Part shown: positions 1 to 64,000 of the stretch, in pieces | How the letters are laid out: every line of letters starts with the position of its first letter | Position numbering within the stretch: position 1 is the stretch's first letter | NCBI RefSeq assembly: GCF_003918875.1 | Contig: NW_025767053.1 | Span: forward strand, 434,001-498,000 | Origin: Haliotis rubra | Taxonomy: Eukaryota | Reading direction: 5' to 3' | DNA: 64,000 bases | Made by a program: the position numbers and the translations under genes | Notes under the pieces: generated by a model | What the model saw: only the letters and a program-made list of their open reading frames with translations | What the model was told of the DNA's origin: nothing | Databases searched by the model: none

Positions 1-110
1 GTGATCACCCTCCTGTTTCGGCTCTGTACCACCTCGGTGACGGTGTAGTAACCGGTGGAGTTGAGGATGACGGGGTTGATGCTGAAGTCACCCACGTACT
101 GCCAGCGCAA
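1..110 (-). CDS. Ig-domain gene A, coding exon 3 (runs off the window): LRWQYVGDFSINPVILNSTGYYTVTEVVQSRNRRVI
   Basis: Acceptor gtctgtgcag| on the - strand at 120..111. Phase 0 matches exon 2. Supplies the Ig C-strand Trp after the exon-2 Cys. Confidence 0.8.
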   Translation of the reverse strand, partial: MRWQYVGDFSINPVILNSTGYYTVTEVVQSRNRRVI

Positions 111-477
111 CTGCACAGACAAGTCGTCCCGATTAACATCGTTGTTTACATACTAAACAGTGTACGGACCGTGTAGCTTAACTCAATAGCAATCAGCCGG
201 AATGGTCTCACCATTTTACATCTTTTAAAAATATATTTTAAAAGTCTTTTGGAAAAAGTATATTTAAAAAACAATTGTTCCGAAATATACAGTAAAATTC
301 CGCTGTGTCGAATCTGAAGGGAGGTAAGCTAAACATTCGTGTTACCCGAGGTTTGATACAACCCAAAAAGATGGATAATGAGGAACACTTACTTCGAGAC
401 AACCCTATATTCAACAAGGTCCGACACAACAGTGCTTAACTGTAACGGAAAACTATGTTGTTATGTTTTAATAATTT

Positions 478-2090
478 CGAGCTGTTTTGAAACTAACGGA
501 GAAGCATGAAGCACACTTTTCTCTCTGTTACTGGGACGGTGGGGTAGCCTAATGGTTAAAGTGTTTGCTCGTCACGCCAAATCTGGAGCTGTTTTGAAAC
601 TAACGGACATTTCCATGAAGCACACATTTCTCTCTGTTACTGGGACGGTGGGGTAGCCTAATGGTTAAAGTGTTCGCTCGTCACGCCAAATCTGGAGCTG
701 TTTTGAAACTAACGGACATGTCCATGAAGCACACATTTCTCTCTGTTACTGGGACGGTGGGGTAGCCTAATGGTTAAAGTGTTTGCTCGTCACGCCAAAT
801 CTGGAGCTGTTTTGAAAATAACGGACATGTCCATGAAGCACACATTTCTCTCTGTTACTGGGACGGTGGGGTAGCCTAATGGTTAAAGTGTTTGCTTGTC
901 ACGCCAAATCTGGAGCTGTTTTGAAACTAACGGACATGTCCATGAAGCACACATTTCTCTCTGTTACTGGGACGGTGGGGTAGCCTTAATGGTTAAAGTG
1001 TTTGCTCGTCACGCCAAATCTGGAGCTGTTTTGAAACTAACGGACATGTCCATGAAGCACATTTTTCTCTGTTACTGGGACGGTGGGGTAGCCTAATGGT
1101 TAAAGTGTTTGCTCGTCACGCCAAATCTGGAGCTGTTTTGAAACTAACGGACATGTCCATGAAGCACACATTTCTCTCTGTTACTGGGACGGTGGGGTAG
1201 CCTAATGGTTAAAGTGTTTGCTCGTCACGCCAAATCTGGAGCTGTTTTGAAACTAACGGACATGTCCATGAAGCACACATTTTCTCTGTTACTGGGACGG
1301 TGGGGTAGCCTAATGGTTAAAGTGTTTGCTCGTCACGCCAAATCTGGAGCTGTTTTGTAACTAACGGACATGTCCATGAAGCACACATTTCTCTGTTACT
1401 GGGACGGTGGGGTAGCCTAATGGTTAAAGTGTTCGCTCGTCACGCCAAATCTGGAGCTGTTTTGAAACTAACGGACATGTCCATGAAGCACACTTTTCTC
1501 TCTGTTACTGGGACGGTGGGGTAGCCTAATGGTTAAAGTGTTTGCTTGTCACGCCAAATCTGGAGCTGTTTTGAAACTAACGGACATGTCCATGAAGCAC
1601 ACATTTCTCTCTGTTACTGGGACGGTGGGGTAGCCTAATGGTTAAAGTGTTTGCTTGTCACGCCAAATCTGGAGCTGTTTTGAAACTAACGGACATGTCC
1701 ATGAAGCACACATTTCTCTCTGTTACTGGGACGGTGGGGTAGCCTAATGGTTAAAGTGTTCGCTCGTCACGCCAAATCTGGAGCTGTTTTGAAACTAACG
1801 GACATGTCCATGAAGCACACATTTTCTCTCTGTTACTGGGACGGTGGGGTAGCCTAATGGTTAAAGTGTTTGCTTGTCACGCCAAATCTGGAGCTGTTTT
1901 GAAACTAACGGACATGTCCATGAAGCACACATTTCTCTCTGTTACTGGGACGGTGGGGTAGCCTAATGGTTAAAGTGTTTGCTTGTCACGCCAAATCTGG
2001 AGCTGTTTTGAAACTAACGGACATGTCCATGAAGCACACATTTCTCTCTGTTACTGGGACGGTGGGGTAGCCTAATGGTTAAAGTGTTCG
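478..2090 (+). repeat. Tandem array, ~109-bp unit x ~15, each unit containing the 5' head of the tRNA-derived SINE
   Basis: GGGACGGTGGGGTAGCCTAATGGTTAAAG recurs at 533, 642, 751 ... 2056. Confidence 0.95.
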
Positions 2091-2244
2091 ATCGACACTC
2101 CGAAGGCCCAGGTTTGATTCCTAACATGGTTACAATATGTGAAGCTGATTTCTTGTGAAGCCGTGATAGTGCCGGAATATTGCTAAACGCAGCGTAAAGC
2201 CTAAATCACTCATTCACTCACTCACTCACTCACTCACTCACTCA
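2056..2244 (+). mobile_element. tRNA-derived SINE (family 1), diverged, with (ACTC)n tail; terminates the 109-bp array
   Basis: A box, degenerate B box (GGTTTGATTCC), GGAATATTGCTAAA tail and ACTC repeats. Confidence 0.85.
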
Positions 2245-2248
2245 TTAC

Positions 2249-2406
2249 CTGAACATCTTTGATCCCGTCTATACCGGTCACTACACACTCTAGCTCCACG
2301 GTCTTTCCCACGGCTGCTACTAAACGCGTTCCATTTCCGTTGGGGATGCGAACAGTGGGAACAGCCTGCGCCACCAGCAGGGTCAACGACGACACCACCA
2401 ACAACT
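2249..2406 (-). CDS. Ig-domain gene A, coding exon 2: end of signal peptide plus first half of Ig (ELLVVSSLTLLVAQAVPTVRIPNGNGTRLVAAVGKTVELECVVTGIDGIKDVQ)
   Basis: Acceptor gtgtttcag|, donor CAG|gtaatg. 158 nt, phase 1 to 0. Hydrophobic stretch followed by the Ig motif GKTVELEC. Confidence 0.85.
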
Positions 2407-2459
2407 CTGAAACACGGAACATGCAACAATGAATGTGTATCCTCGTACAACACTTAATG

Positions 2460-3377
2460 TATAAACACAAAAGGGTATCGCATCAACTATGATATTTAAC
2501 CCCCATATAGTTATTTATATTCATATCATAATCATGTTTATTTGTATGATTATTTTAACACTCCTTACTTTGATTTTAGATATATGCTTGCAGAGATCGA
2601 ATTCAAGCATCACTTGCAATACGTGAACCTGTCACAAAGCAAACGGATCCTACAGATCAATTACGAGGAAAACAGCAGTGGATTTCGTTGTTGAAAAACA
2701 AATATGGGCCTCCTCAGCCGACAAGTGTTCGAAGAACTGTGTATGCGGAATGCTGGCATGTCAATTGGGGCTATTGCGTGACTGACCAGCAACCATCAGC
2801 AAACCAATGCAGGACAACCCCGAGCGCGTTCCTTAGATGCATCTCATCAGCAACTCCACCTTCAATCCAGATCAATCCTGATCTCAGTCCCATTGAGCAT
2901 GTCTGGAACATTATGAGCCTCACAGTAGGCCAGAGACATCCCCATTGATGCATTGGAACACGCCCTCCATCAAGAATAAACCGCAATACCCCAACGTCAA
3001 ATTCAACGTCCGATAGAGTCATTGAGGAGGAGGGCGAGGGTTGTTCTTACAGTTGGCGGTGGGTACACCAGATATTGGCAATGCGTTCTGTTATTGATAC
3101 TTATCTGATTTCTTGAAGATTTTATGCCATAATCTTGAAAATGACTTATACGATCATACTTATCAACATTACAAAATGAATACTTTTTACCATGTTTGCT
3201 TCTGTGGCAAAACCTGTTTTTCTTTCACCTTGTCTTAAGATTTGTTATTTAGTTATTCCACGAATGTCAGTTTATCGAGATAGTGATTTGAGATTTGGAT
3301 ACTTTCCTTTGGCTATGGTAACATACTGAAACTATGGAAAATATGGGATGTTGCGATACTTGTATCCATGTGTATAT
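2460..3377 (+). mobile_element. Degenerate, internally deleted Tc1/mariner element
   Basis: PDLSPIEHVW motif at ~2877-2906. Weak terminal inverted match (gtatcgcatca / tgttgcgatac). Boundaries approximate. Confidence 0.55.
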
Positions 3378-3660
3378 AACTTTGATCACAAATGTACTCT
3401 TTACATCTCATGGAATGTGTCTGGACGGATAACGGCGACTGGTTGTTCTCTGACAGTGACCCTTGATGTATCAACAGATTATTCCCAGGAACTGGGTTAC
3501 AGGAGATAACTGCATAATTCGTGCTGACTTCACGGTTATACCGCTGGCGTATATGATATAGAAGGTCTGACGTTAATTCAGCGTTGGCGTGTCAGTAATT
3601 CTAGCTAACATCCAGTCAGCGCACACGTCTTTACGTCACAGCAGTATATGGAAGAAAGGA

Positions 3661-3873
3661 GTGAGTGAGTTGAGCTTTACGCCGCACTCTGTAAATAATC
3701 GAGTCTGGACCAGACAATCCAGTTATCAACAGCAGGAGCATCGATTTGCGCAATTGGGAACCGATGACATGTGTCAACCAAGTCAGCGAGCCCGACCACC
3801 CGATCCCGTTAGTCGCCTATTTCCACATGCATAGGTTACTGAAGGCCAATATTCTAACCCGGACCTTCACGGG
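3661..3873 (-). mobile_element. SINE-like family 2 copy with 12-bp TSD TGGAAGAAAGGA
   Basis: Matches the other copies at 7.6, 37.3, 39.7, 41.5, 54.7 and 58.8 kb. TSD at 3649..3660 and 3878..3889. Confidence 0.85.
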
Positions 3874-4619
3874 TCAGTGGAAGAAAGGAAGCCACCTTGT
3901 GTGGAAGAAAAACGAACTGTCGCCTACCGCGTCAAGGACACTCAATATTCAGAATATAATGTACACCCATGTTGAGGTCATGCACACACCCCGGAGTAAT
4001 GGAGTTTGGAGTGTGGGAACGGGTGTTCGGATTCGTTTGTTCATTTCCTCGCTGAAATTTTAATATAACCGAGAACGTGACATGTGTACAACAGACACGA
4101 CGTATAACCATATGTGCCATTACTTATACACACGTCACGAGTCATTCACACATTCACGAGGGGTGTGTGAAGATGCCCGCGGGTCTTGAGGAGCTGATGA
4201 ACATTGTGTGTTACTTTCTGATCCCCTTCGGGCTGGAGATCGGAGAGCATACACTGACACAGAGGCTTCATCAACCCTGCACACTGACTAAGAGTCACAT
4301 CAACCCAAGACTACCACCTAGTCTCTGAAATGACTATAATTTACACACACAAAAACAATAGGTCTTACGTTATGTTAATAATCTCCAAAAGGAAAACTGA
4401 AGAAGTTTAGACTTGCCATACATTCTAGACTTGCATGGTCTTTCTTGGATATATTTGTTTCAGGGTCTGTATGACAGACTACACCAAGCCTAGAAATCCG
4501 AGAACAATTATCAACGCAAGGGGTACATCAGGTGTTCTCCCATGACGCAGACAGGCAGTTCGCAGACGCCTTAAAACAACAACATTTACGGTTCAATGAA
4601 CAGATTAGCTACTACATCA

Positions 4620-4881
4620 TAGAGGGTACATCAAAACTAGAGATCCGAGAATATTGAATAACATAGAGGGTACATCAAAACTAGAGATCCGAGAATATTG
4701 AATACTAGTAACATAGAGGGTACATCAAAACTAGAGATCCGAGAATATTGAATAACATAGAGGGTACATCAAAACTAGAGATCCGAGAACATTGAATAAC
4801 ATAGAGGGTACATCAAAACTAGAGATCCGAGAACATTGAATAACATAGAGGGTACATCAAAACTAGAGATCCGAGAACATT
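4620..4881 (+). repeat. Tandem array, 44-bp unit x ~6
   Basis: TAGAGGGTACATCAAAACTAGAGATCCGAGAATATTGAATAACA repeated. Confidence 0.9.
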
Positions 4882-6610
4882 ATTTTACCTCTGAGGGCAC
4901 ATTAAGCCAAGAAATCCAAGAACACTATTATAACACAGAAGGTACATGAACCCAAACAGTCAACATCAGTAACATCAGCCAAGGTTGACTGCTTCAGGTA
5001 ATACCTGTACCTTTACCTGTCGTACACACAACAACAATGCGTAAGTGCACACGTACCAGTAGAGTAACTACCCCTTTATTTGTACATCGCTGACCTCCAC
5101 GGCTTTTCCTTTGCCGAGCTTACTGTCTAGCCAATTATGTTAATTATGTTGTGTTTTATATATACATCCCCTCCTCTTCTTGATGTTCTGTATCGAAACG
5201 TCGCACTCACGTTATAAAAGAAGTTGTTATCCATAAAGTGTGTTCAAATTTGTATGTCCTAACTTCTAAAATGACACTTAGAGAAGCAACGCCTTATTGT
5301 TATTTTTACATAGAGGGTACATGAAGCCTAGAGATCCTAGTTTGGACTAAAGAAGCAGGTGGAAAGTAGAAAACACCAATCACTGTATAGCTAGCATGAG
5401 GTTAATTACTATACATATAATCCCTGAACTTTCCTTGCCTTCTAATCCATCATCACGATAGGCGTGATGTACGGGAGCATTTGAAGCCTTGTGTGTGCAC
5501 ACACTGTGGTAATCCAATGCGCATATTTGACGTGAAGTAATTACTTTCATACCTGTCGTCCTCTATAGCCAGATAATGACAGCCAACGGTTGACTGCTTC
5601 AGGTAATATCTTGGCACTTATACCTGCGGTGTTAAACGCTCTGATGCCCACACACAACAAAGCCTAAGTGCACAGGTAGCAGTAGTGATCACGGATAATG
5701 GCTGTCCAATGGCGGAATGCGACCTCTGGGTAGTAAAACCTTCGGCCATGGCCATGGAATTGAGAAGTTACATAACCTTGAACATATATGTTTGATTTAT
5801 CTATGAAAGTATGAGCAATGAGCTAGTTCTTGATACCAAACATGTCAGTTAAAACAAACCCTGACACCTCGTATCATTATAGCATACAACACCTGGTGTC
5901 ATGACCCATCTTCCGACATCATCAACCATCCATCCTTACAATGCATCACCCTATTCCACATCTTATATCCAACGAAATCCTCCCTTGAAAACCATTTTCC
6001 AGTTCCTCAACCATCCTCTATTCAAATCCAAACCTACTTCACTCTCTCCCAGTATTTCTGTACCATCACACTTTAGGATCAAGATGCCATAGCCTGCAAT
6101 TTTCCTTACACAAATAATAGTTCAAACATGGATCAACATCTTATTGAGAATATCGCAAATGCCGACAAAGCATCGTAAAAGCGGACAAAACATCATAATG
6201 GAAGACAAAACATCGTAGAGGCAGACAAAACGTCGTAGAGGCGGATAAAACATCGGACCATGCAGCGGAAACTGGCCCTTCCCACTCCGACACGCACACA
6301 CACACCGTGACACGCTGATCCCGAGGGGAGGGGGCAGCAGGACACTGACGTCAGTCCCCCAGGGATGCTCCAATATGGCTGCTACATCATCAAAGGTCTT
6401 TACAGTGCACCACCAACAGCGAGAGTGACGCGTTTCTATGAGGTCACGGTTTATTACTGTACTTGATATATAATAAAATGTGAACAATTCAGTTTTGCAA
6501 TATTTTGTCTTGAGTTTATGTGTCAGTATGACCTGTGTAAAATACTGCTAACGTATGCTGATCACAATAAGTTACATATAAGAAGAGTATATGGATGGCA
6601 ACTTCTTCTT

Positions 6611-6700
6611 ATAACACGGCGTTTCTGGGCTATTTCTTGCCCCTTCTTCATCACCAGAAGAAGGGGCAAGAAGTAGCCCAGAAACGCCCGCTCGTGTTAT
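6611..6700. repeat. Near-perfect palindrome (32-bp arms, 7-nt loop) made of Penelope-type hammerhead-like motifs
   Basis: 6618..6649 is the reverse complement of 6657..6688 with one mismatch. The palindrome is seen directly; the Penelope assignment is inference. Confidence 0.7.
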
Positions 6701-7588
6701 TCACCATCTTCTAAATGCCTCTCAAGGATCTCAAAATAAGTGAAAGTACACACATTATTTCACATTACTGTAGATATTATGTCCTGTCTGTACTGACACG
6801 GTGTTCGGGTAGTACAACATTCCGTCATTGATTGGTCCGCAGTTGTTGTAAAGACATCGCACTCTGTGACCACGACTCCAGAAATATCCAAGTCAGTCAG
6901 GTGATAAGCGACATACATGCTCTACCATTGTCTAAATTGTTGTACCACTTGCACACTCTGTGACATGATGCTACATACGATGCTACCTAGGTAAACATGA
7001 ACTAAACCATAATTTGCTAAAGATCAAAATTTGATGGATGAAAGATGTCATCCAAGAAATAAAGACTGAAATATCCAGGACACAATGATAGGGTAGCACC
7101 CAGCTCTAAGACCTCAGTATTGCGATGGATGGACGGGGGTGTGCAGTCATGGGTACGATCTGCTAGAAAACTGTTTGGTTGGATCGTGACGGAATCGTTG
7201 CACATCAACATCAGGGAGTACAGCAACAGTTGGTACGGGGGATTGTAGGACATGGACACATGTATGTCTTTTTGGTGTGAAAAAGGTCGCTTAACGAACG
7301 AAGAATTAATCATTGTTTGATGGGCATTCTAGAACGAAATTCTACATCGAAACGTCGCTCTATGCAATAAATAAGAATTTGCATCTCGCTGTGCATAGTT
7401 ACGTCCCTTAATCGTGACAGGATCCGCTAGCAGAATCTGGGATACGAATCAGTTAACATTGCGAGTTGGTCATTTTGAACTCACCACCTCTACTAACCTA
7501 CCTCCGTGATATGCACGGGGTATCTGAAATACTAATCAACTCTCAAACCAAATGATCGGGTCGATAGTAAATACTTCCATTTCTGTAA

Positions 7589-7813
7589 CTCGTGAAGGTC
7601 TTCAGCAACCCATGCTTGTCGTAAGGAGCAACTGGCAGGATCGGGTGGTCAGGCTCGCTGACTTGGTTGACACATGTTACCGCATCCCAACTGCATAGAT
7701 CGATGCTCATGTTGTTGATCACTGGATTGTCTGGTCCAGTCTCGATTATTTACAGACCGTCGCCATACAACTGAAATGTTGCTGAGTGCGGCGTAAAACT
7801 AAACTCACTCACT
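7589..7813 (+). mobile_element. SINE-like family 2 copy
   Basis: CAACCCATGCTTGTCGTAAG...GCTGAGTGCGGCGTAAAACTAAACTCACTC. Confidence 0.85.
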
Positions 7814-8095
7814 CCTTTTCTGTCCATTCGTTTATAGCTTAATGGTGTTTTAATCTATGATTTTCTGTACATATGGTACGAAATATGTCCCTGCAAATAT
7901 GCACACTGGTTGACTGACAGAAGCAAAAGGCCATGCAGGCTGGTACACTATAGGTGGTAAACATAGGCCCCGGGACAAGCTGTGATGATGGATTGACAAC
8001 AACAGTGTGGATGACGGGCGCCTTTGTTTGTGTGTCAGGGGATTGTGATACATGCAGCAATTCACCTTCCCGTGCACTGTGCTATGTTGAGAGAA

Positions 8096-9850
8096 ATTGG
8101 CTATATGTACTATGCTACATGGTGTATGACTGGCTGTATGCGCTATGCTATATGACTGGCTGTATGCGCTATGCTATATGACTGGCTATGTGTACTATGC
8201 TATATGGCGTATGACTGGCTATATGTTCTATGCTGTATGACTGGCTATATATACTATGCTATATGGCGTATGACTGGCTATGTGTACTATGCTATATGGC
8301 GTATGACTGGCTATATGTGCTATGCTATATGACTGGCTATATGTGCTATGCTATATGGTGTATGACTGGCTATATGTGCTACGCTATATGACTGGCTATG
8401 TGTACTATGCTATATGGCGTATGACTGGCTATATGTGCTATGCTGTATGACTGGCTATGTGTACTATGCTATATGGCGTATGACTGGCTATATGTGCTAT
8501 GCTATATGACTGGCTATATGTGCTATGCTATATCGTTTATGACTGGCTATATGTCCTACGCTATATGACTGGCTATGTGTACTATGCTATATGGCGTATG
8601 ACTGGCTATATGTGCTATGCTGTATGACTGGCTATGTGTACTATGCTATATGGCGTATGACTGGCTATATGTGCTATGCTATATGACTGGCTATGTGTAC
8701 TATGCTATATGGCGTATGACTGGCTATATGTGCTACGCTATATGACTGGCTATGTGTGCTATGCTATATGACTGGCTATGTGTACTATGCTATATGGTGT
8801 ATGTCTGGGTATATGTGCTATGCTATATGACTGGCTATATGTGCTATGCTATATGACTGGCTATGTGTACTATGCTATATGGCGTATGACTGGCTATATG
8901 TGCTATGCTATATGACTGGCTATGTGTACTATGCTATATGGCGTATGACTGGCTATATGTGCTATGCTATATGACTGGCTATGTGTACTATGCTATATGG
9001 CGTATGACTGGCTATATGTGCTACGCTATATGACTGGCTATATGTGCTATGCTATATGACTGGCTATATGTGCTACGCTATATGACTGGCTATGTGTGCT
9101 ATGCTATATGGTGTATGGCTGGCTATATGTGCTATGCTATATGACTGGCTATATGTGCTATGCTATATGACTGGCTATGTGTACTATGCTATATGGTGTA
9201 TGACTGGCTATATGTGCTATGCTATATGACTGGCTATATGTTCTATGCTATATGACTGGCTATGTGTACTATGCTATACGGCGTATGACTGGCTATATGT
9301 TCTATGCTGTATGACTGGCTATATGTGCTATGCTATATGACTGGCTATATGTTCTATGCTGTATGACTGGCTGTATGTTCTATGCTGTATGACTGGCTAT
9401 ATGTTCTATGCTGTATGACTGGCTATATGTTCTATGCTGTATGACTGGCTATATGGGCTATGCTATATGACTGGCTATATGTTCTATGCTATATGACTGG
9501 CTATATGTTCTATGCTGTATGACTGGCTATATGTTCTATGCTGTATGACTGGCTATATGTTCTATGCTGTATGACTGGCTATATGGGCTATGCTATATGA
9601 CTGGCTATATGTTCTATGCTGTATGACTGGCTATATGTTCTATGCTGTATGACTGGCTATATGGGCTATGCTATATGACTGGCTATATGTTCTATGCTAT
9701 ATGACTGGCTATATGTTCTATGCTGTATGACTGGCTATATGTTCTATGCTATATGACTGGCTATATGTTCTATGCTATATGACTGGCTATATGTGCTATG
9801 CTATATGACTGGCTATATGTGCTATGATATATGGTGCATGGCTGCCTATG
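8096..9850 (+). repeat. Minisatellite with 26-bp and 33-bp units (TATGACTGGCTATATGTGCTATGCTA[TATGGCG])
   Basis: Direct inspection. Confidence 0.95.
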
Positions 9851-11517
9851 TTCTATATGCTATATAATGTATAAGTGTCAGTTATATGCTGTACTATGTA
9901 CGACTTTGAGCTGTATGCCATACAATGAACAAGTGTGTGCTATGCTGTGTGTCACTGACTGGCTTCTGATTGTGTATATCATGTCCAGTTAGATGATTGT
10001 GAGTTCAGAACGGTACAATGTAGCAGTCGATGCACGTTGATGTGTGTAAAATACGGATGGCTAATCGTATTAGGAATCTATTGTATAACATATATTATAC
10101 CTTAACTGAGTATCAGATGAATGGATTTTGTGTCTCGTTTCCAGAAAGATGGATACAGCCTTTCGTGGCTTGAGGCTTTCTGTTGCTGTTCACTACAACA
10201 CACGGCGCGTAAATAAATCTCATTCTTCCTCTTTTATTTACGCAAGTGACTATATTGAGAGTTGGAAATTAAATATTCATCAACATCGGCTACAAGAAAC
10301 AGTAATTGGTGATCGTCATGCTCTGGTTACAGCTGAGCAGCAGCTACGGGTTCACAATGCTGGGACGTTAGGAACAACGTTCAACTAGATCTTAAGACGA
10401 CCAAAAACAGAATAAACGTTTTTATATAATCACAAAATCGGAAGTATGATCCTTGAAATGAATAATCATATTATATATCACGACTTTCAGACAGTATCCA
10501 AGCATTTAGTCAGTATTGACCAATCAGTGTTTGGTGATAGAGGGTTGACGTGAAGTTACTTTAACAAAGATGTCTCTCTTTACGGGTTGATCTGACTTGA
10601 GCTGTTCGCTGTTTTTATTTTTTGTTTGAAATATATCATCTGGTGATCGAATGTGTCATCTGCCTTGATGTGTGATCTGATTGGCCATCATAAGACACAG
10701 TGATCATACACCAACATTATGTCTGGTCAAGGAAGCATAACGTGTCTTCGGTCATTTTTCCTTACATTGGATACAGACACAGGTCTTACTTGTGTGATTG
10801 TGATGATATTTACGATGTGTATTTACGTCCGAAGTGTGACCCTTTGTTGGGCCAAGTCGGTCAGTCATACACCAAGCACCAGTACACCTGAACCAATGTG
10901 TGTAAACGCTCTATTAGCCAGTGAAGTGATTCTTTCATGGTCAGACATGTCCTTAACGCTGTTGTATGTTCGTGTAGAGTCCGACTCGGCGCCGTCCAAT
11001 AGAATTGCACGTTTGGGCGACGGAGATTATTAGGGAATACCGTCAGATTAAATGTGTGCTAGAAATCAGACAAAAGTAACATTACCTGTAAGGGCTATAA
11101 TTTGCGCATGATTTGTTTCGTGAACTATGTGTTTACTTCAGTCATATTGCGTGCATTTAAACACATTTAGAACTGATGCGCGCGAGTGTGTGTGTGTGTG
11201 TGTGTGTTTGAATACATCTCCGTGAGCGTTCTAAGCAATAGTTGACACAGAAATAGTCATTATTGACATGCAGGTATAACAAAGCTGTAGCACGAGCATG
11301 TGATAAAGACAATGATATGTTCAAGTTTTTAGCCTCGTGAGACGTCTAATTTGAACAGTAATGGATTTTTTAAAAACCCAATGTCGGAAATAAACCACAG
11401 TCGTTGCTATGTTGCCTTTTCCGATATTGCCTACTTTTTCACCAGCGAAAAAATCACCATGCAGTTGTCAAATAATTCTTCACACAATCATACAAAAACC
11501 ATGACACAACATCTTAC

Positions 11518-11539
11518 CTGGCAACAGACCTGGGTGCAT
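11518..11539 (-). CDS. Ig-domain gene A, putative coding exon 1 (MHPGLLP + 1 nt)
   Basis: ATG CAC CCA GGT CTG TTG CCA G|gtaaga is a strong phase-1 donor. It joins exon 2 in frame to give a plausible signal peptide. Confidence 0.65.
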
Positions 11540-12291
11540 CTTGTTCACGTCACTATACAACGTTAAAAGTAATATTCCGCGTGCAGTACTCCACTCGCCG
11601 ACACCCGTTCACCACACACCCGCCTCTCGGCGCTAGACTGCAGCTAGATGTGGACAACTGTGTGATCACCCTGTGTCACCCCTCACCTCAGAAGTCGAGA
11701 ACCGGTTAGCACAGATCACTGAAGCATGAATGAATAGAAAGACAGTCCTGTCGATTACAAAAGAATGCCCGGGCGCATTTTATCCAGGCCCGCAGGCGAT
11801 GTCGGAGTTGTATCCAACAGGTTTCCGTGGCACCTAGATTTACCCAATTTGACGCTCTGTTGTGTCAAGAAGGGGTGTTTGTCTTGCAGTGTACAAGGTG
11901 GACTACAGACGTCGTGTTGGTACAAGCATATTGTCATGGTCTAATTAAACCTGTTTTGTTAAGACATTATTGCATTATAGAGTTAATTTGATTCAGACGA
12001 GATGCTCTGTTGATTCAGCAAGCGATATGTTTCTTACAGGACAAGAATTAGTGATGTGTTGGTACAAGCAAATTGCCGTGGGGGTAATTAAAACTTATTT
12101 GTTTCAAAGACGAACCATGTCGCTAATGTTCAGACGTTATTGAATCCTTTATAAATATCTTGTCATAAAAAACGATGTTATTAATATGTTTAAAAAGTGT
12201 TGTTGAAAAGAAAAAAACAAATATGGATAGCTATTTCATGACATATACTCTTTCATTTGTTCTAGACATGTCAGTCCCTAGTGGTACCCAA

Positions 12292-15200
12292 CGGTTATCA
12301 ATACTGGACAATTCCCCACTAGGACATTTCCGCACATGACATTTCGCCACATGACATTTCCCCACACCTGTTTTGTAACCAGTAGGACAATTCCCTACCC
12401 ATCACAAATAATGAATAAACACAAGCTGAGATTGTATATATATATATTGTATTAATATAATTAAATATATAAAATCATATAATGAGCTCATTTTTCATCA
12501 GCTCACTCCGTTTATCTTGGAATTTACTTGGAATGGGGAATCTTTTTCATTTCAGAGTTTGTGATCTGACAGCATTTTACCAGAATATCTCTACATTATT
12601 GTAAATCTCATGTTATCTTGGAGAAAGTTAATATTGGAGAAGGTTATACAGTTATATGTGGCCCCTGTCAGATGGGCTGATGGACACAGGAAATCATTAA
12701 TTGCATCATCTTGAGTCCCATTTTGAAACCCACAGGAAATCATTATAAAACATTCTAATGACCTTACTGACCAACATACCCCTAATGCACAGATTAGTTA
12801 ATCCCACCCCCCTTAACAAGTGAATACACATAATGCACAGATTAGGTAATCCCATCCCCCCTAACAAGTGAATACACATCATGCACAGATTAGGTAATCC
12901 CATTGCCCCTAGCAAGTGAATACACATCATGCACAGATTAGGTAATCCCATTGCCCCTAGCAAGTGAATACACATAATGCACAGATTAGGTAATCCCATC
13001 CCCCCTAACAAGTGAATACACATCATGCACAGATTAGGTAATCCCATCCCCCCTAACAAGTGAATACACATCATGCACAGATTAGGTAATCCCATCGCCC
13101 CTAACAAGTGAATACACATCATGCACAGATTAGGTAATCCCATCCCCCCTAACAAGTGAATACACATCATGCACAGATTAGGTAATCCCCTAACAAGTGA
13201 ATACACATAATGCACAGATTAGTAAATCCCATCCCCTAACAAGTGAATACACATCATGCACAGATTAGGTAATCCCATCCCCTAACAAGTGAATACACAT
13301 CATGCACAGATTAGGTAATCCCATCCCCCCTAACAAGTGAATACACATCATGCACAGATAAGGTAATCCCATCCCCCCTAACAAGTGAATACACATCATG
13401 CACAGATTAGGTAATCCCATTGCCCCTAGCAAGTGAATACACATAATGCACAGATTAGGTAATCCCATCGCCCCTAACAAGTGAATACACATCATGCACA
13501 GATTAGGTAATCCCATCCCCCTAACAAGTGAATACACATCATGCACAGATTAGGTAATCCCCTAACAAGTGAATACACATAATGCACAGATTAGTAAATC
13601 CCATCCCCCTAACAAGTGAATACACATCATGCACAGATTAGGTAATCCCATCCCCCCTAACAAGTGAATACACATCATGCACAGATTAGGTAATCCCATC
13701 CCCCCTAACAAGTGAATACACATCATGCACAGATTAGGTAATCCCATCGCCCCTAACAAGTGAATACACATCATGCACAGATTAGGTAATCCCATCCCCC
13801 CTAACAAGTGAATACACATCATGCACAGATTAGGTAATCCCCTAACAAGTGAATACACATAATGCACAGATTAGTAAATCCCATCCCCCTAACAAGTGAA
13901 TACACATCATGCACAGATTAGGTAATCCCATCCCCCTAACAAGTGAATACACATCATGCACAGATTAGGTAATCCCCTAACAAGTGAATACACATAATGC
14001 ACAGATTAGTAAATCCCATCCCCCTAACAAGTGAATACACATCATGCACAGATTAGGTAATCCCATCCCCCCTAACAAGTGAATACACATCATGCACAGA
14101 TTAGGTAATCCCATCCCCCTAACAAGTGAATACACATCATGCACAGATTAGGTAATCCCATCCCCTAACAAGTGAATACACATCATGCACAGATTAGGTA
14201 ATCCCATCCCCCCGAACAAGTGAATACACATCATGCACAGATTAGGTAATCCCATTGCCCCTAGCAAGTGAATACACATAATGCACAGATTAGGTAATCC
14301 CATCCCCCCTAACAAGTGAATACACATCATGCACAGATTAGGTAATCCTATCCCCCCTAACAAGTGAATGCACATCATGCACAGATTAGGTAATCCCATC
14401 CCCCTTAACAAGTGAATACACATGATGCACAGATTAGGTAATCCCATCCCCCCTAACAAGTGAATACACATCATGCACAGATTAGGTAATCCCCTAACAA
14501 GTGAATACACATCATGCACAGATTAGGTAATCCCATCCCCCCTAACAAGTGAATACACATAATGCACAGATTAGGTAATCCCATCGCCCCTAACAAGTGC
14601 ATACACATCATGCACAGATTAGTTAATCCCATCGCATCTATTGTACTACAAATTTGTGATGTTTGTGGGGAATTGTCCTACTGGTTACAAAACAGGTGTG
14701 GGGAAATGTCAAGATGGGGAAATGTCATGTGGGGAATTGTCCTAGTGGGGAATTGTCCTGATGGGGAAATGTTCTACACTCGGGTATTATACGGTCCATC
14801 AGACTTGAATACACATGATGCACAGATTAGGTAATCCCATCCCCCCTAACAAGTGAATACACATCATGCACAGATTAGGTAATCCCATCCCCCCTAACAA
14901 GTGAATACACATCATGCACAGATTAGGTAATCCCATCCCCCCTAACAAGTGAATACACATCATGCACAGATTAGGTAATCCCATCCCCCTTAACAAGTGA
15001 ATACACATCATGCACAGATTAGGTAATCCCATTGCCCCTAGCAAGTGAATACACATAATGCACAGATTAGGTAATCCCATCGCCCCTAACAAGTGAATAC
15101 ACATCATGCACAGATTAGGTAATCCCATCCCCCCTAACAAGTGAATACACATCATGCACAGATTAGGTAATCCCATCCCCCCTAACAAGTGAATACACAT

Positions 15201-16520
15201 CATGCACAGATTAGGTAATCCCATCCCCCCTAACAAGTGAATACACATAATGCACAGATTAGGTAATCCCCTAACAAGTGAATACACATAATGCACAGAT
15301 TAGTAAATCCCATCCCCCCTAACAAGTGAATACACATCATGCACAGATTAGGTAATCCCCTAACAAGTGAATACACATAATGCACAGATTAGTAAATCCC
15401 ATCCCCCCTAACAAGTGAATACACATCATGCACAGATTAGGTAATCCCATCCCCCCTAACAAGTGAATACACATCATGCACAGATCAGGTAATCCCATCG
15501 CCCCTAACAAGTGAATACACATCATGCACAGATTAGGTAATCCCATCCCCCTAACAAGTGAATACACATCATGCACAGATTAGGTAATCCCTAACAAGTG
15601 AATACACATAATGCACAGATTAGGTAATCCCATCCCCCTAACAAGTGAATACACATCATGCACAGATTAGGTAATCCCATCCCCTAACAAGTGAATACAC
15701 ATCATGCACAGATTAGGTAATCCCATCCCCCCTAACAAGTGAATACACATAATGCACAGATTAGGTAATCCCCTAACAAGTGAATACACATAATGCACAG
15801 ATTAGTAAATCCCATCTCCCCTAACAAGTGAATACACATCATGCACAGATTAGGTAATCCCCTAACAAGTGAATACACATAATGCACAGATTAGTAAATC
15901 CCATCCCCCCTAACAAGTGAATACACATCATGCACAGATTAGGTAATCCCATCCCCCCTAACAAGTGAATACACATCATGCACAGATTAGGTAATCCCAT
16001 CGCCCCTAACAAGTGAATACACATCATGCACAGATTAGGTAATCCCATCCCCCCTAACAAGTGAATACACATCATGCACAGATTAGGTAATCCCCTAACA
16101 AGTGAATACACATAATGCACAGATTAGTAAATCCCATCCCCCTAACAAGTGAATACACATCATGCACAGATTAGGTAATCCCATTGCCCCTAACAAGTGC
16201 ATACACATCATGCACAGATTAGGTAATCCCCTAACAAGTGAATACACATAATGCACAGATTAGTAAATCCCATCCCCCTAACAAGTGAATACACATCATG
16301 CACAGATTAGGTAATCCCATCGCCCCTAACAAGTGCATACACATCATGCACAGATTAGTTAATCCCATCGCATCTATTGTACTACAAATTTGTGATGTTT
16401 GTGGGGAATTGTCCTACTGGTTACAAAACAGGTGTGGGGAAATGTCAAGATGGGGAAATGTCATGTGGGGAATTGTCCTAGTGGGGAATTGTCCTGATGG
16501 GGAAATGTTCTACACTCGGG
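12292..16520. mobile_element. Non-autonomous TIR element with GGACAATTCCCC subterminal repeats, enclosing a 48-bp satellite; right half duplicated
   Basis: 12305..12410 is the inverted match of 14650..14775 and of 16386..16512. Confidence 0.75.
12783..16365 (+). repeat. Tandem array, ~48-bp unit (ATGCACAGATTAGGTAATCCCATCCCCCCTAACAAGTGAATACACATC), interrupted at ~14635..14805
   Basis: Direct inspection. Explains the MGLPNLCMMCIHLLGG pseudo-ORFs. Confidence 0.95.
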
Positions 16521-16845
16521 TATTATACGGTCCATCAGACTTGAAGTGCTTAATAGGCAACGTGACTGATGATATGGAGGTTAACGATCCACTGAATAAA
16601 GGTTTGTTCGTGGATATACCGCTTGAACCTACAAGTTTGATCAACAAGATTCTGTCGGGTACTACGGCACTGGTCGGTTTTTAATTGCCCCATTCACAAA
16701 AAAAGGTATTTTGAACGGATGCTCTAATGATAGGCAACTGCTCTTACTAGTTCTATAGCCCTAGTCTATAAACATTTGGGGTTAGTCTACAGAGTGACTG
16801 CTCCTTGGGCTATCATGTGGCCGATATCGCCCCTGAGACTAGCCA

Positions 16846-17704
16846 AATGATCAACTGTATTCGTAGTTTTAATGATCAAATCGTAGAACCTTAGCACCAA
16901 TGTATAAACAATATACATGTATTTGAGTATTGCGGCCATATTTGATGATATGCCCAACGATCAACTGTATTCGTAGTTTTAATGATCAAATCGTAGAACC
17001 TTAGCACCAATGTATAAACAATATACATGTATCTGAGTATTGCGGCCATATTTGATGATATGCCCAATGATCAACTGTATTCGTAGTTTTAATGATCAAA
17101 TCGTAGAACCTTAGTACCAATGTATAAACAATATACATGTATCTGAGTATTGCGGCCACATTTGATGATATGCCCAATGATCAACTGTATTCGTAGTTTT
17201 AATGATCAAATCGCAGAACCTTAGAACCAATGTATAAACAATATACATGTATCTGAGTATTGCGGCCATATTTGATGATATGCCCAATGATCAACTGTAT
17301 TCGTAGTTTTAATGATCAAATCGCAGAACCTTAGCACCAAGGTATAAACAATATACATGTATCTGAGTATTGCGGCCATATTTGATGATATGCCCAATGA
17401 TCAACTGTATTCGTAGTTTTAATGATCAAATCGTAGAACCTTAGCACCAAGGTATAAACAATTTACATGTATCTGAGTATTGCGGCCACATTTGATGATA
17501 TGCCCAATGATCAACTGTATTCGTAGTTTTAATGATCAAATCGTAGAACCTTAGCACCAATGTATAAACAATATACATGTATCTGAGTATTGCGGCCATA
17601 TTTGATGATATGCCCAATGATCAACTGTATTCGTAGTTTTAATGATCAAATCGTAGAACCTTAGCACCAATGTATAAACAATTTACATGTCTCTAAGTAT
17701 TGCA
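16846..17704 (+). repeat. Tandem array, 110-bp unit x ~7.8
   Basis: AATGATCAACTGTATTCG recurs at 16846, 16956, 17066 ... 17616. Confidence 0.95.
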
Positions 17705-18209
17705 GCTCTATCTGGGACAAGTGCACACAAGAACAATTTTTTTATTCCAACTATTAATTAATTAATTAAATATCGATGCACTGAGAACAATACAGAATTC
17801 CCAGTAATTATTGAGAAAATCTTTGTTTCCCAATACTGATGATAGAATTTTAAGATAGGTGTTACATTATGTAGTAAGGGTACTCAATATGCGAGGCCAC
17901 TCTTGTAGGCTAAAGAATGACCTTACTACATCAAGAGTTATTTCCCCTGGTATAGCAGACGGCACCCTTTGTTGACATGGAAGATTTGGCAGAAGAAGAG
18001 AAAAGAAAGCTGGTTCTAGATGATTTTGAAAGGGGTTTGACTTAATGCAAATGATTTAGCTGGTAGACATGACATTTCTGTGTCTACAGTATACAGAACT
18101 TTGAAGAATATTCAGTCAGGAGTTGAGATTGAGCACAACACAGGGGCAGGGAGGGCAAGGAAGTTCAGTACTACGCTATATGACTGGCTATATGTACTAC
18201 ACTATATAT

Positions 18210-19605
18210 AGGTTCCATGCCTTTAGTACAGCTTCGACAATATCCTGAAGATTTCCGCCATACTTTAAAACATCCTACAATGGAAAATTGCAGGGGTTAT
18301 TCAAATTTGATTTTTTCATGTATCTTCTCAGTGTAGATAGTTTCATGGCATCATATCAACCATGCGCAGGCCCCCTTCGGTGTAATTGTTTCTCAAAGTG
18401 CTCCGTTTAATTTTGTCTATTTTGCCATTCCAAATAAATTTGAAAAATAATTTCTCATGTGAAGTTATAAATGCTTTCGGTGGGTTTGGCAAAGTATTAA
18501 AGATATGAACCAACTTTGAAATAGCCAATGTTTTAATAACCGTGATTTTGCCAATTAATGTTAAATGCCTTTTTCTCCATGTTGATAGGAGTCTATTGAC
18601 CTCTTCCAGCGTTTTTCTTGCATTGATAACCCATAAGTCATTCAAATCAGGAGTAAATTTAAATTCCAAAACCTCAAATTCATTTCTTTGCCATTCTATA
18701 TTCAAATCCGGACAGATAATATATCTGCTACCCGCTTTAGAGCCAATCCAGATTGCTTTCGTCTATATTCTATATTTATTCTTATATTTATTCTTAATCC
18801 TGATATGCCATAAAAATATTAAGAGTGTCAATAGCTGTATATAAACATCTGAGCCACCCACAAAAAGTTTAGTATCATCGGCATATTGCCCTAATTTATA
18901 TTCTCTATTATCAATTACAATGCTGTTTATACTATTTATTTTGTCTGATCATGCATCCAAGGATTTCAGCTACAAAAAGGAAAAGGTATGGTGATAGTGG
19001 ATCCCCTTGCCTACAGCCATGCTCATTAGGAAAAAAATCAGAGAGATGTCCGTTCTGAATAACACATGAGGTAGTTTCATAAGTTAATATATTAATCCAG
19101 CGTATGATTTGTGGACCAAAACCAAATTTTAATAAAACAGAATTAATATATTCATTAGAAACTGTATCAAATACTTTTTCAAAATCAGTGAGAATTAACT
19201 AAGCTGGCATATCTCTTTTCTTAGTCTCAAACATGATATCATATAACAGTCTTGTGTTTTCACTTAATGTTCTACCTGGTATAAATCCAGTCTGATTTTC
19301 ATGTATGAGAAAATCAAGGGTCGTTGTTTCACCGATCAGAGATACATACACTAATTATTTTATACAAAGCATTTAATAACGTAATTGGTCTCCAGTTCTT
19401 AAGTAAGTTTCTGTTTTTAATAGCTTTAGGTATGCATGTGTAACACCTCTTTTTGATGGTGAGAGACAGCATATTTGTTTCAGAAACTTCTTTAATATAC
19501 CTGAAAATCCAGAATATTTGAAAAAAAACTATTGGAAATCCATCTAGACCAGGGCTTTTGTTATTTTTCATGTTCTTAACTGCCAAAGATATTTCATTCA
19601 TGTCT
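18210..19605 (-). mobile_element. L1/Tx1-like LINE ORF2 (reverse transcriptase) fragment, degenerate
   Basis: KSPGLDGFP, WRPITLLN, GCRQGDPLSPYLF, QYADDT, LTLIGKITVIKTL and EGGL motifs read across frameshifts. Confidence 0.9.
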
Positions 19606-19612
19606 ATTTACA

Positions 19613-19774
19613 GGGGCGGTGGGGTAGCCTAGTGGTTAAAGCGTTGGCTCGTCACGCCGAAGACCCGGGTTCGAATCCCCACATGGGTACAATGTGTGAA
19701 GCCCATTTCTGGTGTCCCCCGCCGTGATGTTGCTGGAATATTGCTAAAAGCAGCGTAAAACCAAACTCAGTCAG
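19613..19774 (+). mobile_element. tRNA(Asp)-like SINE family 1, intact, with 15-bp TSD TCATGTCTATTTACA
   Basis: A box TAGCCTAGTGG, GTC anticodon-like loop, B box GGTTCGAATCC. TSD at 19598..19612 and 19775..19789. Confidence 0.92.
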
Positions 19775-20620
19775 TCATGTCTATTTACAAAGACTTCCGC
19801 TACATAGCTGGAATAGTGGTGAGTGCGGCGTAAAACTCAACTCAACTACAAAGACTTAATTGGGTGAAAAAGCACGGAATTTCCTCACCATTAATGAACG
19901 ATGCACAAAAAGTACGTTAAAACCGGCGTAGGGCTCACAAAACTCACGTCTGGCCTTTTCCGAACTGTGTGAAATACAATACCCTGAAACCTATTAAGCA
20001 ACGCCCAAAACTTAGCCCTCAGTTTTACATGTGGGGCGAGATATCATCACGTGGAGTGACGCCGTTGTGTATTTTGACTGGAAATAAACCAAAAAAGGCT
20101 TAGAAATACTGATAATATGAAGAAAGAAGCGGTCGAATAAGGGATGTGCTGTCACACGATTTCCCACAAACCTTGATCGGTAGAGTACCAAGGCGCATTC
20201 AGTCGTGTATTGCCGGGAAAAGAGGACTCACAAAGTACTGTAAAGACACTTAGTCTGTAAGAGAATCATATATCAACATATTCATTTAAGTAAACCTTCT
20301 ATAGTTTATATACATGTATTAGATACCTGCTGAAACAACTTTCTCAATAACGTCTGGGAATACCACACGTGGAGCAGTCAGCGGGACAATCAGTGGGACA
20401 GTCAGTGGGAATGTCCATAATAAAGCATAAGAATATACAAACTTCCAGCCCCAAAAGTAAAAACAACATATAATCAAAGATAATCTACTGCCCGACTACC
20501 TTAATGGTCATATTCCACCTTAAGCGGCCGAATCCAATCTGTATAATCCCAGAAACCAATCCAGTATCCAAACTGTACGTTACAAAACCATTATGAAAAA
20601 TCCTTTTCACCTGATATAAT

Positions 20621-20876
20621 GAGTTTAGTTTTACGCCGCCTGTAGCAATATTCCAGCAATATGACGGCTGGGGAAACCAGAAATGGGCTTCACACATAAT
20701 GCCCATGTGGGGAATCGAACCCGGGTCTTCGGCTTGACGAGCGAACACTTTAACCACTAGGTTACCCCACCGTCCCAGATGTGTGCGCTTCATGGACATG
20801 TCCGTTAGTTTTAAAACCGCTCCAGATTTGGCGTGACGAACGAACACTTTAACCACAAGGCTACCGAACCGCCCTA
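20621..20876 (-). mobile_element. SINE family 1 with a duplicated head and the same spacer as the 109-bp array
   Basis: Full SINE at 20621..20776, preceded on the - strand by head + AAATCTGGAGCGGTTTTAAAACTAACGGACATGTCCATGAAGC. Confidence 0.85.
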
Positions 20877-21639
20877 GCAGACCAGAAGGAGAGACAACAA
20901 GGGGTGCTTCACATAGAACTTTCTATGAGGAAGTCCAGCATTTAAGGCTACCGAACCGCCCTAGCAGATCAGAAGGAGAGACAACAAGGGGTGCTTCACA
21001 GAGAACTTTCTATGAGGAAGTCCAGCATTTAAGGCTACCGAACCGCCCTAGCAGATCAGAAGGAGACACAACAAGGGGTGCTTCACATAGAACTTTCTAT
21101 GAGGAAGTCCAGCATTTAAGGCTACCGAACCGCCCTAGCAGACCAGAAGGAGAGACAACAAGGGGTGCTTCACATAGAACTTTCTATGAGGAAGTCCAGC
21201 ATTTAAGGCTACCGAACCGCCCTAGCAGATCAGAAGGAGACACAACAAGGGGTGCTTCACATAGAACTTTCTATGAGGAAGTCCAGCATTTAAGGCTACC
21301 GAACCGCCCTAGCAGACCAGAAGGAGAGACAACAAGGGGTGCTTCACATAGAACTTTCTATGAGGAAGTCCAGCATTTAAGGCTACCGAACCGCCCTAGC
21401 AGACCAGAAGGAGAGACAACAAGGGGTGCTTCACATAGAACTTTCTATGAGGAAGTCCAGCATTTAAGGCTACCGAACCTCCCTAGCAGATCTGAAGGAG
21501 AGACAACAAGGGGTGCTTCACATAGAACTTTCTATGAGGAAGTCCAGCATTTAAGGCTACCGAACCGCCCTAGCAGATCAGAAGGAGAGACAACAAGGTG
21601 TGCTTCACATAGAACTTTCTATGAGGAAGTCCAGCATTT
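20857..21639 (-). repeat. Tandem array, 87-bp unit x 9, with a SINE head fragment and an internal hairpin
   Basis: Period 87 (20881, 20968, 21055...). Unit contains GGGCGGTTCGGTAGCCT on the - strand and the palindrome CATAGAA-CT-TTCTATG. Confidence 0.95.
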
Positions 21640-21772
21640 CACAATCATGTTGTCTTCACAGTAAACTTCCGACGAATTAAGTTTCTCGCCTGAAACACGT
21701 TTTGTGATGTTTATTTTTCTGACAGTTAACATCTGAGTACACTGACACTAGACCAAACTCCCCGTCTAGACC

Positions 21773-22263
21773 AGGACCCCATTTTACAAAGAGAGCGTAG
21801 CTCTTCCACAGTCGTAAGTCTATGTGAAAGTATGGGGCTTACGATCACCTTAGCACTACGATCGTTTAGTACAATGCCACCCTAGGGTCCGTTTCACAAA
21901 ACGATCGTAACGCTACGACAGTCGTAAGTCTATGTTAAAGTATGGGGGTTACGATCCTCTTAGCGCTACGACTGTCGTAAGTCTATGTTAAGGTATGGGA
22001 GTTACGATCACCTTAGCGCTACGATCGTTTAGTACAATGCCACCCTAGGGTCCGTTTCACAAAACGATCGTAGCGCTACGACAGTCGTAACTCTATGTTA
22101 AAGTATGGGGGTTACGATCCTCTTAGCGCTACGACTGTCGTAAGTCTATGTTAAAGTATGGGGATTACGATCCTCTTAGCGCTACGACTGTCGTAAGTCT
22201 ATGTTAAAGTATGGGGGTTACCATCCTCTTTGCATTACGATCGTTTTGTGTAAAGGGGGCCTT
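21773..22263. mobile_element. Tandem MITE-like elements (PIF/Harbinger-like GGG.CC.TTTCACAAA ends) with internal palindromic repeats
   Basis: GGGTCCGTTTCACAAAACGATCG ... CGATCGTTTTGTGTAAAGGGGGCC; repeated CGTAAG...TTACG units. Confidence 0.6.
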
Positions 22264-23112
22264 GGCGACAATGGCCAACACACCTAAGGGCACAGCACCA
22301 TTCTTCGTGTAAGTTTTAGAAATAGGTTGCTTAAATCCTGCTTAAATCGACGGGACAGAAGAACGTAGTACCTGTTCAAGCAACATCACATAAGTATATA
22401 TATGTGACTACAGAGTGTGACGAAGTGTTTCATAATCCACCTGTTGGAGAGACAGCCTGGAGACGACGGAAAACACCCGGGGTTACAGCATTACACGTCA
22501 CAGACTACTTTATACAAGTGGTTCCACTGAAGCATGTCACACTCAATAAGGATGTTCATGGTCGACTCTACTGGAGGGAAACACATTGTGGTATTTATTG
22601 TGTTATTTATTAAACAGCTGTTTATCAAATAATAGGTTCATTATCACCTGAGTCTGGTCCAGGTTTCCGTGTTCGGAAACCTTCACGATGTCAAACAAAC
22701 AAACAAACAAACAGTCATTTTAACATTCTCCAGATATTGTGCAAGTATGATCGTGCATTACTTAAGTTAGCCATGGAACACATAAACACTTATAAACCTT
22801 ACTTAAACGTTGAATGAAACTGAAGGGTACCGGTGCTAAATGTCTGCATTGTCTTAAGTAAACAATTGGTATATAAACCATCCCCAGTAACTGTCCTGCT
22901 AGAGCTCATTCGTATACTCACAAAGTTCATAACTCATGGCATACATGCGTATTTTTGTTAAAAAGGTAATTAAGAATTGTTGTAACACTGCAAGAAATGA
23001 CTTTTATTGAATCACCATATGAGCAGACACTAGCTTTGAGTCATTACATATGTTTGTCAGCACCTTACATACTCAAGCATTACTCCGGCATCTGGTCAAG
23101 ACATAACTGACT

Positions 23113-23280
23113 GACTGACTGACTGAGTTTGGTTTTACGCCGCTTTTAGCAATATTCCAGCAACATCACGGCGGGGGACGCCAGAAATGGGCTTCACACA
23201 TTGTACCCGTGTGGGGATTCGAACCCGGGTCTTCGGCGTGACGAGCCAACGCTTTAACCATTAGGCTACCCCACCGCCCC
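23113..23280 (-). mobile_element. SINE family 1, intact, with ~17-bp TSD TCAAGA(C/T)ATAACTGACT
   Basis: Near identical to the copy at 19613..19774. Confidence 0.92.
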
Positions 23281-24659
23281 TCAAGATATAACTGACTTAC
23301 TGTTCAAAGCGGCTCTAAACCTAACTCACTCACTCACTCTCTCGTGATAAGAACAAGCATAACACCCCCACCCGACCCCCAGTATAACCACCCACTCGCG
23401 CGCATGCATGTTTGCATGTTTCTGTCCACGTGCAAACATCTTACATGTAACTTTACTCTCCACGCATACAAGAGGGGTACGTCATCGTCGACGGGGTATG
23501 GACGTTCCTGTAGTACCCTTGTACCGGGTGACGCTGTGCTATGTTGACAAGCTGTGTACACAGGGAAGTAGGGAGTTATTATACGGCTCAGCTGTTATCA
23601 GCACATGCGTGATTGGTATAAGTGACTCTCACCTTTCTGTTGACGCACTGGTCCGGTGCTGTAATGGCGCTGCTGGGTGGCTATGTAGGTTATATACCTA
23701 TGGGCTAGTACACCTGTCCATTACGGTCAAAATAATGGACCAGGTTTAATAACGAGCCACCAGCTGTATGACTGAGTTAGTAGTTTGCTGATGTTATCAG
23801 ATTATATACTCATGCCAATAATGGTTGTCACCCCCTTCAATTATTTTTATTGGAGAGGGGTTGGGGATGTGGGGTGTGTGGGGGTTGGGGTGGGGAGGGG
23901 ATGACAACCATTATTGGCATGAGTATATTTATAAACCAAACACTCGGCACGTATTAAAAAGTTTCTTGATGACCACAGTTTCAAATATTATTTTATCACT
24001 GGAAGATTACCTGTGAGGACGCTGTGTTAGGACATGAACCTAAAACCTACATTACACACGAAGGTCAAGGTTATGAACATACTGCTGCACCTTGCAGCGT
24101 GTTGTAAATCTTGAATCACTGAACCTTCCAGCCTTTCATAAACCCTTCAGCTTGTGTCTACTGTCAGGTGTCTTCCATTACGCAGATACCCCAGTTTCCT
24201 GACAGCTCAAAAACATCTGTCATGGTTGAAGTCACGGCAATTTTCTATCTATTTTCCTCTCCACTAAACTGGAGACATAGGTCATACAGAAATTCAAATA
24301 ATACAAAAGTACTGATTAATCTTCCACTGATTTCGAAGCCATATTTAAAGACAAGAGACTACCAGCATAACAATATATCCAGATTTCCAAATGTTATTCC
24401 ATCGATCTAGCGCTGGTTTATGGTATATTGCCGGAAGCATTTCAGAAGTCAGGTCGGGTTTTCAGTCCCTTTGAGACAAGCTTTGGATGGATAGATTTTA
24501 TTTACGTCTCGCCTCAACATGGTACAAAAACAGCTAAGAACACAAACGCAATATCACAGTAAAACGTTGAGCCATTCCGTACGGAATTATGAGAGACACT
24601 TGTGCTAAAAAATATACAGAGTTTAATATATGAATATTGCAGATACAACCAAAAAGAGT

Positions 24660-25905
24660 ACAATTTACGTTAATAAGATATGTACAAATATGCAGTGCGC
24701 TTTATAAGAATATTAAGGCAGGTTTTGGCGGATAAAAACGATACTGGACAGGATAGAATAAAACTAACTTTTTCAGCATCCCCCAGATTGAAGAAAAAAA
24801 CATCAAAAAGACTTGTACATTTAGATAAAAGTTGCAATCGCTCATCAGCATACAAAAGACAATGCAATAAAACATGGCACTCATCTTCAATAAAATCTTT
24901 ACAGTAGAAGCAGATTCTTTCAGTTGAAGCACAACCAACGTAACGGCCAGTTTCGATTCTAAGCGGAGCTACCCCACATCTGAACAAAGCTAGTGCTTTT
25001 CTCATAGAACGCGACATATTACAATTAACATAAAGTTCACTGCCAAAATCCAACTTAAAAGTACAGTACGTGCGTGACTTATTACCTCCCCCTACCAGTT
25101 AAACTACCAACTTGTAAAAGGTCCTGTTTCCAATTAAAAACGAAATCGCTAAAAACAACCTCTAAACTACAAAGGGAATATAGTACCCAAAGTTGATATC
25201 CTTAAAATGATCCAGTTTTAAATCCGACAACTTCTTACAAACTCTACAATTCCAAAAAAACCTCGACACACTCCTCCACTGATTTACAACTGTAGGGTAC
25301 CAGTCAATATCTCCGATAACAACATTATTAGAAGCAAACTTGCGCAAACCCAGAAAAAACCCGCATAGCTCTGTTATGAACAGCATTAATACAGGAGAAA
25401 CTATAAGTACCCTATATTGCACAACCATAATCAATAGTAGACCATACCATAGAGTGATATAATTTAGGGTAAGTTTGAAATTGCATACAGCCTAAAAGCT
25501 TATACTTGGTTATAAGTAAACTTAAAGCCATGCTAGCTGGTCTCGCTACAGCTTTAGCCATGAGACCATAATCTAGATGCTCTGATAAAAGAAGACCCAA
25601 ATAAGTATAACTGTCAACAACTTCTAATTGCATATCACCACAGAAAAATAAAACGTCAGTTCTGACAACTGAAGCTCCCCTAAAATGGATAACCTTAGAC
25701 TTAGAGCAATTAACCATCATTTTGTTACAAACAGTCCAGTTATGCAGACATTCAAGCATCGCATTAAGATCATTCTCACACGCAGCAATTAAAACAATAT
25801 CATCTGCATGTGCTAATATACAAACATTACTACCATCAATATCAACACCCAACGACAAATATTCAATTGTAACAATAAGATCATTAATGTACATAGTGTG
25901 CACAT
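24660..25905 (-). mobile_element. LINE ORF2 3' fragment (RT end plus C-terminal Cys/His region; CR1-group- or RTE-X-like)
   Basis: YINDL, LAHADDIVL, YTYLG, LRIETGRY..RICFYC..IEDECHVLLHC. Confidence 0.85.
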
Positions 25906-26800
25906 GGTTACTGGCAGGATCAACCAGATAAGCGTCACCTTCGCTTTGGGATTCGAATATAGCAAATTGTTTATCTCACAGATTCCTTGCTCCCTTGGAG
26001 GGAGGCGGGCAGCAAGGTCCAACTGGGGAGTCTAGATCTTCTCTCCATCCTCAATATTTTGATGGTGACAATTATACGGAACGGGCAGGAGTAAAACCAT
26101 TCATTTCTGCTGCCGGCATCAAGATGGAGAATATATCTCCTTCCCGTCTTCTTTCTTTTCCTCCTTGGCAATTGGTTAGGCCACACGTTGACCTAACATT
26201 AACCATTTAAAAAAATCAGGAATTAATGAATTACAGTATAAACAAGAATTTCGTCAATTAAGAAATAAATATCATACTGTAAAATCCTTGATTACAGATG
26301 GATCCAAGGATGGTAGCGCGGTGTCATTGGATCCAGAACAATATCTTCTCGATTACCAGATAACAGCTCTATGTTTACAGCAGAAGTAAACGCAATACTA
26401 TCAGCTCTTATGTATATTAATAGACACCCCAAATATAAACAATACATAATCTTTTCTGACTCTCTTTCGTGCCTTCAGGCTATTAAAAATCTTTCTTGCA
26501 AACATCCACTTTTATTAGACATTATTGAATTGTATAATGATCTTGCTACTGGCCAATATGTCATCGTCCTCTGTTAGTTGCCCAGCCATGTTGGAATCTC
26601 TGGTAACACAATGGCTGATCTTGCTGCTAAGGCAGCACTCAACAAATCTGTGACACCACTTTGTATTCCATACTCTGATTATAAAGCTAACATCAGATCT
26701 TATATCCGTGATCTGATGCAAAGAAGTGGGACACCCAAGTAAGTATTAATAAATTACATCCAATCAAGCCAACGATCGCTTATACTTACTTTGGCTTTCC
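25906..26800 (+). mobile_element. I/Nimb-like LINE fragment with RNase H domain
   Basis: TDGSK, FTAEVNAI, IFSDSLSCLQAI and LPSHVGISGN..ADLAAK read across frameshifts and stops. Confidence 0.85.
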
Positions 26801-26839
26801 AAAAACTTTCAAAGTCAATTTCGGCTTGTTTTGGATTAC

Positions 26840-28553
26840 AAAGACTACATTCTATCGATAAAAACTTATTTCACATATTCGTTTAATTTTTAGAAGGGAT
26901 ATATACCTTTAGTTTAAAGGTGTTTGCAAGAAATAGTGACAGTTTCATGATTTTAGAAAAATTGTTAGGGTGTATATGAGGTGTGTGAAAAATATGACAT
27001 ATCGCCGATCTGATCTGATCCGGTATTGAAATACTACAAGGCGATGTTCGAGTTTTTCTAGTTATTATTCTAAAAAACTTCTTCACATGCACCTTTAATT
27101 TGTATCAGGGGAATATACCATCAGTTGAAATATATTTGCGAGTAATAGTGATAGTTATATAATTTTAGAAAAATTGTTGGGGTGTATTTGAGGTGTGTGA
27201 AAAATATATTTGTATATATTTCTCCTTATGAATGAATTATATTTAAAACATCAATTTTAATTTTGCACAAAAGTGCAAAAATAAAGAGAGTCCAAACATA
27301 TATTTAATGCATCAATTTCTCATAGTATCATAAGAGTAGGCAAAGATAAGTACAAAAGTACAACAATATAGAGAGTCAAACCATCTAACACCCCTTGCGT
27401 GTTTTTCTTGGTATGATCCAATGTTTTGATAACTAATTAATAGCTAAGATCAAAGCGCTCATCCGTCGAATGCATTTTACTACTCTGAAATCAGAAATTC
27501 GACGGATCGGTACGCCATATGGCGTCCGAGGTACAAAGGGATGCAACTCTTGCTGGACTAGGATTCTCCGTTATATCAGACTAAGTATCGTTCAGGCACA
27601 GGTCCTCTGAAATAGATCTGTTATGTAGATGAACTGCGTAGAAACCTACAATTTTCGTCGACAACGAAAGTGTGTAGTTTAATGGTGAACACCCTATTGG
27701 CATTTTCAAGCACTAACTATCATCAACTTTGTCGTTTTGGGTAGAGCAGGGATACTCTACAACAGGGATAGATCACTCGCTTGCTTTCTTTACCATTTGT
27801 ACTAATTAGCGTGTGCCTCGTCATGCTCCAACGCACACAGTGACTTGGTTCGTTCCCTGTGCAACTTCGGCTGCGTTTAACAGTACTTCAGCCAGTGTAT
27901 TGTATCAGTCGGAATTTTACAATGAATGAATGAATGAATGAATGAATGAATTAAGAGCAAGAATTATATGTGAATGAATGAAAGAAATAAAGAAAAGAAA
28001 CAAAAGAAAGAAATACATATGTGAATGAATGAAAGAATAAATGATACACCACGGCCATCCCTCCCCAAACATGTTAAAGAACGCAAAACTATCGGTAGAA
28101 CACATGTGTTAACATCAGCTGTCCTTTTTAAACAAATCTACTTTGAGACATTTTTTACATTAGTAACTAATTCAGATATCTTATTGCATGTGTGGAATGG
28201 CATGGGCATTGACAGAATGTTAACTGACACTGTCACATACCCCTCAAACACAGAAAGTTTAGAACTATCACCAAGCGTTGTAAACACCTTTCCAGTTTGG
28301 TCACATATTAAGATCAACAAGAAAGAAAGAAGTTTTAGAACTATAACACTCAAGCATCACAAGCATCAATGGCGGATCAGAACAGATCGGCGATATGTCA
28401 TATTTGTCACACACCTCAAATACACCCTAACAAATTTTTTAGTTATAAAACTATCACTATTACTTGCAAACACCTTTCAACTAAAGGTATATTTCCCTTC
28501 TAAGATTTAAACAAATATGTGAAAGAAGCTTTTAGCGATAGAATTTAGTCTTT
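26840..28553. mobile_element. Non-autonomous element with ~230-bp terminal inverted repeats
   Basis: 26840..27080 is an inverted match of 28325..28553, e.g. AAATATGACATATCGCCGATCTG versus CAGATCGGCGATATGTCATATTT. Confidence 0.75.
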
Positions 28554-28747
28554 CTTCGCTGTGTACTGAGAATTGAAGCCAGTGAGCTACAACATGCCGA
28601 CAACTTCCCCTTATATAGTCTCCCTGGGTAGAGTGATGGGGAGGCGTGTGTGTGTGCGAGGCAGCACACGCGTGCATGCGTGTGTGCCTGTGTGCTTTCC
28701 TAGTGTTTTTTGTGCTCGCCGATCTTGTGCTGACAGTTTACTGTGAA

Positions 28748-29668
28748 ATGAGTGAGTGAGTTTAGTTTTATGCCGCTTTTAGCAATATTCCCGTGTCGTA
28801 ACTGACGTTTAGGCGTTAGTAAACCCTACCACAGTTACTTACTACATGTGACCGTTCCCATTGTCAGGGGGAGATAGTAGCTCTGGCGCTCCACTCGCTT
28901 GGTCCGTTGCAGGATACTACGTCTAGGAGTGAGGAGTCGGACGACCGTGACTCCTAACTAACCACATTGCATTTATATACTGGCACACATTCATTCATAG
29001 ATAAACGCAACACCAAATTTTATACTCACATAGTTTACTCTGTCTCAGTCCATCTCTAAATACATCTTCACCAACATGAAGGATAGACTCGTACCACATG
29101 GGGCAACTGAGTGGTGTGGACTGGCTTCCGTCACTTAAAGGCGCGCACTACTTGCTCAGTGCCAAACCTGTCGTTTTATATGGTTCGAGCCTGGCCTGAT
29201 CTTGATCATATGCCTCAACTCGTCGTTTTGATTCGTTAATCCTGTACCCGTCCTAGGACTCATGGATATTACGATTGGAAGATTATCGGTAGGTACCGTT
29301 CGGTCACTCTCTCCTTTTATTGATCTGTTGTTTGTTTCAATATAAGATTAATCTGTTATGTCTTTCACGACGAATGTGTTCTGTCTCTCTTTCCATAGCC
29401 TTCGACTAAACGCCATTCTCTCGAATCTCTGTCTGCCTACCGTGCCTAACCGTTATGACTCATGAGCAAAACTGCAAATCTAAATGCGGAATCTGATGTA
29501 ATTCTCTCATGGTTTTGGGGATGCATTTTTCACCTTATAACACCAGCGATCGCACGGAGGGGGACACCAGAAATGGGCTTCACACACTGTACCCATGTGA
29601 GGAATCGAACCCGGGTCTTTGGCGTGACGAGTGAACGCTTTAACCACTGGGTTACCCTACCGCCACCC
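28748..29668 (-). mobile_element. SINE family 1 split in two (28748..28792 and ~29546..29668) by a ~0.75-kb insertion
   Basis: The tail and the body of the SINE are collinear on either side of the insertion. Confidence 0.65.
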
Positions 29669-30079
29669 TCGAGTCTGAGATAGGTGTCAAGGCTAAAGAT
29701 ATCAAAGAGAGACTCACTAAGCACATTCATTTGTTCGATGAGGCTTTCACAGTGAAGCAGTTGGTGCTTAACAATGTCCTCCTATTCGCGGTCACTAGGC
29801 TACCCACCGCCCTATGTAATATGGATACCCCCAATCCTAACACACGCAGTATAATGAATTCAATGCAACTATTTACAAAGTATTGTGGTAGTATTGAACC
29901 CCGATATACAGTCCTGGTGACCCAGATCACTTTCATTACCGGACGGCTCGTCCATATCCCCACCTGTCACCTCAACAGTGGCTGGGATCACAACGTACTT
30001 AAAACTAAACGGTTAACAACATATGTCACACTTAATTCAGTTTAAGAGTACACTGACATCAAGGGTAACTGTAGTTATA

Positions 30080-31364
30080 TAGTATGACCAGAACTTATTG
30101 AGAATTTTAGGAATATGTTTAATTGGATTTCTAGCATAAACAACCTTGACCTGCTATCAAGTGCTTGGTTTCATTCAAGAGAGACAACTCCGTTAATCCT
30201 TTTTCACAAGTTTGTGAAGAGTTATCCCCCTTTTTTTACTTGCTAGCAGACGACATTTTCAGTGATCCTCAGTATGGATGATTTAGAGAAGAGGAAGTTG
30301 ATTTTAGAGTATTATAACAAGGACATCAGATCAGCTAAAGTGATTTCAAGTAGAACAGGCATCCCTTTGTCCACTGTTTATCGTGTTTTTAAAAACATTG
30401 CAAATGGATATGGCATTGAGCACCAGGGAGGCGCAGGTAGGTCCAGAAAATTGACTGTCGGTGACAGGAGGCGGCTTGGTATTCTTGTTTCTAAAAACAA
30501 ACGAAGGCGTTTAGAAAACTTAAGGCTGGATATGATTGATAGAGGAACTGTATCTGTCTGTAAGGAGACAATTAGAACTGAGCTGCAAGCAACGGGTTGG
30601 CAGAAAAGTCGAGGAATTCTATCACCGATCATGAAACCTGAACAAAAGGAGCGAAGGTTGAACTGGTGCATTGACATTTTAACTGGGACAATGTGAATTT
30701 CTCAGATGAAAGTTCTGTGTGGCTGTTTCCTAATACACTGAAATTCAGGACCAAACAAACTGAAAAACCTTTGTATCAGCGCCCAAAGTACAGTCCGAAA
30801 TTTAACGTGTGGGGTGGCATAACTCTGTTAGGGGCAACGCCCCTCTGTGTATTTGAAGGGAATATGATCAGTGAGCGGTACACAGATATTCTCGAGGGAC
30901 ATTTACTTCCATCTGCTCACGTGTCCAATCGAAATTTTCGGATTTTCCAGCAGGACGACCCAAAACATCGTTCAAAGCATCCACAGGCCTGGTTTCGGAC
31001 CCAAAATATGACAATATTAGATTGGCCAAGCTATAGCCCTGACCTAAATCCAATAGAAAATGTTTGGGGACTTATGAAGGAAAGTGTCAATAAGAAAAAT
31101 CTGACAAATATTGCTGAAATGAAAGAAGAGGTGGTCCGACATTGGGACAGCATGGACCACGACCTTCTAACTTCTTTGATCAGTAGTATGCCCCACCGCA
31201 TTGAAGCCTGCATTGCTGCCCATGGTGACTTGACAAAATTCTAACTATTCACCTGTCTTTGAATCTGGAGTTATGTTCTGCTAATATTCACATTTAATGA
31301 GTGAATTATTTATTTTAAATTACAATCTTATAAATTAAATTCTCACTAATTTCTGGTTGTACTG
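30080..31364 (+). mobile_element. Full-length Tc1 (DD34E-type) transposon; transposase ~30274..31244 is disrupted
   Basis: TA TSD and ~27-bp imperfect TIRs. HTH region, FSDES, FQQD(-)DPKH and SPDLNPIENVW. Frameshift near 30690. Confidence 0.92.
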
Positions 31365-31934
31365 TATCTACATGATTAATGACGTATCGTCAACATCTCT
31401 GTCATCTTCTCTATCGACATACCATATACACACAATCGTCATAACGACCCAAGTCTGTGAGGGTGTAGCTTCAAGCTGGTGGTGAGATTTGCCCTGAGAC
31501 ATCAGGATATTACATATTAACTTCACTCGGTGTTAACCTGCAGGACAAAACCAGATCCACTGACCTGATGATTGGAGGTCTCCAGAGGCAGGTTGTATAA
31601 CCCTCGTTATTACACAATCCGCGTTATAACGTCTCAAGTTACGTCTATTCACATCATTAATAATAATACAAAAAAATATCAAATAAGCCAGAAATATGGG
31701 AAATATATTTATGTGTATGTGTGATTCCTACATTTGTATTTCGACATCACTTGCATCAGGTACACGTACTTCATATCCAAACGTATGAGAGCAGTCATTT
31801 TTTAGCAATGCGCAAGTAACAGCGAATAGGACTTGCCAGCATTAATGGATTTCACGCCAGATACACACATCACTGCGCCTTAGTCTTCAACGATGACTAC
31901 ACTGAAAGAAACGTGAAAGAAGGCGGTGTCTATA

Positions 31935-33830
31935 TAGGGACGTGACATTGTGTCGATGGTGTCTACACAGTATAGGGACGTGGCATTGTGTCGATGGTGT
32001 CTGCACAGTATAGAGGTGTTATACTGTGTTGATGGTGTCTGCACAGTATAGAGGTGTTATACTGTGTTGATGGTGTCTGCACAGTATAGATGTGTTATAC
32101 TGTGTTGATGGTGTCTGCACAGTATAGGGGTGTGATATTGTGTCGATGGTGTCTGCACAGTATAGGGGTGTGATATTGTGTTGATGGAGTCTACAAACAA
32201 TAGGAATGTGACATTGTGTCGATGGTGTCTGCACATTATAGGAATGTGACATTGTGTCGATGGTGTCTGCACAGTATAGGAATGTGACATTGTGTTGATT
32301 GTATCTGCACAGTATAGGAATTTGACATTGTCTTGATGGTGTCTTCACAGTACAGGAATGTGACATTGTGTGGATGGTGTCTACACAGTATAGAAATGGG
32401 ACATTGTGTTGATAGTGTCTACACAGTATAGGAATGTGACATTGTGTTGATAGTGTCTACACTTCATAGGAATGTGACATTGTGTGGGTGATGTCTACAC
32501 AGTATAGAAATGGGACATTGTGTTGATAGTGTCTACACAGTATAGGAATGTGACATTGTGTTGATAGTGTCTACACAGTATAGGAATGTGACATTGTGTC
32601 GGTGATGTCTACACAGTATAGAAATGGGACATTGTGTTGATAGTTTCTACACAGTATAGGAATGTGACATTGTGTTGATAGTGTCTACACTTCATAGGAA
32701 TGTGACATTGTGTGGGTGATGTCTACACAGTATAGAAATGGGACATTGTGTTGATAGTGTCTACACAGTATAGGAATGTGACATTGTGTTGATAGTGTCT
32801 ACACTTCATAGGAATGTGACATTGTGTGGGTGATGTCTACACAGTATAGAAATGGGACATTGTGTTGATAGTGTCTACACAGTATAGGAATGTGACATTG
32901 TGCTAATGGTGCCTACACAGTATAGGAATGGGACATTGTGTTGATAGTGTCTACACAGCATAGGAATGGGACATTGTGTGGGTGATGTCTACACAGTATA
33001 GGAATGGGACATTGTGTTGATAGGGTCTACACAGTATAGGAATGGGACATTGTGTTGATAGTGTCTACACTTCATAGGAATGTGACATTTTGTGGGTGAT
33101 GTCTACACAGTATAGAAATGTGACATTGTGTTGATAGTGTCTACACTTCATAGGAATGGGACATTGTGTGGGTGATGTCTACACAGTATAGAGATGTGAC
33201 ATTGTGTTGATGGTGTCTACACAGTATAGGAATGTGACATTGTGTTAATGGTACCTACACAGTATAGAAATGTGACATTGTGTTGATAGTGTCTACACAG
33301 TATAGGAATGTGACATTGTGTTGATGGTGTCTACACAGTATAGGAATGTGACGTTGTGTTAATGGTACCTACACAGTATAGGAATGTGACATTGTGTTGA
33401 TAGTCACTACGCAGTATAGAAATGGGACATTGTGTTGATGGTGTCTACACAGTATAGGAATGTGACAATGTGTTAATGGTACCTACACAGTATAGAAATG
33501 TGACATTGTGTTGATAGTGTCTACACGGTATAGGAATGTGACATTGTGTTAATATTGTCTACACGGTATAGGAATGTGACATTGTGTTAATATTGTCTAC
33601 ACGGTATAGGAATGTGACATTGTGTTAATATTGTCTACACGGTATAGGAATGTGACATTGTGTTAATATTGTCTACACAGTTTAGGAATGTGACATTGTG
33701 TTGATATTGTCTACACTCTACAAGAATGTGACATTGTGTTGATGGTGTCCTAACGGACTGTGAATGCGACATTATGAAGATGATATGTTCACACAACAGA
33801 AATGTGACATTGTGAAGGTGATGTCGCCAC
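31935..33830 (+). repeat. Tandem array, 38-bp unit x ~50 (ACACAGTATAGGAATGTGACATTGTGTTGATAGTGTCT)
   Basis: Direct inspection. Confidence 0.95.
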
Positions 33831-35114
33831 CGTATAATGATGTGACACTGCTAATGCTGTGTCTGCTCTGTTGGGAATGTGACATTGTTCCCGTGAAGCC
33901 CACTATACTGGGAATACAGTCACTGTATGACACTTGATACTGATCCCGTTGGTAGATTGGCTCCGGTAACTATAGCAGAACATATGGCGTATTTACATTG
34001 TGAGCTGTAGGACGTGTTTGCTGAAAGGATGTCCCCACAATCGTTGTACATGACTAATACAGTTTGTTGGCGGTAAACACATACTGACGACAGTACAGTT
34101 GTCCGCTCACATCGTTATAGCTGAGGTCTGAATAAGCCTGAGTTTGTGTGAATATTGTTTTATCTGTATCAGAATTGTGAACCACGAGGTCGATGTAATA
34201 ATTTAGTCATCCATGCCTGATGTCGTCATAACATTACTCACTGACCGACTCCATGCCTTCCGTGCAGATCAGTTGAAGGTCCATGCAGTCCGTGGATGGT
34301 AATGCTAACACACAGGTGAGACATTAAGCTGTATATCATTTCAAACCTTTAATATCTAGTTATGTATCATTTTTATGTTAATAATTAATTCTTGTGATGC
34401 CATTTTGCTTCCATTTCTGGTGTCTACCCTGCACATAGAGATCTACGTGCAGCCTCAACAATATCGCTTCTCTTGTGGTGAGAGGGTCGTTTGTTTGTTA
34501 GAACTGGCAACCCTTAGTGGCTGAATTATACGTCACATCTTTTGATGGGGATATTTTTAACTTTTCTTGACACAAAAATTCATTCAAGATATGTTAAGTA
34601 TTATAACATAGATTGAAAAGAATGTTTTTATCTTTCAAAAGTGGAGTGGTATATTTATTAAAAACCACAGATCGTGGTTTATTTGTATTCGTCAATACAC
34701 GCTTCTTCTTCCATCTACAGTGGAGCCTAAACAGTGTACTGAAGGGTCGATCTACCAAATGCGTTGTAGCCATATCATTTAGTTTGTTGTCCTTTTTGGC
34801 TCAATACAATGGCTCAGACCTTCTGAAATAGGCCAAGGAGTGTGTGTGTATACAGTCCGCGTACCATGAACACTTGAGTTTAAATGTTCGGCTTACTTCC
34901 ACGGGGAGCCCGGCGCTTACATTACACCCCTCCATGTTGACAGTGTGCGGGTACACGACCTTCCTTCGTGCCCCGTCACTCCGCCTGACGCTCCACGCTG
35001 GGAAACCTGAGGGTCTGGCTAACACGGATATATGTCGGCCGCTGTGCAGGGTGGGGCCCTGACTCGACAAAACTGATAGTCACGTGACTGTGCCCGGGGG
35101 TAGAGCGCAGAGCG

Positions 35115-35142
35115 ATGGCAGGAAGGATTGTACTTGCGTTAG
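35115..35142 (+). CDS. RTK exon 1, start of signal peptide (MAGRIVLAL)
   Basis: gcgATGG Kozak-like context. Donor TTAG|gtgagt is phase 1 and in frame with exon 2. Confidence 0.75.
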
Positions 35143-37258
35143 GTGAGTCAGCTCTGATTTGTTATAACAGTTCAAGTCATTAAATATATCAATTGAAATA
35201 TATATTTCCAGATAATGTAACATTTCACTATAGTTGTACGTGTACTATTCCTTTAATCGCCAGCGCCTGAGAGACTGGAATCTAAGGCGTGATATGAACT
35301 TGGTACGGAAGATTTATGCTTTTAACGGAATTAAATGTATTTCTGTGTTGTCATGGATTCATAAAGTTAATGTTCCACACTGGTTACATACACACATACA
35401 ACATAAGGGAGAAGGTGTCCAAGGTTGGAAGAGGGTAATCAATAATATTTACTTCTTGTGAATGACATAGAAGGACAACCCAATCTTTACACAACCATTT
35501 TTTTTTACCCAAGGGATATACATATCCATACAACATTTGACCCAATTCATTCTCAAATAGGTTAACTCAACGTATAGAACAGATATATATGTGTGTGTGC
35601 TGGCATGGTGTGTACATTCAGTGTGGGTAGTAATGTGACACCACTCAGGAGCACTAACAACGTGGGACATGCTGCTACCTGCTAACCATACATTGGGACA
35701 TCACATCCACTCAGTCACATCTTTAATATTTATGGCCAACGGGACTAATAAACAACAAGACTGCAGTACAGCTATATACCTGTCCCCTTCCTGCACCCCC
35801 TCCCAGCCCCGCATCCCGTTGTTACCACCCCTGTATTCACCTTGCTGGTGGTGGTAACAGTCCCATGTCCCTGAGTCATCGCCTATATATACATGTATAA
35901 CCAACAATGAACTGAGTAAATTGTCAGCTATTATTCTTTTGCAACAACATGGTGTACTCTAAGTACGAAGAAGATGAATCTGAATAGAAAAATCTTTTAA
36001 ATACGTTTATTAAAGATGCAACGAAACAAATACTAAAACGTGAAAATTATATTTTCGCAATTACAAGGACTAACATATCAATGAAGAAGGCTTTATCTCG
36101 TGCATGAATCATGTGACGTGAACGTTTCAGGAAGTAACGTGAGGAGGTGAACATGGTGTTAGAATGTGAATTATTACATGTCGGTCATGCTCTGAAGTAC
36201 CTGTATTTGAGTAGACCCGGCCTACATCGTACCTGTACAATCTGTACAGGTAAAATATTTGCAATGTAGCTTGTAGGGCAAAAGAAATAGGCACCTTGAA
36301 AAACCTTGATATCATTTTGTTTTTTTAAGCGTCCTCTGAACAGGTAATACATTTATTCATTCATTCATCAGTAAGGTACATGTAGCAACGGTAATTTGTG
36401 TGACTTTTGTAAAAATGTAGATACCTTAACACATGCTTTTTATATTACCTGGCTTTGGACGTGGTCTAAAATATTCTCATTATTAATTCACTTAATAATT
36501 TTAGGAATACTGAATTGTATGATATCATTGAAGAAAACTACAAATCGACATTTCTGCTTTACTTGTCAGGTACATATAATATTTTATTAGATGAGGTACA
36601 TGGAAGTGACTGTTATTTTCATATGCTAAGGACACATTTGTTTTGTGGCAACTATTTATTATTATCACCAATTAATCCTATGCTCAACAGTCAATAAATG
36701 GTATTGTATTTTCTGTCAACGCGGAAACAACATACCCTGTTACGTCCACGTGGTATTGGAAAAGGTTCTACAAAGTCATTACCGAACATCGTGAAAATGC
36801 GACGCACGAGTGCCTTAAACCATCCTGTCCACATGACCTGTTGTGAAATACTCTTTGATACAATGCGTGTAACATCACCCATGACGCCCGTATCAAATAC
36901 ATCGCCGCCGAGGAAACATAGCTTATTTGTTTAATTCGCCACCAATATGAGCGTCACGGCAAAAATCACTTGATATATTAGGAGGTGTATGCATAAGCAC
37001 GTTTGACCTGAACTTTAAAACCCTTCAGATTTGTAGTATATCACTTTAGTTTCAAGTGTCATCTGAAATCACCAAACCATTATTCAGATAGCGAAAATTG
37101 TCTAGCTGTGCTGTATCGCGACAGAACAGTATGAACGTCTCTATATTTGGTTTGACTCTTGTTTTACGTCCTACGTTGTTCCAGACAAACCAGTGGTTGA
37201 TATAATGAGTGTAATGGCGTGCAGTCAGCGTCTCTACTAAGTCTGATCACCTGATAAA

Positions 37259-37506
37259 CCCGTGAAGGTCCGGGTTAGAATTGATCTTCAGTAACCCATG
37301 CTTGTTTGTAAGAGGCGACTAACGGGATCGGATGGTCAGACTCGCTGACTCGGTTGACACATGTCATAGGTTCCCAATTGCGCAGATCGATGTTCATGCC
37401 GTTGATCACTGGATTGTCTGGTCCAGTCTCGATTATTTACAGACAGCCGCCATATAGCTATAACATTACTGAGTGTGGTGTAAAACAAAACTCACTCACT
37501 CACTCA
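37259..37506 (+). mobile_element. SINE-like family 2, full length, with 13-bp TSD CTGATCACCTGAT
   Basis: TSD at 37243..37255 and 37507..37519. Confidence 0.88.
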
Positions 37507-39687
37507 CTGATCACCTGATCACGACAAGATGCTGTTTGTGTTGAGATCTACAGTGTGTTCAGCTACTATTTCACCATATCTGGAAGTACGCGTAATAATT
37601 GGGCCACGGTCGCAGTGATAATATACAGGCTCGTTTTTTGTTCACTTTGAATAAGAGTTAAGAGAGATTGACAATCGAATTTCTACTTATAGTCGACAGT
37701 AGAGCATTACGATTTATTGATACTAGACCGTATATGATATACAGAGGACCATGCATCTGTTGTAAATAATCACGGGCAGGAACTCGTCTTCAAAGATATT
37801 ATAGTCTGTTTGCAGTGAAAACGTACCGATGAATTTCACTCTAAACAAAAAAGTAAATCGCTTGAAGCGAAATTAAGATTGCGAATCCTCATAATTTTAC
37901 CTTGCCAATTGAACATTCAAATCTCATAATGTTATTCAACTGAGGATAAAAGTTGTTTAACAAACGATCATAGTTTCAAATCGATATTATTGGTTTGTAT
38001 TACAAGGGGGTATGCACATTAGATGAAACACCGAGAACAAGTAGGGCTGGTCTAAGTTAATGCTCATCACGTACAGCACGTGCATTTGTTTCACTGTTCC
38101 ATCTACTGCGCTTACCCCCTTGTAATGGCCTCGAGTCAAGGCTTGAGTGCTGCGGCGTAAAACGACGTCAGTATGAAGCAAATGCATATGAATGGTGTCA
38201 CTGGGTATAAAGCACGAAGTCGTCTTGCATGATCTGCCTAGTGATGTTAATATATTTCTATCCCGATCACAGAATACACTCGCTAGTCCTCACATGAACT
38301 TATGAAAGCATGTATCCATGACCACGTGATTACGTCATATGGAGTGTAGGTGAATGTTTCCCACACAGCGGATGTGAGACTGCTTGGGGGTGACGGCAGC
38401 TGCCTCCTGACACCTGCCCCGGGGGTGGGGACTGAACACTTCCTACATGTTCCGCTGACCTACTTGTGCACCTCATTAACTCCGTCACCTGACACAGAGT
38501 AAATTAACACGCAATGTGTAGAGCAAAAACTTGGATTGAGGTAAATGAAACAGAAATGGTTATGATACTGTCCCATACGTGCCTTGAAGTTAAGAAAGCA
38601 AAATCTCAGTCTTGCGCTGTTGCCTCTTGATCTCACTGTAGGCATAACAACACAATCAAAACCAAGCAAAACAAAACAAAACTAACACCCCAAAAAAACA
38701 AACAAAACAAAAAACAAAACAAAAAACCAACAACCCAAAATACAACCCCCCAAGCAAACAAAACATTCGGTAAGCACATTTCAGCCACCGTAAACGTCTT
38801 GATAGGTATTCATAATAAAGGTTTCAACATGATCTGTGACACTATTGCACTACCAGAAATATGGTGGGTAGGTGCAAAAAAGCCAGTTAAGACACATATC
38901 AGCTGAATTCAACGATATCCTTAGCATGTGTTTATGAGTAACCATCAAATAGTGATCGTACACGACACAAGAAATGACAACATGATACACAATCGATTTG
39001 AAAACAAAACAAAACAATAACCATCTTTGAACTGTTGTCTTACACTTACATCTTCACAGAAACTGATGGACCAAAGAAAGTATACAATCATGTTGGGTGG
39101 CGGAAAAACTAAATTTCAAACAAATATCAAATGGTTATACCATGCTTATTTGGTCGACACAAACTTGTATTTAGAATATTCATTTTACAGCAATTCCGAA
39201 GGTTGTAACAAATTGATAACCCGTGTATTCTGTTGGTAAATCCGACATTTTTGTATAAATTATTTTGCCCGGCAGAGTTCTTGTATATGAATGTTAGTTT
39301 GCATCTAACAATTGCTGCCTTCATCACCTACGACTTGACACAAATGTATTATTTTTTTCTACGATTGCTTCCAAACACAATCTCTACTATTTGCAATGAC
39401 AATCTCCATTCTGATAAAATGGAATATGTTGTGCGACTGTTAGTTTCAATATTTGACTGGTGGATGCTTTCTTCAACTAAAGTTGTATATGACCTTGTGT
39501 TAGTCCGACGAGGCAGTACTTCTTGAAAACAAATTCGGTTTCCAGATTGTGTATACTTTTCTGCAACTATTTGCTCGTATTTCTAGCACAACTATTCATA
39601 AAACATGAAACAATTCTAGGTGTCTGTTTACACGAATGTGTAGGAATTGACATCATCGAAACATGACATGGGCTTTATACTCCTTGA

Positions 39688-39952
39688 CCTGTGAAGATCT
39701 GGGGTAGAATTGGTCTCCAGCAACCCATTCTTGTCATAAAAGGCGACTATGCTTGTCGTAAAAGGCGACTAATGGGATCGGGTGGTCTGGCTCGCTGACT
39801 TGGTTGACACATGTCATCGGTTCCCAATTGCGCAGATCGATGCTCATGCTGTTGATCACTGGAATGTCTGGTCCAGACTTGATTATTTACAGACCGCCGC
39901 CATATAGCTGGAATATTGCTGAGTGCGGCGTAAAACTAAACTCACACACTCA
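39688..39952 (+). mobile_element. SINE-like family 2, full length, with 13-bp TSD CTTTATACTCCTT
   Basis: TSD at 39673..39685 and 39953..39965. Confidence 0.88.
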
Positions 39953-41504
39953 CTTTATACTCCTTCATCATCATACATACAACAAAAAGATGTTGTCATT
40001 AGAAAATGTATCACAAACTGTTGTAGGAACTAAATATAATTATAAGAATGATTTGAATCATTTGTAACGAAATTTGCATAACCTCTCATCTGAGTGTTAT
40101 GTTCTGGTCAGGTAAATATTCGGTCTTGGTCATTCTTGCGATTTTGTCGGGATCGAACAGTGAGCTTGGTGGAAATATGTTTTATGATTATTGAAATGCT
40201 TTGTCGCGTTTTTTACAAATATCACATGAAAAATGTGACGCTGATAGATATGGAGTTCATGTAAATAATATAGTGTTCATTTAGTACATAACCACAATCA
40301 ACACGAACATGTCCCTAATAACTACGTCCACGTCAGCTCGGGCAATGTTAGGTGTACGGAGGAAACGTGTGACGATACGGTCACGGTTTGGGAGCGCGTT
40401 TCAAAACATTTTACGTCAATATAAAATAGACGCCAACACCGGAGAAAACACGTCTAGGGTATCGGCCGAAACATTTCCATTGTCGTAAAAGGCAAATGTG
40501 GTGATTAAATTGACAGTACACTAAAAACAGATGTTCCTTAAAGAGAAAACTTCACGTATTTCCAATGAAACATCAATTATGATGACGTTGCTCGGGGCCA
40601 CGACACCACCAGCAGAAATATCACCTGTATGTACCCATACAAACCTCTCATGACGAGGGTCTTTAAAACCAATAATTAATAAACGGTTGTGATAAAATAT
40701 CAATTGTCACAGAGTCTTAAATCCGAGATACGTGATATACATGAATGTGTGATAATAGTGACTGATAACAAATCTCCGTGTCTGTCCAACTGTAATTACC
40801 GCAGTCCATTAGCAGCAAGGTACCTGTCGCGAGTGGGTAAATAGTTAACACTTTATCAATATTACAATGTCCACATACAAGCTCGCACTGAGGTCTGGAC
40901 TGGTAGAGACGGGTAGATTTAGCAGAAAAATGAAAAAAGAAAACAGGAGCGAGCACGGGCAAATGATTCCGCTTACGTCACGTGTTGTATTACAGAAATA
41001 CACATACATGTATCGACGCTCGCCTACACGCACAGTACGAATGTACAATTACCTGTATAGATCAACATTAGATACTTGGGGATTTTGAGGATTGTGGGCA
41101 AGGCCTTCTGTCAACATTCGGTTAGGTTGAAGGTATTCTATTTACAAAGACTGTTCACTGTCAGCCAGGGGAGCGGGATTTGAATACAAAATCTACGTTT
41201 TGTGGACGTTACTGTGTTCTGTCACCCGAAACCCGTGTAATCAATACAGCCCATGCAAGTCTATATTAGCTAGCAAAGTGACTAAACTGTAGAAGGAAAT
41301 GAAGCGAGTTTCTGTGCTGCTTCAAATGATATTTTTTTTGCGATTTAATAACTGCCTTTTTCTCCTTTTTTGATAGTTTAGAAACTGGGTGACAGTCTAG
41401 AAGGGATCTTGGGATGGAACATTTAGGATTTTTAGAACCTACATCCACACTCTTGCTTCGGTGTCGTGTCCTTGTAGTAAGACAATGCTAAGACAAGTAA
41501 TGCG

Positions 41505-42710
41505 TTTTGTTTGTTTGTTGTTTAACGCCGCATTCAGCAATATTTCCAGCTATATGACGGCGGTCTGTAAATGATCGAGCCTGAACCAGGCAATCCAATG
41601 ATCAACAGCATGAGCATCAATCTACGCAATTGAGATACGATGGCATGTGACAACCAGGTCAGCGTGTCTGACCACCAGATCCTGTTAGTCGCCAACAAAG
41701 CATGGGTTGCTGAAGACCAGTTCTAGCCCGGTGCGTCACTGGGGATGCAAGCATGGGTTGCTGAAGATCAGTTCTAGCCCGGTGCGTCACTGGGGATGCA
41801 AGCATGGGTTGCTGAAGATCAGTTCTAGCCCGGTGCGTCACTGGGGATGCAAGCATGGGTTGCTGAAGATCAGTTCTAGCCCGGTACGTCACTGGGGATG
41901 CAAGCATGGGTTGCTGAAGACCAGTTCTAGCCCGGTGCGTCAATGGGGATGCAAGCATGGGTTGCTGAAGATCAGTTCTAGCCCGGTGCGTCAATGGGGA
42001 TGCGAGCATGGGTTGCTGAAGACCAGTTCTAGCCCGGTGCGTCACTGGGGATGCAAGCATGGGTTGCTGAAGATCAGTTCTAGCCCGGTGCGTCACTGGG
42101 GATGCAAGCATGGGTTGCTGAAGATCAGTTCTAGCCCGGTGCGTCACTGGGGATGCAAGCATGGGTTGCTGAAGATCAGTTCTAGCCCGGTACGTCACTG
42201 GGGATGCAAGCATGGGTTGCTGAAGACCAGTTCTAGCCCGGTGCGTCAATGGGGATGCAAGCATGGGTTGCTGAAGACCAGTTCTAGCCCGGTGCGTCAA
42301 TGGGGATGCAAGCATGGGTTGCTGAAGATCAGTTCTAGCCCGGTGCGTCAATGGGGATGCAAGCATGGGTTGCTGAAGATCAGTTCTAGCCCGGTACGTC
42401 ACTGGGGATGCAAGCATGGGTTGCTGAAGATCAGTTCTAGCCCGGTACGTCACTGGTGATGCGAGCATGGGTTGCTGAAGACCAGTTCTAGCCCGGTGCG
42501 TCACTGGGGATGCAAGCATGGGTTGCTGAAGACCAGTTCTAGCCCGGTGCGTCACTGGGGATGCAAGCATGGGTTGGTGAAGATCAGTTCTAGCCCGGTG
42601 CGTCACTGGGGATGCAAGCATGGGTTGGTGAAGATCAGTTCTAGCCCGGTGCGTCACTGGTGATGCGAGCATCGGTTGCTGAAGACCAGTTCTAACCCGG
42701 AGCTTCACGG
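41505..42710 (-). mobile_element. SINE-like family 2 whose 5' region is expanded into a 51-bp tandem array
   Basis: Body at 41505..41700, array follows, and the true 5' end TTCTAACCCGGAGCTTCACGG lies at 42690..42710. Confidence 0.85.
41698..42700 (+). repeat. Tandem array, 51-bp unit x ~20
   Basis: AAGCATGGGTTGCTGAAGATCAGTTCTAGCCCGGTGCGTCACTGGGGATGC. Confidence 0.95.
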
Positions 42711-43228
42711 ATCCACAAGTAATGTGAGGTGGTGATCATGGATGACACCACTGGGAAATGGTCCCCATTTGTTTCTTAGCAAGAGTGGCACAGCCGATGA
42801 CTATGTAACTTCATACAGAAACTGATATTTTGCATGTGTATTGGAGTGACAACAGTTCGAACCCAGCTTCACATGAATTTTACAAATGTCACAATTTAAA
42901 TTCGAGTTCGAGACAAGACGGTTGCCGATGTATGAATCGTTGTTGTTTTTTTTGTCTCGAACGTTGGACAGTGCACGATTACGTTATATATACTGGCTCC
43001 ATACTGCATGTTTTTACAACCTATCAAGCGTACCAGCGATCGTTTCATTATGCCCATGCGAAGCTTATATCACGTGATCTTTACTCTCAGGCCCTTCAAC
43101 TACTTGCTTGTTAAAGCACCAAGTGGTGGGTGAATAGGAACTTGTGAGGTCACGTGTTACTTTAGGTCTTCCAGTTTTAGGATATTGCTCTATGGTGTCC
43201 TTTATCACAAAGTTCGAATCTCTTTCAG

Positions 43229-43383
43229 TGTGTCTGTTCAGCGTTGTCAGCGTTGGTTCAGCAGGATTCCCCTCGGACGCCAGCGTGACCATCGCCCCGT
43301 ATGGCTCAGTACAGACACCGACTGCTGGACAGGACTTCGTGCTCAAGTGTTTTATAGACCACGGTCTTTTCGAGTATGTTGAG
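43229..43383 (+). CDS. RTK exon 2: signal peptide end plus Ig1 N-part (VCLFSVVSVGSAGFPSDASVTIAPYGSVQTPTAGQDFVLKCFIDHGLFEYVE)
   Basis: Acceptor tctctttcag|, donor GAG|gtgaga. Ig B-strand motif GQDFVLKC. Confidence 0.85.
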
Positions 43384-43399
43384 GTGAGACGGACACCTG

Positions 43400-45085
43400 T
43401 TAAGGTGAAATGTATACTTGCTGAGGTGAAACGTGTACTTGCGGAGGTGAAATATATGCTTGCTGAGGTGAAACGTGTACTCCCTGAGGTGAAATGTATG
43501 CTAGCTGAGGTGAAATGTATGCTTGCTGAGGTGAAATGTGTACTTGCTGAGGTGAAACGTGTACTTGCTGAGGTGAAACGTGTACTTGCTGAGGTGAAAT
43601 GTATGCTTGCTGAGGTGAACTGTATGCTTGCTGAGGTGAAACGTGTACTCCCTGAGGGGAAATGTACACTTGCTGAGGTGAAACGTGTACTTGCCGAGGT
43701 GAAATGCATACTTGCTGAGGCGAATTGTATACTTCCTGGGGTGAAATGTATGCTAGCTGAGGTGACATGTATGCTTGCTGAGGTGAAACGTGTACTTCCT
43801 GAGGTGAAATGTATGCTTGCTGAGGTGAAATGTATACTTGCTGAAGTGAAACGTGCACTTGCGGAGGTGAAATGTATACTTGCTGAGGTGAAATGTATAC
43901 ATCCTGAGGTGAAATGTATGCTTGCTGAGGTGAAATGTATACTTGCTGAGGTGAAATGTATACTTGCTGAGGTGAACCGTGTACTTGCTGAGGTGAAATG
44001 TATACTTGCTAAGGTGAAGTGTATGCTTGCTGAGGTGAAACGTGTACTTGCTGATGTGAAACGTATACTTGTTGAGGTGAAACGTGCACTTGCCGAGGTG
44101 AAATGTATACTTGCTGAGGTGAAATGTATACATCCTGAGGTGAAATGTATACTTGCTGAGGTGAAACGTGTACTTCCTGAGGTGAAATGTATACTTGCTG
44201 AGGTGAACCGTGTACTTGCTGAGGTGAAATGTATAGTTGCTGAGGTGAAATGTATACTTGCTGAGGTGAAATGTATACTTGCTGAGGTGAAACGTGTACT
44301 TGCCGAGGTGAAATGTATACTTGCTGAGGTGAAATGTATACTTGCTGAAGTGAAATGTGTACTTGCTGAAGAGAAACGTATACTTGCTGAGGTGACACGT
44401 GTACTTGCTGAGGTGAAATGTATGCTTGCTGAGGTGAAACGTATTCTTGCTGAAGTGAAACGTGTACTTGCTGAGGTTAAATGTGTACTTGCTGAGGTGA
44501 AATGTGTACTTGCTGAAGAGAAACGTATACTTGCTGAGGTGACAAGTGTACTTGCTGAGGTGAAATGTATGCTTGCTGAGGTGAAACGTATTCTTGCTGA
44601 AGTGAAACGTGTACTTGCTGAGGTTAAATGTGTACTTGCTGAGGTGAAATGTATGCTTGCTGAGGTGAAATGTATGCTTGCTGAGGTGAAATGTATACTT
44701 GCTGAGTCGAAACGTTTACTTTTTGAAGTGAACCGTGTACTTGCTGAGGTGAAAAGTGTACTTGCTGAGGTGCAATGTATACTTGTTGAGGTGAAATGTA
44801 TACTTGCTGAGGTGAACCGTATACTTGCTGAGGTGAAACGTATACTTCCTGAAGTGAACCGTGTACTTGCTGAGGTGAAAAGTGTACTTGCTGAGGTACA
44901 ATGTATACTTGTTGAGGTGAAATGTATACTTGCTGAGGTGAAATGTGTACTTGCTGAAGTGAAATGTATACTTGCTGAGGTGAAATGAATGCGTGCTTAA
45001 GTGAAACGTATACTTGCTGAGGTGAAACGTATTCTTGATGAGGTGAACCGTGTACTTGCTGAAGTGAAATGTATGCTTGCTTAGG
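43400..45085 (+). repeat. Minisatellite, 21-bp unit x ~80 (GAGGTGAAATGTATACTTGCT), starting just after the exon-2 donor
   Basis: Direct inspection. In frame with exon 2 up to the TGA at 44986..44988. Confidence 0.95.
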
Positions 45086-45524
45086 TATAGCTTCTACCTG
45101 CAACTGGCTTATTAAACGACATAATCTTCAATCCATATCCGTCAAGTCGGACAAAAACATGTCTGCACTGCCAATACGTGTCGAATCATGGTCACACAAT
45201 ATCTACACTATGCATGTTTGTTATTGATTAAGCAATAATTAAGTTACAACACTTAGGCTAGTAAATAATTGATTCTGGATCATCATGGGTGAATGATATT
45301 GTTTTACGCCGTTTTAGCACTGCTCTCGTAATATCACGACAGGCGATATCATTAGGACCTTTACGCATTGTGTCCATGTTGGGAATCGAACCCGGAAGCG
45401 AATACTTTGTCCACTAGGCTACCGAGCAGCCCCGGATCGCCATGTGGGCGAGTGTACAAACAGGTCATACGATAAGAAAAGTTCCCCAGCCATGATCGTG
45501 TGTGACATGCGTGTGTAATTCTAG

Positions 45525-45671
45525 GTATTCTGGATGAGGAAATCGGAACGGGGCAGGGGGAATCTGGAGCCCATATTCCCGCCTGGGACAGGCTCAGACA
45601 GCACAACTCAGATCACTCCCGGTGTCACCAAATACAGCAAGCGGTCAGGCTCTAGTTCCCCAGGAAAACAG
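45525..45671 (+). CDS. RTK exon 3: Ig1 middle (VFWMRKSERGRGNLEPIFPPGTGSDSTTQITPGVTKYSKRSGSSSPGKQ)
   Basis: Acceptor ttctag|, donor CAG|gtgaca. 147 nt, phase 0/0, carries the Ig Trp. Confidence 0.75.
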
Positions 45672-46055
45672 GTGACATATGCTCCACTTTCATAGACTTA
45701 CTCTGAATATAACGCAGACAGTGGCGGCATGTCAATCATGTCAATTTTTTTAAAAAGGGGGTAGGAGGTCGAACCCCCTGAATGCCCCCTTGGTTCCGCC
45801 AATGCAAACTATTAACTTCAATGTGGACTCATCCCCTTGGATCTGTCAATGTCAGTTGTCATTTAAAGCAAAACATACAAGGGTTTAAAATAACGTCACA
45901 TTCGTTCAGTAATGTGACTTCATATGTTGTTAAATTCTAATGTTCATTTCTTAATATTTATAAAGATAATCATGATTATACAATTTCAACGGAATGGCTG
46001 CAAATTTCGAGATGGCACTATAATCTTGTATTATAGATAAAATTCTTTTTTGTCA

Positions 46056-46096
<41 letters not shown>

Positions 46097-46364
46097 GCGT
46101 GTGTGTGTGTATTTGACAAAAAGGAATTTGTCAATACCAGTACTTAAATGAGATGAGAAATTAATCAAAACCACCACTACCAGTAAACTACATATACTGC
46201 TAAAAAAAAGTAAGGCCCATCAAGGCCGTGTGTTGCAGGATCCATCAGACAAAACAGAGTAACTATAGTCACATGGAAAACACCGGGTGTTCTTGAACAT
46301 CATTCGTGTAGTACCTAGGTAGATTAGATACAGTCAACTAATTGATGATTCTTTTCGGTTTTAG

Positions 46365-46476
46365 TACTCTTTCCTCACGATACATTCTCTGACCTACAAA
46401 GATGATGGTGACTACGTTTGCGGTTTCTTCAGAGGCAAATACAACTTGAGCGGCATCTACGAGATGAACGTGGAAG
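46365..46476 (+). CDS. RTK exon 4: Ig1 C-part (YSFLTIHSLTYKDDGDYVCGFFRGKYNLSGIYEMNVE)
   Basis: Acceptor ttttag|, donor G|gtgggt. Contains LxI and DxGxYxC Ig motifs. Confidence 0.9.
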
Positions 46477-46732
46477 GTGGGTTAAATCATGTTGTCCGGA
46501 CACTACTCCGTGTGTGTCCCCTTCCCATCACGTCCGACCTCACCCACACCCCACAATTATAGTCAGAGAGGGTGAATAACGCCTCAGATGGCCAGTCTCG
46601 ACTATACACCGAAGCAGATCATATTGGACCTCGAGGAATAAGTGGTGGAGATTATTTTTAAATATCACTGAAAAAACAGTTATAAAGTAGGATGTGCGCT
46701 GTTTTGAACAGTACTTCGCACATATAACGCAA

Positions 46733-46898
46733 CTGACTGACTGAGTTTGGTTTTACGCCGCTTTTAGCAATATTCCAGCAACATCACGGCCGGGGACACC
46801 AGAAATGGGCTTCACACATTGTACCCATGTGGGGATTCGAACCCAGGTCTTCGGCGTGACGAGCCAACGCTTTAACCATTAGGCTACCCCACCGCCAC
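46733..46898 (-). mobile_element. SINE family 1 in RTK intron 4
   Basis: Near identical to the copy at 23113..23280. Confidence 0.9.
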
Positions 46899-47285
46899 CT
46901 TATATTAGACAAGTGATCCCAAAGACAGGCAGTACTTAGCTGTTTCAATGTAACCTCATTGGGGAAACACACCAGCGTTGTGGTGACACTTATAGATATA
47001 CCATGTGGGTCCGCATTCTCAAAACGGTCTCAGCTCTAAGAAGTCTTAACTTTGATCGTAGCCAGTGTGTTAAGAATGGGCTTTAGAAGTTTGTAGAGCT
47101 ACGAACGTTTCGAGAATAGCTAGCCTAATTCCCACCAAGGACCTGGGTTTCTAGTACGCCTTAAGGACTCAAATCCCGGGGGTACGAGTGAGTGAATCAA
47201 CATTGCTGATGGCCGCATCAGCAATTGTGCTTCTACTCTCGGTGATCTGGACTACAAGACTGAAGTTGTGTGCTGGCTGTTCCAG

Positions 47286-47436
47286 GTGGGCCAAATATAT
47301 CTTCAATGGTCACGGAGAAAAATGGCATTGTGGGATACCATGAACTGATCAAAGTGGAGTACATCGCCCGACCCCCCCTCGACAGCGTCACGTGGTATGG
47401 TCCATCGGGAGACGTACTCGACACCAACACATCCAG
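47286..47436 (+). CDS. RTK exon 5: Ig2 N-part, no Cys (GGPNISSMVTEKNGIVGYHELIKVEYIARPPLDSVTWYGPSGDVLDTNTSR)
   Basis: Acceptor gttccag|, donor AG|gtcagg. Phase 1 to 2. Confidence 0.85.
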
Positions 47437-48005
47437 GTCAGGTACCGACACTGTCGAAACTTCATGTGATGTTGAATAATCTGTCAACCATTCTGTCATA
47501 CACTTTCTGTACATTCTTTTTGGAGAAGTTTCTGTAGAACATTCGCTGTTAAAAAAGCTCTGTGAAACAATTGTTTGTCAAAATATTTCTGTCCAACATT
47601 CTCTTCTTTCCATTTATACCAATATTCTTTGTTGAATATTCTCTGACAAACACTTTCTGTCCAATATTCCTTATCCGTCATTCTCTGTCAAGCATACTAT
47701 CAAGCATTTTTATCTACATTTCTCTTCTGAACATTCTGTATCTGCAACAGAATGTTTAACATGCCCCGTCAAATGTCTCTGACAAGAATTCACGATCAAA
47801 CAATATCTCTCAAACAATCTGACAAGCACAAAAATACTGATGCAAACAATTTCCTGTCAAACATTGAGTGTCAATATAAAGCATTCTTTGTCAAACACTT
47901 TCTATGGAGATTTAAAAGGCTGATAATCAGTGCAAATGTGGGTCCAGCAGATCCTGGCGCAGACACCCCCAGTTCTATTCCTCATGTATGGTTTGTCTGT
48001 CTAAG

Positions 48006-48151
48006 GGTGTACATCAAGGAGTCGCAGCAGAGTGATGCGAGGGGGTTGGTAATCCTACACATCACCAACTTCTCTCGTGACGACAAGGGGGTGTACAGCG
48101 TCGTTCTCAGCAACGACGTGGGAGATGACAATGTGGAGTTCGAGTTCCATG
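48006..48151 (+). CDS. RTK exon 6: Ig2 C-part (VYIKESQQSDARGLVILHITNFSRDDKGVYSVVLSNDVGDDNVEFEFH)
   Basis: Acceptor tgtctaag|, donor G|gtaagc. DxGxY motif with Val in place of Cys. Confidence 0.85.
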
Positions 48152-48559
48152 GTAAGCTGACAGGCTGAGCTACCGTCTCCGTGGTCTTGTGGCTATCCCG
48201 GATAAGACGTCAGGATCAGTGACAATCTGAACCAGTTCTGACCCCTAAGTCCTTTCATAAATCATAATGGGAAATAACGTCATCGGGTGGGTGATTGATG
48301 GAAATTGTGATGCGATTTTGTTGATACAACACGACGAAAGAACGTACACAGAAGGGAATATCATGTGCAATAAAGTGAGTGAGTATGGTTTTACTAGATT
48401 CCAGCAATATTACGGCGGGAGACACCAAAATTAGGCTTCACACATTGTACTACTGTGGGGAATCGGAACCGGGAAGAAAATACATGTACAATATTTCCAA
48501 TGCGTCAGTATTGATACATACTATCATAATGTAGAATGTGGACGTGGTGTGTGTTGCAG

Positions 48560-48663
48560 CGGACCCCTTCCTGGAGGTCGTAACCCCCAACTCCACCACG
48601 TTCCCCCACGGCTCCACTGCAGTGTTCATCTGTAGGGCCACCAACTTCAGGAGCCAGCCCATG
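48560..48663 (+). CDS. RTK exon 7: Ig3 N-part (ADPFLEVVTPNSTTFPHGSTAVFICRATNFRSQPM)
   Basis: Acceptor gttgcag|, donor ATG|gtaagt. Confidence 0.85.
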
Positions 48664-48690
48664 GTAAGTACATGACAATATGGACCGATA

Positions 48691-49948
48691 CAGTATTCCC
48701 AGAAATTATTGAGAAAGTTGTTTCGGCAAATTTCTACTACATGTATATATACTAAAGACGTTTTACCTAAATGAATATGTTGAGATACGATTCTCTTACA
48801 TTCTAAATGTCTTTCCAGTACTTTGTGAGACCTTCTTGCCCTGCAATACACGACTGAATGCGCCTAGGTGCACTACCGATCAAAGTTTGGAGGACATTGT
48901 GGGACAGTGTATATCCCATTATTCGACCACTTCTTTTATCCTATTCTCAATATTTCTAAGTCCTTTTTGGTTTATTCTGTCCTTCATTAGTCCCCACACA
49001 TTCTCAATAGGGTTCAGATCTGTGTTGTAGCTGGGCCAGCCTAAAACTTGAACATTTTCGTCCGACAACCAGTGTTTTGTGTAGCCCGTATTATCTTTAT
49101 ACAGTGTTCGGACCGTTGGAAGGAGGTGACCATTTAGGATGCCAACATATCGTTCCTTTGTCAAATTTCCAGTGAAAATGTACAACGGCGTCACTCCATG
49201 TGATGGTATCTCACCCCACATGTGAAATTTCGGGCTATGTTTTGGGCGTTGGTAGATAGGTGAAACCGTTTCACGGTATCTTTTGTCCAAATGTTCATAG
49301 TTCCGAAAAACACAGACAGAACTTTCATCAGAAATGTAAATTATCCCAATCTTGATTTTGGTGAGCCCTGCACCAGTTTAAACGTCTTTCTTATTGTGCA
49401 TGTTTCATCAATGGTGAGGGAATTCAGCGCTTTGTCACCCAGTTAAGACTTTGTAATTCTTGTCTCAGGTTTTCATTACATACCAGAGGACTTCCTCTAT
49501 TAATCATATCATTTCTGATATCCGCAACGCTTTTCAATTTTCTCCTACTCACAATCTGACCAAGTTGCCGGTGATCCGTAGAACTGAACGTCCTTGGCCT
49601 CCCTGCCCCTGTCATGTGCCCAGTCCCAAATCCTGACTGAATAATCTTCAAAATTCTGTATACTGTAGACAGAGGAAGGTCATGTCTACCAGATATCTCT
49701 TTTTCATTAGTCACATACCCTTTCAAAAAACACCCAGAATTAGCTTTCTTTTTTCTTCTGCTGTCCATTCTGCCATGTTAACAAAGGAAGCCGTCTGCTA
49801 CACCAGGGGAGATAACTCTTCATGTAGTAAGGTTCATTCTTAATTATCCTACAAGGGTTGCCTACCATATTGAGTACCTTACTACATAACGTAACACCTA
49901 CTTTATCTTTGGAAACGAAGATTTTCTCAATACTTTTTGGGAAAACTG
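48691..49948 (-). mobile_element. Tc1 transposon (degenerate) filling most of RTK intron 7, antisense
   Basis: TIRs CAGTATTCCCAGAAATTATTGAGAAA and TTTCTCAATACTTTTTGGGAAAACTG; transposase motif WPSYNTDLNPIENVWG. Confidence 0.9.
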
Positions 49949-50273
49949 AAACTATAGTCAATGATTGCCTGCCACCAACTTCTGGAGCCAGCCTGTTGTA
50001 AGGATAACACGGACCAATAACGGCAGCCAATAATTGTCTGTGCGGGCTTTCTCCGACTTCAGTACTTATGAAGTGATATGCCCGCTGTTTTGGCTTTGGG
50101 GACTTAGTTAATACATACAATCGCATAATGCGTGGATTCTTGCTTATGATGTAAAACACACGAGTGTCTGGTTCAGATCCATTATAACAGTCCGCCGTCA
50201 TAACGTAAACATCGCTAACTGCGGCGTTAAACAAACAAACAAACAAACATTAATGTTGCGTATGTTCCATTAG

Positions 50274-50493
50274 TTCATGTGGCACCATGGTTGGGCGAAG
50301 AAAGATTTGCTGGAAATGCCTGCTACCAGAAGCGTAACCTTGGCAACAGAGAAAAGCATGACCAGCAATGTGACCACGTGGATGTCGACGGTGACGATCC
50401 GAGGCGTCAACTACAAATTTATTGGCGTCATTGAGTGTGCAGCGTCCGAACTCGGGGAGGTGTACGCCGATAGCAACACCATCAACGTTATTG
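50274..50493 (+). CDS. RTK exon 8: Ig3 C-part (FMWHHGWAKK...STVTIRGVNYKFIGVIECAASELGEVYADSNTINVI)
   Basis: Acceptor ccattag|, donor G|gtacgt. Contains the Trp and second Cys of the Ig fold. Confidence 0.85.
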
Positions 50494-51004
50494 GTACGTG
50501 TCTATAGAGCCTTTGCATTCAGGTCCAACAATACTGCGACATTATTCAGTATTCATGCCTGTGGACTAGAGTAGGGTGAAATCAGGGTTAGGGATTGGGA
50601 GTTTGGTTGTCTCGGTCCTTACTATGCTAAAATGCATTGTTTATATTCATTCACTTGGATCCATAATTCACTTTTGTAAGTTTAAAAAAGGCGTTGTTCG
50701 TCATATTAATCACTGGTTACCTTGCTCGTTCTTTCATAATTTACAGACCACCTACACAAAGCTTGTCATATAGATAATAAACATATTGTTGACAAGATCT
50801 TGTTTAATATCATCTCACTCACTGACTCACCAAAAATCCATCAACCCATCGCCTAGACCATACGGGTTTATCCACAAGCCACTCTTACGCAGCTGGAATA
50901 TTACTAATTGAGGTGTTTAGCGACAACAAAAATGAAGAAAAGAACTACATTATGAGTATTTGACGTAATCAAGATCGCACAAGATCTGGATTTATTGTTC
51001 TATA

Positions 51005-51407
51005 TACTATTCACACTTTGCTGAGGGTCAAATCATGGATTCAACAGAAAACTATGATGTGGGGGTCAAATTTGGTTTAAATTATATCTAAGCTTATTTT
51101 AAGCATGGATCCTAGGTTTCAGTTTGTCATTGTTTCTTGTGGATCCCATACCTGCTATTGACAGGTGCTGTGTGCTTGTGAATGAATTGTTCCATGATTT
51201 GCAAAATGGTTGATTGGTGCCATGAAAACCATTTTTATGGTTACTCATGTATCAAGTGCATAATGTTAGATTAAAGTGGCTGTTTGCCTAAAGAGGGGTT
51301 ACCATATTATTATTTATCCAGTTTTAAATGGATACAATTTCAAATTATAAATCTGCGTTTAAGTAGTGTTGTGAATCATTGTGATCCTTAGCAGAGTGTG
51401 AGTAGTA
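51005..51407. mobile_element. Tc1/mariner-type MITE (~400 bp, TA TSD) ending 24 nt before exon 9
   Basis: TIRs TACTATTCACACTTTGCTGAGGGTCA and TGATCCTTAGCAGAGTGTGAGTAGTA. Second copy at 62129..62520. Confidence 0.8.
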
Positions 51408-51431
51408 TATATCGCCATGTCTGTGTTCTAG

Positions 51432-51582
51432 GGTCGCCGATGATCCAGTCCAGCATGAGGTCTGTGCTGGCGCAGTTGGGGGAGACGGTGGAGTTGCAGT
51501 GTAACGTGTCGTCCAACCCGCCCCCCACACAACTGCAGTGGCTGTTCAACAGGAACACGGTCAAGTTCCAGAAGTTTGCCGC
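51432..51582 (+). CDS. RTK exon 9: Ig4 N-part (GSPMIQSSMRSVLAQLGETVELQCNVSSNPPPTQLQWLFNRNTVKFQKFA)
   Basis: Acceptor gttctag|, donor GC|gtgggt. I-set pattern G-x-T-V-x-L-x-C...NPPP...W. Confidence 0.9.
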
Positions 51583-52057
51583 GTGGGTATCCTCATTTAT
51601 ATATAGAACTTTCTCCGTTTCATGAAGTCAATCATAAAATTAAAATTATTAAAAAATAAATAATTCAAGTCATTTTGGAGAGATTGAGAGATTTCACTGA
51701 CCTTTGGTTTTTGTTCGGCTTTTATATTGTATGCCTGAACTGGAAGATTGACCAGATTTTTCAGGAAGAGTTATCTTTCCTTGCCAAAACTAAACTCCAC
51801 GTTTCAACACGGGTAAAATGTGTTTTCCGTATAATTAATTCTAAATACGATAATACACGTAGCACGTTGCCGTTTTGAATAAAATATGTATTTTTCCTTG
51901 ATACGTCGCTCATTATCAAAGAAACTTAAGGCAAATTGATTTCCCATCAGATGCATGGCAGTTAAAAACAGTTACTTTCATTATGTACAAGAAGATGGAC
52001 TATTAGGTGATGATGGCACAAGTGAAATATATACTCAGTATGATGCCTATTTTACAG

Positions 52058-52191
52058 CAATTGGACATCGCGAGACGTCACTATGGAAATGAAACATGTG
52101 GTGGAAGTGACAACAACAGAAGACTTTGGAATCTACATGTGTCAGGTGACCAACATGTACGGCACCAATGGCTACAGTATCCACCTCATCG
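52058..52191 (+). CDS. RTK exon 10: Ig4 C-part (NWTSRDVTMEMKHVVEVTTTEDFGIYMCQVTNMYGTNGYSIHLI)
   Basis: Acceptor ttttacag|, donor G|gtaaga. Motif DFGIYMC...N..G. Confidence 0.9.
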
Positions 52192-52199
52192 GTAAGAAC

Positions 52200-53600
52200 A
52201 TCTGCTACCTTCATGTAGTTCACAGCGGTGAGATTACCTAGCCCCTGACTGTAATCCATGCATACACAGGGGATCACCATTATGTACTTGTAGTTCATGC
52301 ATACGTGGGTGTGAATATCTAGTACCTTCCTGTAGTTCATGCATGTATAGATAAGAACACCTCGTACCTTCCTGCAGTTCATGCATACGTGGGTGTGAAT
52401 ATCTAGTACCTTCCTGCAGTTCATGTATGTATAGATAAGAACACCTCGTACCTTCCGGCACTTCATGCATACGTGGGAGTGAATATCTAGTACCTTCCTG
52501 CAGTTCATGTATGTATAGATAAGAACACCTCGTACCTTCCTGCAGTTCATGCATACGTGGGTGTGAATATCTAGTACCTTCCTGTAGTTCATGCATACAT
52601 CGGGGAGCACACAGTACTTTTCTGTAGTTCATGCATACATCGGGGAGCACACAGTACTTTTCTGTAGTTCATGCATACATCGGGGAGCACACAGTACCTT
52701 CCTGCACTTCATGGATACATCGGGGAGCACGCAGTACCTTCCTGCACTTCATGCATACATTGGTGAGAACATTTAGTGCCTTCCTGCAGTTCATGCATAC
52801 ATAGATAAGCACACCTGGGACCTACCTGTAGTTCATGCATACATTGGAGGAGCACATTGCACAATATCTAGTACCTTCCTGCAGTTCATGTATGTATAGA
52901 TAAGAACGCCTCGTACCTTCCTGCAGTTCATGCATTCGCGGGTGTGAATATCTAGTACCTTCCTGTAGTTCACAGCGGTGGGAGTGCCTAGCCCCTGTCT
53001 GTAGTTCATGTATACATCGGGGAGCACGCAGTACCTTCCTGTAGTTCATGCATACATCGGGGAGCACGCAGTACCTTCCTGTAGTTCATGGATACATCGG
53101 GGAGCACACAGTACCTTCCTGCACTTCATGGATACATCGGGGAGCACACAGTACCTTCCTGCACTTCATGGATACATCGGGGAGCACGCAGTACCTTCCT
53201 GTAGTTCATGCATACATCGGGGAGCACACAGTACTTTTCTGTAGTTCATGCATACATCGGGGAGCACACAGTACCTTCCTGCACTTCATGGATACATCGG
53301 GGAGCACGCAGTACCTTCCTGCACTTCATGCATACATTGGTGAGAACATTTAGTACCTTCCAGCAGTTCATGCATACATAGATAAGCACACCTGGGACCT
53401 ACCTGTAGTTCATGCATACATTGGAGGAGCACATTGCACATCGATGTAGTTTACTCATACATCCGCGAGAGCACTAAGTACCTTCCTCTAATGCATGCAT
53501 ACATTAGAGGAGAACATTGCACATCCATATAGTTTACTCATACATCGGCGAGAGCCTTAAGTACCTTCCTCTAATGCATGCATACATCAGTGGGAACATA
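52200..53600 (+). repeat. Compound ~40-bp tandem array filling RTK intron 10
   Basis: AGTACCTTCCTGTAGTTCATGCATACATCGGGGAGCACAC and alternating variants. Confidence 0.9.
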
Positions 53601-53660
53601 TAGCACCTTCCAGTGGGAACATATAGCTCTCAACCCTTGTGTGTATTACCGATGTTGCAG

Positions 53661-53780
53661 GGGCCATGTACAACTGGTGCAGGGGCAGATTGTGCCCCAA
53701 GGACAAGCTCTGTGACGAGGAAAACATCGTCTGCGTGTGTCCACAGGGATATGCCGAGAACAAGGAGGGCGTCTGTAAAG
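53661..53780 (+). CDS. RTK exon 11: EGF-like domain (GAMYNWCRGRLCPKDKLCDEENIVCVCPQGYAENKEGVCK)
   Basis: Phase 1-1 exon with six Cys and the CxC-PxGY-x6-C pattern. Confidence 0.9.
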
Positions 53781-54436
53781 GTGACTCCAGTATTAGGGCC
53801 AACACATACGTTGGTGTTATAGAGCGCCCAGAGCGGTGAACGTGAGGTCGGGCTCAGCTGTCTATTGGCCACAGTGCCCTGACGTGTCCGGACATTGGAA
53901 CAGAGCTGTCTGGATATAGCTGTTAGATTGCTGACTGCGGTTTAAAATAAGATTGACTCACACAGCCGGTATGTGTCAATCGACCATGGTTTGTCCAGAC
54001 GAAGGTGTAGAGCTGTCCTAATATAGCTATGACGCAAGTTACCGACTGCGTTAAACACCACTGACCCACCCACCGGTGTGTGTCCCGAACAGTCGATGTG
54101 GACGATGACGTAAAATGGTTAGCTTTAGGTCTGCGTTCTCTTCTCCACTTCGAGCCCCTGCCTCTGTGTGGTAGGCATGTTAAAAGTTGGGTAAATATCT
54201 TCTCATTCACTGTTGGCGAACTGGCCCAATCAGAGTCTGGGTTTTGTGCAGCCGCCAGACCGAAGCCTAAAGGACAATGGTGGTACGTCCTTCTATGGTA
54301 ACGTCACAATATGAGCGTATCAAGACATAACATCGTGCTACTAAAATGATTTCATGTCCAAAAGATTAACCACCTCATTAGTTGTAGTTAAGGACAACTG
54401 AACAATGTGTATAGAATTCTGTACTTTGTATTCCAG

Positions 54437-54564
54437 ACTCTGCGCCACCGACACAGGCAGTGGAGACGTACGTGTGGGCGGCCGTGGGCGCCAGCAGCTT
54501 GCTCGTGGTCATCTTGGCCATAGGCAGCATCCTGTATATGTGCTGGAAGAGACGGAACAACCTG
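54437..54564 (+). CDS. RTK exon 12: transmembrane helix (DSAPPTQAVETYVWAAVGASSLLVVILAIGSILYMCWKRRNNL)
   Basis: Acceptor ttccag|, donor CTG|gtcagt. About 23 hydrophobic residues followed by a KRR stop-transfer. Confidence 0.9.
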
Positions 54565-54651
54565 GTCAGTACCCGGCATTTGTAATTCCCTCACGACCTT
54601 TCAGGTAAAATGAGCATTAACGACCTGTTCAGTATGTTAGCGCATATATAG

Positions 54652-54883
54652 TGGTTGGTTGGTTTGTTGTTAAACGCCACACTCAGCAATGTTACATCTA
54701 TATGGCGGCGGTCTGTAAATAATCGAGTCTGGACCTGACAATCCAGTGATCAACAGCAAGAGCATCGATCTACGCAATTGGGACACGATGACATATGCCA
54801 ACCAAGTCAGTGAGCCCGACCCCGTTAGTCGTCTCTTACAAGCCTTGGTTACCGAAGACCAATTGTAACCCGGACCTTCACAG
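54652..54883 (-). mobile_element. SINE-like family 2 in RTK intron 12
   Basis: Matches the family consensus. Confidence 0.85.
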
Positions 54884-55288
54884 GCATGTAAATAGTGACG
54901 TGCATGCAGGCGCGTGCGGCTGCTCGTGCAACCAAAGGACGCATGTCTGTTTGCCGACTATCTGTAGCAAACAAAGATACAATGCCGCAGTTAGACATGG
55001 ACACCAAGCACAGACACATTACCCTAAGCAGACCAATTCTTGTTTTACACATCCCCACGAGATTTAGCATCCACAAACAAAGACAAAGCAATGTATACGC
55101 CTGGCCCAATTATTAACATGCTTTGTACTGACACCATTTGGCTTGTCACGGTATAGCTTGTGTGGTTCAAACAGTTCCAGAATGTTGGATATTAGAAATC
55201 GGGAATCCCCCCCCCCCCTTTTCTATAACGTCTGTCACAATTTTCATTACACAAACGTGAACATAACATCATTTCTTTTTGTTTCCAG

Positions 55289-55354
55289 CTCAAACAGAAA
55301 CAAGTCAGGTCGGACAGATTCGCACTTACCAACGCAGTATACTCCCACGCTCAG
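55289..55354 (+). CDS. RTK exon 13: juxtamembrane (LKQKQVRSDRFALTNAVYSHAQ)
   Basis: Strong polypyrimidine acceptor, donor CAG|gtaggc. 66 nt, phase 0/0. Confidence 0.75.
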
Positions 55355-55746
55355 GTAGGCACAACCAGTTTTTGACCGAGTTCCTGTCTACTTTAACGAG
55401 GAGACAAGAAGTGGCCGCGATTGGACAACCTAATAAGAAGCATACATTAGTCTTCGGTATCGAATGAAATCATAAATATTTGGGACTCAATGAAATGTAA
55501 ACTAAATATCTTCACTAATGAACACATTATAAGTTTATTGCACAAAACGTTCGGATGTCTGGTGTGGACGTCTTCATGTGTATTTGGATTAATTATGAAT
55601 GACGATACGCATGTGCACTTGTGGCCGGCTGGACGGGCGTGGTAGACGCCTGCAGCACATTTTACAACGAGTCTTACATGGAATCAGCCATCGTGTTATT
55701 TCTTATATTCTGACGTTATAATACATACTGTCAACTTCCTCCCTAG

Positions 55747-55924
55747 TATGCCACTTCTAACATCTATGAGATTATCACGAGACCCAGTGACGAGTTCCCG
55801 CGGGAACGCCTGAGATTTCTCCACGCACTTGGAGTCGGCAAGTTTGGCCGGGTAATGAAGGCGGAAGCTCTTAGCATCAACCGCACAGGATCCTGGGAAG
55901 ATGTAGCAGTCAAAATGTGTCAAG
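55747..55924 (+). CDS. RTK exon 14: kinase subdomains I-II (YATSNIYEII...EFPRERLRFLHALGVGKFGRVMKAEA...VAVKMCQ)
   Basis: GxGxFG and VAVK motifs, canonical splice sites. Confidence 0.95.
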
Positions 55925-56903
55925 GTCAGTTTAAAAAAAAATGCATCAAAGATGATACGTGTCTATGTGAACATTCGCCAGTAAACATCGCAAATTGTAA
56001 ATTCTCAGTACGAGCGAGCGAAGCATTAACAGTAGCCTTTTTATGTCCCTATCAAGGAAACTAATACTGTTCTCCAAATGGAAAGTAAAACCAACAATGT
56101 CATATATGGTTTTGATATCCCATACACGCTGTCAGTACAGCCACAAGTTGTTAGATCTTGTTTATCTGTAATGGCTTTATTTTGTTAATATTTAAATGTT
56201 AGGATGAGGTGAAAAATATATAAAAACTCCCTCTGCATGAACGCAAAAACCCGTCCATCTTCCATTCAGTTTTAGGCGTGTTTGTCACGTAGTGACAAGA
56301 TATTTCGCCATTTCGTCACGGGGAGGTGATTAATACCTGCGTCTAAACATCTGAGTTGTATGGATCGTTGTACCTACGAAACAGATTTCTGTTCACAATG
56401 AAGCCTGATATTGTTTGGATATATTTTTCGTACGTAGCTTTATCTCTGTCATGAATGTATGAGCCTTGGTTAGGAATTAGTAGTAGTAAGAGGACTCAAA
56501 GGATGCTATAAGAATGCCAGGTATATTGCGCCTATCTGTACGTTAATATATCAAAATATATAACATTATCAGTTTTCCTTCCCTCCAACGTTCTGTACTA
56601 CACGAAAATAGACACATCTGATTGCATTAATGACAATAGTAAAACACTGACAGGAACCAGTCTTTGTGTCAAGACGTGAAAAATGTATATTTTCTCTTCG
56701 GGCTAAATGTGTGTTTCGAAGCCTCTTGGAAATATGTTTTTATTTTTTATTGTTTGAATTTTGGTTGAAATAATATTTACGTGTTACAATATACCGAAGA
56801 TAGGGAATAACGTCGGAAGTCGATACGTTTCTGTACTGGAGTTTCTTTATCTAACTACCGAACCACGTACTGGCATTGACTCGTTTGTCCTCGCTGTTCC
56901 CAG

Positions 56904-57014
56904 AGTCTGCCACAGATCTGGACAAAGAGGATCTGTACAATGAGCTGATGATCATCAGGAAAATCCCCAAACACATCAACGTCGTCAGCTTCTACGGCGC
57001 CTGCACATACGGAG
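56904..57014 (+). CDS. RTK exon 15: alphaC helix and subdomain IV (ESATDLDKEDLYNELMIIRKIPKHINVVSFYGACTYG)
   Basis: Conserved Glu and HxNVV...GACT, canonical splice sites. Confidence 0.95.
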
Positions 57015-57687
57015 GTAGGTCGTCCTTGTGTGGTGTTCGTGTGACGTTTGTGAATGCGAGACAGTGAATGTCATCAATGAGGTGGGTGGCCTAGGTCAGA
57101 CATCACAGTGGCTGATAGTATGAATAACGATCTTCGAAAGCAGCAACACCAGCTGCCACATGAGATACACCGTGTAATATTCTAGTCGCCACTGCCGATA
57201 CGTCTACGATACATTCGACCACATGGGTCTGATGCGGCCGTTGACCCACTCCGACCTTCTGCTCACTTGGAAGACGCTCTATCCACTGCATGATCCTTCA
57301 CAGTGTCACGACAGTTCTTTTGTCCAAGAGTCTCCTCGTGGTAATACACCAAGGCACCTTACAACCCCATATTAGGAAATGTGCAGTAGCCAGTTAAACA
57401 TGCATCCCTGCTTTTCAGAGAGACCAAGAAGCATTTGTTTTGTCTGATAGCAATTCGATATTTACATACTTGACAGTTCCGGGATATAAAGATGACTCCT
57501 GTCTTTGAACGAAAGAGTTATCTTTCAATGATCTGTATCAGGGTAGTTGCTCATTAGTTTGAGGCAGATTTCTCAATGGTGGACTTCTGATAAGGTACAA
57601 CATTGGTCTGAAGGTGTGTTTGTTTATCGTTCTGCAGTTAGCAATATTCCATCCATATGACAGCTGTGATCGAACCTGGAGTAAACA

Positions 57688-57836
57688 GGGGCGGTGGGGT
57701 AGCCTAGTGGTTAAGGCACTCGCTCGTCACGCCTAAGACCCCGGGTTCGAATCCCCACATGGGTACATTGTGTGAAGCCCATTTCTGGTGTCCCCCGCCG
57801 TGATATTGCTGGAATATTGCTAAAAGCGGCGTAAAA
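57688..57836 (+). mobile_element. SINE family 1, intact, with 12-bp TSD CTGGAGTAAACA, inserted in a decayed family 2 copy
   Basis: A and B boxes present. TSD at 57676..57687 and 57837..57848. Confidence 0.9.
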
Positions 57837-57950
57837 CTGGAGTAAACAATCAATAATTGACGTTTTAAGCATGGATCTAGGCAATTATCTTTGTGTGTGC
57901 ATACAGTGGGCTAATGGCTATGTACACGTGTAAAACGTCTTGCGTTACAG

Positions 57951-58178
57951 AGCCTCTCCTTCTCATCTTGGAGTATGTCCCTGGCGGGGATCTGCGCAAC
58001 TACCTGCGCAGACGCCGACCTGCCTACGACAAGACATGGGAGAGTCCAGTCAGTGTACATGAGAGCCCCCCTAGCTTTGGAGGAAGTGTCCAAAGATGAT
58101 GGAGAGCTGACGGCCAAAGATCTACTGTCCTTTGCTTTACAGACAGCCAGAGGAATGCAGCACCTTGAAGCCAACAGC
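57951..58178 (+). CDS. RTK exon 16: hinge, short kinase insert and alphaE; contains a +1 frameshift
   Basis: EPLLLILEYVPGGDLRNYLRRRR is in one frame and LTAKDLLSFALQTARGMQHLEANS in another. The exon is 228 nt where 227 is needed. There is a C6 run at 58066..58071. Confidence 0.9.
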
Positions 58179-58396
58179 GTATGTGTCAGAGTGTATATGA
58201 AATACAGAAATATGTTTAATCAGAGAATATACATAATCAGAGAATCTGCATAACTATTACCCAATATATTAACCGCTGGTTCGGGAAGACTTAACGGAAT
58301 TGATTTCTTTGGCTGACTGCGGCGTAAAACACCCCCTACACCATAGTTTGACGACAGTGTTACTGATTTTTTGCTTGTTATGCATCGTGGTTACAG

Positions 58397-58631
58397 ATCG
58401 TACATCGTGACGTCGCTGCCAGGAACGTCTTGGTCGGATACAACTGTGTGTGCAAGATCTCGGACTTTGGTCTCGCGAGAGATGTAGAGGGCGTGGACGT
58501 GTACGAGAGGACGTCCAAGGGGCCGCTCCCAGTCAGGTGGATGCCCCCTGAAGCTTTGATGGAGGGGTTCCACAGTCACAAAGCGGACGTGTGGTCCTTC
58601 GGGGTCTTACTGTGGGAGATCGTTACACTAG
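58397..58631 (+). CDS. RTK exon 17: catalytic loop, activation loop and P+1 loop
   Basis: [13 protein letters not shown]...[10 protein letters not shown]...[18 protein letters not shown]...[16 protein letters not shown]. Confidence 0.97.
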
Positions 58632-58784
58632 GTAGTCAAATATTTCATTCATAATTCCTTGATTGCATAGTGCTCGATATTACATATTGATCATTTTAGA
58701 AATTTGAGTTCGGTGTTTGATAATAGGTGATCCACACAAAGAACTGTTCTTCGTTAATGTCATAACGTGTACCTTTTAATCCAC

Positions 58785-59025
58785 AGGTGAAAATCCGGGT
58801 TAGCATTGCTTTTCGGCAACCCATGATGCTTGTCTTAAGAGGCGACTAACGGGATCGGGTCGTCAGGCTCGCTGACTTTGTTGACACGTCATGGCATCCC
58901 AGGTGCTTAGATGGATGTAAATGCTGTCGTTCACCGGATTGTCTGGTCCAGATTCGATTATTAACACACCGTCGCAATACAGCTGAAATATTGCTGAGTG
59001 CGGTGTTAAATAAAGACAAACAAAC
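58785..59025 (+). mobile_element. SINE-like family 2 in RTK intron 17
   Basis: Matches the family consensus. Confidence 0.85.
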
Positions 59026-59047
59026 TAATGTTTTAATCCAACATCCC

Positions 59048-59187
59048 NNNNNNNNNNNNNNNNNNNNNNNNNNNNNNNNNNNNNNNNNNNNNNNNNNNNN
59101 NNNNNNNNNNNNNNNNNNNNNNNNNNNNNNNNNNNNNNNNNNNNNNNNNNNNNNNNNNNNNNNNNNNNNNNNNNNNNNNNNNNNNNN
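59048..59187. other. Assembly gap (140 N)
   Basis: Run of N in intron 17. The protein is continuous across it. Confidence 1.
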
Positions 59188-59217
59188 CCAGTCACTCACT
59201 GATGTATCTCTGTGTAG

Positions 59218-59314
59218 GAGCCAGTCCCTACTCCACGATGACACTGCGAGGGGTCATTGACGCCGTTGTTGCTGGGAAACGTCTGGAGCGACCTCAGTAC
59301 TGCATGGACGAACT
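59218..59314 (+). CDS. RTK exon 18 (GASPYSTMTLRGVIDAVVAGKRLERPQYCMDEL)
   Basis: Acceptor tgtgtag|, donor CT|gtaagt. Tyr-kinase pattern GxxPY...GxRLxxP..C. Confidence 0.92.
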
Positions 59315-59967
59315 GTAAGTGTGAAGCCAATTCCGGTGTTTGCTATCAGTTGGATTCTGTAGGAATATACACAAATCACGTCAGTATAGAAGGGATCTTA
59401 TCGGGATTCTGATCCAGTACCCAGTACCCCCAGTACCCCCAAATTTCTACAAACCTACAGAAAAAGGGGATATATTTGTCTGATTACATATCATGGCGTA
59501 CATGTTCACCTGCAAGTAGGATGAATGCGAGGACATGACATGAGAATTCCGCGGCAGAATTTGTTTGTCTTGTTCCGGAGTATACAGGACTACCGTGGGG
59601 TAGGTGTACAAATAAAATATCTCTCACTCACTGCCCACTACCATGTAGCCTACCCACCATGGTAGATGAGAACTTAAATATAGCATAGCAAGATGCGATC
59701 TGCTTGGGGAACTTCGTTGCAAATGAAGAACAAGTTAATTTGTTTACCGTTAAAACAATGGGATTCACTTTGAAAATACCGCCTCGGGCTCAAGATAATT
59801 TGAAATGTGAACGAATGTGGAATTGTGCTCATAGTGTGTGGCCCAGTTTGCGCATATAGTGCCCATCAATACCCATCACCCTTGAGACGTGAATAGACTG
59901 AGCCAGTCATCAATATTCATCGGTGGCGGCAGGAATTTACACTGATTTCACAATTTATGTTGCCCAG

Positions 59968-60145
59968 GTACTCGCTGATGAGCAAGTGTTGGGAACATCA
60001 GCCTCAAGACCGGCCCTGCTTCAAAGAGCTCGTGCAGCACGTGGAGTACCTGCTTGAGAAGGAGGCGGACTACATACAGCTCGACCAGTTCCAAGAGGCA
60101 GTGTACATGGTGTTGGAGCCCGATTCCCAGGACGAGAAGCTATAA
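59968..60145 (+). CDS. RTK exon 19, terminal (YSLMSKCWEHQPQDRPCFKEL...EADYIQLDQFQEAVYMVLEPDSQDEKL*)
   Basis: CW...RP.F subdomain XI motif followed by a TAA stop. Confidence 0.95.
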
Positions 60146-62128
60146 GAGTTGTCGTTCTTGGATACTACGTAACTGGAACTGGAGTCGAATTTGATTAACT
60201 AGCTGTCCTCGTGTGCATCGTGACATGCATAATTAAAAGACGTGCAAGCCTGAACTATGAGGCTTAAATTGGGAGAACCTACGAATGTTGTCGTTTCTGG
60301 ATAACGACCAGTGTCTTACCTTGTGATATTGTGTATCCACTCATTTAGATAAATTTTCGTACACAATTATTAACATAGCAGTTGGCAATGTATAACTTCA
60401 TACGACAGTGAATTCCAGAAAGGTTGAAAGGTCACATGGCAGTAAATAAACGCAGTTCCAACCAAAATACTTCAGTGGATCGTGGCACTGACAATGTTTG
60501 TCTTTTGAAATCTTTCCAGTTGATATTCACAACGGATGTACTGCTACGTCAAAGAAGAAGAATTGGAAACGACAGAGGAAAAAGTTCTGTGAAAAATTGT
60601 TTGGATCAAGTGGTGGTCGGTTGACCAATTAAAATGGGACTTGGTAACACGATCTGAGGCTCGTGGTCAGTCATCTTAGCTTGATGTTGGCAATGGAACC
60701 TGTGCTACACCCTCACTGACCATATCAAATGTTCATTCATCATTGTTTGTTAAAAATGGCCTCGTCACAGGTTTTTTCAGTCTCTATTCATGACACACTT
60801 CTGCTTTCCATTGAAGTGAAATTATATTTTCATTTGAACGCAAACACTTTACCAGGACTATTTTCCTACAAGAGTTATCTCCCTGGCATTAACACGTCCT
60901 ATCTATGCCCTTTTTTTAAGTATCGGTTCTTTCCATTTCGTATTTTTGTGCAAATGTTTCCATGTAAACTGTACATACCTCTCGTCAATTGAGATTGAAA
61001 GAAGTTGACCATTACACCAATGTAAATACTTCTATTGCCCTACAATATTCTCTAATATTTCTCTTTGTATATTTTCATGATTTACTTTATCTCTTGTTAC
61101 ATTTGTAGCTATACTATTTTATACAAATAATTACACACAACTTGAACGTATTGTGTTATGAAGTGTATACAACGCGTCTCTTGAAATACCATGTCGCTCT
61201 CATCTCGTGACGTGCAAAGGAGGACACCTGTTGATGAGGGAAGCAAGACTTGTTATTTGACACGAGCAGTATCGGCTATTTATCATCTTCAGCTGGCTTC
61301 CTTGGGATTTGTCTGGATGGGATCAAGCGGCATGTCGTGATAGGTATCGCAACAAAATGACTTCACAAAGCGTTGTGGACCATGGTTAAAGCATGCGTTA
61401 CCATGACATCTCATGCGAATGTTCCCGCTTATTACTTTGTCTCTGAAGACGGACACGTGTCCTCTTCACACTGTGAAAACGAGGTAGAAACTGAAATAGT
61501 TGGACCGATGACTTTGGATGATAAGTAGAATCGAACCCTCGACTTCTTTAGATATCAAATTTAGCATGTCTTAAATGTCTGGGAGTTTAACACTGGGATT
61601 GTCTGTGAAGTGCCGCCATTCCATGCTTGAAGGTGCAGTTATATTGTTGAACGCCACGCGAAATAATATATCGCCTGATATATTCTCAGTACTACATTGT
61701 ATAGAAAAATCGTAGCATGTTTACCACGTGTCACAAACAATTATAAAGGGCCCACCCTGGTCTCCGGTTCCTCAGTGCTGACTATAATGGCGATTGGTTG
61801 TCACCCGGTGAAACGTTGCTTGTGTTATCAACCACCGGTTTTCCTAGTCCATTCAGACGTGATATAAATATAATATTGCCTGACTGTGTAGTTAATCAGT
61901 TACCACCGTCTCCATGGTAGGCTGTTAAATCGTCTTTCCACGAAGGCTAATGTCTTTTGTCATACCAAAAGATGTTAAAGGACGGTACTTAATGTTTCCC
62001 TGCCTGGCGCTCGGCGTTGAGGGGATGAAACAATGAATGATATGTTCAGACACCATACCTGGCCAAGCATATTCTTGTACATAGTGTAGTGTGTTGACAA
62101 TGTGTACACAGATTGATTTGTTTACATA

Positions 62129-62520
62129 TACTACTCACACTTTATTAAGGATCACAAAAAATCACAAGTTTACTTAAACGTAGATTTATATTTTGAAATT
62201 GTATCCATATCAAACTTGATAAATAATGATATGGTAGCCCCTCTTTAGGAAAACAATCACTTTAATCTAACCTTATGCACTTGATACATCAGTAACCATA
62301 AAAAATGGTTTTCATGGCACCAATCAACCATTTTGCATATCATGGAACGAGTCATTGACAAGTACACAACACCTGTCAATAGCAGGTATGGATCCACAAG
62401 ATGGAATGAAATACCAGGATCCATGCTTACAGTAACCCTCGATTCTTAAACCAAATTTGACCCCACATCATAGTTTTCTGTTGAATCCATGCTTTGATCC
62501 TTAGCAAAGTGTGAATAGTA
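62129..62520. mobile_element. Second copy of the ~400-bp MITE, inverted relative to 51005..51407
   Basis: Same TIRs, TA TSD, internal sequence collinear in reverse. Confidence 0.8.
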
Positions 62521-63379
62521 TACATGTCAAAGTATTTAGAGCAGTATTTGTGCAGCCCACTCTGCTTGTTGTGAAGACGGCTCAATCTGATATTTCTTGT
62601 TGATAAAGTGATATTGCAGTTTATTGAATTAATATTACAGAATTAGTGTTAACCGAAGCATCCTTGCTTATTCCGGAAGTGTTGCTCTACCCACAAGGGC
62701 ATGAGGTTGAGATTAAAATAAGTATTTCTTTCTGGATAGTTCATAAAAGAAAATAGCGATACGTTTAATATTACGTGATATTGAATATCCATACGATTTT
62801 AAAGTTGTTATCAAGACTTAAACTGTCTGCACCTTTCAGTACCGACAGCTCAAAAGAAGTTAAGCATAGTTCATATGACTATAGCTGATGTACGATGTTG
62901 GATATTGCACATATTGGATATTGCATTGTGGATGTAACGTAACTTATGCTGGCTAGTATATATCGATTTGCAGATGAACTATCACTTCAAGTGCTGATGG
63001 TATAGCTTAGCTTACACTATGTTGCCGTTACAGAAGCTGCTGTTTTAGTAGTGTTGATGAAACCTTTAGTTATTTCTGTTTTGTTCAACAAATTTCATTA
63101 TTCAGTCATATAATACATTTTTGTTTCTGTATTGTCCGATATATTTTTCATCTAATATATACTTATATGTACGTTTTGTTTACTTCAAAGTTTTATGTTG
63201 TATAAAATGTAAGCTGAAACGCATAATACCTTTGTTTCTTCTCGTTTACATCAGACGTGAATAAAAATGTTTCAACGATAATCGGTTCATATGTTTCGAT
63301 CCAAGAAGTACGTTTCCTTGTTTCAGAAAATGATAACTTTATGCATAACATGTTGCATTACAAGCACACAATCCTTAAC

Positions 63380-63660
63380 AGAATCCCCGACCGCGTCATA
63401 CCAAAAGACGTTAAAATAAGGTACTTGTTGGACCCTGCCTGGCGCTCGGCCTTAATGGGTACAACAAGGACTGGTCGGCTCGGAGTCAGTATACTGTGTC
63501 TGAGTGGGGTATTCATGCTTCACTGCGGAATGGTATCTCATACGGCTAGCACTATAAAACTAGCTTAAGTCTGGGCTATTACAAGCAGCCGCACATACAC
63601 ATACACACGCATGCGCGTCGTCATATGAGCGAAATATTCTCAAGCACGACGTTAAACCTA
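63380..63660 (+). mobile_element. Third SINE family (Meta-domain-like), 5'-truncated; shorter fragment at ~61958..62030
   Basis: GTCATACCAAAAGA.GTTAAA...CCCTGCCTGGCGCTCGGC is shared by both places. Family name recalled from memory. Confidence 0.55.
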
Positions 63661-64000
63661 ATTCCACCACCACCACCTCAACAGAATCCATCCGTGGCGC
63701 TTGGAGGCAAACACTTCGACACCAGAAAAGAGCCATTCTCGACTAACAACCGGATACACTGTCGACATGTATCTGTATTCCGCGACCAGCCAGTGGTGCT
63801 AATTTAATCCTTAGGTTTGTATAGCTCTCAGTAATATTCCAGCTATATGATGACTCGACCAGATAATCCTATGACTGTTGCCATGAGCATCTATTTACTC
63901 AGGTGTGACAAGACTACATGTATCAACCAAGTCTTCACTCCCGATCCCTCAAACCGCCTTTTCTGACACGTATATAAGTTGCTGAAGATCAACCCAAACT

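Follow-up and report, generated by a model that had tools for sequence, protein, structure and literature searches.

FGF receptors (FGFRs) are receptor tyrosine kinases (RTKs) whose ectodomain consists solely of three immunoglobulin (Ig) domains plus an acid box, and whose activation loop carries two tyrosines. Ig and EGF modules occur together in a single ectodomain in Tie1 and Tie2, with the order Ig-Ig-EGF x3-Ig-FN3 x3 (FN3, fibronectin type III repeat) and, to our knowledge, Tie is the only classical RTK class with this combination. The arthropod Cad96Ca/Stitcher proteins, in contrast, have a cadherin repeat and neither Ig nor EGF modules. With respect to gene structure, Ig genes of the NCAM/L1 type use two exons per Ig domain, each domain being split by an internal intron, as opposed to the rule of one exon per domain. 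RefSeq models of other abalone share the domain order, the N-termini (including tiny first exons) and the tails of the two genes described here; however, they stem from other species, and their names (FGFR3-like or FGFR4-like) rest on best-hit transfer. A search of the literature on abalone FGFR or on Cad96Ca in molluscs returned nothing about this receptor family.

Here, we analyzed two neighboring genes, A (minus strand) and B (plus strand), in a 64,000-nt stretch of Haliotis rubra DNA (the window), to which 40 kb on the left were added in order to follow gene A. Both are very likely full-length paralogous RTK genes, arranged head to head across a 23.6-kb spacer, that descend from one ancestor through a duplication preceding the separation from Gigantopelta and limpets, and they may have distinct ligands.

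Two receptor genes with a common exon structure

A reading of the window made from the sequence alone had pointed out that the 5' ends of both genes match, and this is exact to the base: the first coding exons comprise 22 nt in A and 28 nt in B and end in phase 1, the first introns measure 9111 and 8086 nt, and the second exons 158 and 155 nt. The phase-0 intron two residues before the Ig Trp is likewise present in both. These matching exons are just the part in view of a gene organization conserved over 17 shared introns, with 17/17 agreeing in position and phase in the A/B alignment. Furthermore, chance pairing of an ATG with a GT does not account for the tiny first exons, since the N-termini of orthologues match only the ATGs at 11539 and 35115. 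Among 806 minus-strand ATGs (2407-35000), the one at 11539 is the sole one whose peptide matches 4/7 residues or more of the N-terminus in the H. asinina orthologue (5/7); correspondingly, 35115 is the only one of 723 plus-strand ATGs (11540-43228) reaching at least 5/9 identity to that of H. rufescens (6/9). Within intron 1, further in-frame ATGs occur shortly before exon 2, at 2422 in A and at about 43191 in B. Exon 1 of gene A reads ATG...CCAG/gtaaga up to its donor and has a phase-1 end, and exon 2 is delimited by the acceptor tttcag and the donor CAG/gtaatg, which opens the phase-0 intron before the Ig Trp.

Whether gene A carries EGF, transmembrane (TM) and kinase exons beyond the left end of the window had been proposed as a check, and it does. 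Beyond exon 3, which in full spans 110..-103 (C2163:433897-434110), the other 17 coding exons are found in the added 40 kb, reaching C2163:408258, and encode Ig domains, two calcium-binding EGF modules (EGF_CA x2), the TM segment, the juxtamembrane region and the tyrosine kinase. The resulting model of gene A has 20 coding exons and 927 aa without an internal stop, and that of gene B 19 coding exons and 894 aa with one frame break. Complete gene structures with support from reads are now available for both copies, and the parts inside the window are listed in Table 1. Departures from the common structure were observed as well: exon 17 of gene B (235 nt) corresponds to two exons of gene A (123 + 112 nt) in the kinase region, and the phase-0 intron after exon 3 of gene B, within Ig1, is without a counterpart in gene A.

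Table 1. Features of genes A and B and of the spacer between them (positions in the window).
Feature	Position	Strand	Details
Gene A coding exon 1	11518..11539	-	22 nt, M-H-P-G-L-L-P plus one base; phase 1
Gene A intron 1	2407..11517	-	9111 nt; padded by tandem arrays 4618-4881 and 8098-9833
Gene A exon 2	2249..2406	-	158 nt; remainder of signal peptide, first half of Ig1; phase-0 end
Gene A exon 3, part in window	1..110	-	Second half of Ig1; begins L-R-W at 110
Spacer between start codons	11540..35114	.	23.6 kb; satellites, reverse-transcriptase fragments, Tc1/mariner transposase
Spacer satellites	12785-16369, 16842-17703, 20857-21639, 31933-33749		
Gene B coding exon 1	35115..35142	+	28 nt, M-A-G-R-I-V-L-A-L plus one base; phase 1; donor TTAG/gtgagt
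Gene B exon 2	43229..43383	+	155 nt; remainder of signal peptide, first part of Ig1; ...YVE/gtgaga, phase 0
Gene B exon 3	45525..45671	+	Middle of Ig1; begins V-F-W
Gene B exon 4	46365..46476	+	End of Ig1
Gene B exon 5	47286..47436	+	First half of Ig2
Gene B exon 6	48006..48151	+	Second half of Ig2; Ig2 without cysteines
Gene B exon 7	48560..48663	+	First half of Ig3; phase-0 end two residues before Trp, like Ig1
Gene B exon 8	50274..50493	+	Second half of Ig3
Gene B exon 9	51432..51582	+	First half of Ig4
Gene B exon 10	52058..52191	+	Second half of Ig4
Gene B exon 11	53661..53780	+	Single EGF-like module; spliced to exon 12 in RNA contigs
Gene B exon 12	54437..54564	+	Transmembrane segment
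Gene B exon 13	55289..55354	+	66-nt juxtamembrane exon, phase 0-0; RNA-contig coordinates leave exactly 66 nt
Gene B exon 14	55747..55924	+	Kinase, glycine loop and VAVK
Gene B exon 15	56904..57014	+	Kinase
Gene B exon 16	57951..58178	+	Kinase insert; one extra C in assembly at 58066-58071
Gene B exon 17	58397..58631	+	HRD to activation loop to DVWSFG; 235 nt
Gene B exon 18	59218..59314	+	Kinase
Gene B exon 19	59968..60145	+	Kinase end, two-tyrosine tail, ...D-E-K-L, stop

Both genes encode a signal peptide, four Ig domains, EGF modules (a calcium-binding pair in A and a single one in B), a single TM helix, for which the exons were read directly, and a cytoplasmic tyrosine kinase, as is required of an RTK. 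The kinase domain PF07714 was found on the exons as well as in the orthologues, and the glycine loop, VAVK, HRD, DFG and the activation-loop tyrosine are all present in A and B, this loop containing a single tyrosine (D-V-Y-E-R-T). In addition, both genes have a short juxtamembrane exon of phase 0-0 with a conserved N-x-x-Y-S tyrosine, as well as a conserved two-tyrosine tail ending in E-K-L. Searches were performed with single exons and orthologue protein ids, and the joined A/B models, with the break in B bridged by XX, were employed in the pairwise alignment and the trees. For gene B, a single RNA contig of 2943 nt links exons 11 to 17 just as modelled, the RNA support coming from a closely related organism rather than from the individual represented in the window. 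A second EGF exon was searched for in gene B and none was found, with the spliced RNA contig leaving no room for it between exons 10 and 12. A run of Ns (59048-59187) in the gene B intron preceding exon 18 was kept as is.

The frameshift in gene B

In the assembly, exon 16 of gene B contains a 1-nt frameshift that runs into a stop within the kinase insert. Taken at face value, this would favor a receptor/decoy pair with gene B as a truncated partner lacking the kinase, or else make gene B a fresh pseudogene. Contigs covering position 58066 were checked in DNA of the same organism (at full depth) and in DNA and RNA of a close relative. The C6 run at 58066-58071 (+) is one letter shorter in all four read sets (X1 161/161, X4 47/47, X7 6.8/6.8, X9 10.6/10.6). 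Because every DNA and RNA contig is without one letter there, the frameshift is an assembly error, and dropping one C at 58066 yields an open frame that agrees with the H. rufescens orthologue. Moreover, all gene B exons downstream of 58066 are intact, with 90-100% identity to the orthologue, and a spliced RNA contig passes through the site, which makes a truncated or decaying gene B hardly credible. The sequence-only reading had also raised a receptor/decoy (paired receptor) arrangement, and this has to be abandoned: the kinase is complete in both genes, with no catalytic motif missing, and is followed by the same phosphotyrosine tail; as two full-length kinases, A and B do not form a receptor/decoy pair. 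The correction is of consequence, as an uncorrected gene B would pass for a pseudogene or decoy.

Relationship to known receptor classes

Gene A is 88.7% identical to XP_067674760.1 from H. asinina ("FGFR3-like isoform X2"), both having 927 aa, whereas for gene B the identity to XP_046329904.2 from H. rufescens ("FGFR3-like") amounts to 80%; XP_071111425.1 from H. cracherodii is a further RefSeq model among the orthologues of A and B. In the kinase tree, gene B groups with Gigantopelta (100/99*) and gene A with H. asinina, Gigantopelta, Batillaria, Patella and Lottia (96/91*), and the two lineages are sisters with moderate support (87/83). A duplication confined to abalone was rejected (p-AU 9e-7) for a test group that was named after the first tree had been viewed. 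Judged by these sequences, A and B belong to a mollusc-wide clade of Ig-EGF receptors, and the tree places their split before the divergence of abalone, Gigantopelta and limpets.

The nearest named kinases in the tree are Cad96Ca or Cad96Ca-like proteins of arthropods and tardigrades, names that are automatic except for the mite record. The resemblance extends to the C-terminus, where A and B share the tail D/E-Y-I/L-x-L ... Y ... E-K/R-L/V with the arthropod proteins. A and B thus correspond to Cad96Ca/Stitcher in kinase and C-terminal tail but not in the ectodomain: the mollusc proteins carry Ig and EGF_CA modules, and no cadherin repeat was detected in A, B or their orthologues, the repeat in the mite protein (P0133) itself being a weak Pfam hit.

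The RefSeq names would make A and B the abalone orthologues of vertebrate FGF receptors, and the FGFR1-3 kinases are indeed their best matches among solved structures (279 bits), the FGFR kinase being the closest such structure by sequence. However, this match is not diagnostic, since the mite protein named Cad96Ca scores higher on the same chains (303 bits). The ectodomain of four Ig domains plus EGF differs from the three Ig domains with acid box of FGFRs, and the single activation-loop tyrosine differs from the FGFR pair seen in P0147 (Y-Y-K-K), which carries what we take to be the vertebrate FGFR1 activation segment. P0147, the sole FGFR1-like reference in a tree built without a curated reference set, also falls outside the group of mollusc and Cad96Ca-like kinases (80/86). 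FGFR orthology is therefore quite improbable. Still less probable is that A and B are Tie-type receptors, i.e., an Ig and EGF ectodomain on a Tie-like kinase. The union of both modules in one ectodomain speaks for it, but in A and B four Ig domains precede the EGF part, differing from the module order of Tie, FN3 repeats are lacking in both, and the kinase has another affinity, its nearest named relatives being Cad96Ca-like. Thus, calling these proteins "FGFR-like", as is done in abalone and other molluscs, is probably misleading, given the Cad96Ca type of both kinase and tail in this clade.

Arrangement and origin of the pair

An old inverted duplication had been proposed for the two genes, and this proposal has gained considerably from the continuation of gene A into a kinase, the shared introns of the same position and phase, the sister relationship of the lineages and the rejection of an abalone-only duplication; gene A is neither an unrelated Ig protein nor does it differ in its shared-intron positions. 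The genes are adjacent, on opposite strands, closest paralogues of each other and alike in intron positions and phases, as expected of an inverted local duplicate. As the two sister lineages are direct neighbors on opposite strands, duplication in place would be their simplest origin. Alternatively, A and B could be old paralogues that became neighbors by a later rearrangement. The nearest A-like and B-like proteins of Gigantopelta are encoded on different scaffolds (53.39 vs 46.39 Mb), so that the adjacency is either not maintained in Gigantopelta or of later date, and spacer and introns share only dispersed repeats, leaving no trace of a duplication junction. Such a trace is, however, not expected after several hundred million years, and it is the closest paralogues in the tree that adjoin in inverted order. 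The family also has another local pair, 22 kb apart on contig C2371, and local duplication is therefore common in it. We consider the rearrangement unlikely, though with an appreciable residual chance, and favor an inverted duplication in place as the simpler origin.

The suggestion of an Ig-RTK cluster fared less well and finds little support. Genome-wide, the tail exon specific to this family was matched 11 times, but on the 1.06-Mb contig A and B are the sole copies, which leaves no larger cluster there. The head-to-head arrangement is an ordinary one for a gene family and not a new kind of system; A and B are a well-behaved duplicated receptor pair, both members of which RefSeq already models in sister species.

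No other host genes were found in the 23.6-kb spacer, where all that turned up were satellites and fragments of reverse transcriptase and of Tc1/mariner. The two long first introns were considered as homologous and rejected as such: they have nothing in common but dispersed ~200-bp repeats and are padded by unrelated tandem arrays, and their similar lengths are a coincidence. A and B are also without a shared bidirectional promoter. When the 600 bp preceding each ATG were aligned locally, the top score was 24, a value reached by 25/300 shuffles, and an ATAGT-G/C-ACGTGA look-alike near both ATGs scores below 24 and lies within chance.

By analogy with established RTK biology, each receptor would bind its ligand through the Ig/EGF ectodomain, whereupon it would dimerise and autophosphorylate the single activation-loop tyrosine, and the juxtamembrane and tail tyrosines would recruit adaptors. 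Since the ectodomains of A and B are only about 20% identical and the kinases about 60%, the sequences fit different ligand specificities combined with the same kind of downstream signalling. A bolder proposal, which we regard as speculative and probably incorrect, is that the pair has been kept head to head since an early-gastropod duplication by co-regulation through shared spacer elements or by heterodimer formation and, more broadly, that the mollusc Ig-EGF clade is a separate, undescribed RTK class with a Cad96Ca-type kinase on a new ectodomain.

Within the ectodomain, the sequence-only reading had noted a likeness between Ig1 of gene A and Ig4 of gene B. The likeness is real and modest (z about 6), but it amounts to generic Ig similarity: no other Ig domain is as canonical as Ig4 of gene B, whose scores against the four domains of A all lie at z 4-15, and a special relation between the two was rejected on these grounds. 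As in NCAM/L1-type genes, an internal intron splits each Ig domain; in contrast to these, A and B show two alternating split types, with a phase-0 intron ahead of the Trp in Ig1 and Ig3 and a phase-2 intron behind it in Ig2 and Ig4. This alternation points to a four-Ig ectodomain built by internal duplication of a two-Ig module.

Architecture of the two genes

Both genes were modelled on the basis of open frames, splice sites of the GT-AG type, and continuity of phase, and the models were then refined with orthologous proteins. Gene A, on the minus strand, starts at 11539 and ends at contig position 408258, with 20 coding exons for 927 aa; gene B, on the plus strand, starts at 35115 and ends at 60145, with 19 coding exons for 894 aa. 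The window corresponds to G000:C2163:434001-498000. In the 40 kb of DNA read to its left, gene A was confirmed to continue with EGF, transmembrane, and kinase exons; its leftward part encodes 3 further Ig domains, calcium-binding EGF modules on 2 exons, a transmembrane segment on one exon, and a complete tyrosine kinase with the C-terminus E-E-K-L. The first introns are 9111 nt (A) and 8086 nt (B) long, and direct re-reading of the 5' exons showed all figures of the sequence-only reading to be correct. Alternative in-frame ATGs just 5' of exon 2 were ruled out in both genes, since orthologue N-termini match the tiny first exons alone: M-Y-P-G-L-F-P of the Haliotis asinina orthologue corresponds to gene A exon 1, with no other match among 806 candidate ATGs upstream of exon 2, and M-E-G-R-T-V-L-V-L of a gene B orthologue corresponds to gene B exon 1, with no other match among 723.

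Features of the gene pair and its surroundings (window coordinates unless a contig or L003/L004, pieces of the DNA left of the window, is named; a slash marks the exon boundary)
Feature	Location	Strand	Size	Details
Gene A exon 1	ATG at 11539	-	22 nt	end CCAG/gtaaga
Gene A exon 2	2406..2249	-	158 nt	acceptor tttcag; end GTTCAG/gtaatg
Gene A exon 3	first base 110	-		L-R-W at start
Gene A second EGF exon	L004:2358-2516 (contig 416357-416515)		159 nt	phase 1-1
Gene B exon 1	ATG at 35115	+	28 nt	end TTAG/gtgagt
Gene B exon 2	43229..43383	+	155 nt	end Y-V-E/gtgaga
Gene B exon 3	45525-45671	+		V-F-W at start; Ig1 loop
Gene B exons 5-6	47286-48151			Ig2
Gene B exon 14	55747-55923			first kinase exon
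Gene A intron 7 array	L003:1-5170 into L004 (C2163:423583-429170; window about -4830 to -10417)			92-bp unit
Gene A intron 4 array	L003:7056-8949 (window -2944 to -1051)			46-bp unit, 41 copies, into exon 5 acceptor
Gene A intron 2 array	479-2098			109-bp unit, 14.8 copies, 97% alike
Gene B intron 2 array	43403-45086			21-bp unit, 80 copies, begins 20 nt past donor
Transposase remnant, spacer	30247-31241	+		Tc1/mariner type; HTH_Tnp_Tc3_2 plus DDE_3
Transposase remnant, gene B intron 7	48922-49777	-		Tc1/mariner type
Family tail exon copies	G000:C2371:18545-18700 and 40672-40836	both +		22 kb apart

When A and B were aligned, every intron common to both was found at the same aligned residue and in the same phase, including those of the short phase 0-0 juxtamembrane exons. 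Therefore, the likeness of the 5' exons noticed initially is the window-visible part of a structure conserved throughout. The genes differ in an extra phase-0 intron inside Ig1 of gene B, in the second EGF exon of gene A, and in a phase-0 kinase intron of gene A, where gene B has a single 235-nt exon (123 + 112 nt of A). In H. asinina, isoforms X1 and X2 exceed X3 and X4 by 53 aa, exactly the size of the second EGF exon of gene A, which suggests that this exon is optionally skipped; skipping would yield a gene A form with one EGF module, as in gene B. Within each gene, the split is 1-0/0-1 for Ig1 and Ig3, the intron lying two residues ahead of the Trp, and 1-2/2-1 for Ig2 and Ig4. Since these phases repeat and Ig2 and Ig4 of gene A are clearly similar (z about 10-11), the four-Ig ectodomain looks like a duplicated two-Ig module.

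A and B are 36% identical overall, with about 60% identity for the kinase compared to about 20% for the ectodomain. Gene B exon 3 is 45% identical to its counterpart in H. rufescens, and exon 14 is 100% identical; the gene B ectodomain thus evolves very fast between abalone species. Its Ig2 contains no cysteines and is therefore without the usual intradomain disulfide.

Reading frame of gene B

The assembly carries a 1-nt frameshift in gene B exon 16, at a run of six C (58066-58071) for which reads show five. Four runs were compared with the assembly over 53500-59040, two of which (X7 and X9) behave as RNA. At 58066, one letter is missing in every covering contig, from same-organism DNA (X1, 161/161), from DNA of a close relative (X4), and from X7 and X9. 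Therefore, the frameshift is an assembly error, which the study of this pair corrects, and gene B has an open frame. As both genes encode a complete kinase, the receptor/decoy arrangement proposed earlier is contradicted. Two further one-letter differences between the assembly and the same-organism short-read contigs were observed (54588 and 54932), and one-letter indels seem to be a recurrent weakness of the assembly.

Furthermore, a single 2943-nt X9 contig joins 53660-53778, 54435-54563, a piece of 65-66 nt, 55745-55922, 56902-57012, 57949-58177, and 58397-58632, with no gap in the coordinates of the contig itself. Exons 11-17, including the juxtamembrane exon, are thereby confirmed, and the gene B orthologue is shown to be transcribed in the relative behind X9. 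The flanks of these exons (1597 nt upstream, compared to 1348 nt coding, and 279 nt downstream, compared to 272 nt) fit the remainder of the model, from which we infer that there is no further gene B coding exon, including in the N gap.

Age and kinase family of the pair

Orthologues were retrieved by a kinase exon search of a representative library followed by cluster look-up. Gene B matches XP_046329904.2 (H. rufescens) and XP_071111425.1 (H. cracherodii) with 80% identity, and gene A matches XP_067674760.1 (H. asinina), which has the same length, with 88.7% identity. These matches place the genome in Haliotis. The pair is an ordinary gene-family feature that has already been modelled in sister species. 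In the kinase tree, B groups with Gigantopelta XP_041378022.1 (100/99) and A with H. asinina, Gigantopelta, Batillaria, Patella, and Lottia (96/91), the two lineages being sisters (87/83). A tree forced to an abalone-only duplication was 45.6 log-likelihood units worse (p-AU 9e-7, for a group named after the first tree had been seen). Because A and B each group with non-abalone gastropods and the abalone-only tree is rejected, the duplication is old; judging from the taxa involved, it would lie at the root of extant gastropods or close to it. Together with the shared introns, the sister position of A and B upholds the earlier proposal of an old inverted duplicate of an Ig receptor kinase. The suggested Ig-RTK cluster holds insofar as two Ig receptor kinases are paired, but not as a larger cluster: A and B carry the sole two copies of the family tail exon on the 1.06-Mb contig, and nine other matches lie elsewhere. 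These include a local pair on contig C2371, probably two members of this receptor family arranged head to tail. In Gigantopelta, scaffolds of different size encode the A-like and B-like proteins, and the linkage is therefore not universal.

RefSeq names the orthologues of both genes "FGFR3/4-like". FGFR kinases are indeed the best solved-structure matches, but a mite protein named Cad96Ca (P0133) matches the same chains even better, and FGFR orthology is thus not shown by these matches. Exon-wise and orthologue Pfam scans detected V-set/I-set Ig, EGF_CA, and PK_Tyr_Ser-Thr, and no FN3, cadherin, or acid box. In the kinase trees, A and B fall inside a strongly supported mollusc clade of gastropods and bivalves (100/100), in which this same Ig plus EGF_CA ectodomain occurs in many members (Solemya, Ylistrum, Patella, Batillaria). 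Among named kinases, Cad96Ca(-like) proteins of arthropods and tardigrades lie closest to the clade, and the FGFR1-like reference kinase P0147, whose activation segment we take to be that of vertebrate FGFR1, falls outside this grouping (80/86). Both genes encode a single activation-loop tyrosine, and their tail follows the pattern D-Y-I-x-L ... Y ... E-K-L, as in Cad96Ca-like proteins. This provides a useful correction of the family naming.

Spacer and intron arrays

No host gene was found in the 23.6-kb spacer, which contains satellites, fragments of reverse transcriptase, and one Tc1/mariner copy. A second transposase remnant of the Tc1/mariner type lies in gene B intron 7. Since the upstream regions of A and B showed no similarity beyond chance when aligned, the genes have separate promoters. 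The long first introns have only dispersed repeats in common; therefore, their similar length is coincidental.

Gene A intron 7 (5968 nt) consists almost entirely of a tandem array, in the unit of which the final 62 nt of exon 7 are repeated together with the splice donor and 30 nt of intronic sequence, yielding 60 extra donor copies (GTAG/GTGGGT) at a spacing of 92-93 nt. The intron 4 array of the same gene repeats acceptor-like CAG/GTAC sites (CAGGTAC, n = 69), and the array in gene B intron 2 contains 51 donor-like AGGTGA[AG]A sites. Thus, in three introns of the pair, minisatellites adjoin and copy a splice site. A further array lies in gene A intron 2, and a repeat related to its unit is scattered across many contigs of the genome.

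What the first reader, a model, noticed from the sequence alone, without database searches (positions are those of the whole stretch)
35115..60145. Chimeric receptor tyrosine kinase: Ig x4 + EGF ectodomain on a Cad96Ca/Stitcher-like kinase
Seen: 19 phase-consistent exons give SP-Ig-Ig(no Cys)-Ig-Ig-EGF-TM-kinase. Established: FGFR has 3 Ig; PDGFR/VEGFR have 5-7 Ig; Tie has Ig+EGF+FN3; Ret and Cad96Ca have cadherin repeats. None has four Ig followed by one membrane-proximal EGF. Recalled from memory, not searched: EFPRxRLxF, ESATxxDxxDLxxEL, HINVV, YERxSxGxLPxRWM, WEIVTLG and a DYIxL...EKL tail are Cad96Ca/Stitcher (wound-response RTK) hallmarks. Inference: a lineage-specific, exon-shuffled RTK subfamily. 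The EGF module and each Ig module are bounded by phase-1 introns, as expected for shuffling.
Basis: partly seen in the sequence, partly recalled or inferred. Interest (0 to 1): 0.8.

Follow-up and report, generated by a model that had tools for sequence, protein, structure and literature searches.

The report
Abalone Ig-EGF receptor tyrosine kinase
This is a real, transcribed 19-exon abalone gene for a cell-surface receptor tyrosine kinase with four Ig domains and one EGF domain; it belongs to a mollusc-wide family that databases mislabel as "FGF receptor-like", although its kinase is closest to the insect wound-response receptor Cad96Ca.

Summary
A 19-exon, + strand gene (35115-60145) with canonical AG/GT sites encodes an 895-aa protein: signal peptide, four Ig modules, one six-Cys EGF, TM, tyrosine kinase. 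Each Ig module and the EGF exon lie between phase-1 introns. Spliced RNA-like contigs join EGF, TM and kinase exons.

The N gap (59048-59187) lies in intron 17; no coding sequence is missing. The "exon-16 frameshift" is one extra C in a C6 run (58066-58071). RNA-like contigs are one base shorter in that exon, and three orthologs are in frame.

The window is Haliotis rubra. RefSeq calls this gene "FGFR 3-like" and truncates it at the frameshift (699 aa).

The kinase sits in a strongly supported mollusc-only clade (gastropods and bivalves). Grouping with FGFR or Ret is rejected (AU p 0.024, 0.019); grouping with Cad96Ca is not (p 0.43), but sisterhood is unresolved. Several "hallmark" motifs are shared with Ret or FGFR.

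The architecture is not unique to this locus: about 30 molluscan proteins share it, under assorted automatic names. The oyster kinome paper listed Cad96Ca-like kinases as "TK-Unique". I found no paper describing the family.

Verdict: an undescribed, mis-annotated RTK subfamily of moderate interest.

The parts
35115..35142 (+). Exon 1: start codon and first nine residues of the signal peptide (MAGRIVLAL); phase-1 donor TAG|gtgagt
   Evidence: Matches the N-terminus of ortholog P0010 (MEGRTVLVL) and the RefSeq model P0152. Not covered by the reads I laid.
43229..43383 (+). Exon 2: rest of the signal peptide and first part of Ig1 (first Cys)
45525..45671 (+). Exon 3: Ig1 middle segment (long, low-confidence loop)
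   Evidence: pLDDT is below 50 for residues 84-94.
46365..46476 (+). Exon 4: Ig1 C-terminal half (DGDYVC); ends in phase 1
47286..47436 (+). Exon 5: Ig2 N-terminal half; Val replaces the first Cys
48006..48151 (+). Exon 6: Ig2 C-terminal half; Val replaces the second Cys (GVYSVV)
48560..48663 (+). Exon 7: Ig3 N-terminal half
50274..50493 (+). Exon 8: Ig3 C-terminal half
51432..51582 (+). Exon 9: Ig4 N-terminal half
52058..52191 (+). Exon 10: Ig4 C-terminal half (best-scoring Ig; I-set/Ig_3)
53661..53780 (+). Exon 11: single six-Cys EGF-like module, 120 nt, phase 1 to phase 1
   Evidence: RNA contigs, splice sites, conserved six Cys in 16 of 21 family members. Pfam is only weak here (cEGF E=0.008).
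54437..54564 (+). Exon 12: transmembrane helix and basic stop-transfer (CWKRRNN)
   Evidence: RNA contigs; predicted helix from residue 499.
55289..55354 (+). Exon 13: 66-nt juxtamembrane exon
   Evidence: 66 nt of the RNA contigs were unplaced, with contig depth in bin 55207-55389. It is the only 66-nt AG..GT open candidate. Matches the ortholog.
55747..55924 (+). Exon 14: juxtamembrane end, Gly-loop (GVGKFGRV) and VAVK
   Evidence: 100% identical to the ortholog.
56904..57014 (+). Exon 15: helix C region (ESATDLDKEDLYNEL)
57951..58178 (+). Exon 16: hinge and kinase insert; contains the single frame break
58066..58071 (+). C6 homopolymer holding one base too many relative to the RNA contigs and the ortholog reading frames
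   Evidence: best-scoring single-base removal falls anywhere in this run; 229 window nt against 228 contig nt.
58397..58631 (+). Exon 17: catalytic loop [11 protein letters not shown], activation loop [23 protein letters not shown]
   Evidence: PF07714 E=8e-33.
59048..59187 (.). Assembly gap (N x 140) inside intron 17, next to a SINE-like repeat.
59218..59314 (+). Exon 18: kinase C-lobe (ASPYSTM...)
59968..60145 (+). Exon 19: end of the kinase, C-terminal tail with two Tyr (DYIQL, AVYMV), stop codon

Best explanation
The locus is one expressed Haliotis rubra gene for a single-pass receptor tyrosine kinase. Its parts are a signal peptide, four Ig domains (the second without its disulfide), one membrane-proximal EGF module, a TM helix, a short juxtamembrane segment, and a kinase with all catalytic motifs plus a Tyr-bearing tail.

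It is one member of a mollusc-wide RTK family found in gastropods and bivalves. The family's kinase forms its own clade, outside FGFR and Ret, and is most similar to panarthropod Cad96Ca/Stitcher.

The single frame break is most likely a homopolymer error or a private allele of the reference assembly, not a dead gene.

Inferred mechanism: an unknown extracellular ligand binds the Ig array and brings two receptors together. The kinases then trans-phosphorylate the single activation-loop Tyr (DVYERTSKG), and the tail tyrosines recruit SH2 effectors. The anatomy, expression and phylogenetic placement are shown. The ligand, dimerisation and downstream partners are inferred from how RTKs in general work.
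For: - Gene model: 19 canonical exons and phases.
- Transcription: spliced RNA-like contigs join EGF, TM, JM and kinase exons, with enough upstream length for the Ig exons.
- Orthologs: 893-895 aa in H. rufescens, H. cracherodii and H. asinina, 80-86% identical and all in frame.
- Kinase: colinear with the Pfam profile; P0010 scores E=1e-87 against PF07714. Catalytic motifs GxGxxG, VAVK, HRD, DFG are present.
- Ectodomain: four Ig folds, an EGF-sized module and a TM helix.
- Family: Ig plus EGF_CA/cEGF plus kinase proteins in more than 20 mollusc genera.
- Trees: mollusc clade 97/98* and 99/91*; FGFR+Ret clade excludes it.
- AU tests: with FGFR p=0.024, with Ret p=0.019, with Cad96Ca p=0.43.
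- Reciprocal similarity to cadherin-bearing Cad96Ca at 50-55% identity.
- Frame break sits in a C6 run, and the RNA contigs are one base shorter.
Against: - No listed run is on record as RNA. 'RNA-like' is inferred from the spliced contigs.
- The RNA and DNA contigs differ from the window by about 1% in exons and up to 7% in introns. They may come from another individual or a sister species, so they do not prove that the reference animal's allele is intact.
- The EGF module is below Pfam threshold in this protein.
- AU groups were chosen after seeing a first tree.
- Tie, PVR and Torso kinases were not in the tree.
- No ligand or function is known.
Confidence: 0.8

Rival explanations
1. It is a genuine FGF receptor ortholog, as the RefSeq names ('fibroblast growth factor receptor 3-like/4-like') imply, that has gained an extra Ig and an EGF.
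For: Solved structures rank FGFR2/3/1 kinases first (E about 1e-79). The Ig-rich ectodomain superficially resembles FGFR. Automatic names use FGFR.
Against: - A starred FGFR+Ret clade excludes the mollusc clade.
- The AU test rejects mollusc plus bilaterian FGFR (p=0.024).
- The activation loop has one Tyr (VYER), not the FGFR YYKK.
- The oyster has a separate true FGFR, 64.5% identical to human FGFR3 (PMC4883820 supplement).
- From a scallop member, the best non-mollusc hits are Cad96Ca, not FGFR.
- The PDB holds no Cad96Ca, so its ranking is biased.
Confidence: 0.03
2. In H. rubra the gene is a recent pseudogene: the extra C is real, and the protein stops after residue 699 without a catalytic loop, as the RefSeq model P0152 shows.
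For: The window sequence has C6 and an in-frame stop 10 codons later. The RefSeq model ends there. The contigs that repair the frame may come from another animal or species.
Against: - All 19 exons, including the three downstream of the break, keep open frames, canonical splice sites and 90-100% identity to orthologs.
- The break is a single base in a homopolymer, the classic assembly-error context.
- Two RNA-like runs show the in-frame length.
- There are no other disabling changes.
Confidence: 0.12
3. The mollusc family is the direct co-ortholog of arthropod Cad96Ca/Stitcher. Its ancestral cadherin ectodomain was replaced by Ig4-EGF through phase-1 exon shuffling, so it may keep a Cad96Ca-like role such as epithelial wound response. 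This sharpens the best explanation rather than contradicting it.
For: - Cad96Ca kinases with a cadherin domain are the nearest non-mollusc relatives, at 50-55% identity.
- They share the 'VYER.S.G' activation loop and the 'E[KR].[DE][LF]..EL' motif.
- A mollusc plus Cad96Ca clade costs only 0.26 lnL (p=0.43) and was one side of a branch in one ML tree.
- No cadherin-bearing mollusc Cad96Ca appeared in any search.
- All modules have phase 1-1 boundaries.
Against: - The backbone is unresolved (27/67; open).
- Ambulacrarian 'Cad96Ca-like' kinases with other ectodomains are equally close.
- Absence of a mollusc cadherin-type Cad96Ca rests on capped hit lists.
- Function cannot be transferred when the ligand-binding part differs.
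Confidence: 0.4
4. The Ig/EGF exons and the kinase exons belong to two adjacent genes that were fused by prediction.
For: Exon 1 and the Ig exons were not directly covered by the reads I laid. Introns are long (8 kb for intron 1).
Against: - Single spliced contigs run EGF-TM-JM-kinase and carry 1.6 kb more upstream.
- The extracellular EGF exon and TM exon are on the same contig as the kinase.
- Phases are continuous.
- Four species' models and about 30 family members have the same joined architecture.
Confidence: 0.02

Closest known systems
Cad96Ca / Stitcher (arthropod RTK; Drosophila wound-response and eye-patterning receptor)
   Same: It is the nearest non-mollusc kinase, at 50-55% identity from a scallop family member and about 46% from this gene. 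It shares the single-Tyr activation loop 'VYER.S.G..P[IV]RWM' and the helix-C motif. A common clade is not rejected. Both are single-pass RTKs with a short ectodomain-to-kinase linker.
   Different: The Cad96Ca ectodomain carries a cadherin repeat (PF00028 in many hits). This protein has four Ig and one EGF and no cadherin. The mollusc kinases form their own starred clade, separate from the panarthropod Cad96Ca clade. Orthology is not shown.
FGFR (vertebrate FGFR1-4, insect and cnidarian FGFRs)
   Same: Ig-domain ectodomain, TM and a tyrosine kinase of the same broad FGFR/Ret/Cad96Ca neighbourhood. FGFRs are the best PDB hits. This is the name RefSeq gives the gene.
   Different: FGFR has three Ig and no EGF, and a YYKK activation loop. 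The FGFR kinase clade excludes this family, and forced grouping is rejected. Molluscs have a separate true FGFR.
Ret
   Same: 43-46% kinase identity; shares EFPR and WEIVTLG-type motifs.
   Different: Ret has cadherin-like domains and a Cys-rich domain (PF22540 in hits). Its activation loop reads Y[LK]K...VPVKWM. Grouping is rejected (p=0.019). Molluscs have a separate Ret (Patella P0353; oyster).
Tie1/Tie2
   Same: The only classical RTK family that combines Ig and EGF modules in its ectodomain.
   Different: Tie has Ig-Ig-EGFx3-Ig-FN3x3. Here the order is Ig x4 then one EGF next to the membrane, with no FN3. The Tie kinase was not among the best hits in any search and was not tested in my trees.
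Oyster 'TK-Unique' kinases (Epelboin et al. 2016, PMC4883820, S1 table)
   Same: These are C. gigas tyrosine kinases whose best hits were Drosophila Cad96Ca (36-50%) or sea-urchin RETa, left unclassified. That is the same situation as this family. Oyster members of the family appear in my hit lists (Crassostrea, Ostrea, Saccostrea).
   Different: I did not match accession to accession. That paper gives no domain architecture or family description.

Membership tests
Receptor tyrosine kinase (general) | N-terminal signal peptide, one TM helix, cytoplasmic tyrosine-kinase domain with Gly-loop, VAVK Lys, HRD..N and DFG | tested here: met
   Hydrophobic N-terminus and predicted helix 2-14; TM helix from residue 499. 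PF07714 is colinear over exons 14-19, and the ortholog scores E=1e-87. Motifs [21 protein letters not shown] and DFG are present.
Cad96Ca / Stitcher | Cadherin repeat in the ectodomain | tested here: not met
   Pfam finds only Ig-type and weak EGF-type domains in the ectodomain. Arthropod Cad96Ca hits carry PF00028.
Cad96Ca / Stitcher | Kinase domain inside the Cad96Ca clade | tested here: inconclusive
   The mollusc clade (99/91*) and the panarthropod Cad96Ca clade (98/88*) are separate, and the backbone is open. A joint clade is not rejected (p=0.43).
Cad96Ca / Stitcher | Single-Tyr activation loop of the type VYER(K/T)S.G.LP(I/V)RWM | tested here: met
   It is also present in some echinoderm and hemichordate kinases. 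'RWM' alone also occurs in the InsR-like outgroup.
FGFR | Kinase domain inside the FGFR clade; YYKK activation loop | tested here: not met
   excluded by a starred branch; AU p=0.024; VYER, not YYKK.
FGFR | Ectodomain of two to three Ig domains with an acid box and no EGF | tested here: not met
   Four Ig plus a six-Cys EGF. The acid box was not specifically searched.
Ret | Cadherin-like domains plus Cys-rich domain; kinase inside the Ret clade | tested here: not met
   No such domains were found. The Ret clade (100/97*) excludes it. AU p=0.019.
Tie | Ig-EGFx3-Ig-FN3x3 ectodomain | tested here: not met
   No FN3, and a single EGF after the fourth Ig.
Tie | Kinase inside the Tie clade | not tested
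   No Tie reference sequence was obtained. Tie did not appear among the best 60 PDB hits or the best 120 protein hits.
Mollusc Ig-EGF RTK family (unnamed; defined here) | Kinase in the mollusc-only clade; ectodomain of four Ig followed by one or two EGF modules next to the membrane | tested here: met
   Clade support 97/98* and 99/91*. Aligned Ig Cys pairs and six-Cys EGF occur in 16 of 21 members.

The most novel reading that the evidence does not exclude
Molluscs replaced the cadherin ectodomain of an ancestral Cad96Ca-type receptor with an Ig4-EGF cassette assembled from phase-1 modules. They then kept swapping ectodomains on the same kinase: TSP1 in two Haliotis paralogs, C-type lectin in Elysia, and EGF lost in unionid mussels. 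On this reading the family is an undescribed, mollusc-specific RTK radiation whose members may sense epithelial or shell damage as Stitcher does in flies.
Probability: 0.35. Interest if true: 0.55.

Novelty: new variant of a known kind. Interest (0 to 1): 0.4.

Why it matters
RTK families are usually treated as a closed list of about 20 types defined in vertebrates and flies.

Here a well-supported, mollusc-wide clade carries an ectodomain (Ig x4 plus a membrane-proximal EGF) not found in the classical families I compared (FGFR, Ret, Cad96Ca, Tie), on a kinase whose nearest relative is the little-studied Cad96Ca.

It is consistently mislabelled FGFR-, VEGFR-, PDGFR- or Ret-like by annotation pipelines. 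Expression studies in abalone, oysters and scallops that report "FGFR" changes may therefore be reading a different receptor.

For H. rubra specifically, the public protein is truncated before the catalytic loop because of one base in a homopolymer.

The clean phase-1 module boundaries, and the TSP1- and lectin-bearing relatives inside the same kinase clade, make this a tidy natural example of ectodomain shuffling on a fixed signalling engine. The ligand and biological role are unknown.

Tried and rejected
- **Pfam on single exons.** It confirmed kinase colinearity but was too weak for the EGF and TM.
- **Slow exhaustive protein search.** It delivered the ortholog P0010, which made everything else possible. 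Many top rows were multi-kinase chimeric predictions and were ignored.
- **Whole-protein word search.** It returned mostly LIM kinases after the Haliotis orthologs and was uninformative. The region-restricted searches were the useful ones.
- **PDB ranking.** It puts FGFR first. I rejected this as evidence of family membership because the PDB has no Cad96Ca and the trees contradict it.
EFPR, WEIVTLG and HINVV are rejected as diagnostic. 'RWM' is rejected as a shared derived trait.
- **First Ig2 cysteine table.** It used columns one to three residues off and was redone.
- **Literature.** The oyster kinome main text, the holozoan tyrosine kinome paper and abalone FGFR papers contain no description of this family. 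The sea-urchin RTK survey was not held.
- **Scan notes.** Searching by words found nothing on other DNA.
- **Not attempted.** I did not fill or lay reads over the N gap. I did not lay reads on the Ig exons, because the single read-laying run went on EGF-to-kinase to test the frameshift and gene continuity.
- **Spliced model.** It was used only inside scripts, with XX at the frame break.

Full report
**What is in the sequence**

The window has one N run, at 59048-59187. On the + strand between 35.1 and 60.1 kb, stop-free blocks carry recognisable Ig halves, an EGF-like six-Cys block, a TM segment and kinase pieces.

The kinase pieces hit Pfam PF07714 in colinear order, at profile positions 2-36, 73-97, 122-199, 201-233 and 234-257.

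Using the largest kinase exon as bait, the exhaustive protein search returned P0010 (893 aa, 96% identical over the exon). Mapping P0010 back with tblastn and searching GT-AG boundaries gave a 19-exon model. Every exon has a canonical acceptor with a pyrimidine tract and a GT donor. The total is 895 codons.

Ig1 (exons 2-4), Ig2 (5-6), Ig3 (7-8), Ig4 (9-10) and EGF (exon 11, 120 nt) each start and end in phase 1.

**The gap and the frameshift**

Exon 17 ends 'CTAG|gtagtc' at 58631. Exon 18 begins 'tgtgtag|GAGCC' at 59218. Across the gap the Pfam profile is continuous (199 to 201), and the ortholog aligns ...WEIVTLG/ASPYSTM... with nothing missing.

The gap is therefore inside intron 17, beside a SINE-like repeat. 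I did not fill it or lay reads on it.

The only frame break is in exon 16, where frame 2 passes to frame 3 at a C6 run (58066-58071). Removing any one of those C's gives the best match to the ortholog.

**Transcription**

No listed run is recorded as RNA. Even so, runs X1 and X3 contain spliced contigs.

One 2,943-nt contig lies on 53660-53778, 54435-54563, 55745-55922, 56902-57012, 57949-58177 and 58397-58632. After shifting to the canonical AG/GT sites, these are exons 11, 12, 14, 15, 16 and 17. The 66 unplaced nucleotides equal exon 13 (55289-55354).

In exon 16 the contig has 228 nt against 229 in the window, which restores the frame.

The contig has about 1,598 nt upstream of the EGF exon, against 1,348 nt of upstream coding sequence in my model. 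It has about 280 nt downstream of exon 17, against 275 nt for exons 18-19.

So an extracellular exon, the TM exon and the kinase are on one transcript.

The contigs differ from the window by about 1% in exons. DNA-like contigs differ by up to 7% in introns. They may therefore come from another animal or a sister species.

**Organism and public annotation**

P0010 is XP_046329904.2, 'fibroblast growth factor receptor 3-like' of Haliotis rufescens. H. cracherodii has an 895-aa ortholog and H. asinina an 894-aa one. My model is 80.2%, 80.6% and 86.5% identical to them.

P0152, the H. rubra RefSeq protein 'FGFR 3-like', is 99.3% identical to my model over 699 aa. It ends at the stop reached after the frameshift. 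The window is therefore H. rubra, and its public protein lacks the catalytic loop and everything after it.

**Ectodomain**

Scanned module by module, each of the four segments gives an Ig-family hit. Ig4 is strong, Ig2 just passes the I-set threshold, and Ig1 and Ig3 are below threshold. The EGF segment gives only cEGF at E=0.008.

An AlphaFold model built on a 21-sequence family alignment has mean pLDDT 78.6. It shows four beta-sandwiches (about 28-144, 147-246, 250-350 and 355-450), a small three-stranded module at 466-490, and a helix from 499. Foldseek aligns 420-450 columns to tandem-Ig arrays such as titin, contactin, DCC, Robo, Sidekick Ig1-4, KIT and CSF-1R.

In the family alignment the six EGF cysteines are in register in 16 of 21 members. 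Several relatives score as EGF_CA, cEGF or FXa_inhibition.

In Ig2, all four Haliotis orthologs of this gene have Val at both cysteine positions. The paralogs and other genera keep Cys...Cys. The loss of that disulfide is specific to this orthogroup.

**Kinase affinity**

Similarity from this gene is ambiguous. Other mollusc proteins sit at 48-63%, and then Cad96Ca-like, Ret and FGFR all sit at 43-47%. The PDB ranks FGFR first, but it has no Cad96Ca.

- A careful ML tree of 71 kinase domains gives a mollusc-only clade (33 rows, 97/98*) and a separate clade of FGFR plus Ret plus cnidarian FGFR (97/91*). Cad96Ca-named arthropod clades and some ambulacrarian kinases form an unresolved grade.
- AU tests reject mollusc plus bilaterian FGFR (delta lnL 29.2, p=0.024) and mollusc plus Ret (30.8, p=0.019).
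- From a short-branched member (scallop P0262), the nearest non-mollusc kinases are almost all arthropod 'tyrosine kinase receptor Cad96Ca' at 50-55% identity. Many carry a cadherin domain, and they score level with gastropod members of the family. No hit in the best 120 carries a Ret name. The only 'FGFR' names are a 38%-identical amphioxus model and two arthropod rows that score among the Cad96Ca set.
- With 24 panarthropod Cad96Ca added, there are three starred clades: mollusc 99/91*, Cad96Ca 98/88*, FGFR+Ret 98/95*. The backbone is open.
- A mollusc plus Cad96Ca clade costs 0.26 lnL (p=0.43).

The kinase is therefore not FGFR and not Ret. It is compatible with being sister to Cad96Ca, but that is not demonstrated. 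The AU groups were defined after a first tree, and Tie, PVR and Torso were not sampled.

**Motifs**

EFPR occurs in Ret, cnidarian FGFR and fish FGFR. WEIVTLG occurs in Ret and cnidarian FGFR. HxNVV is general.

The activation loop does discriminate. The mollusc family and Cad96Ca have ...VYER(T/K)S.G.LP(I/V)RWM. Ret has ...Y(L/K)K...VPVKWM, and FGFR has ...YYKK...LPVKWM. 'RWM' is also in the insulin-receptor-like outgroup, so it is ancestral.

**Family and neighbourhood**

Members occur in these gastropods: Haliotis, Gigantopelta, Patella, Lottia, Pomacea, Batillaria, Babylonia, Littorina, Lymnaea, Elysia and Plakobranchus.

They occur in these bivalves: scallops, oysters, Pinctada, Mercenaria, Ruditapes, Mactra, Mya, Dreissena, unionids and Solemya.

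Bivalve and gastropod sequences form separate subclades. Haliotis has at least four paralog lineages.

One of them, P0258 (982 aa, Ig plus two EGF-type domains), is encoded by this same window. Its first exons lie on the minus strand at 2407-2246 and 116-3, so it sits head-to-head with this gene about 33 kb away.

Inside the mollusc kinase clade there are also proteins with a TSP1 ectodomain (Haliotis P0284, P0135) and a C-type lectin (Elysia P0084). This fits repeated ectodomain exchange.

No non-mollusc sequence fell in the clade. That absence rests on capped hit lists.

**Prior knowledge**

The Pacific oyster kinome paper lists kinases whose best hit is Drosophila Cad96Ca (36-50%) or sea-urchin RETa as 'TK/TK-Unique'. 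It lists a true FGFR (64.5% to human FGFR3) and a single Ret separately (PMC4883820 supplement).

A Drosophila RTK review lists Stitcher (Cad96Ca) without a human counterpart, with collagen as ligand and wound healing as function (PMC6982143).

I found no paper that describes an Ig4-EGF RTK family in molluscs. My library is limited to open-access text.

**Mechanism**

Shown:
- It is a single-pass receptor with a complete kinase: [24 protein letters not shown].
- It has one activation-loop Tyr and two tail tyrosines (DYIQL, AVYMV).

Inferred from RTKs in general:
- Ligand binding to the Ig array drives dimerisation.
- The kinases trans-phosphorylate the loop Tyr.
- SH2 effectors are recruited to the tail.

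The ligand cannot be carried over from Cad96Ca, because the ectodomain is different.

**Verdict**

This is a real, expressed gene of an undescribed but database-visible mollusc RTK subfamily. It is mis-named FGFR-like, and in H. rubra it is truncated in annotation by a one-base homopolymer discrepancy.

Noticed in passing
window 3-116 and 2246-2407, minus strand: First coding exons of a second, paralogous Ig+EGF receptor tyrosine kinase (P0258, 982 aa, about 37% identical overall). It lies head-to-head with the gene studied, about 33 kb away, and runs off the left edge of the window.
   Followed up: partly
window 57951-58178 (C6 run at 58066-58071): The public H. rubra RefSeq protein for this gene (P0152, 'FGFR 3-like', 699 aa) ends at the stop that follows the one-base frame break. 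The annotated protein therefore lacks the catalytic loop, the activation loop and the tail.
   Followed up: yes
window 43403-45086: 21-bp minisatellite, about 80 copies, directly after the exon 2 donor and inside intron 2. It creates a 616-codon open frame that is not coding in my model.
   Followed up: partly
window 41698-42708: 51-bp tandem repeat, about 20 copies at 96% identity, in intron 1. It gives long open frames on both strands.
   Followed up: no
window 52249-53504: 40/80-bp minisatellite, about 27 copies at 77% identity, filling most of intron 10 between Ig4 and the EGF exon.
   Followed up: no
window 48922-49290, minus strand: Remnant of a DDE_3 (Tc1/mariner-type) transposase ORF in intron 7 (PF13358, E=1e-7). 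An adjacent 114-aa ORF at 49427-49768 has no Pfam hit.
   Followed up: partly
window about 54660-54880, 57590-57950, 58690-59047; also 37312-37515, 39762-40064, 41534-41698: Copies of a very high-copy SINE-like element, with contig depth in the millions in DNA runs. One copy abuts the N gap, which may explain why the assembly broke there.
   Followed up: no
P0284, P0135 (Haliotis) and P0084 (Elysia): Proteins whose kinase nests inside the mollusc Ig-EGF clade but whose ectodomain carries a TSP1 repeat or a C-type lectin domain instead. Unionid members (Potamilus, Sinanodonta) lack the aligned EGF cysteines.
   Followed up: partly
P0355, P0139, P0140, P0150 (sea stars); P0071, P0103 (Ptychodera); P0130 (Holothuria): Ambulacrarian kinases with the same 'VYE(R/K).S..P(I/V)RWM' activation loop. 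They carry automatic names ranging from TYRO3-like to FGFR-like to Cad96Ca, and at least one has an Ig+FN3 ectodomain. They form separate clades on the Cad96Ca side of the tree.
   Followed up: no

What the first reader, a model, noticed from the sequence alone, without database searches (positions are those of the whole stretch)
60062..60145. ITAM-like tandem tyrosine motif and PDZ-type terminus in the RTK tail
Seen: E-A-D-YIQL-DQFQEAV-YMVL, which is D/E-x2-YxxL-x7-YxxL, followed by a C-terminal EKL. Established: YxxL/I-x6-8-YxxL/I is the ITAM spacing bound by tandem-SH2 kinases (Syk/ZAP70; Shark binds Draper in flies). Inference: an Ig-domain RTK carrying its own ITAM-like dock could couple directly to a Syk/Shark pathway in invertebrate immunity, phagocytosis or wound healing.
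Basis: partly seen in the sequence, partly recalled or inferred. Interest (0 to 1): 0.7.

Follow-up and report, generated by a model that had tools for sequence, protein, structure and literature searches.

The report
Conserved two-tyrosine tail of abalone kinase
The ITAM-like pair of tyrosines and the EKL end are real and strongly conserved, but they are the standard tail of an old receptor kinase family (Cad96Ca/Stitcher type, in register with the human Tie2 tail), so a link to Syk/Shark is possible but unproven.

Summary
Window 60062-60145 (+) encodes EAD-YIQL-DQFQEAV-YMVL-EPDSQD-EKL-stop, in the last exon (59968-60145) of an Ig/EGF receptor tyrosine kinase of Haliotis rubra.

It is not chance. 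Among 41 short-tailed relatives found with the kinase core alone, the first Tyr is kept in 39 and the second in 40. None has an indel between them, 33 fit the strict ITAM consensus, and 39 end in E-[KR]-[LV].

The gene is labelled "FGFR3-like" but groups with arthropod Cad96Ca/Stitcher and echinoderm relatives, outside the FGFR, RET and Tie clades.

The same register (Tyr at 0 and 11, aromatic at 6) occurs in arthropod RET and two cnidarian kinases. It also occurs in Tie2 ([15 protein letters not shown]) and Tie1, which has Phe at position 6. A profile of the tail picks Tie2 as the best single-kinase match among solved structures.

AlphaFold2 predicts the tail ordered through both tyrosines, with a floppy end.

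Best reading: a Tie2-like regulatory and phosphotyrosine-docking tail. A true ITAM that binds Syk/Shark is not excluded and remains testable.

Caveat: the window has an extra C (58066-58071) that shifts the frame upstream of the tail. I could not tell an assembly error from a real break.

An earlier scan note on this window (s1-325311) already called the kinase Cad96Ca-like.

The parts
60071..60082 (+). First YxxL (YIQL; Y0). It aligns with Tie2 YVNT, FGFR EYLDL and EGFR RYLVI.
   Evidence: Y is kept in 96% of 48 family sequences.
60083..60103 (+). Seven-residue spacer DQFQEAV, with a conserved aromatic at +6 and an acidic residue at +8.
   Evidence: No indel in any of the 41 + 25 sequences examined.
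60104..60115 (+). Second YxxL (YMVL; Y11). It aligns with Tie2 YAGI.
   Evidence: Y is kept in 98% of 48 sequences.
60134..60145 (+). C-terminal E-K-L plus the TAA stop. The family consensus is [DE]-E-[KR]-[LV]-COOH.
   Evidence: 39 of 41 end in E[KR][LV]. E at -2 is 92% conserved. pLDDT is low at the end.
59968..60145 (+). Last coding exon: end of the kinase domain (subdomain XI, helix alpha-I) plus the 24-residue stretch from Y0 to the end.
   Evidence: The splice joint is seen.
59218..59314 (+). Penultimate exon (kinase C-lobe, ASPYS...CMDEL).
58397..58631 (+). Exon with the catalytic loop (HRDVAARN), DFG and the activation loop.
57951..58178 (+). Exon with the hinge and kinase insert. It is 228 nt where the exon phases require 227.
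58066..58071 (+). C6 run with one C too many relative to the orthologues. Read as it stands, it leads to TGA at 58097-58099, where the public H. rubra model P0191 ends.
55747..57014 (+). Juxtamembrane and N-lobe exons (55747-55924 and 56904-57014) with the intron between them.
54436..54582 (+). Transmembrane exon.
53654..53779 (+). EGF-like exon.
   Evidence: Pfam EGF hits are in paralogues.
43228..52193 (+). Signal-peptide and Ig-domain exons of the ectodomain, with long repeat-rich introns.
59048..59187 (.). Run of N. It lies in the intron between exons 58397-58631 and 59218-59314 and was not filled or looked up.

Best explanation
The stretch is the family-typical C-terminal tail of a Cad96Ca/Stitcher-group receptor tyrosine kinase. 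Here the kinase carries an Ig/EGF ectodomain and belongs to a mollusc-wide paralogue expansion. The tail is a fixed-length module, about 24 residues from the first Tyr to the C-terminus. It has two near-invariant tyrosines 11 residues apart, an aromatic residue at +6 and an acidic-x-hydrophobic end. The same register occurs in arthropod RET, in two cnidarian kinases and in vertebrate Tie1/Tie2, so it is probably ancestral to the FGFR/RET/Tie/Cad96Ca group. Inferred mechanism, by analogy with Tie2 and with the FGFR (EYLDL) and RET tail tyrosines: in the resting receptor the proximal tail lies on the C-lobe and restrains the kinase. After activation the two tyrosines are phosphorylated and serve as docking sites for SH2 proteins. 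The floppy acidic C-terminus is free to bind a partner such as a PDZ domain. Shown here: the sequence, its conservation, its register with Tie2, the family placement and the predicted order. Inferred: phosphorylation, autoinhibition and the identity of the partners.
For: Conservation without circularity: in 41 short-tailed hits of a search with the kinase core only, Y0 is kept in 39, Y11 in 40, there is no indel, and 39 end in E[KR][LV]. In 25 diverse members Y11 is invariant and Y0 is kept in 24. True FGFRs keep only Y0 (EYLDL), followed by unrelated long tails. Tree on the kinase core with the tail excluded: molluscs (99/97), arthropod Cad96Ca-like (99/98) and echinoderms (99/98) form one group (89/91), apart from the Tie (100/99), RET and FGFR clades. 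A tail profile against PDB gives Tie2 52 bits, E 4e-13, gap-free over 53 positions, while other single-kinase-domain chains (FGFR, KIT, RET, Mer, FAK, VEGFR2) score about 38-42 bits and stop at positions 30-40. Two chains with two kinase-type domains each also score high (9p9u_A 58.8 bits, 7t6f_A 47.9 bits), each summing two matched stretches that stop at positions 30-38. Tie2 and Tie1 tails fetched as proteins confirm the register. AlphaFold2 gives pLDDT 87 and 84 for the blocks holding Y0 and Y11 and 57 for the last ten residues; the second model gives 86, 80, 61 and 54. EGFR chains superpose through the Y0 segment (model 1-176). Only kinases with autoinhibitory C-tails (titin kinase, CaMKII, UNC-89) align over the whole model including the tail (185-187 residues). 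Literature: the Tie2 tail binds SH2/PTB domains and blocks the substrate site (PMC13493436, PMC11903958). Stitcher activates PI3K through an unknown adaptor (PMC3720245).
Against: No phosphorylation, binding or activity data exist for this protein or, in the papers I could search, for the tail of any Cad96Ca-group member. Tie2 did not appear among the 50 listed structural matches, so a Tie2-like path of the tail is not shown. The tree places Tie with RET and FGFR rather than with the Cad96Ca group, so the shared tail is either ancestral or convergent. The matches to titin kinase and CaMKII are distant (17-20% identity, rmsd 2.7-2.9). In this assembly a frameshift upstream would prevent translation of the tail.
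Confidence: 0.6

Rival explanations
1. True receptor-intrinsic ITAM. Both tyrosines are phosphorylated, by the receptor itself or by a Src kinase, and the doubly phosphorylated motif binds the tandem SH2 domains of Syk (Shark in flies). This would couple the receptor to a Syk pathway in wound or immune responses.
For: The strict D/E-x2-YxxL/I-x7-YxxL/I pattern is kept in 33 of 41 relatives, with invariant spacing. An acidic residue lies within the three positions before Y0 in 40 of 41. Molluscs have a Syk with two SH2 domains that co-precipitates with an ITAM-bearing Ig receptor (PMC6994640). Shark binds the Draper ITAM directly (PMC6219719). The Drosophila relative Stitcher acts in wound healing.
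Against: The +3 residues drift outside molluscs and insects (F, V, T, M, E) while the tyrosines stay. Spacer and flanks are conserved, which an ITAM does not need. The segment is predicted ordered on the kinase. In Tie2 the tail that holds the tyrosines of the same register is described as binding SH2 and PTB domains, with no Syk link in the papers read, and the Tie2 first motif YVNT is not YxxL/I. No paper in the library links Cad96Ca or Stitcher with ITAM or Shark.
Confidence: 0.12
2. Trafficking signals. The two YxxΦ motifs act unphosphorylated as tyrosine-based sorting signals for clathrin adaptors, and the acidic-x-hydrophobic C-terminus acts as a PDZ ligand. Together they would set the receptor's membrane domain and its endocytosis.
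For: Both motifs fit YxxΦ in 41 of 41 relatives when L, I, V, M and F are allowed. The last ten residues are conserved at E(-2) (92%) yet predicted flexible, as short linear motifs are.
Against: Sorting signals do not require a fixed 11-residue distance or conserved spacer residues. Y0 is predicted packed against the C-lobe, as in EGFR. This was not tested directly.
Confidence: 0.1
3. In this genome the tail is not made. The extra C at 58066-58071 is real, the protein ends in the kinase insert (as in the public 699-residue H. rubra model), and the downstream exons are relics of a recently broken gene or allele.
For: The window as it stands reads into TGA at 58097-58099. Exon 57951-58178 is 228 nt where the phases need 227. 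P0191, the public model, stops there. No intact H. rubra protein is in the 90% cluster of the orthologue.
Against: It is a single-base difference in a homopolymer, a common kind of assembly error. All downstream exons are open, correctly spliced and 90-95% identical to H. rufescens, better than the ectodomain exons. A contig of a close relative (run X6, RNA only guessed) joins the last three exons.
Confidence: 0.25

Closest known systems
Tie2/TEK (and Tie1) C-terminal tail, human Y1102 / Y1108 / Y1113
   Same: The register after helix alpha-I is the same, with no gap: Tyr at 0, aromatic at +6, Tyr at +11, hydrophobic at +14, an acidic end, and nearly the same length to the C-terminus (22-23 against 24 residues). 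The Tie2 tail is ordered in crystals, blocks the substrate site and binds SH2/PTB proteins.
   Different: The kinase does not fall in the Tie clade and the ectodomain has no FN3 domains. The Tie first motif is YVNT or YVNM, not YxxL/I, so Tie does not match the ITAM pattern. The Tie end is AEEA(A), not E-[KR]-[LV].
Drosophila Cad96Ca / Stitcher and arthropod Cad96Ca-like kinases
   Same: It is the nearest kinase clade. The tail module is the same (DYIELxxFPxHxYYN[ILV]...EKL or ELL) with identical spacing. Stitcher is an orphan-type receptor whose adaptor to PI3K is unknown.
   Different: Drosophila Cad96Ca is named for a cadherin repeat (the name, and my own knowledge). Here the ectodomain is Ig x4-5 plus EGF. 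The arthropod second motif is YYN[ILV], which also fits a Grb2-type YxN site; the abalone YMVL does not.
FGFR EYLDL tyrosine (FGFR1 Y766, FGFR2 Y769) and RET DYLDL (Y1015): PLC-gamma docking sites
   Same: Y0 aligns with this tyrosine directly after helix alpha-I. YIQL fits the hydrophobic +1/+3 pattern. That these sites bind PLC-gamma is from my own knowledge. PDB entries 3gqi, 5eg3 and 8jqi, which are FGFR-PLC-gamma complexes by their titles, appear.
   Different: FGFRs lack the second Tyr at +11 (theirs is at +10) and continue with long unrelated tails. The gene is outside the FGFR clade despite its public name 'FGFR3-like'.
Canonical ITAM (Ig-alpha/beta, FcR-gamma; Draper in flies; CgIgR in oyster)
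   Same: It fits the consensus D/E-x2-YxxL/I-x6-8-YxxL/I. It sits in the cytoplasmic part of an Ig-domain surface receptor. Syk-type kinases exist in molluscs.
   Different: It sits at the end of a catalytic receptor, is predicted ordered on the kinase, and has conserved spacer and flanks. No binding data exist. The Draper tyrosines are 15 residues apart (Y934/Y949) and those of CgIgR 12.
EGFR proximal tail segment (RYLVI)
   Same: It aligns in sequence and in structure (model residues up to 176 against EGFR 809-984) with the DYIQL segment. This suggests that the hydrophobic +1/+3 residues pack on the C-lobe.
   Different: It is a different family, with no second Tyr in register and a long tail.

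Membership tests
Cad96Ca/Stitcher-group receptor tyrosine kinases | The kinase domain groups with Cad96Ca rather than with FGFR, RET or Tie. | tested here: met
   tail excluded from the alignment: mollusc clade (99/97), arthropod Cad96Ca-like (99/98) and echinoderms (99/98) form one group (89/91). The quick tree agrees.
Cad96Ca/Stitcher-group receptor tyrosine kinases | Short C-terminal tail DYIxL-x7-Yxx[LIV]...E-x-[LV]-COOH. | tested here: met
   A fly Cad96Ca-like protein (Rhagoletis, P0121) and a crayfish one (Cherax, P0075) carry it.
Cad96Ca/Stitcher-group receptor tyrosine kinases | Cadherin repeat in the ectodomain (the feature that gave Cad96Ca its name). | tested here: not met
   Pfam on the orthologue P0001 and on paralogues finds Ig and EGF-type domains only. 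The gene is therefore filed as a member of the kinase clade with a different ectodomain.
FGF receptors | The kinase lies within the FGFR clade and has the FGFR-type tail (EYLDL followed by a long Ser/Pro-rich tail). | tested here: not met
   The FGFR clade (100/99) excludes it. The tails differ. FGFRs are merely the most similar solved kinases (about 270 bits, Z 38-40).
Tie receptors | The kinase lies within the Tie clade, with an Ig-EGF-FN3 ectodomain. | tested here: not met
   The Tie clade (100/99; vertebrates, amphioxus, a starfish) excludes it. No FN3 domain was found.
Tie receptors | C-tail register Y0 / aromatic +6 / Y+11 / hydrophobic +14. | tested here: met
   (profile against PDB: Tie2 is the best single-kinase-domain match, gap-free over 53 positions).
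ITAM | Sequence consensus D/E-x2-YxxL/I-x6-8-YxxL/I. | tested here: met
   It is kept in 33 of 41 relatives.
ITAM | Lies in a flexible cytoplasmic tail of a non-catalytic signalling chain, with only the two YxxL/I conserved. | tested here: not met
   It is part of a kinase. pLDDT is 80-87 through both tyrosines. Spacer positions +1, +6, +8 and the terminus are conserved.
ITAM | The doubly phosphorylated form binds the tandem SH2 domains of Syk/ZAP-70/Shark. | not testable with these tools
   This needs peptide binding or pull-down experiments. No report was found.
PDZ ligand, class III ([DE]-x-hydrophobic-COOH) | C-terminal pattern, conserved and accessible. | tested here: met
   EKL in the window. 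E[KR][LV] in 39 of 41 relatives. E(-2) is 92% conserved. The terminus has low pLDDT.
PDZ ligand, class III ([DE]-x-hydrophobic-COOH) | Binds a PDZ domain. | not testable with these tools
   No partner is known. Pattern only.

The most novel reading that the evidence does not exclude
The whole Cad96Ca group (molluscs, arthropods, echinoderms) carries a receptor-intrinsic ITAM of pre-bilaterian origin, of which the Tie1/Tie2 tail is a degenerate remnant. Once phosphorylated by the receptor's own kinase, it recruits Syk/Shark through both SH2 domains. That would supply the missing link between Stitcher-type receptors and their wound-healing and immune outputs.
Probability: 0.12. Interest if true: 0.7.

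Novelty: new member of a known kind. Interest (0 to 1): 0.4.

Why it matters
Cad96Ca/Stitcher-type receptors act in wound healing and growth in flies, but how they couple to PI3K, Src and ERK is not known; the adaptor is called unknown in PMC3720245. This work gives a precise, conserved and testable candidate: two tyrosines 11 residues apart and an acidic-x-hydrophobic end, present from molluscs to echinoderms and in register with the Tie2 tail. It also corrects the public label "FGFR3-like" for a mollusc-wide family of Ig/EGF receptors. It shows that the ITAM pattern here is inherited family anatomy, not an immune innovation of abalone. If the bidentate binding idea held for Syk/Shark or another tandem-SH2 protein, it would tie a receptor kinase directly to a pathway so far known from non-catalytic immunoreceptors.

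Tried and rejected
1. Searching PDB with the 37-residue tail alone gave only a chance hit to a designed ankyrin protein. The profile of the whole last exon was needed.

2. A word-based homologue search on residues 800-893 of the orthologue found only 7 proteins. It was too insensitive for the tail.

3. Three structure comparisons and the wide search did not list Tie2 among the 50 rows shown. I therefore could not test whether the predicted tail follows the Tie2 path. Model coordinates are not readable here, so burial of the tyrosines could not be measured.

4. The coral protein P0162 has a Tie-like tail but turned out nearest to RET and FGFR by sequence. It branches basally, so it does not support a specific Tie link.

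5. The idea that the frame change at 58066-58071 is a very short intron (22 nt, GT..AG) was rejected. That is far too short for an animal intron, and the orthologues translate through it.

6. FGFR membership was rejected.

7. Oyster CgIgR (five Ig domains plus an ITAM, binds Syk) was considered as a possible family member. As described, it has a cytoplasmic tail, no kinase domain is mentioned, and the spacing differs, so I treated it only as evidence that the Syk axis exists in molluscs.

8. Kontos 1998 and Master 2001, on Tie2 Y1101 and Dok-R, are not held in the library. Only their titles, as cited in PMC11245153, were used.

Full report
**What is there**

Window 60062-60145 on the + strand translates to EADYIQLDQFQEAVYMVLEPDSQDEKL followed by TAA. 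The other strand has stops. The pattern is exactly D/E-x2-YxxL-x7-YxxL and the protein ends in E-K-L.

The stretch closes the last coding exon, 59968-60145. That exon starts with kinase subdomain XI (YSLMSKCW...RPCF) and helix alpha-I. The exon before it is 59218-59314.

The joint 59314 to 59968 (GT..AG) is present in a contig of run X6, from a closely related organism. The kind of that run is only guessed to be RNA. The contig's loose end upstream reads the end of exon 58397-58631. The run of N at 59048-59187 is intronic. I did not fill it or look it up.

**The gene**

tblastn with the orthologue P0001 (Haliotis rufescens, 893 residues, named "FGFR3-like") gives 18 collinear blocks from 43231 to 60142. 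The domain order is signal peptide, Ig domains, an EGF-like module, a transmembrane segment, a tyrosine kinase (Pfam PK_Tyr, 573-859) and a short tail.

The window is Haliotis rubra: its public model P0191 is 100% identical over most exons. Tails of four Haliotis species differ at only two positions, both after the second motif.

**A caveat found on the way**

Exon 57951-58178 is 228 nt where the exon phases require 227. Relative to three orthologues the frame slips inside a C6 run at 58066-58071. As it stands the sequence reads into TGA at 58097-58099, which is where P0191 ends (699 residues).

All later exons are open, correctly spliced and 90-95% identical to H. rufescens. A one-base homopolymer error is therefore the more likely cause, at about 3 to 1. 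I could not test this.

**Is it more than chance?**

The strict pattern occurs in 0.19% of shuffles of the exon peptide. It occurs twice in 280,041 non-tail residues of all fetched proteins.

A phmmer search of the last exon against 1.84 billion representatives returned about a hundred proteins whose C-termini align to the tail. That ranking favours similar tails, so I repeated the test with the kinase core only (P0001 573-835). Of the 41 hits with short tails:
- 39 keep the first Tyr and 40 keep the second;
- none has an indel between the two tyrosines;
- 33 fit the strict ITAM consensus;
- 39 end in E-[KR]-[LV];
- 30 have exactly 24 residues from Y0 to the end.

In 48 family sequences Y0 is 96% conserved, Y11 98% and E at -2 92%. 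Isoleucine at +1, leucine at +3, an aromatic at +6 and an acidic residue at +8 are also favoured.

**Which family?**

FGFRs are the most similar solved kinases (about 270 bits; Z 38-40), which explains the public name.

A careful maximum-likelihood tree of the kinase core, with the tail left out and a Src-type kinase as outgroup (50 rows), shows something else. Molluscs (99/97), arthropod Cad96Ca-like proteins (99/98) and an echinoderm clade (99/98) form one group (89/91). This group is separate from a second group (86/84) that holds Tie (100/99), RET (100/98) and FGFR (100/99). Two cnidarian kinases branch below both. A quick tree gave the same picture.

Names from the sources confirm a fly (Rhagoletis) and a crayfish (Cherax) "Cad96Ca-like" protein among the tail-bearers. 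Each mollusc has several paralogues. One of them, P0164, starts on the minus strand of this same window.

**Where else the register occurs**

- True FGFRs keep only Y0 (EYLDL) and then diverge.
- An arthropod RET-like protein (P0157) has SYLELNGAQNRSYYNL.
- Two cnidarian kinases have TYINLDEYDNSLYANM and EYISLRMYDDHLYVNF.
- A profile of the last-exon region from 25 family members, run against all PDB sequences, puts Tie2 first among single-kinase-domain chains: 52 bits, E 4e-13, gap-free over 53 positions. The other receptor kinases reach about 38-42 bits and their alignments stop at positions 30-40. Two chains with two kinase-type domains each (9p9u_A, 7t6f_A) score 58.8 and 47.9 bits, each summing two matched stretches that stop at positions 30-38.
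- Tie2 and Tie1 proteins fetched later read [24 protein letters not shown] and AYVNMALFENFTYAGIDATAEEA.

So the abalone Y0, F6 and Y11 correspond to Tie2 Y1102, Y1108 and Y1113. Given the tree, the simplest reading is that this tail is ancestral to the whole FGFR/RET/Tie/Cad96Ca group. Convergence is not excluded.

**Structure**

AlphaFold2 on kinase plus tail (60-row alignment) gives mean pLDDT 88. The ten-residue blocks holding Y0 and Y11 score 87 and 84, and the last ten residues score 57. A second model of C-lobe plus tail gives 86, 80, 61 and 54. The tail is thus predicted ordered through both tyrosines, with a flexible end.

EGFR chains superpose up to model residue 176, through their RYLVI segment. 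This suggests that the +1 and +3 hydrophobics of the first motif pack on the C-lobe.

In the wide search, only kinases with autoinhibitory C-terminal tails (titin kinase, CaMKII, UNC-89 kinase) align over the whole model including the tail: 185-187 residues, Z about 18-19, rmsd 2.7-2.9. That is suggestive, not decisive. Tie2 was not among the rows listed, so its tail path could not be compared.

**What is known**

- The Tie2 tail (1096/1102-1124) carries tyrosines that bind SH2 and PTB domains. It sits so as to block the substrate site, and deleting it changes how Tie2 phosphorylation responds to oxidant (PMC13493436, PMC11903958).
- The title of Kontos et al. 1998, as cited in PMC11245153, names Tyr1101 as the main p85 site.
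- The Draper ITAM (Y934/Y949) binds the Shark tandem SH2 directly (PMC6219719).
- Oyster Syk has two SH2 domains and co-precipitates with an Ig receptor that carries an ITAM (PMC6994640).
- No paper in the library combines Cad96Ca with ITAM, or Stitcher with Shark.

**Verdict**

The most likely function (0.6) is a Tie2-like tail. It would restrain the kinase at rest and present two phosphotyrosine docking sites after activation, with a free acidic-x-hydrophobic end for a further partner.

The 11-residue spacing would suit any tandem-SH2 protein. Syk/Shark is one candidate (0.12). PLC-gamma, the PI3K regulatory subunit and Shp2 are at least as plausible by homology with FGFR, RET and Tie2.

Sorting signals (0.1) and a broken gene in this genome (0.25, an independent question) remain open.

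Noticed in passing
window 58066-58071 (and the stop at 58097-58099): One extra C in a C6 run shifts the frame of the kinase-insert exon relative to three Haliotis orthologues. The public H. rubra protein model (699 residues) ends at the resulting stop and so lacks the catalytic loop and the tail. This is either an assembly error or a real truncation.
   Followed up: partly
window 2246-2407 and 3-116, minus strand: These are the first exons of a paralogous Ig/EGF receptor kinase (P0164, 982 residues, 98-100% identical here). It runs off the left end of the window, head to head with the gene studied and about 41 kb away. Its tail is DYIQLNQMEEGIYQVLEGVRSEEKL.
   Followed up: partly
window 43381-45085: A long tandem array gives an open heptad-like frame (AEVKCIL...) directly after the signal-peptide exon, in the first long intron.
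   Followed up: no
window 41659-42708: A tandem repeat array is open in several frames on both strands (units such as ASPVTHRARTDLQQPML), upstream of the mapped exons.
   Followed up: no
window 52047-53441: A repeat array in the intron between the last Ig exon and the EGF exon is open in several frames on both strands (units such as HELQEGTRYSHPRM).
   Followed up: no
window 48919-49768, minus strand: Two open frames look like a Tc1/mariner-type transposase (a helix-turn-helix part, then ...WPSYNTDLNPIENVW...). They lie inside an intron of the kinase gene.
   Followed up: no
proteins P0157-P0159 (arthropod RET-like, cadherin domain), P0162 (coral) and P0230 (Nematostella): These kinases lie outside the Cad96Ca group yet carry the same Tyr-x10-Tyr register right after helix alpha-I. 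This suggests that the tail is older than the split of the FGFR, RET, Tie and Cad96Ca families.
   Followed up: partly
window 60017 (and 60001): DNA and guessed-RNA contigs of a related organism differ at 60017 (T to C, Cys to Arg in RPCF). DNA contigs of one run also differ at 60001 (G to A, synonymous). No difference was listed inside the motif itself, but 40 differences were not shown by the tool.
   Followed up: no
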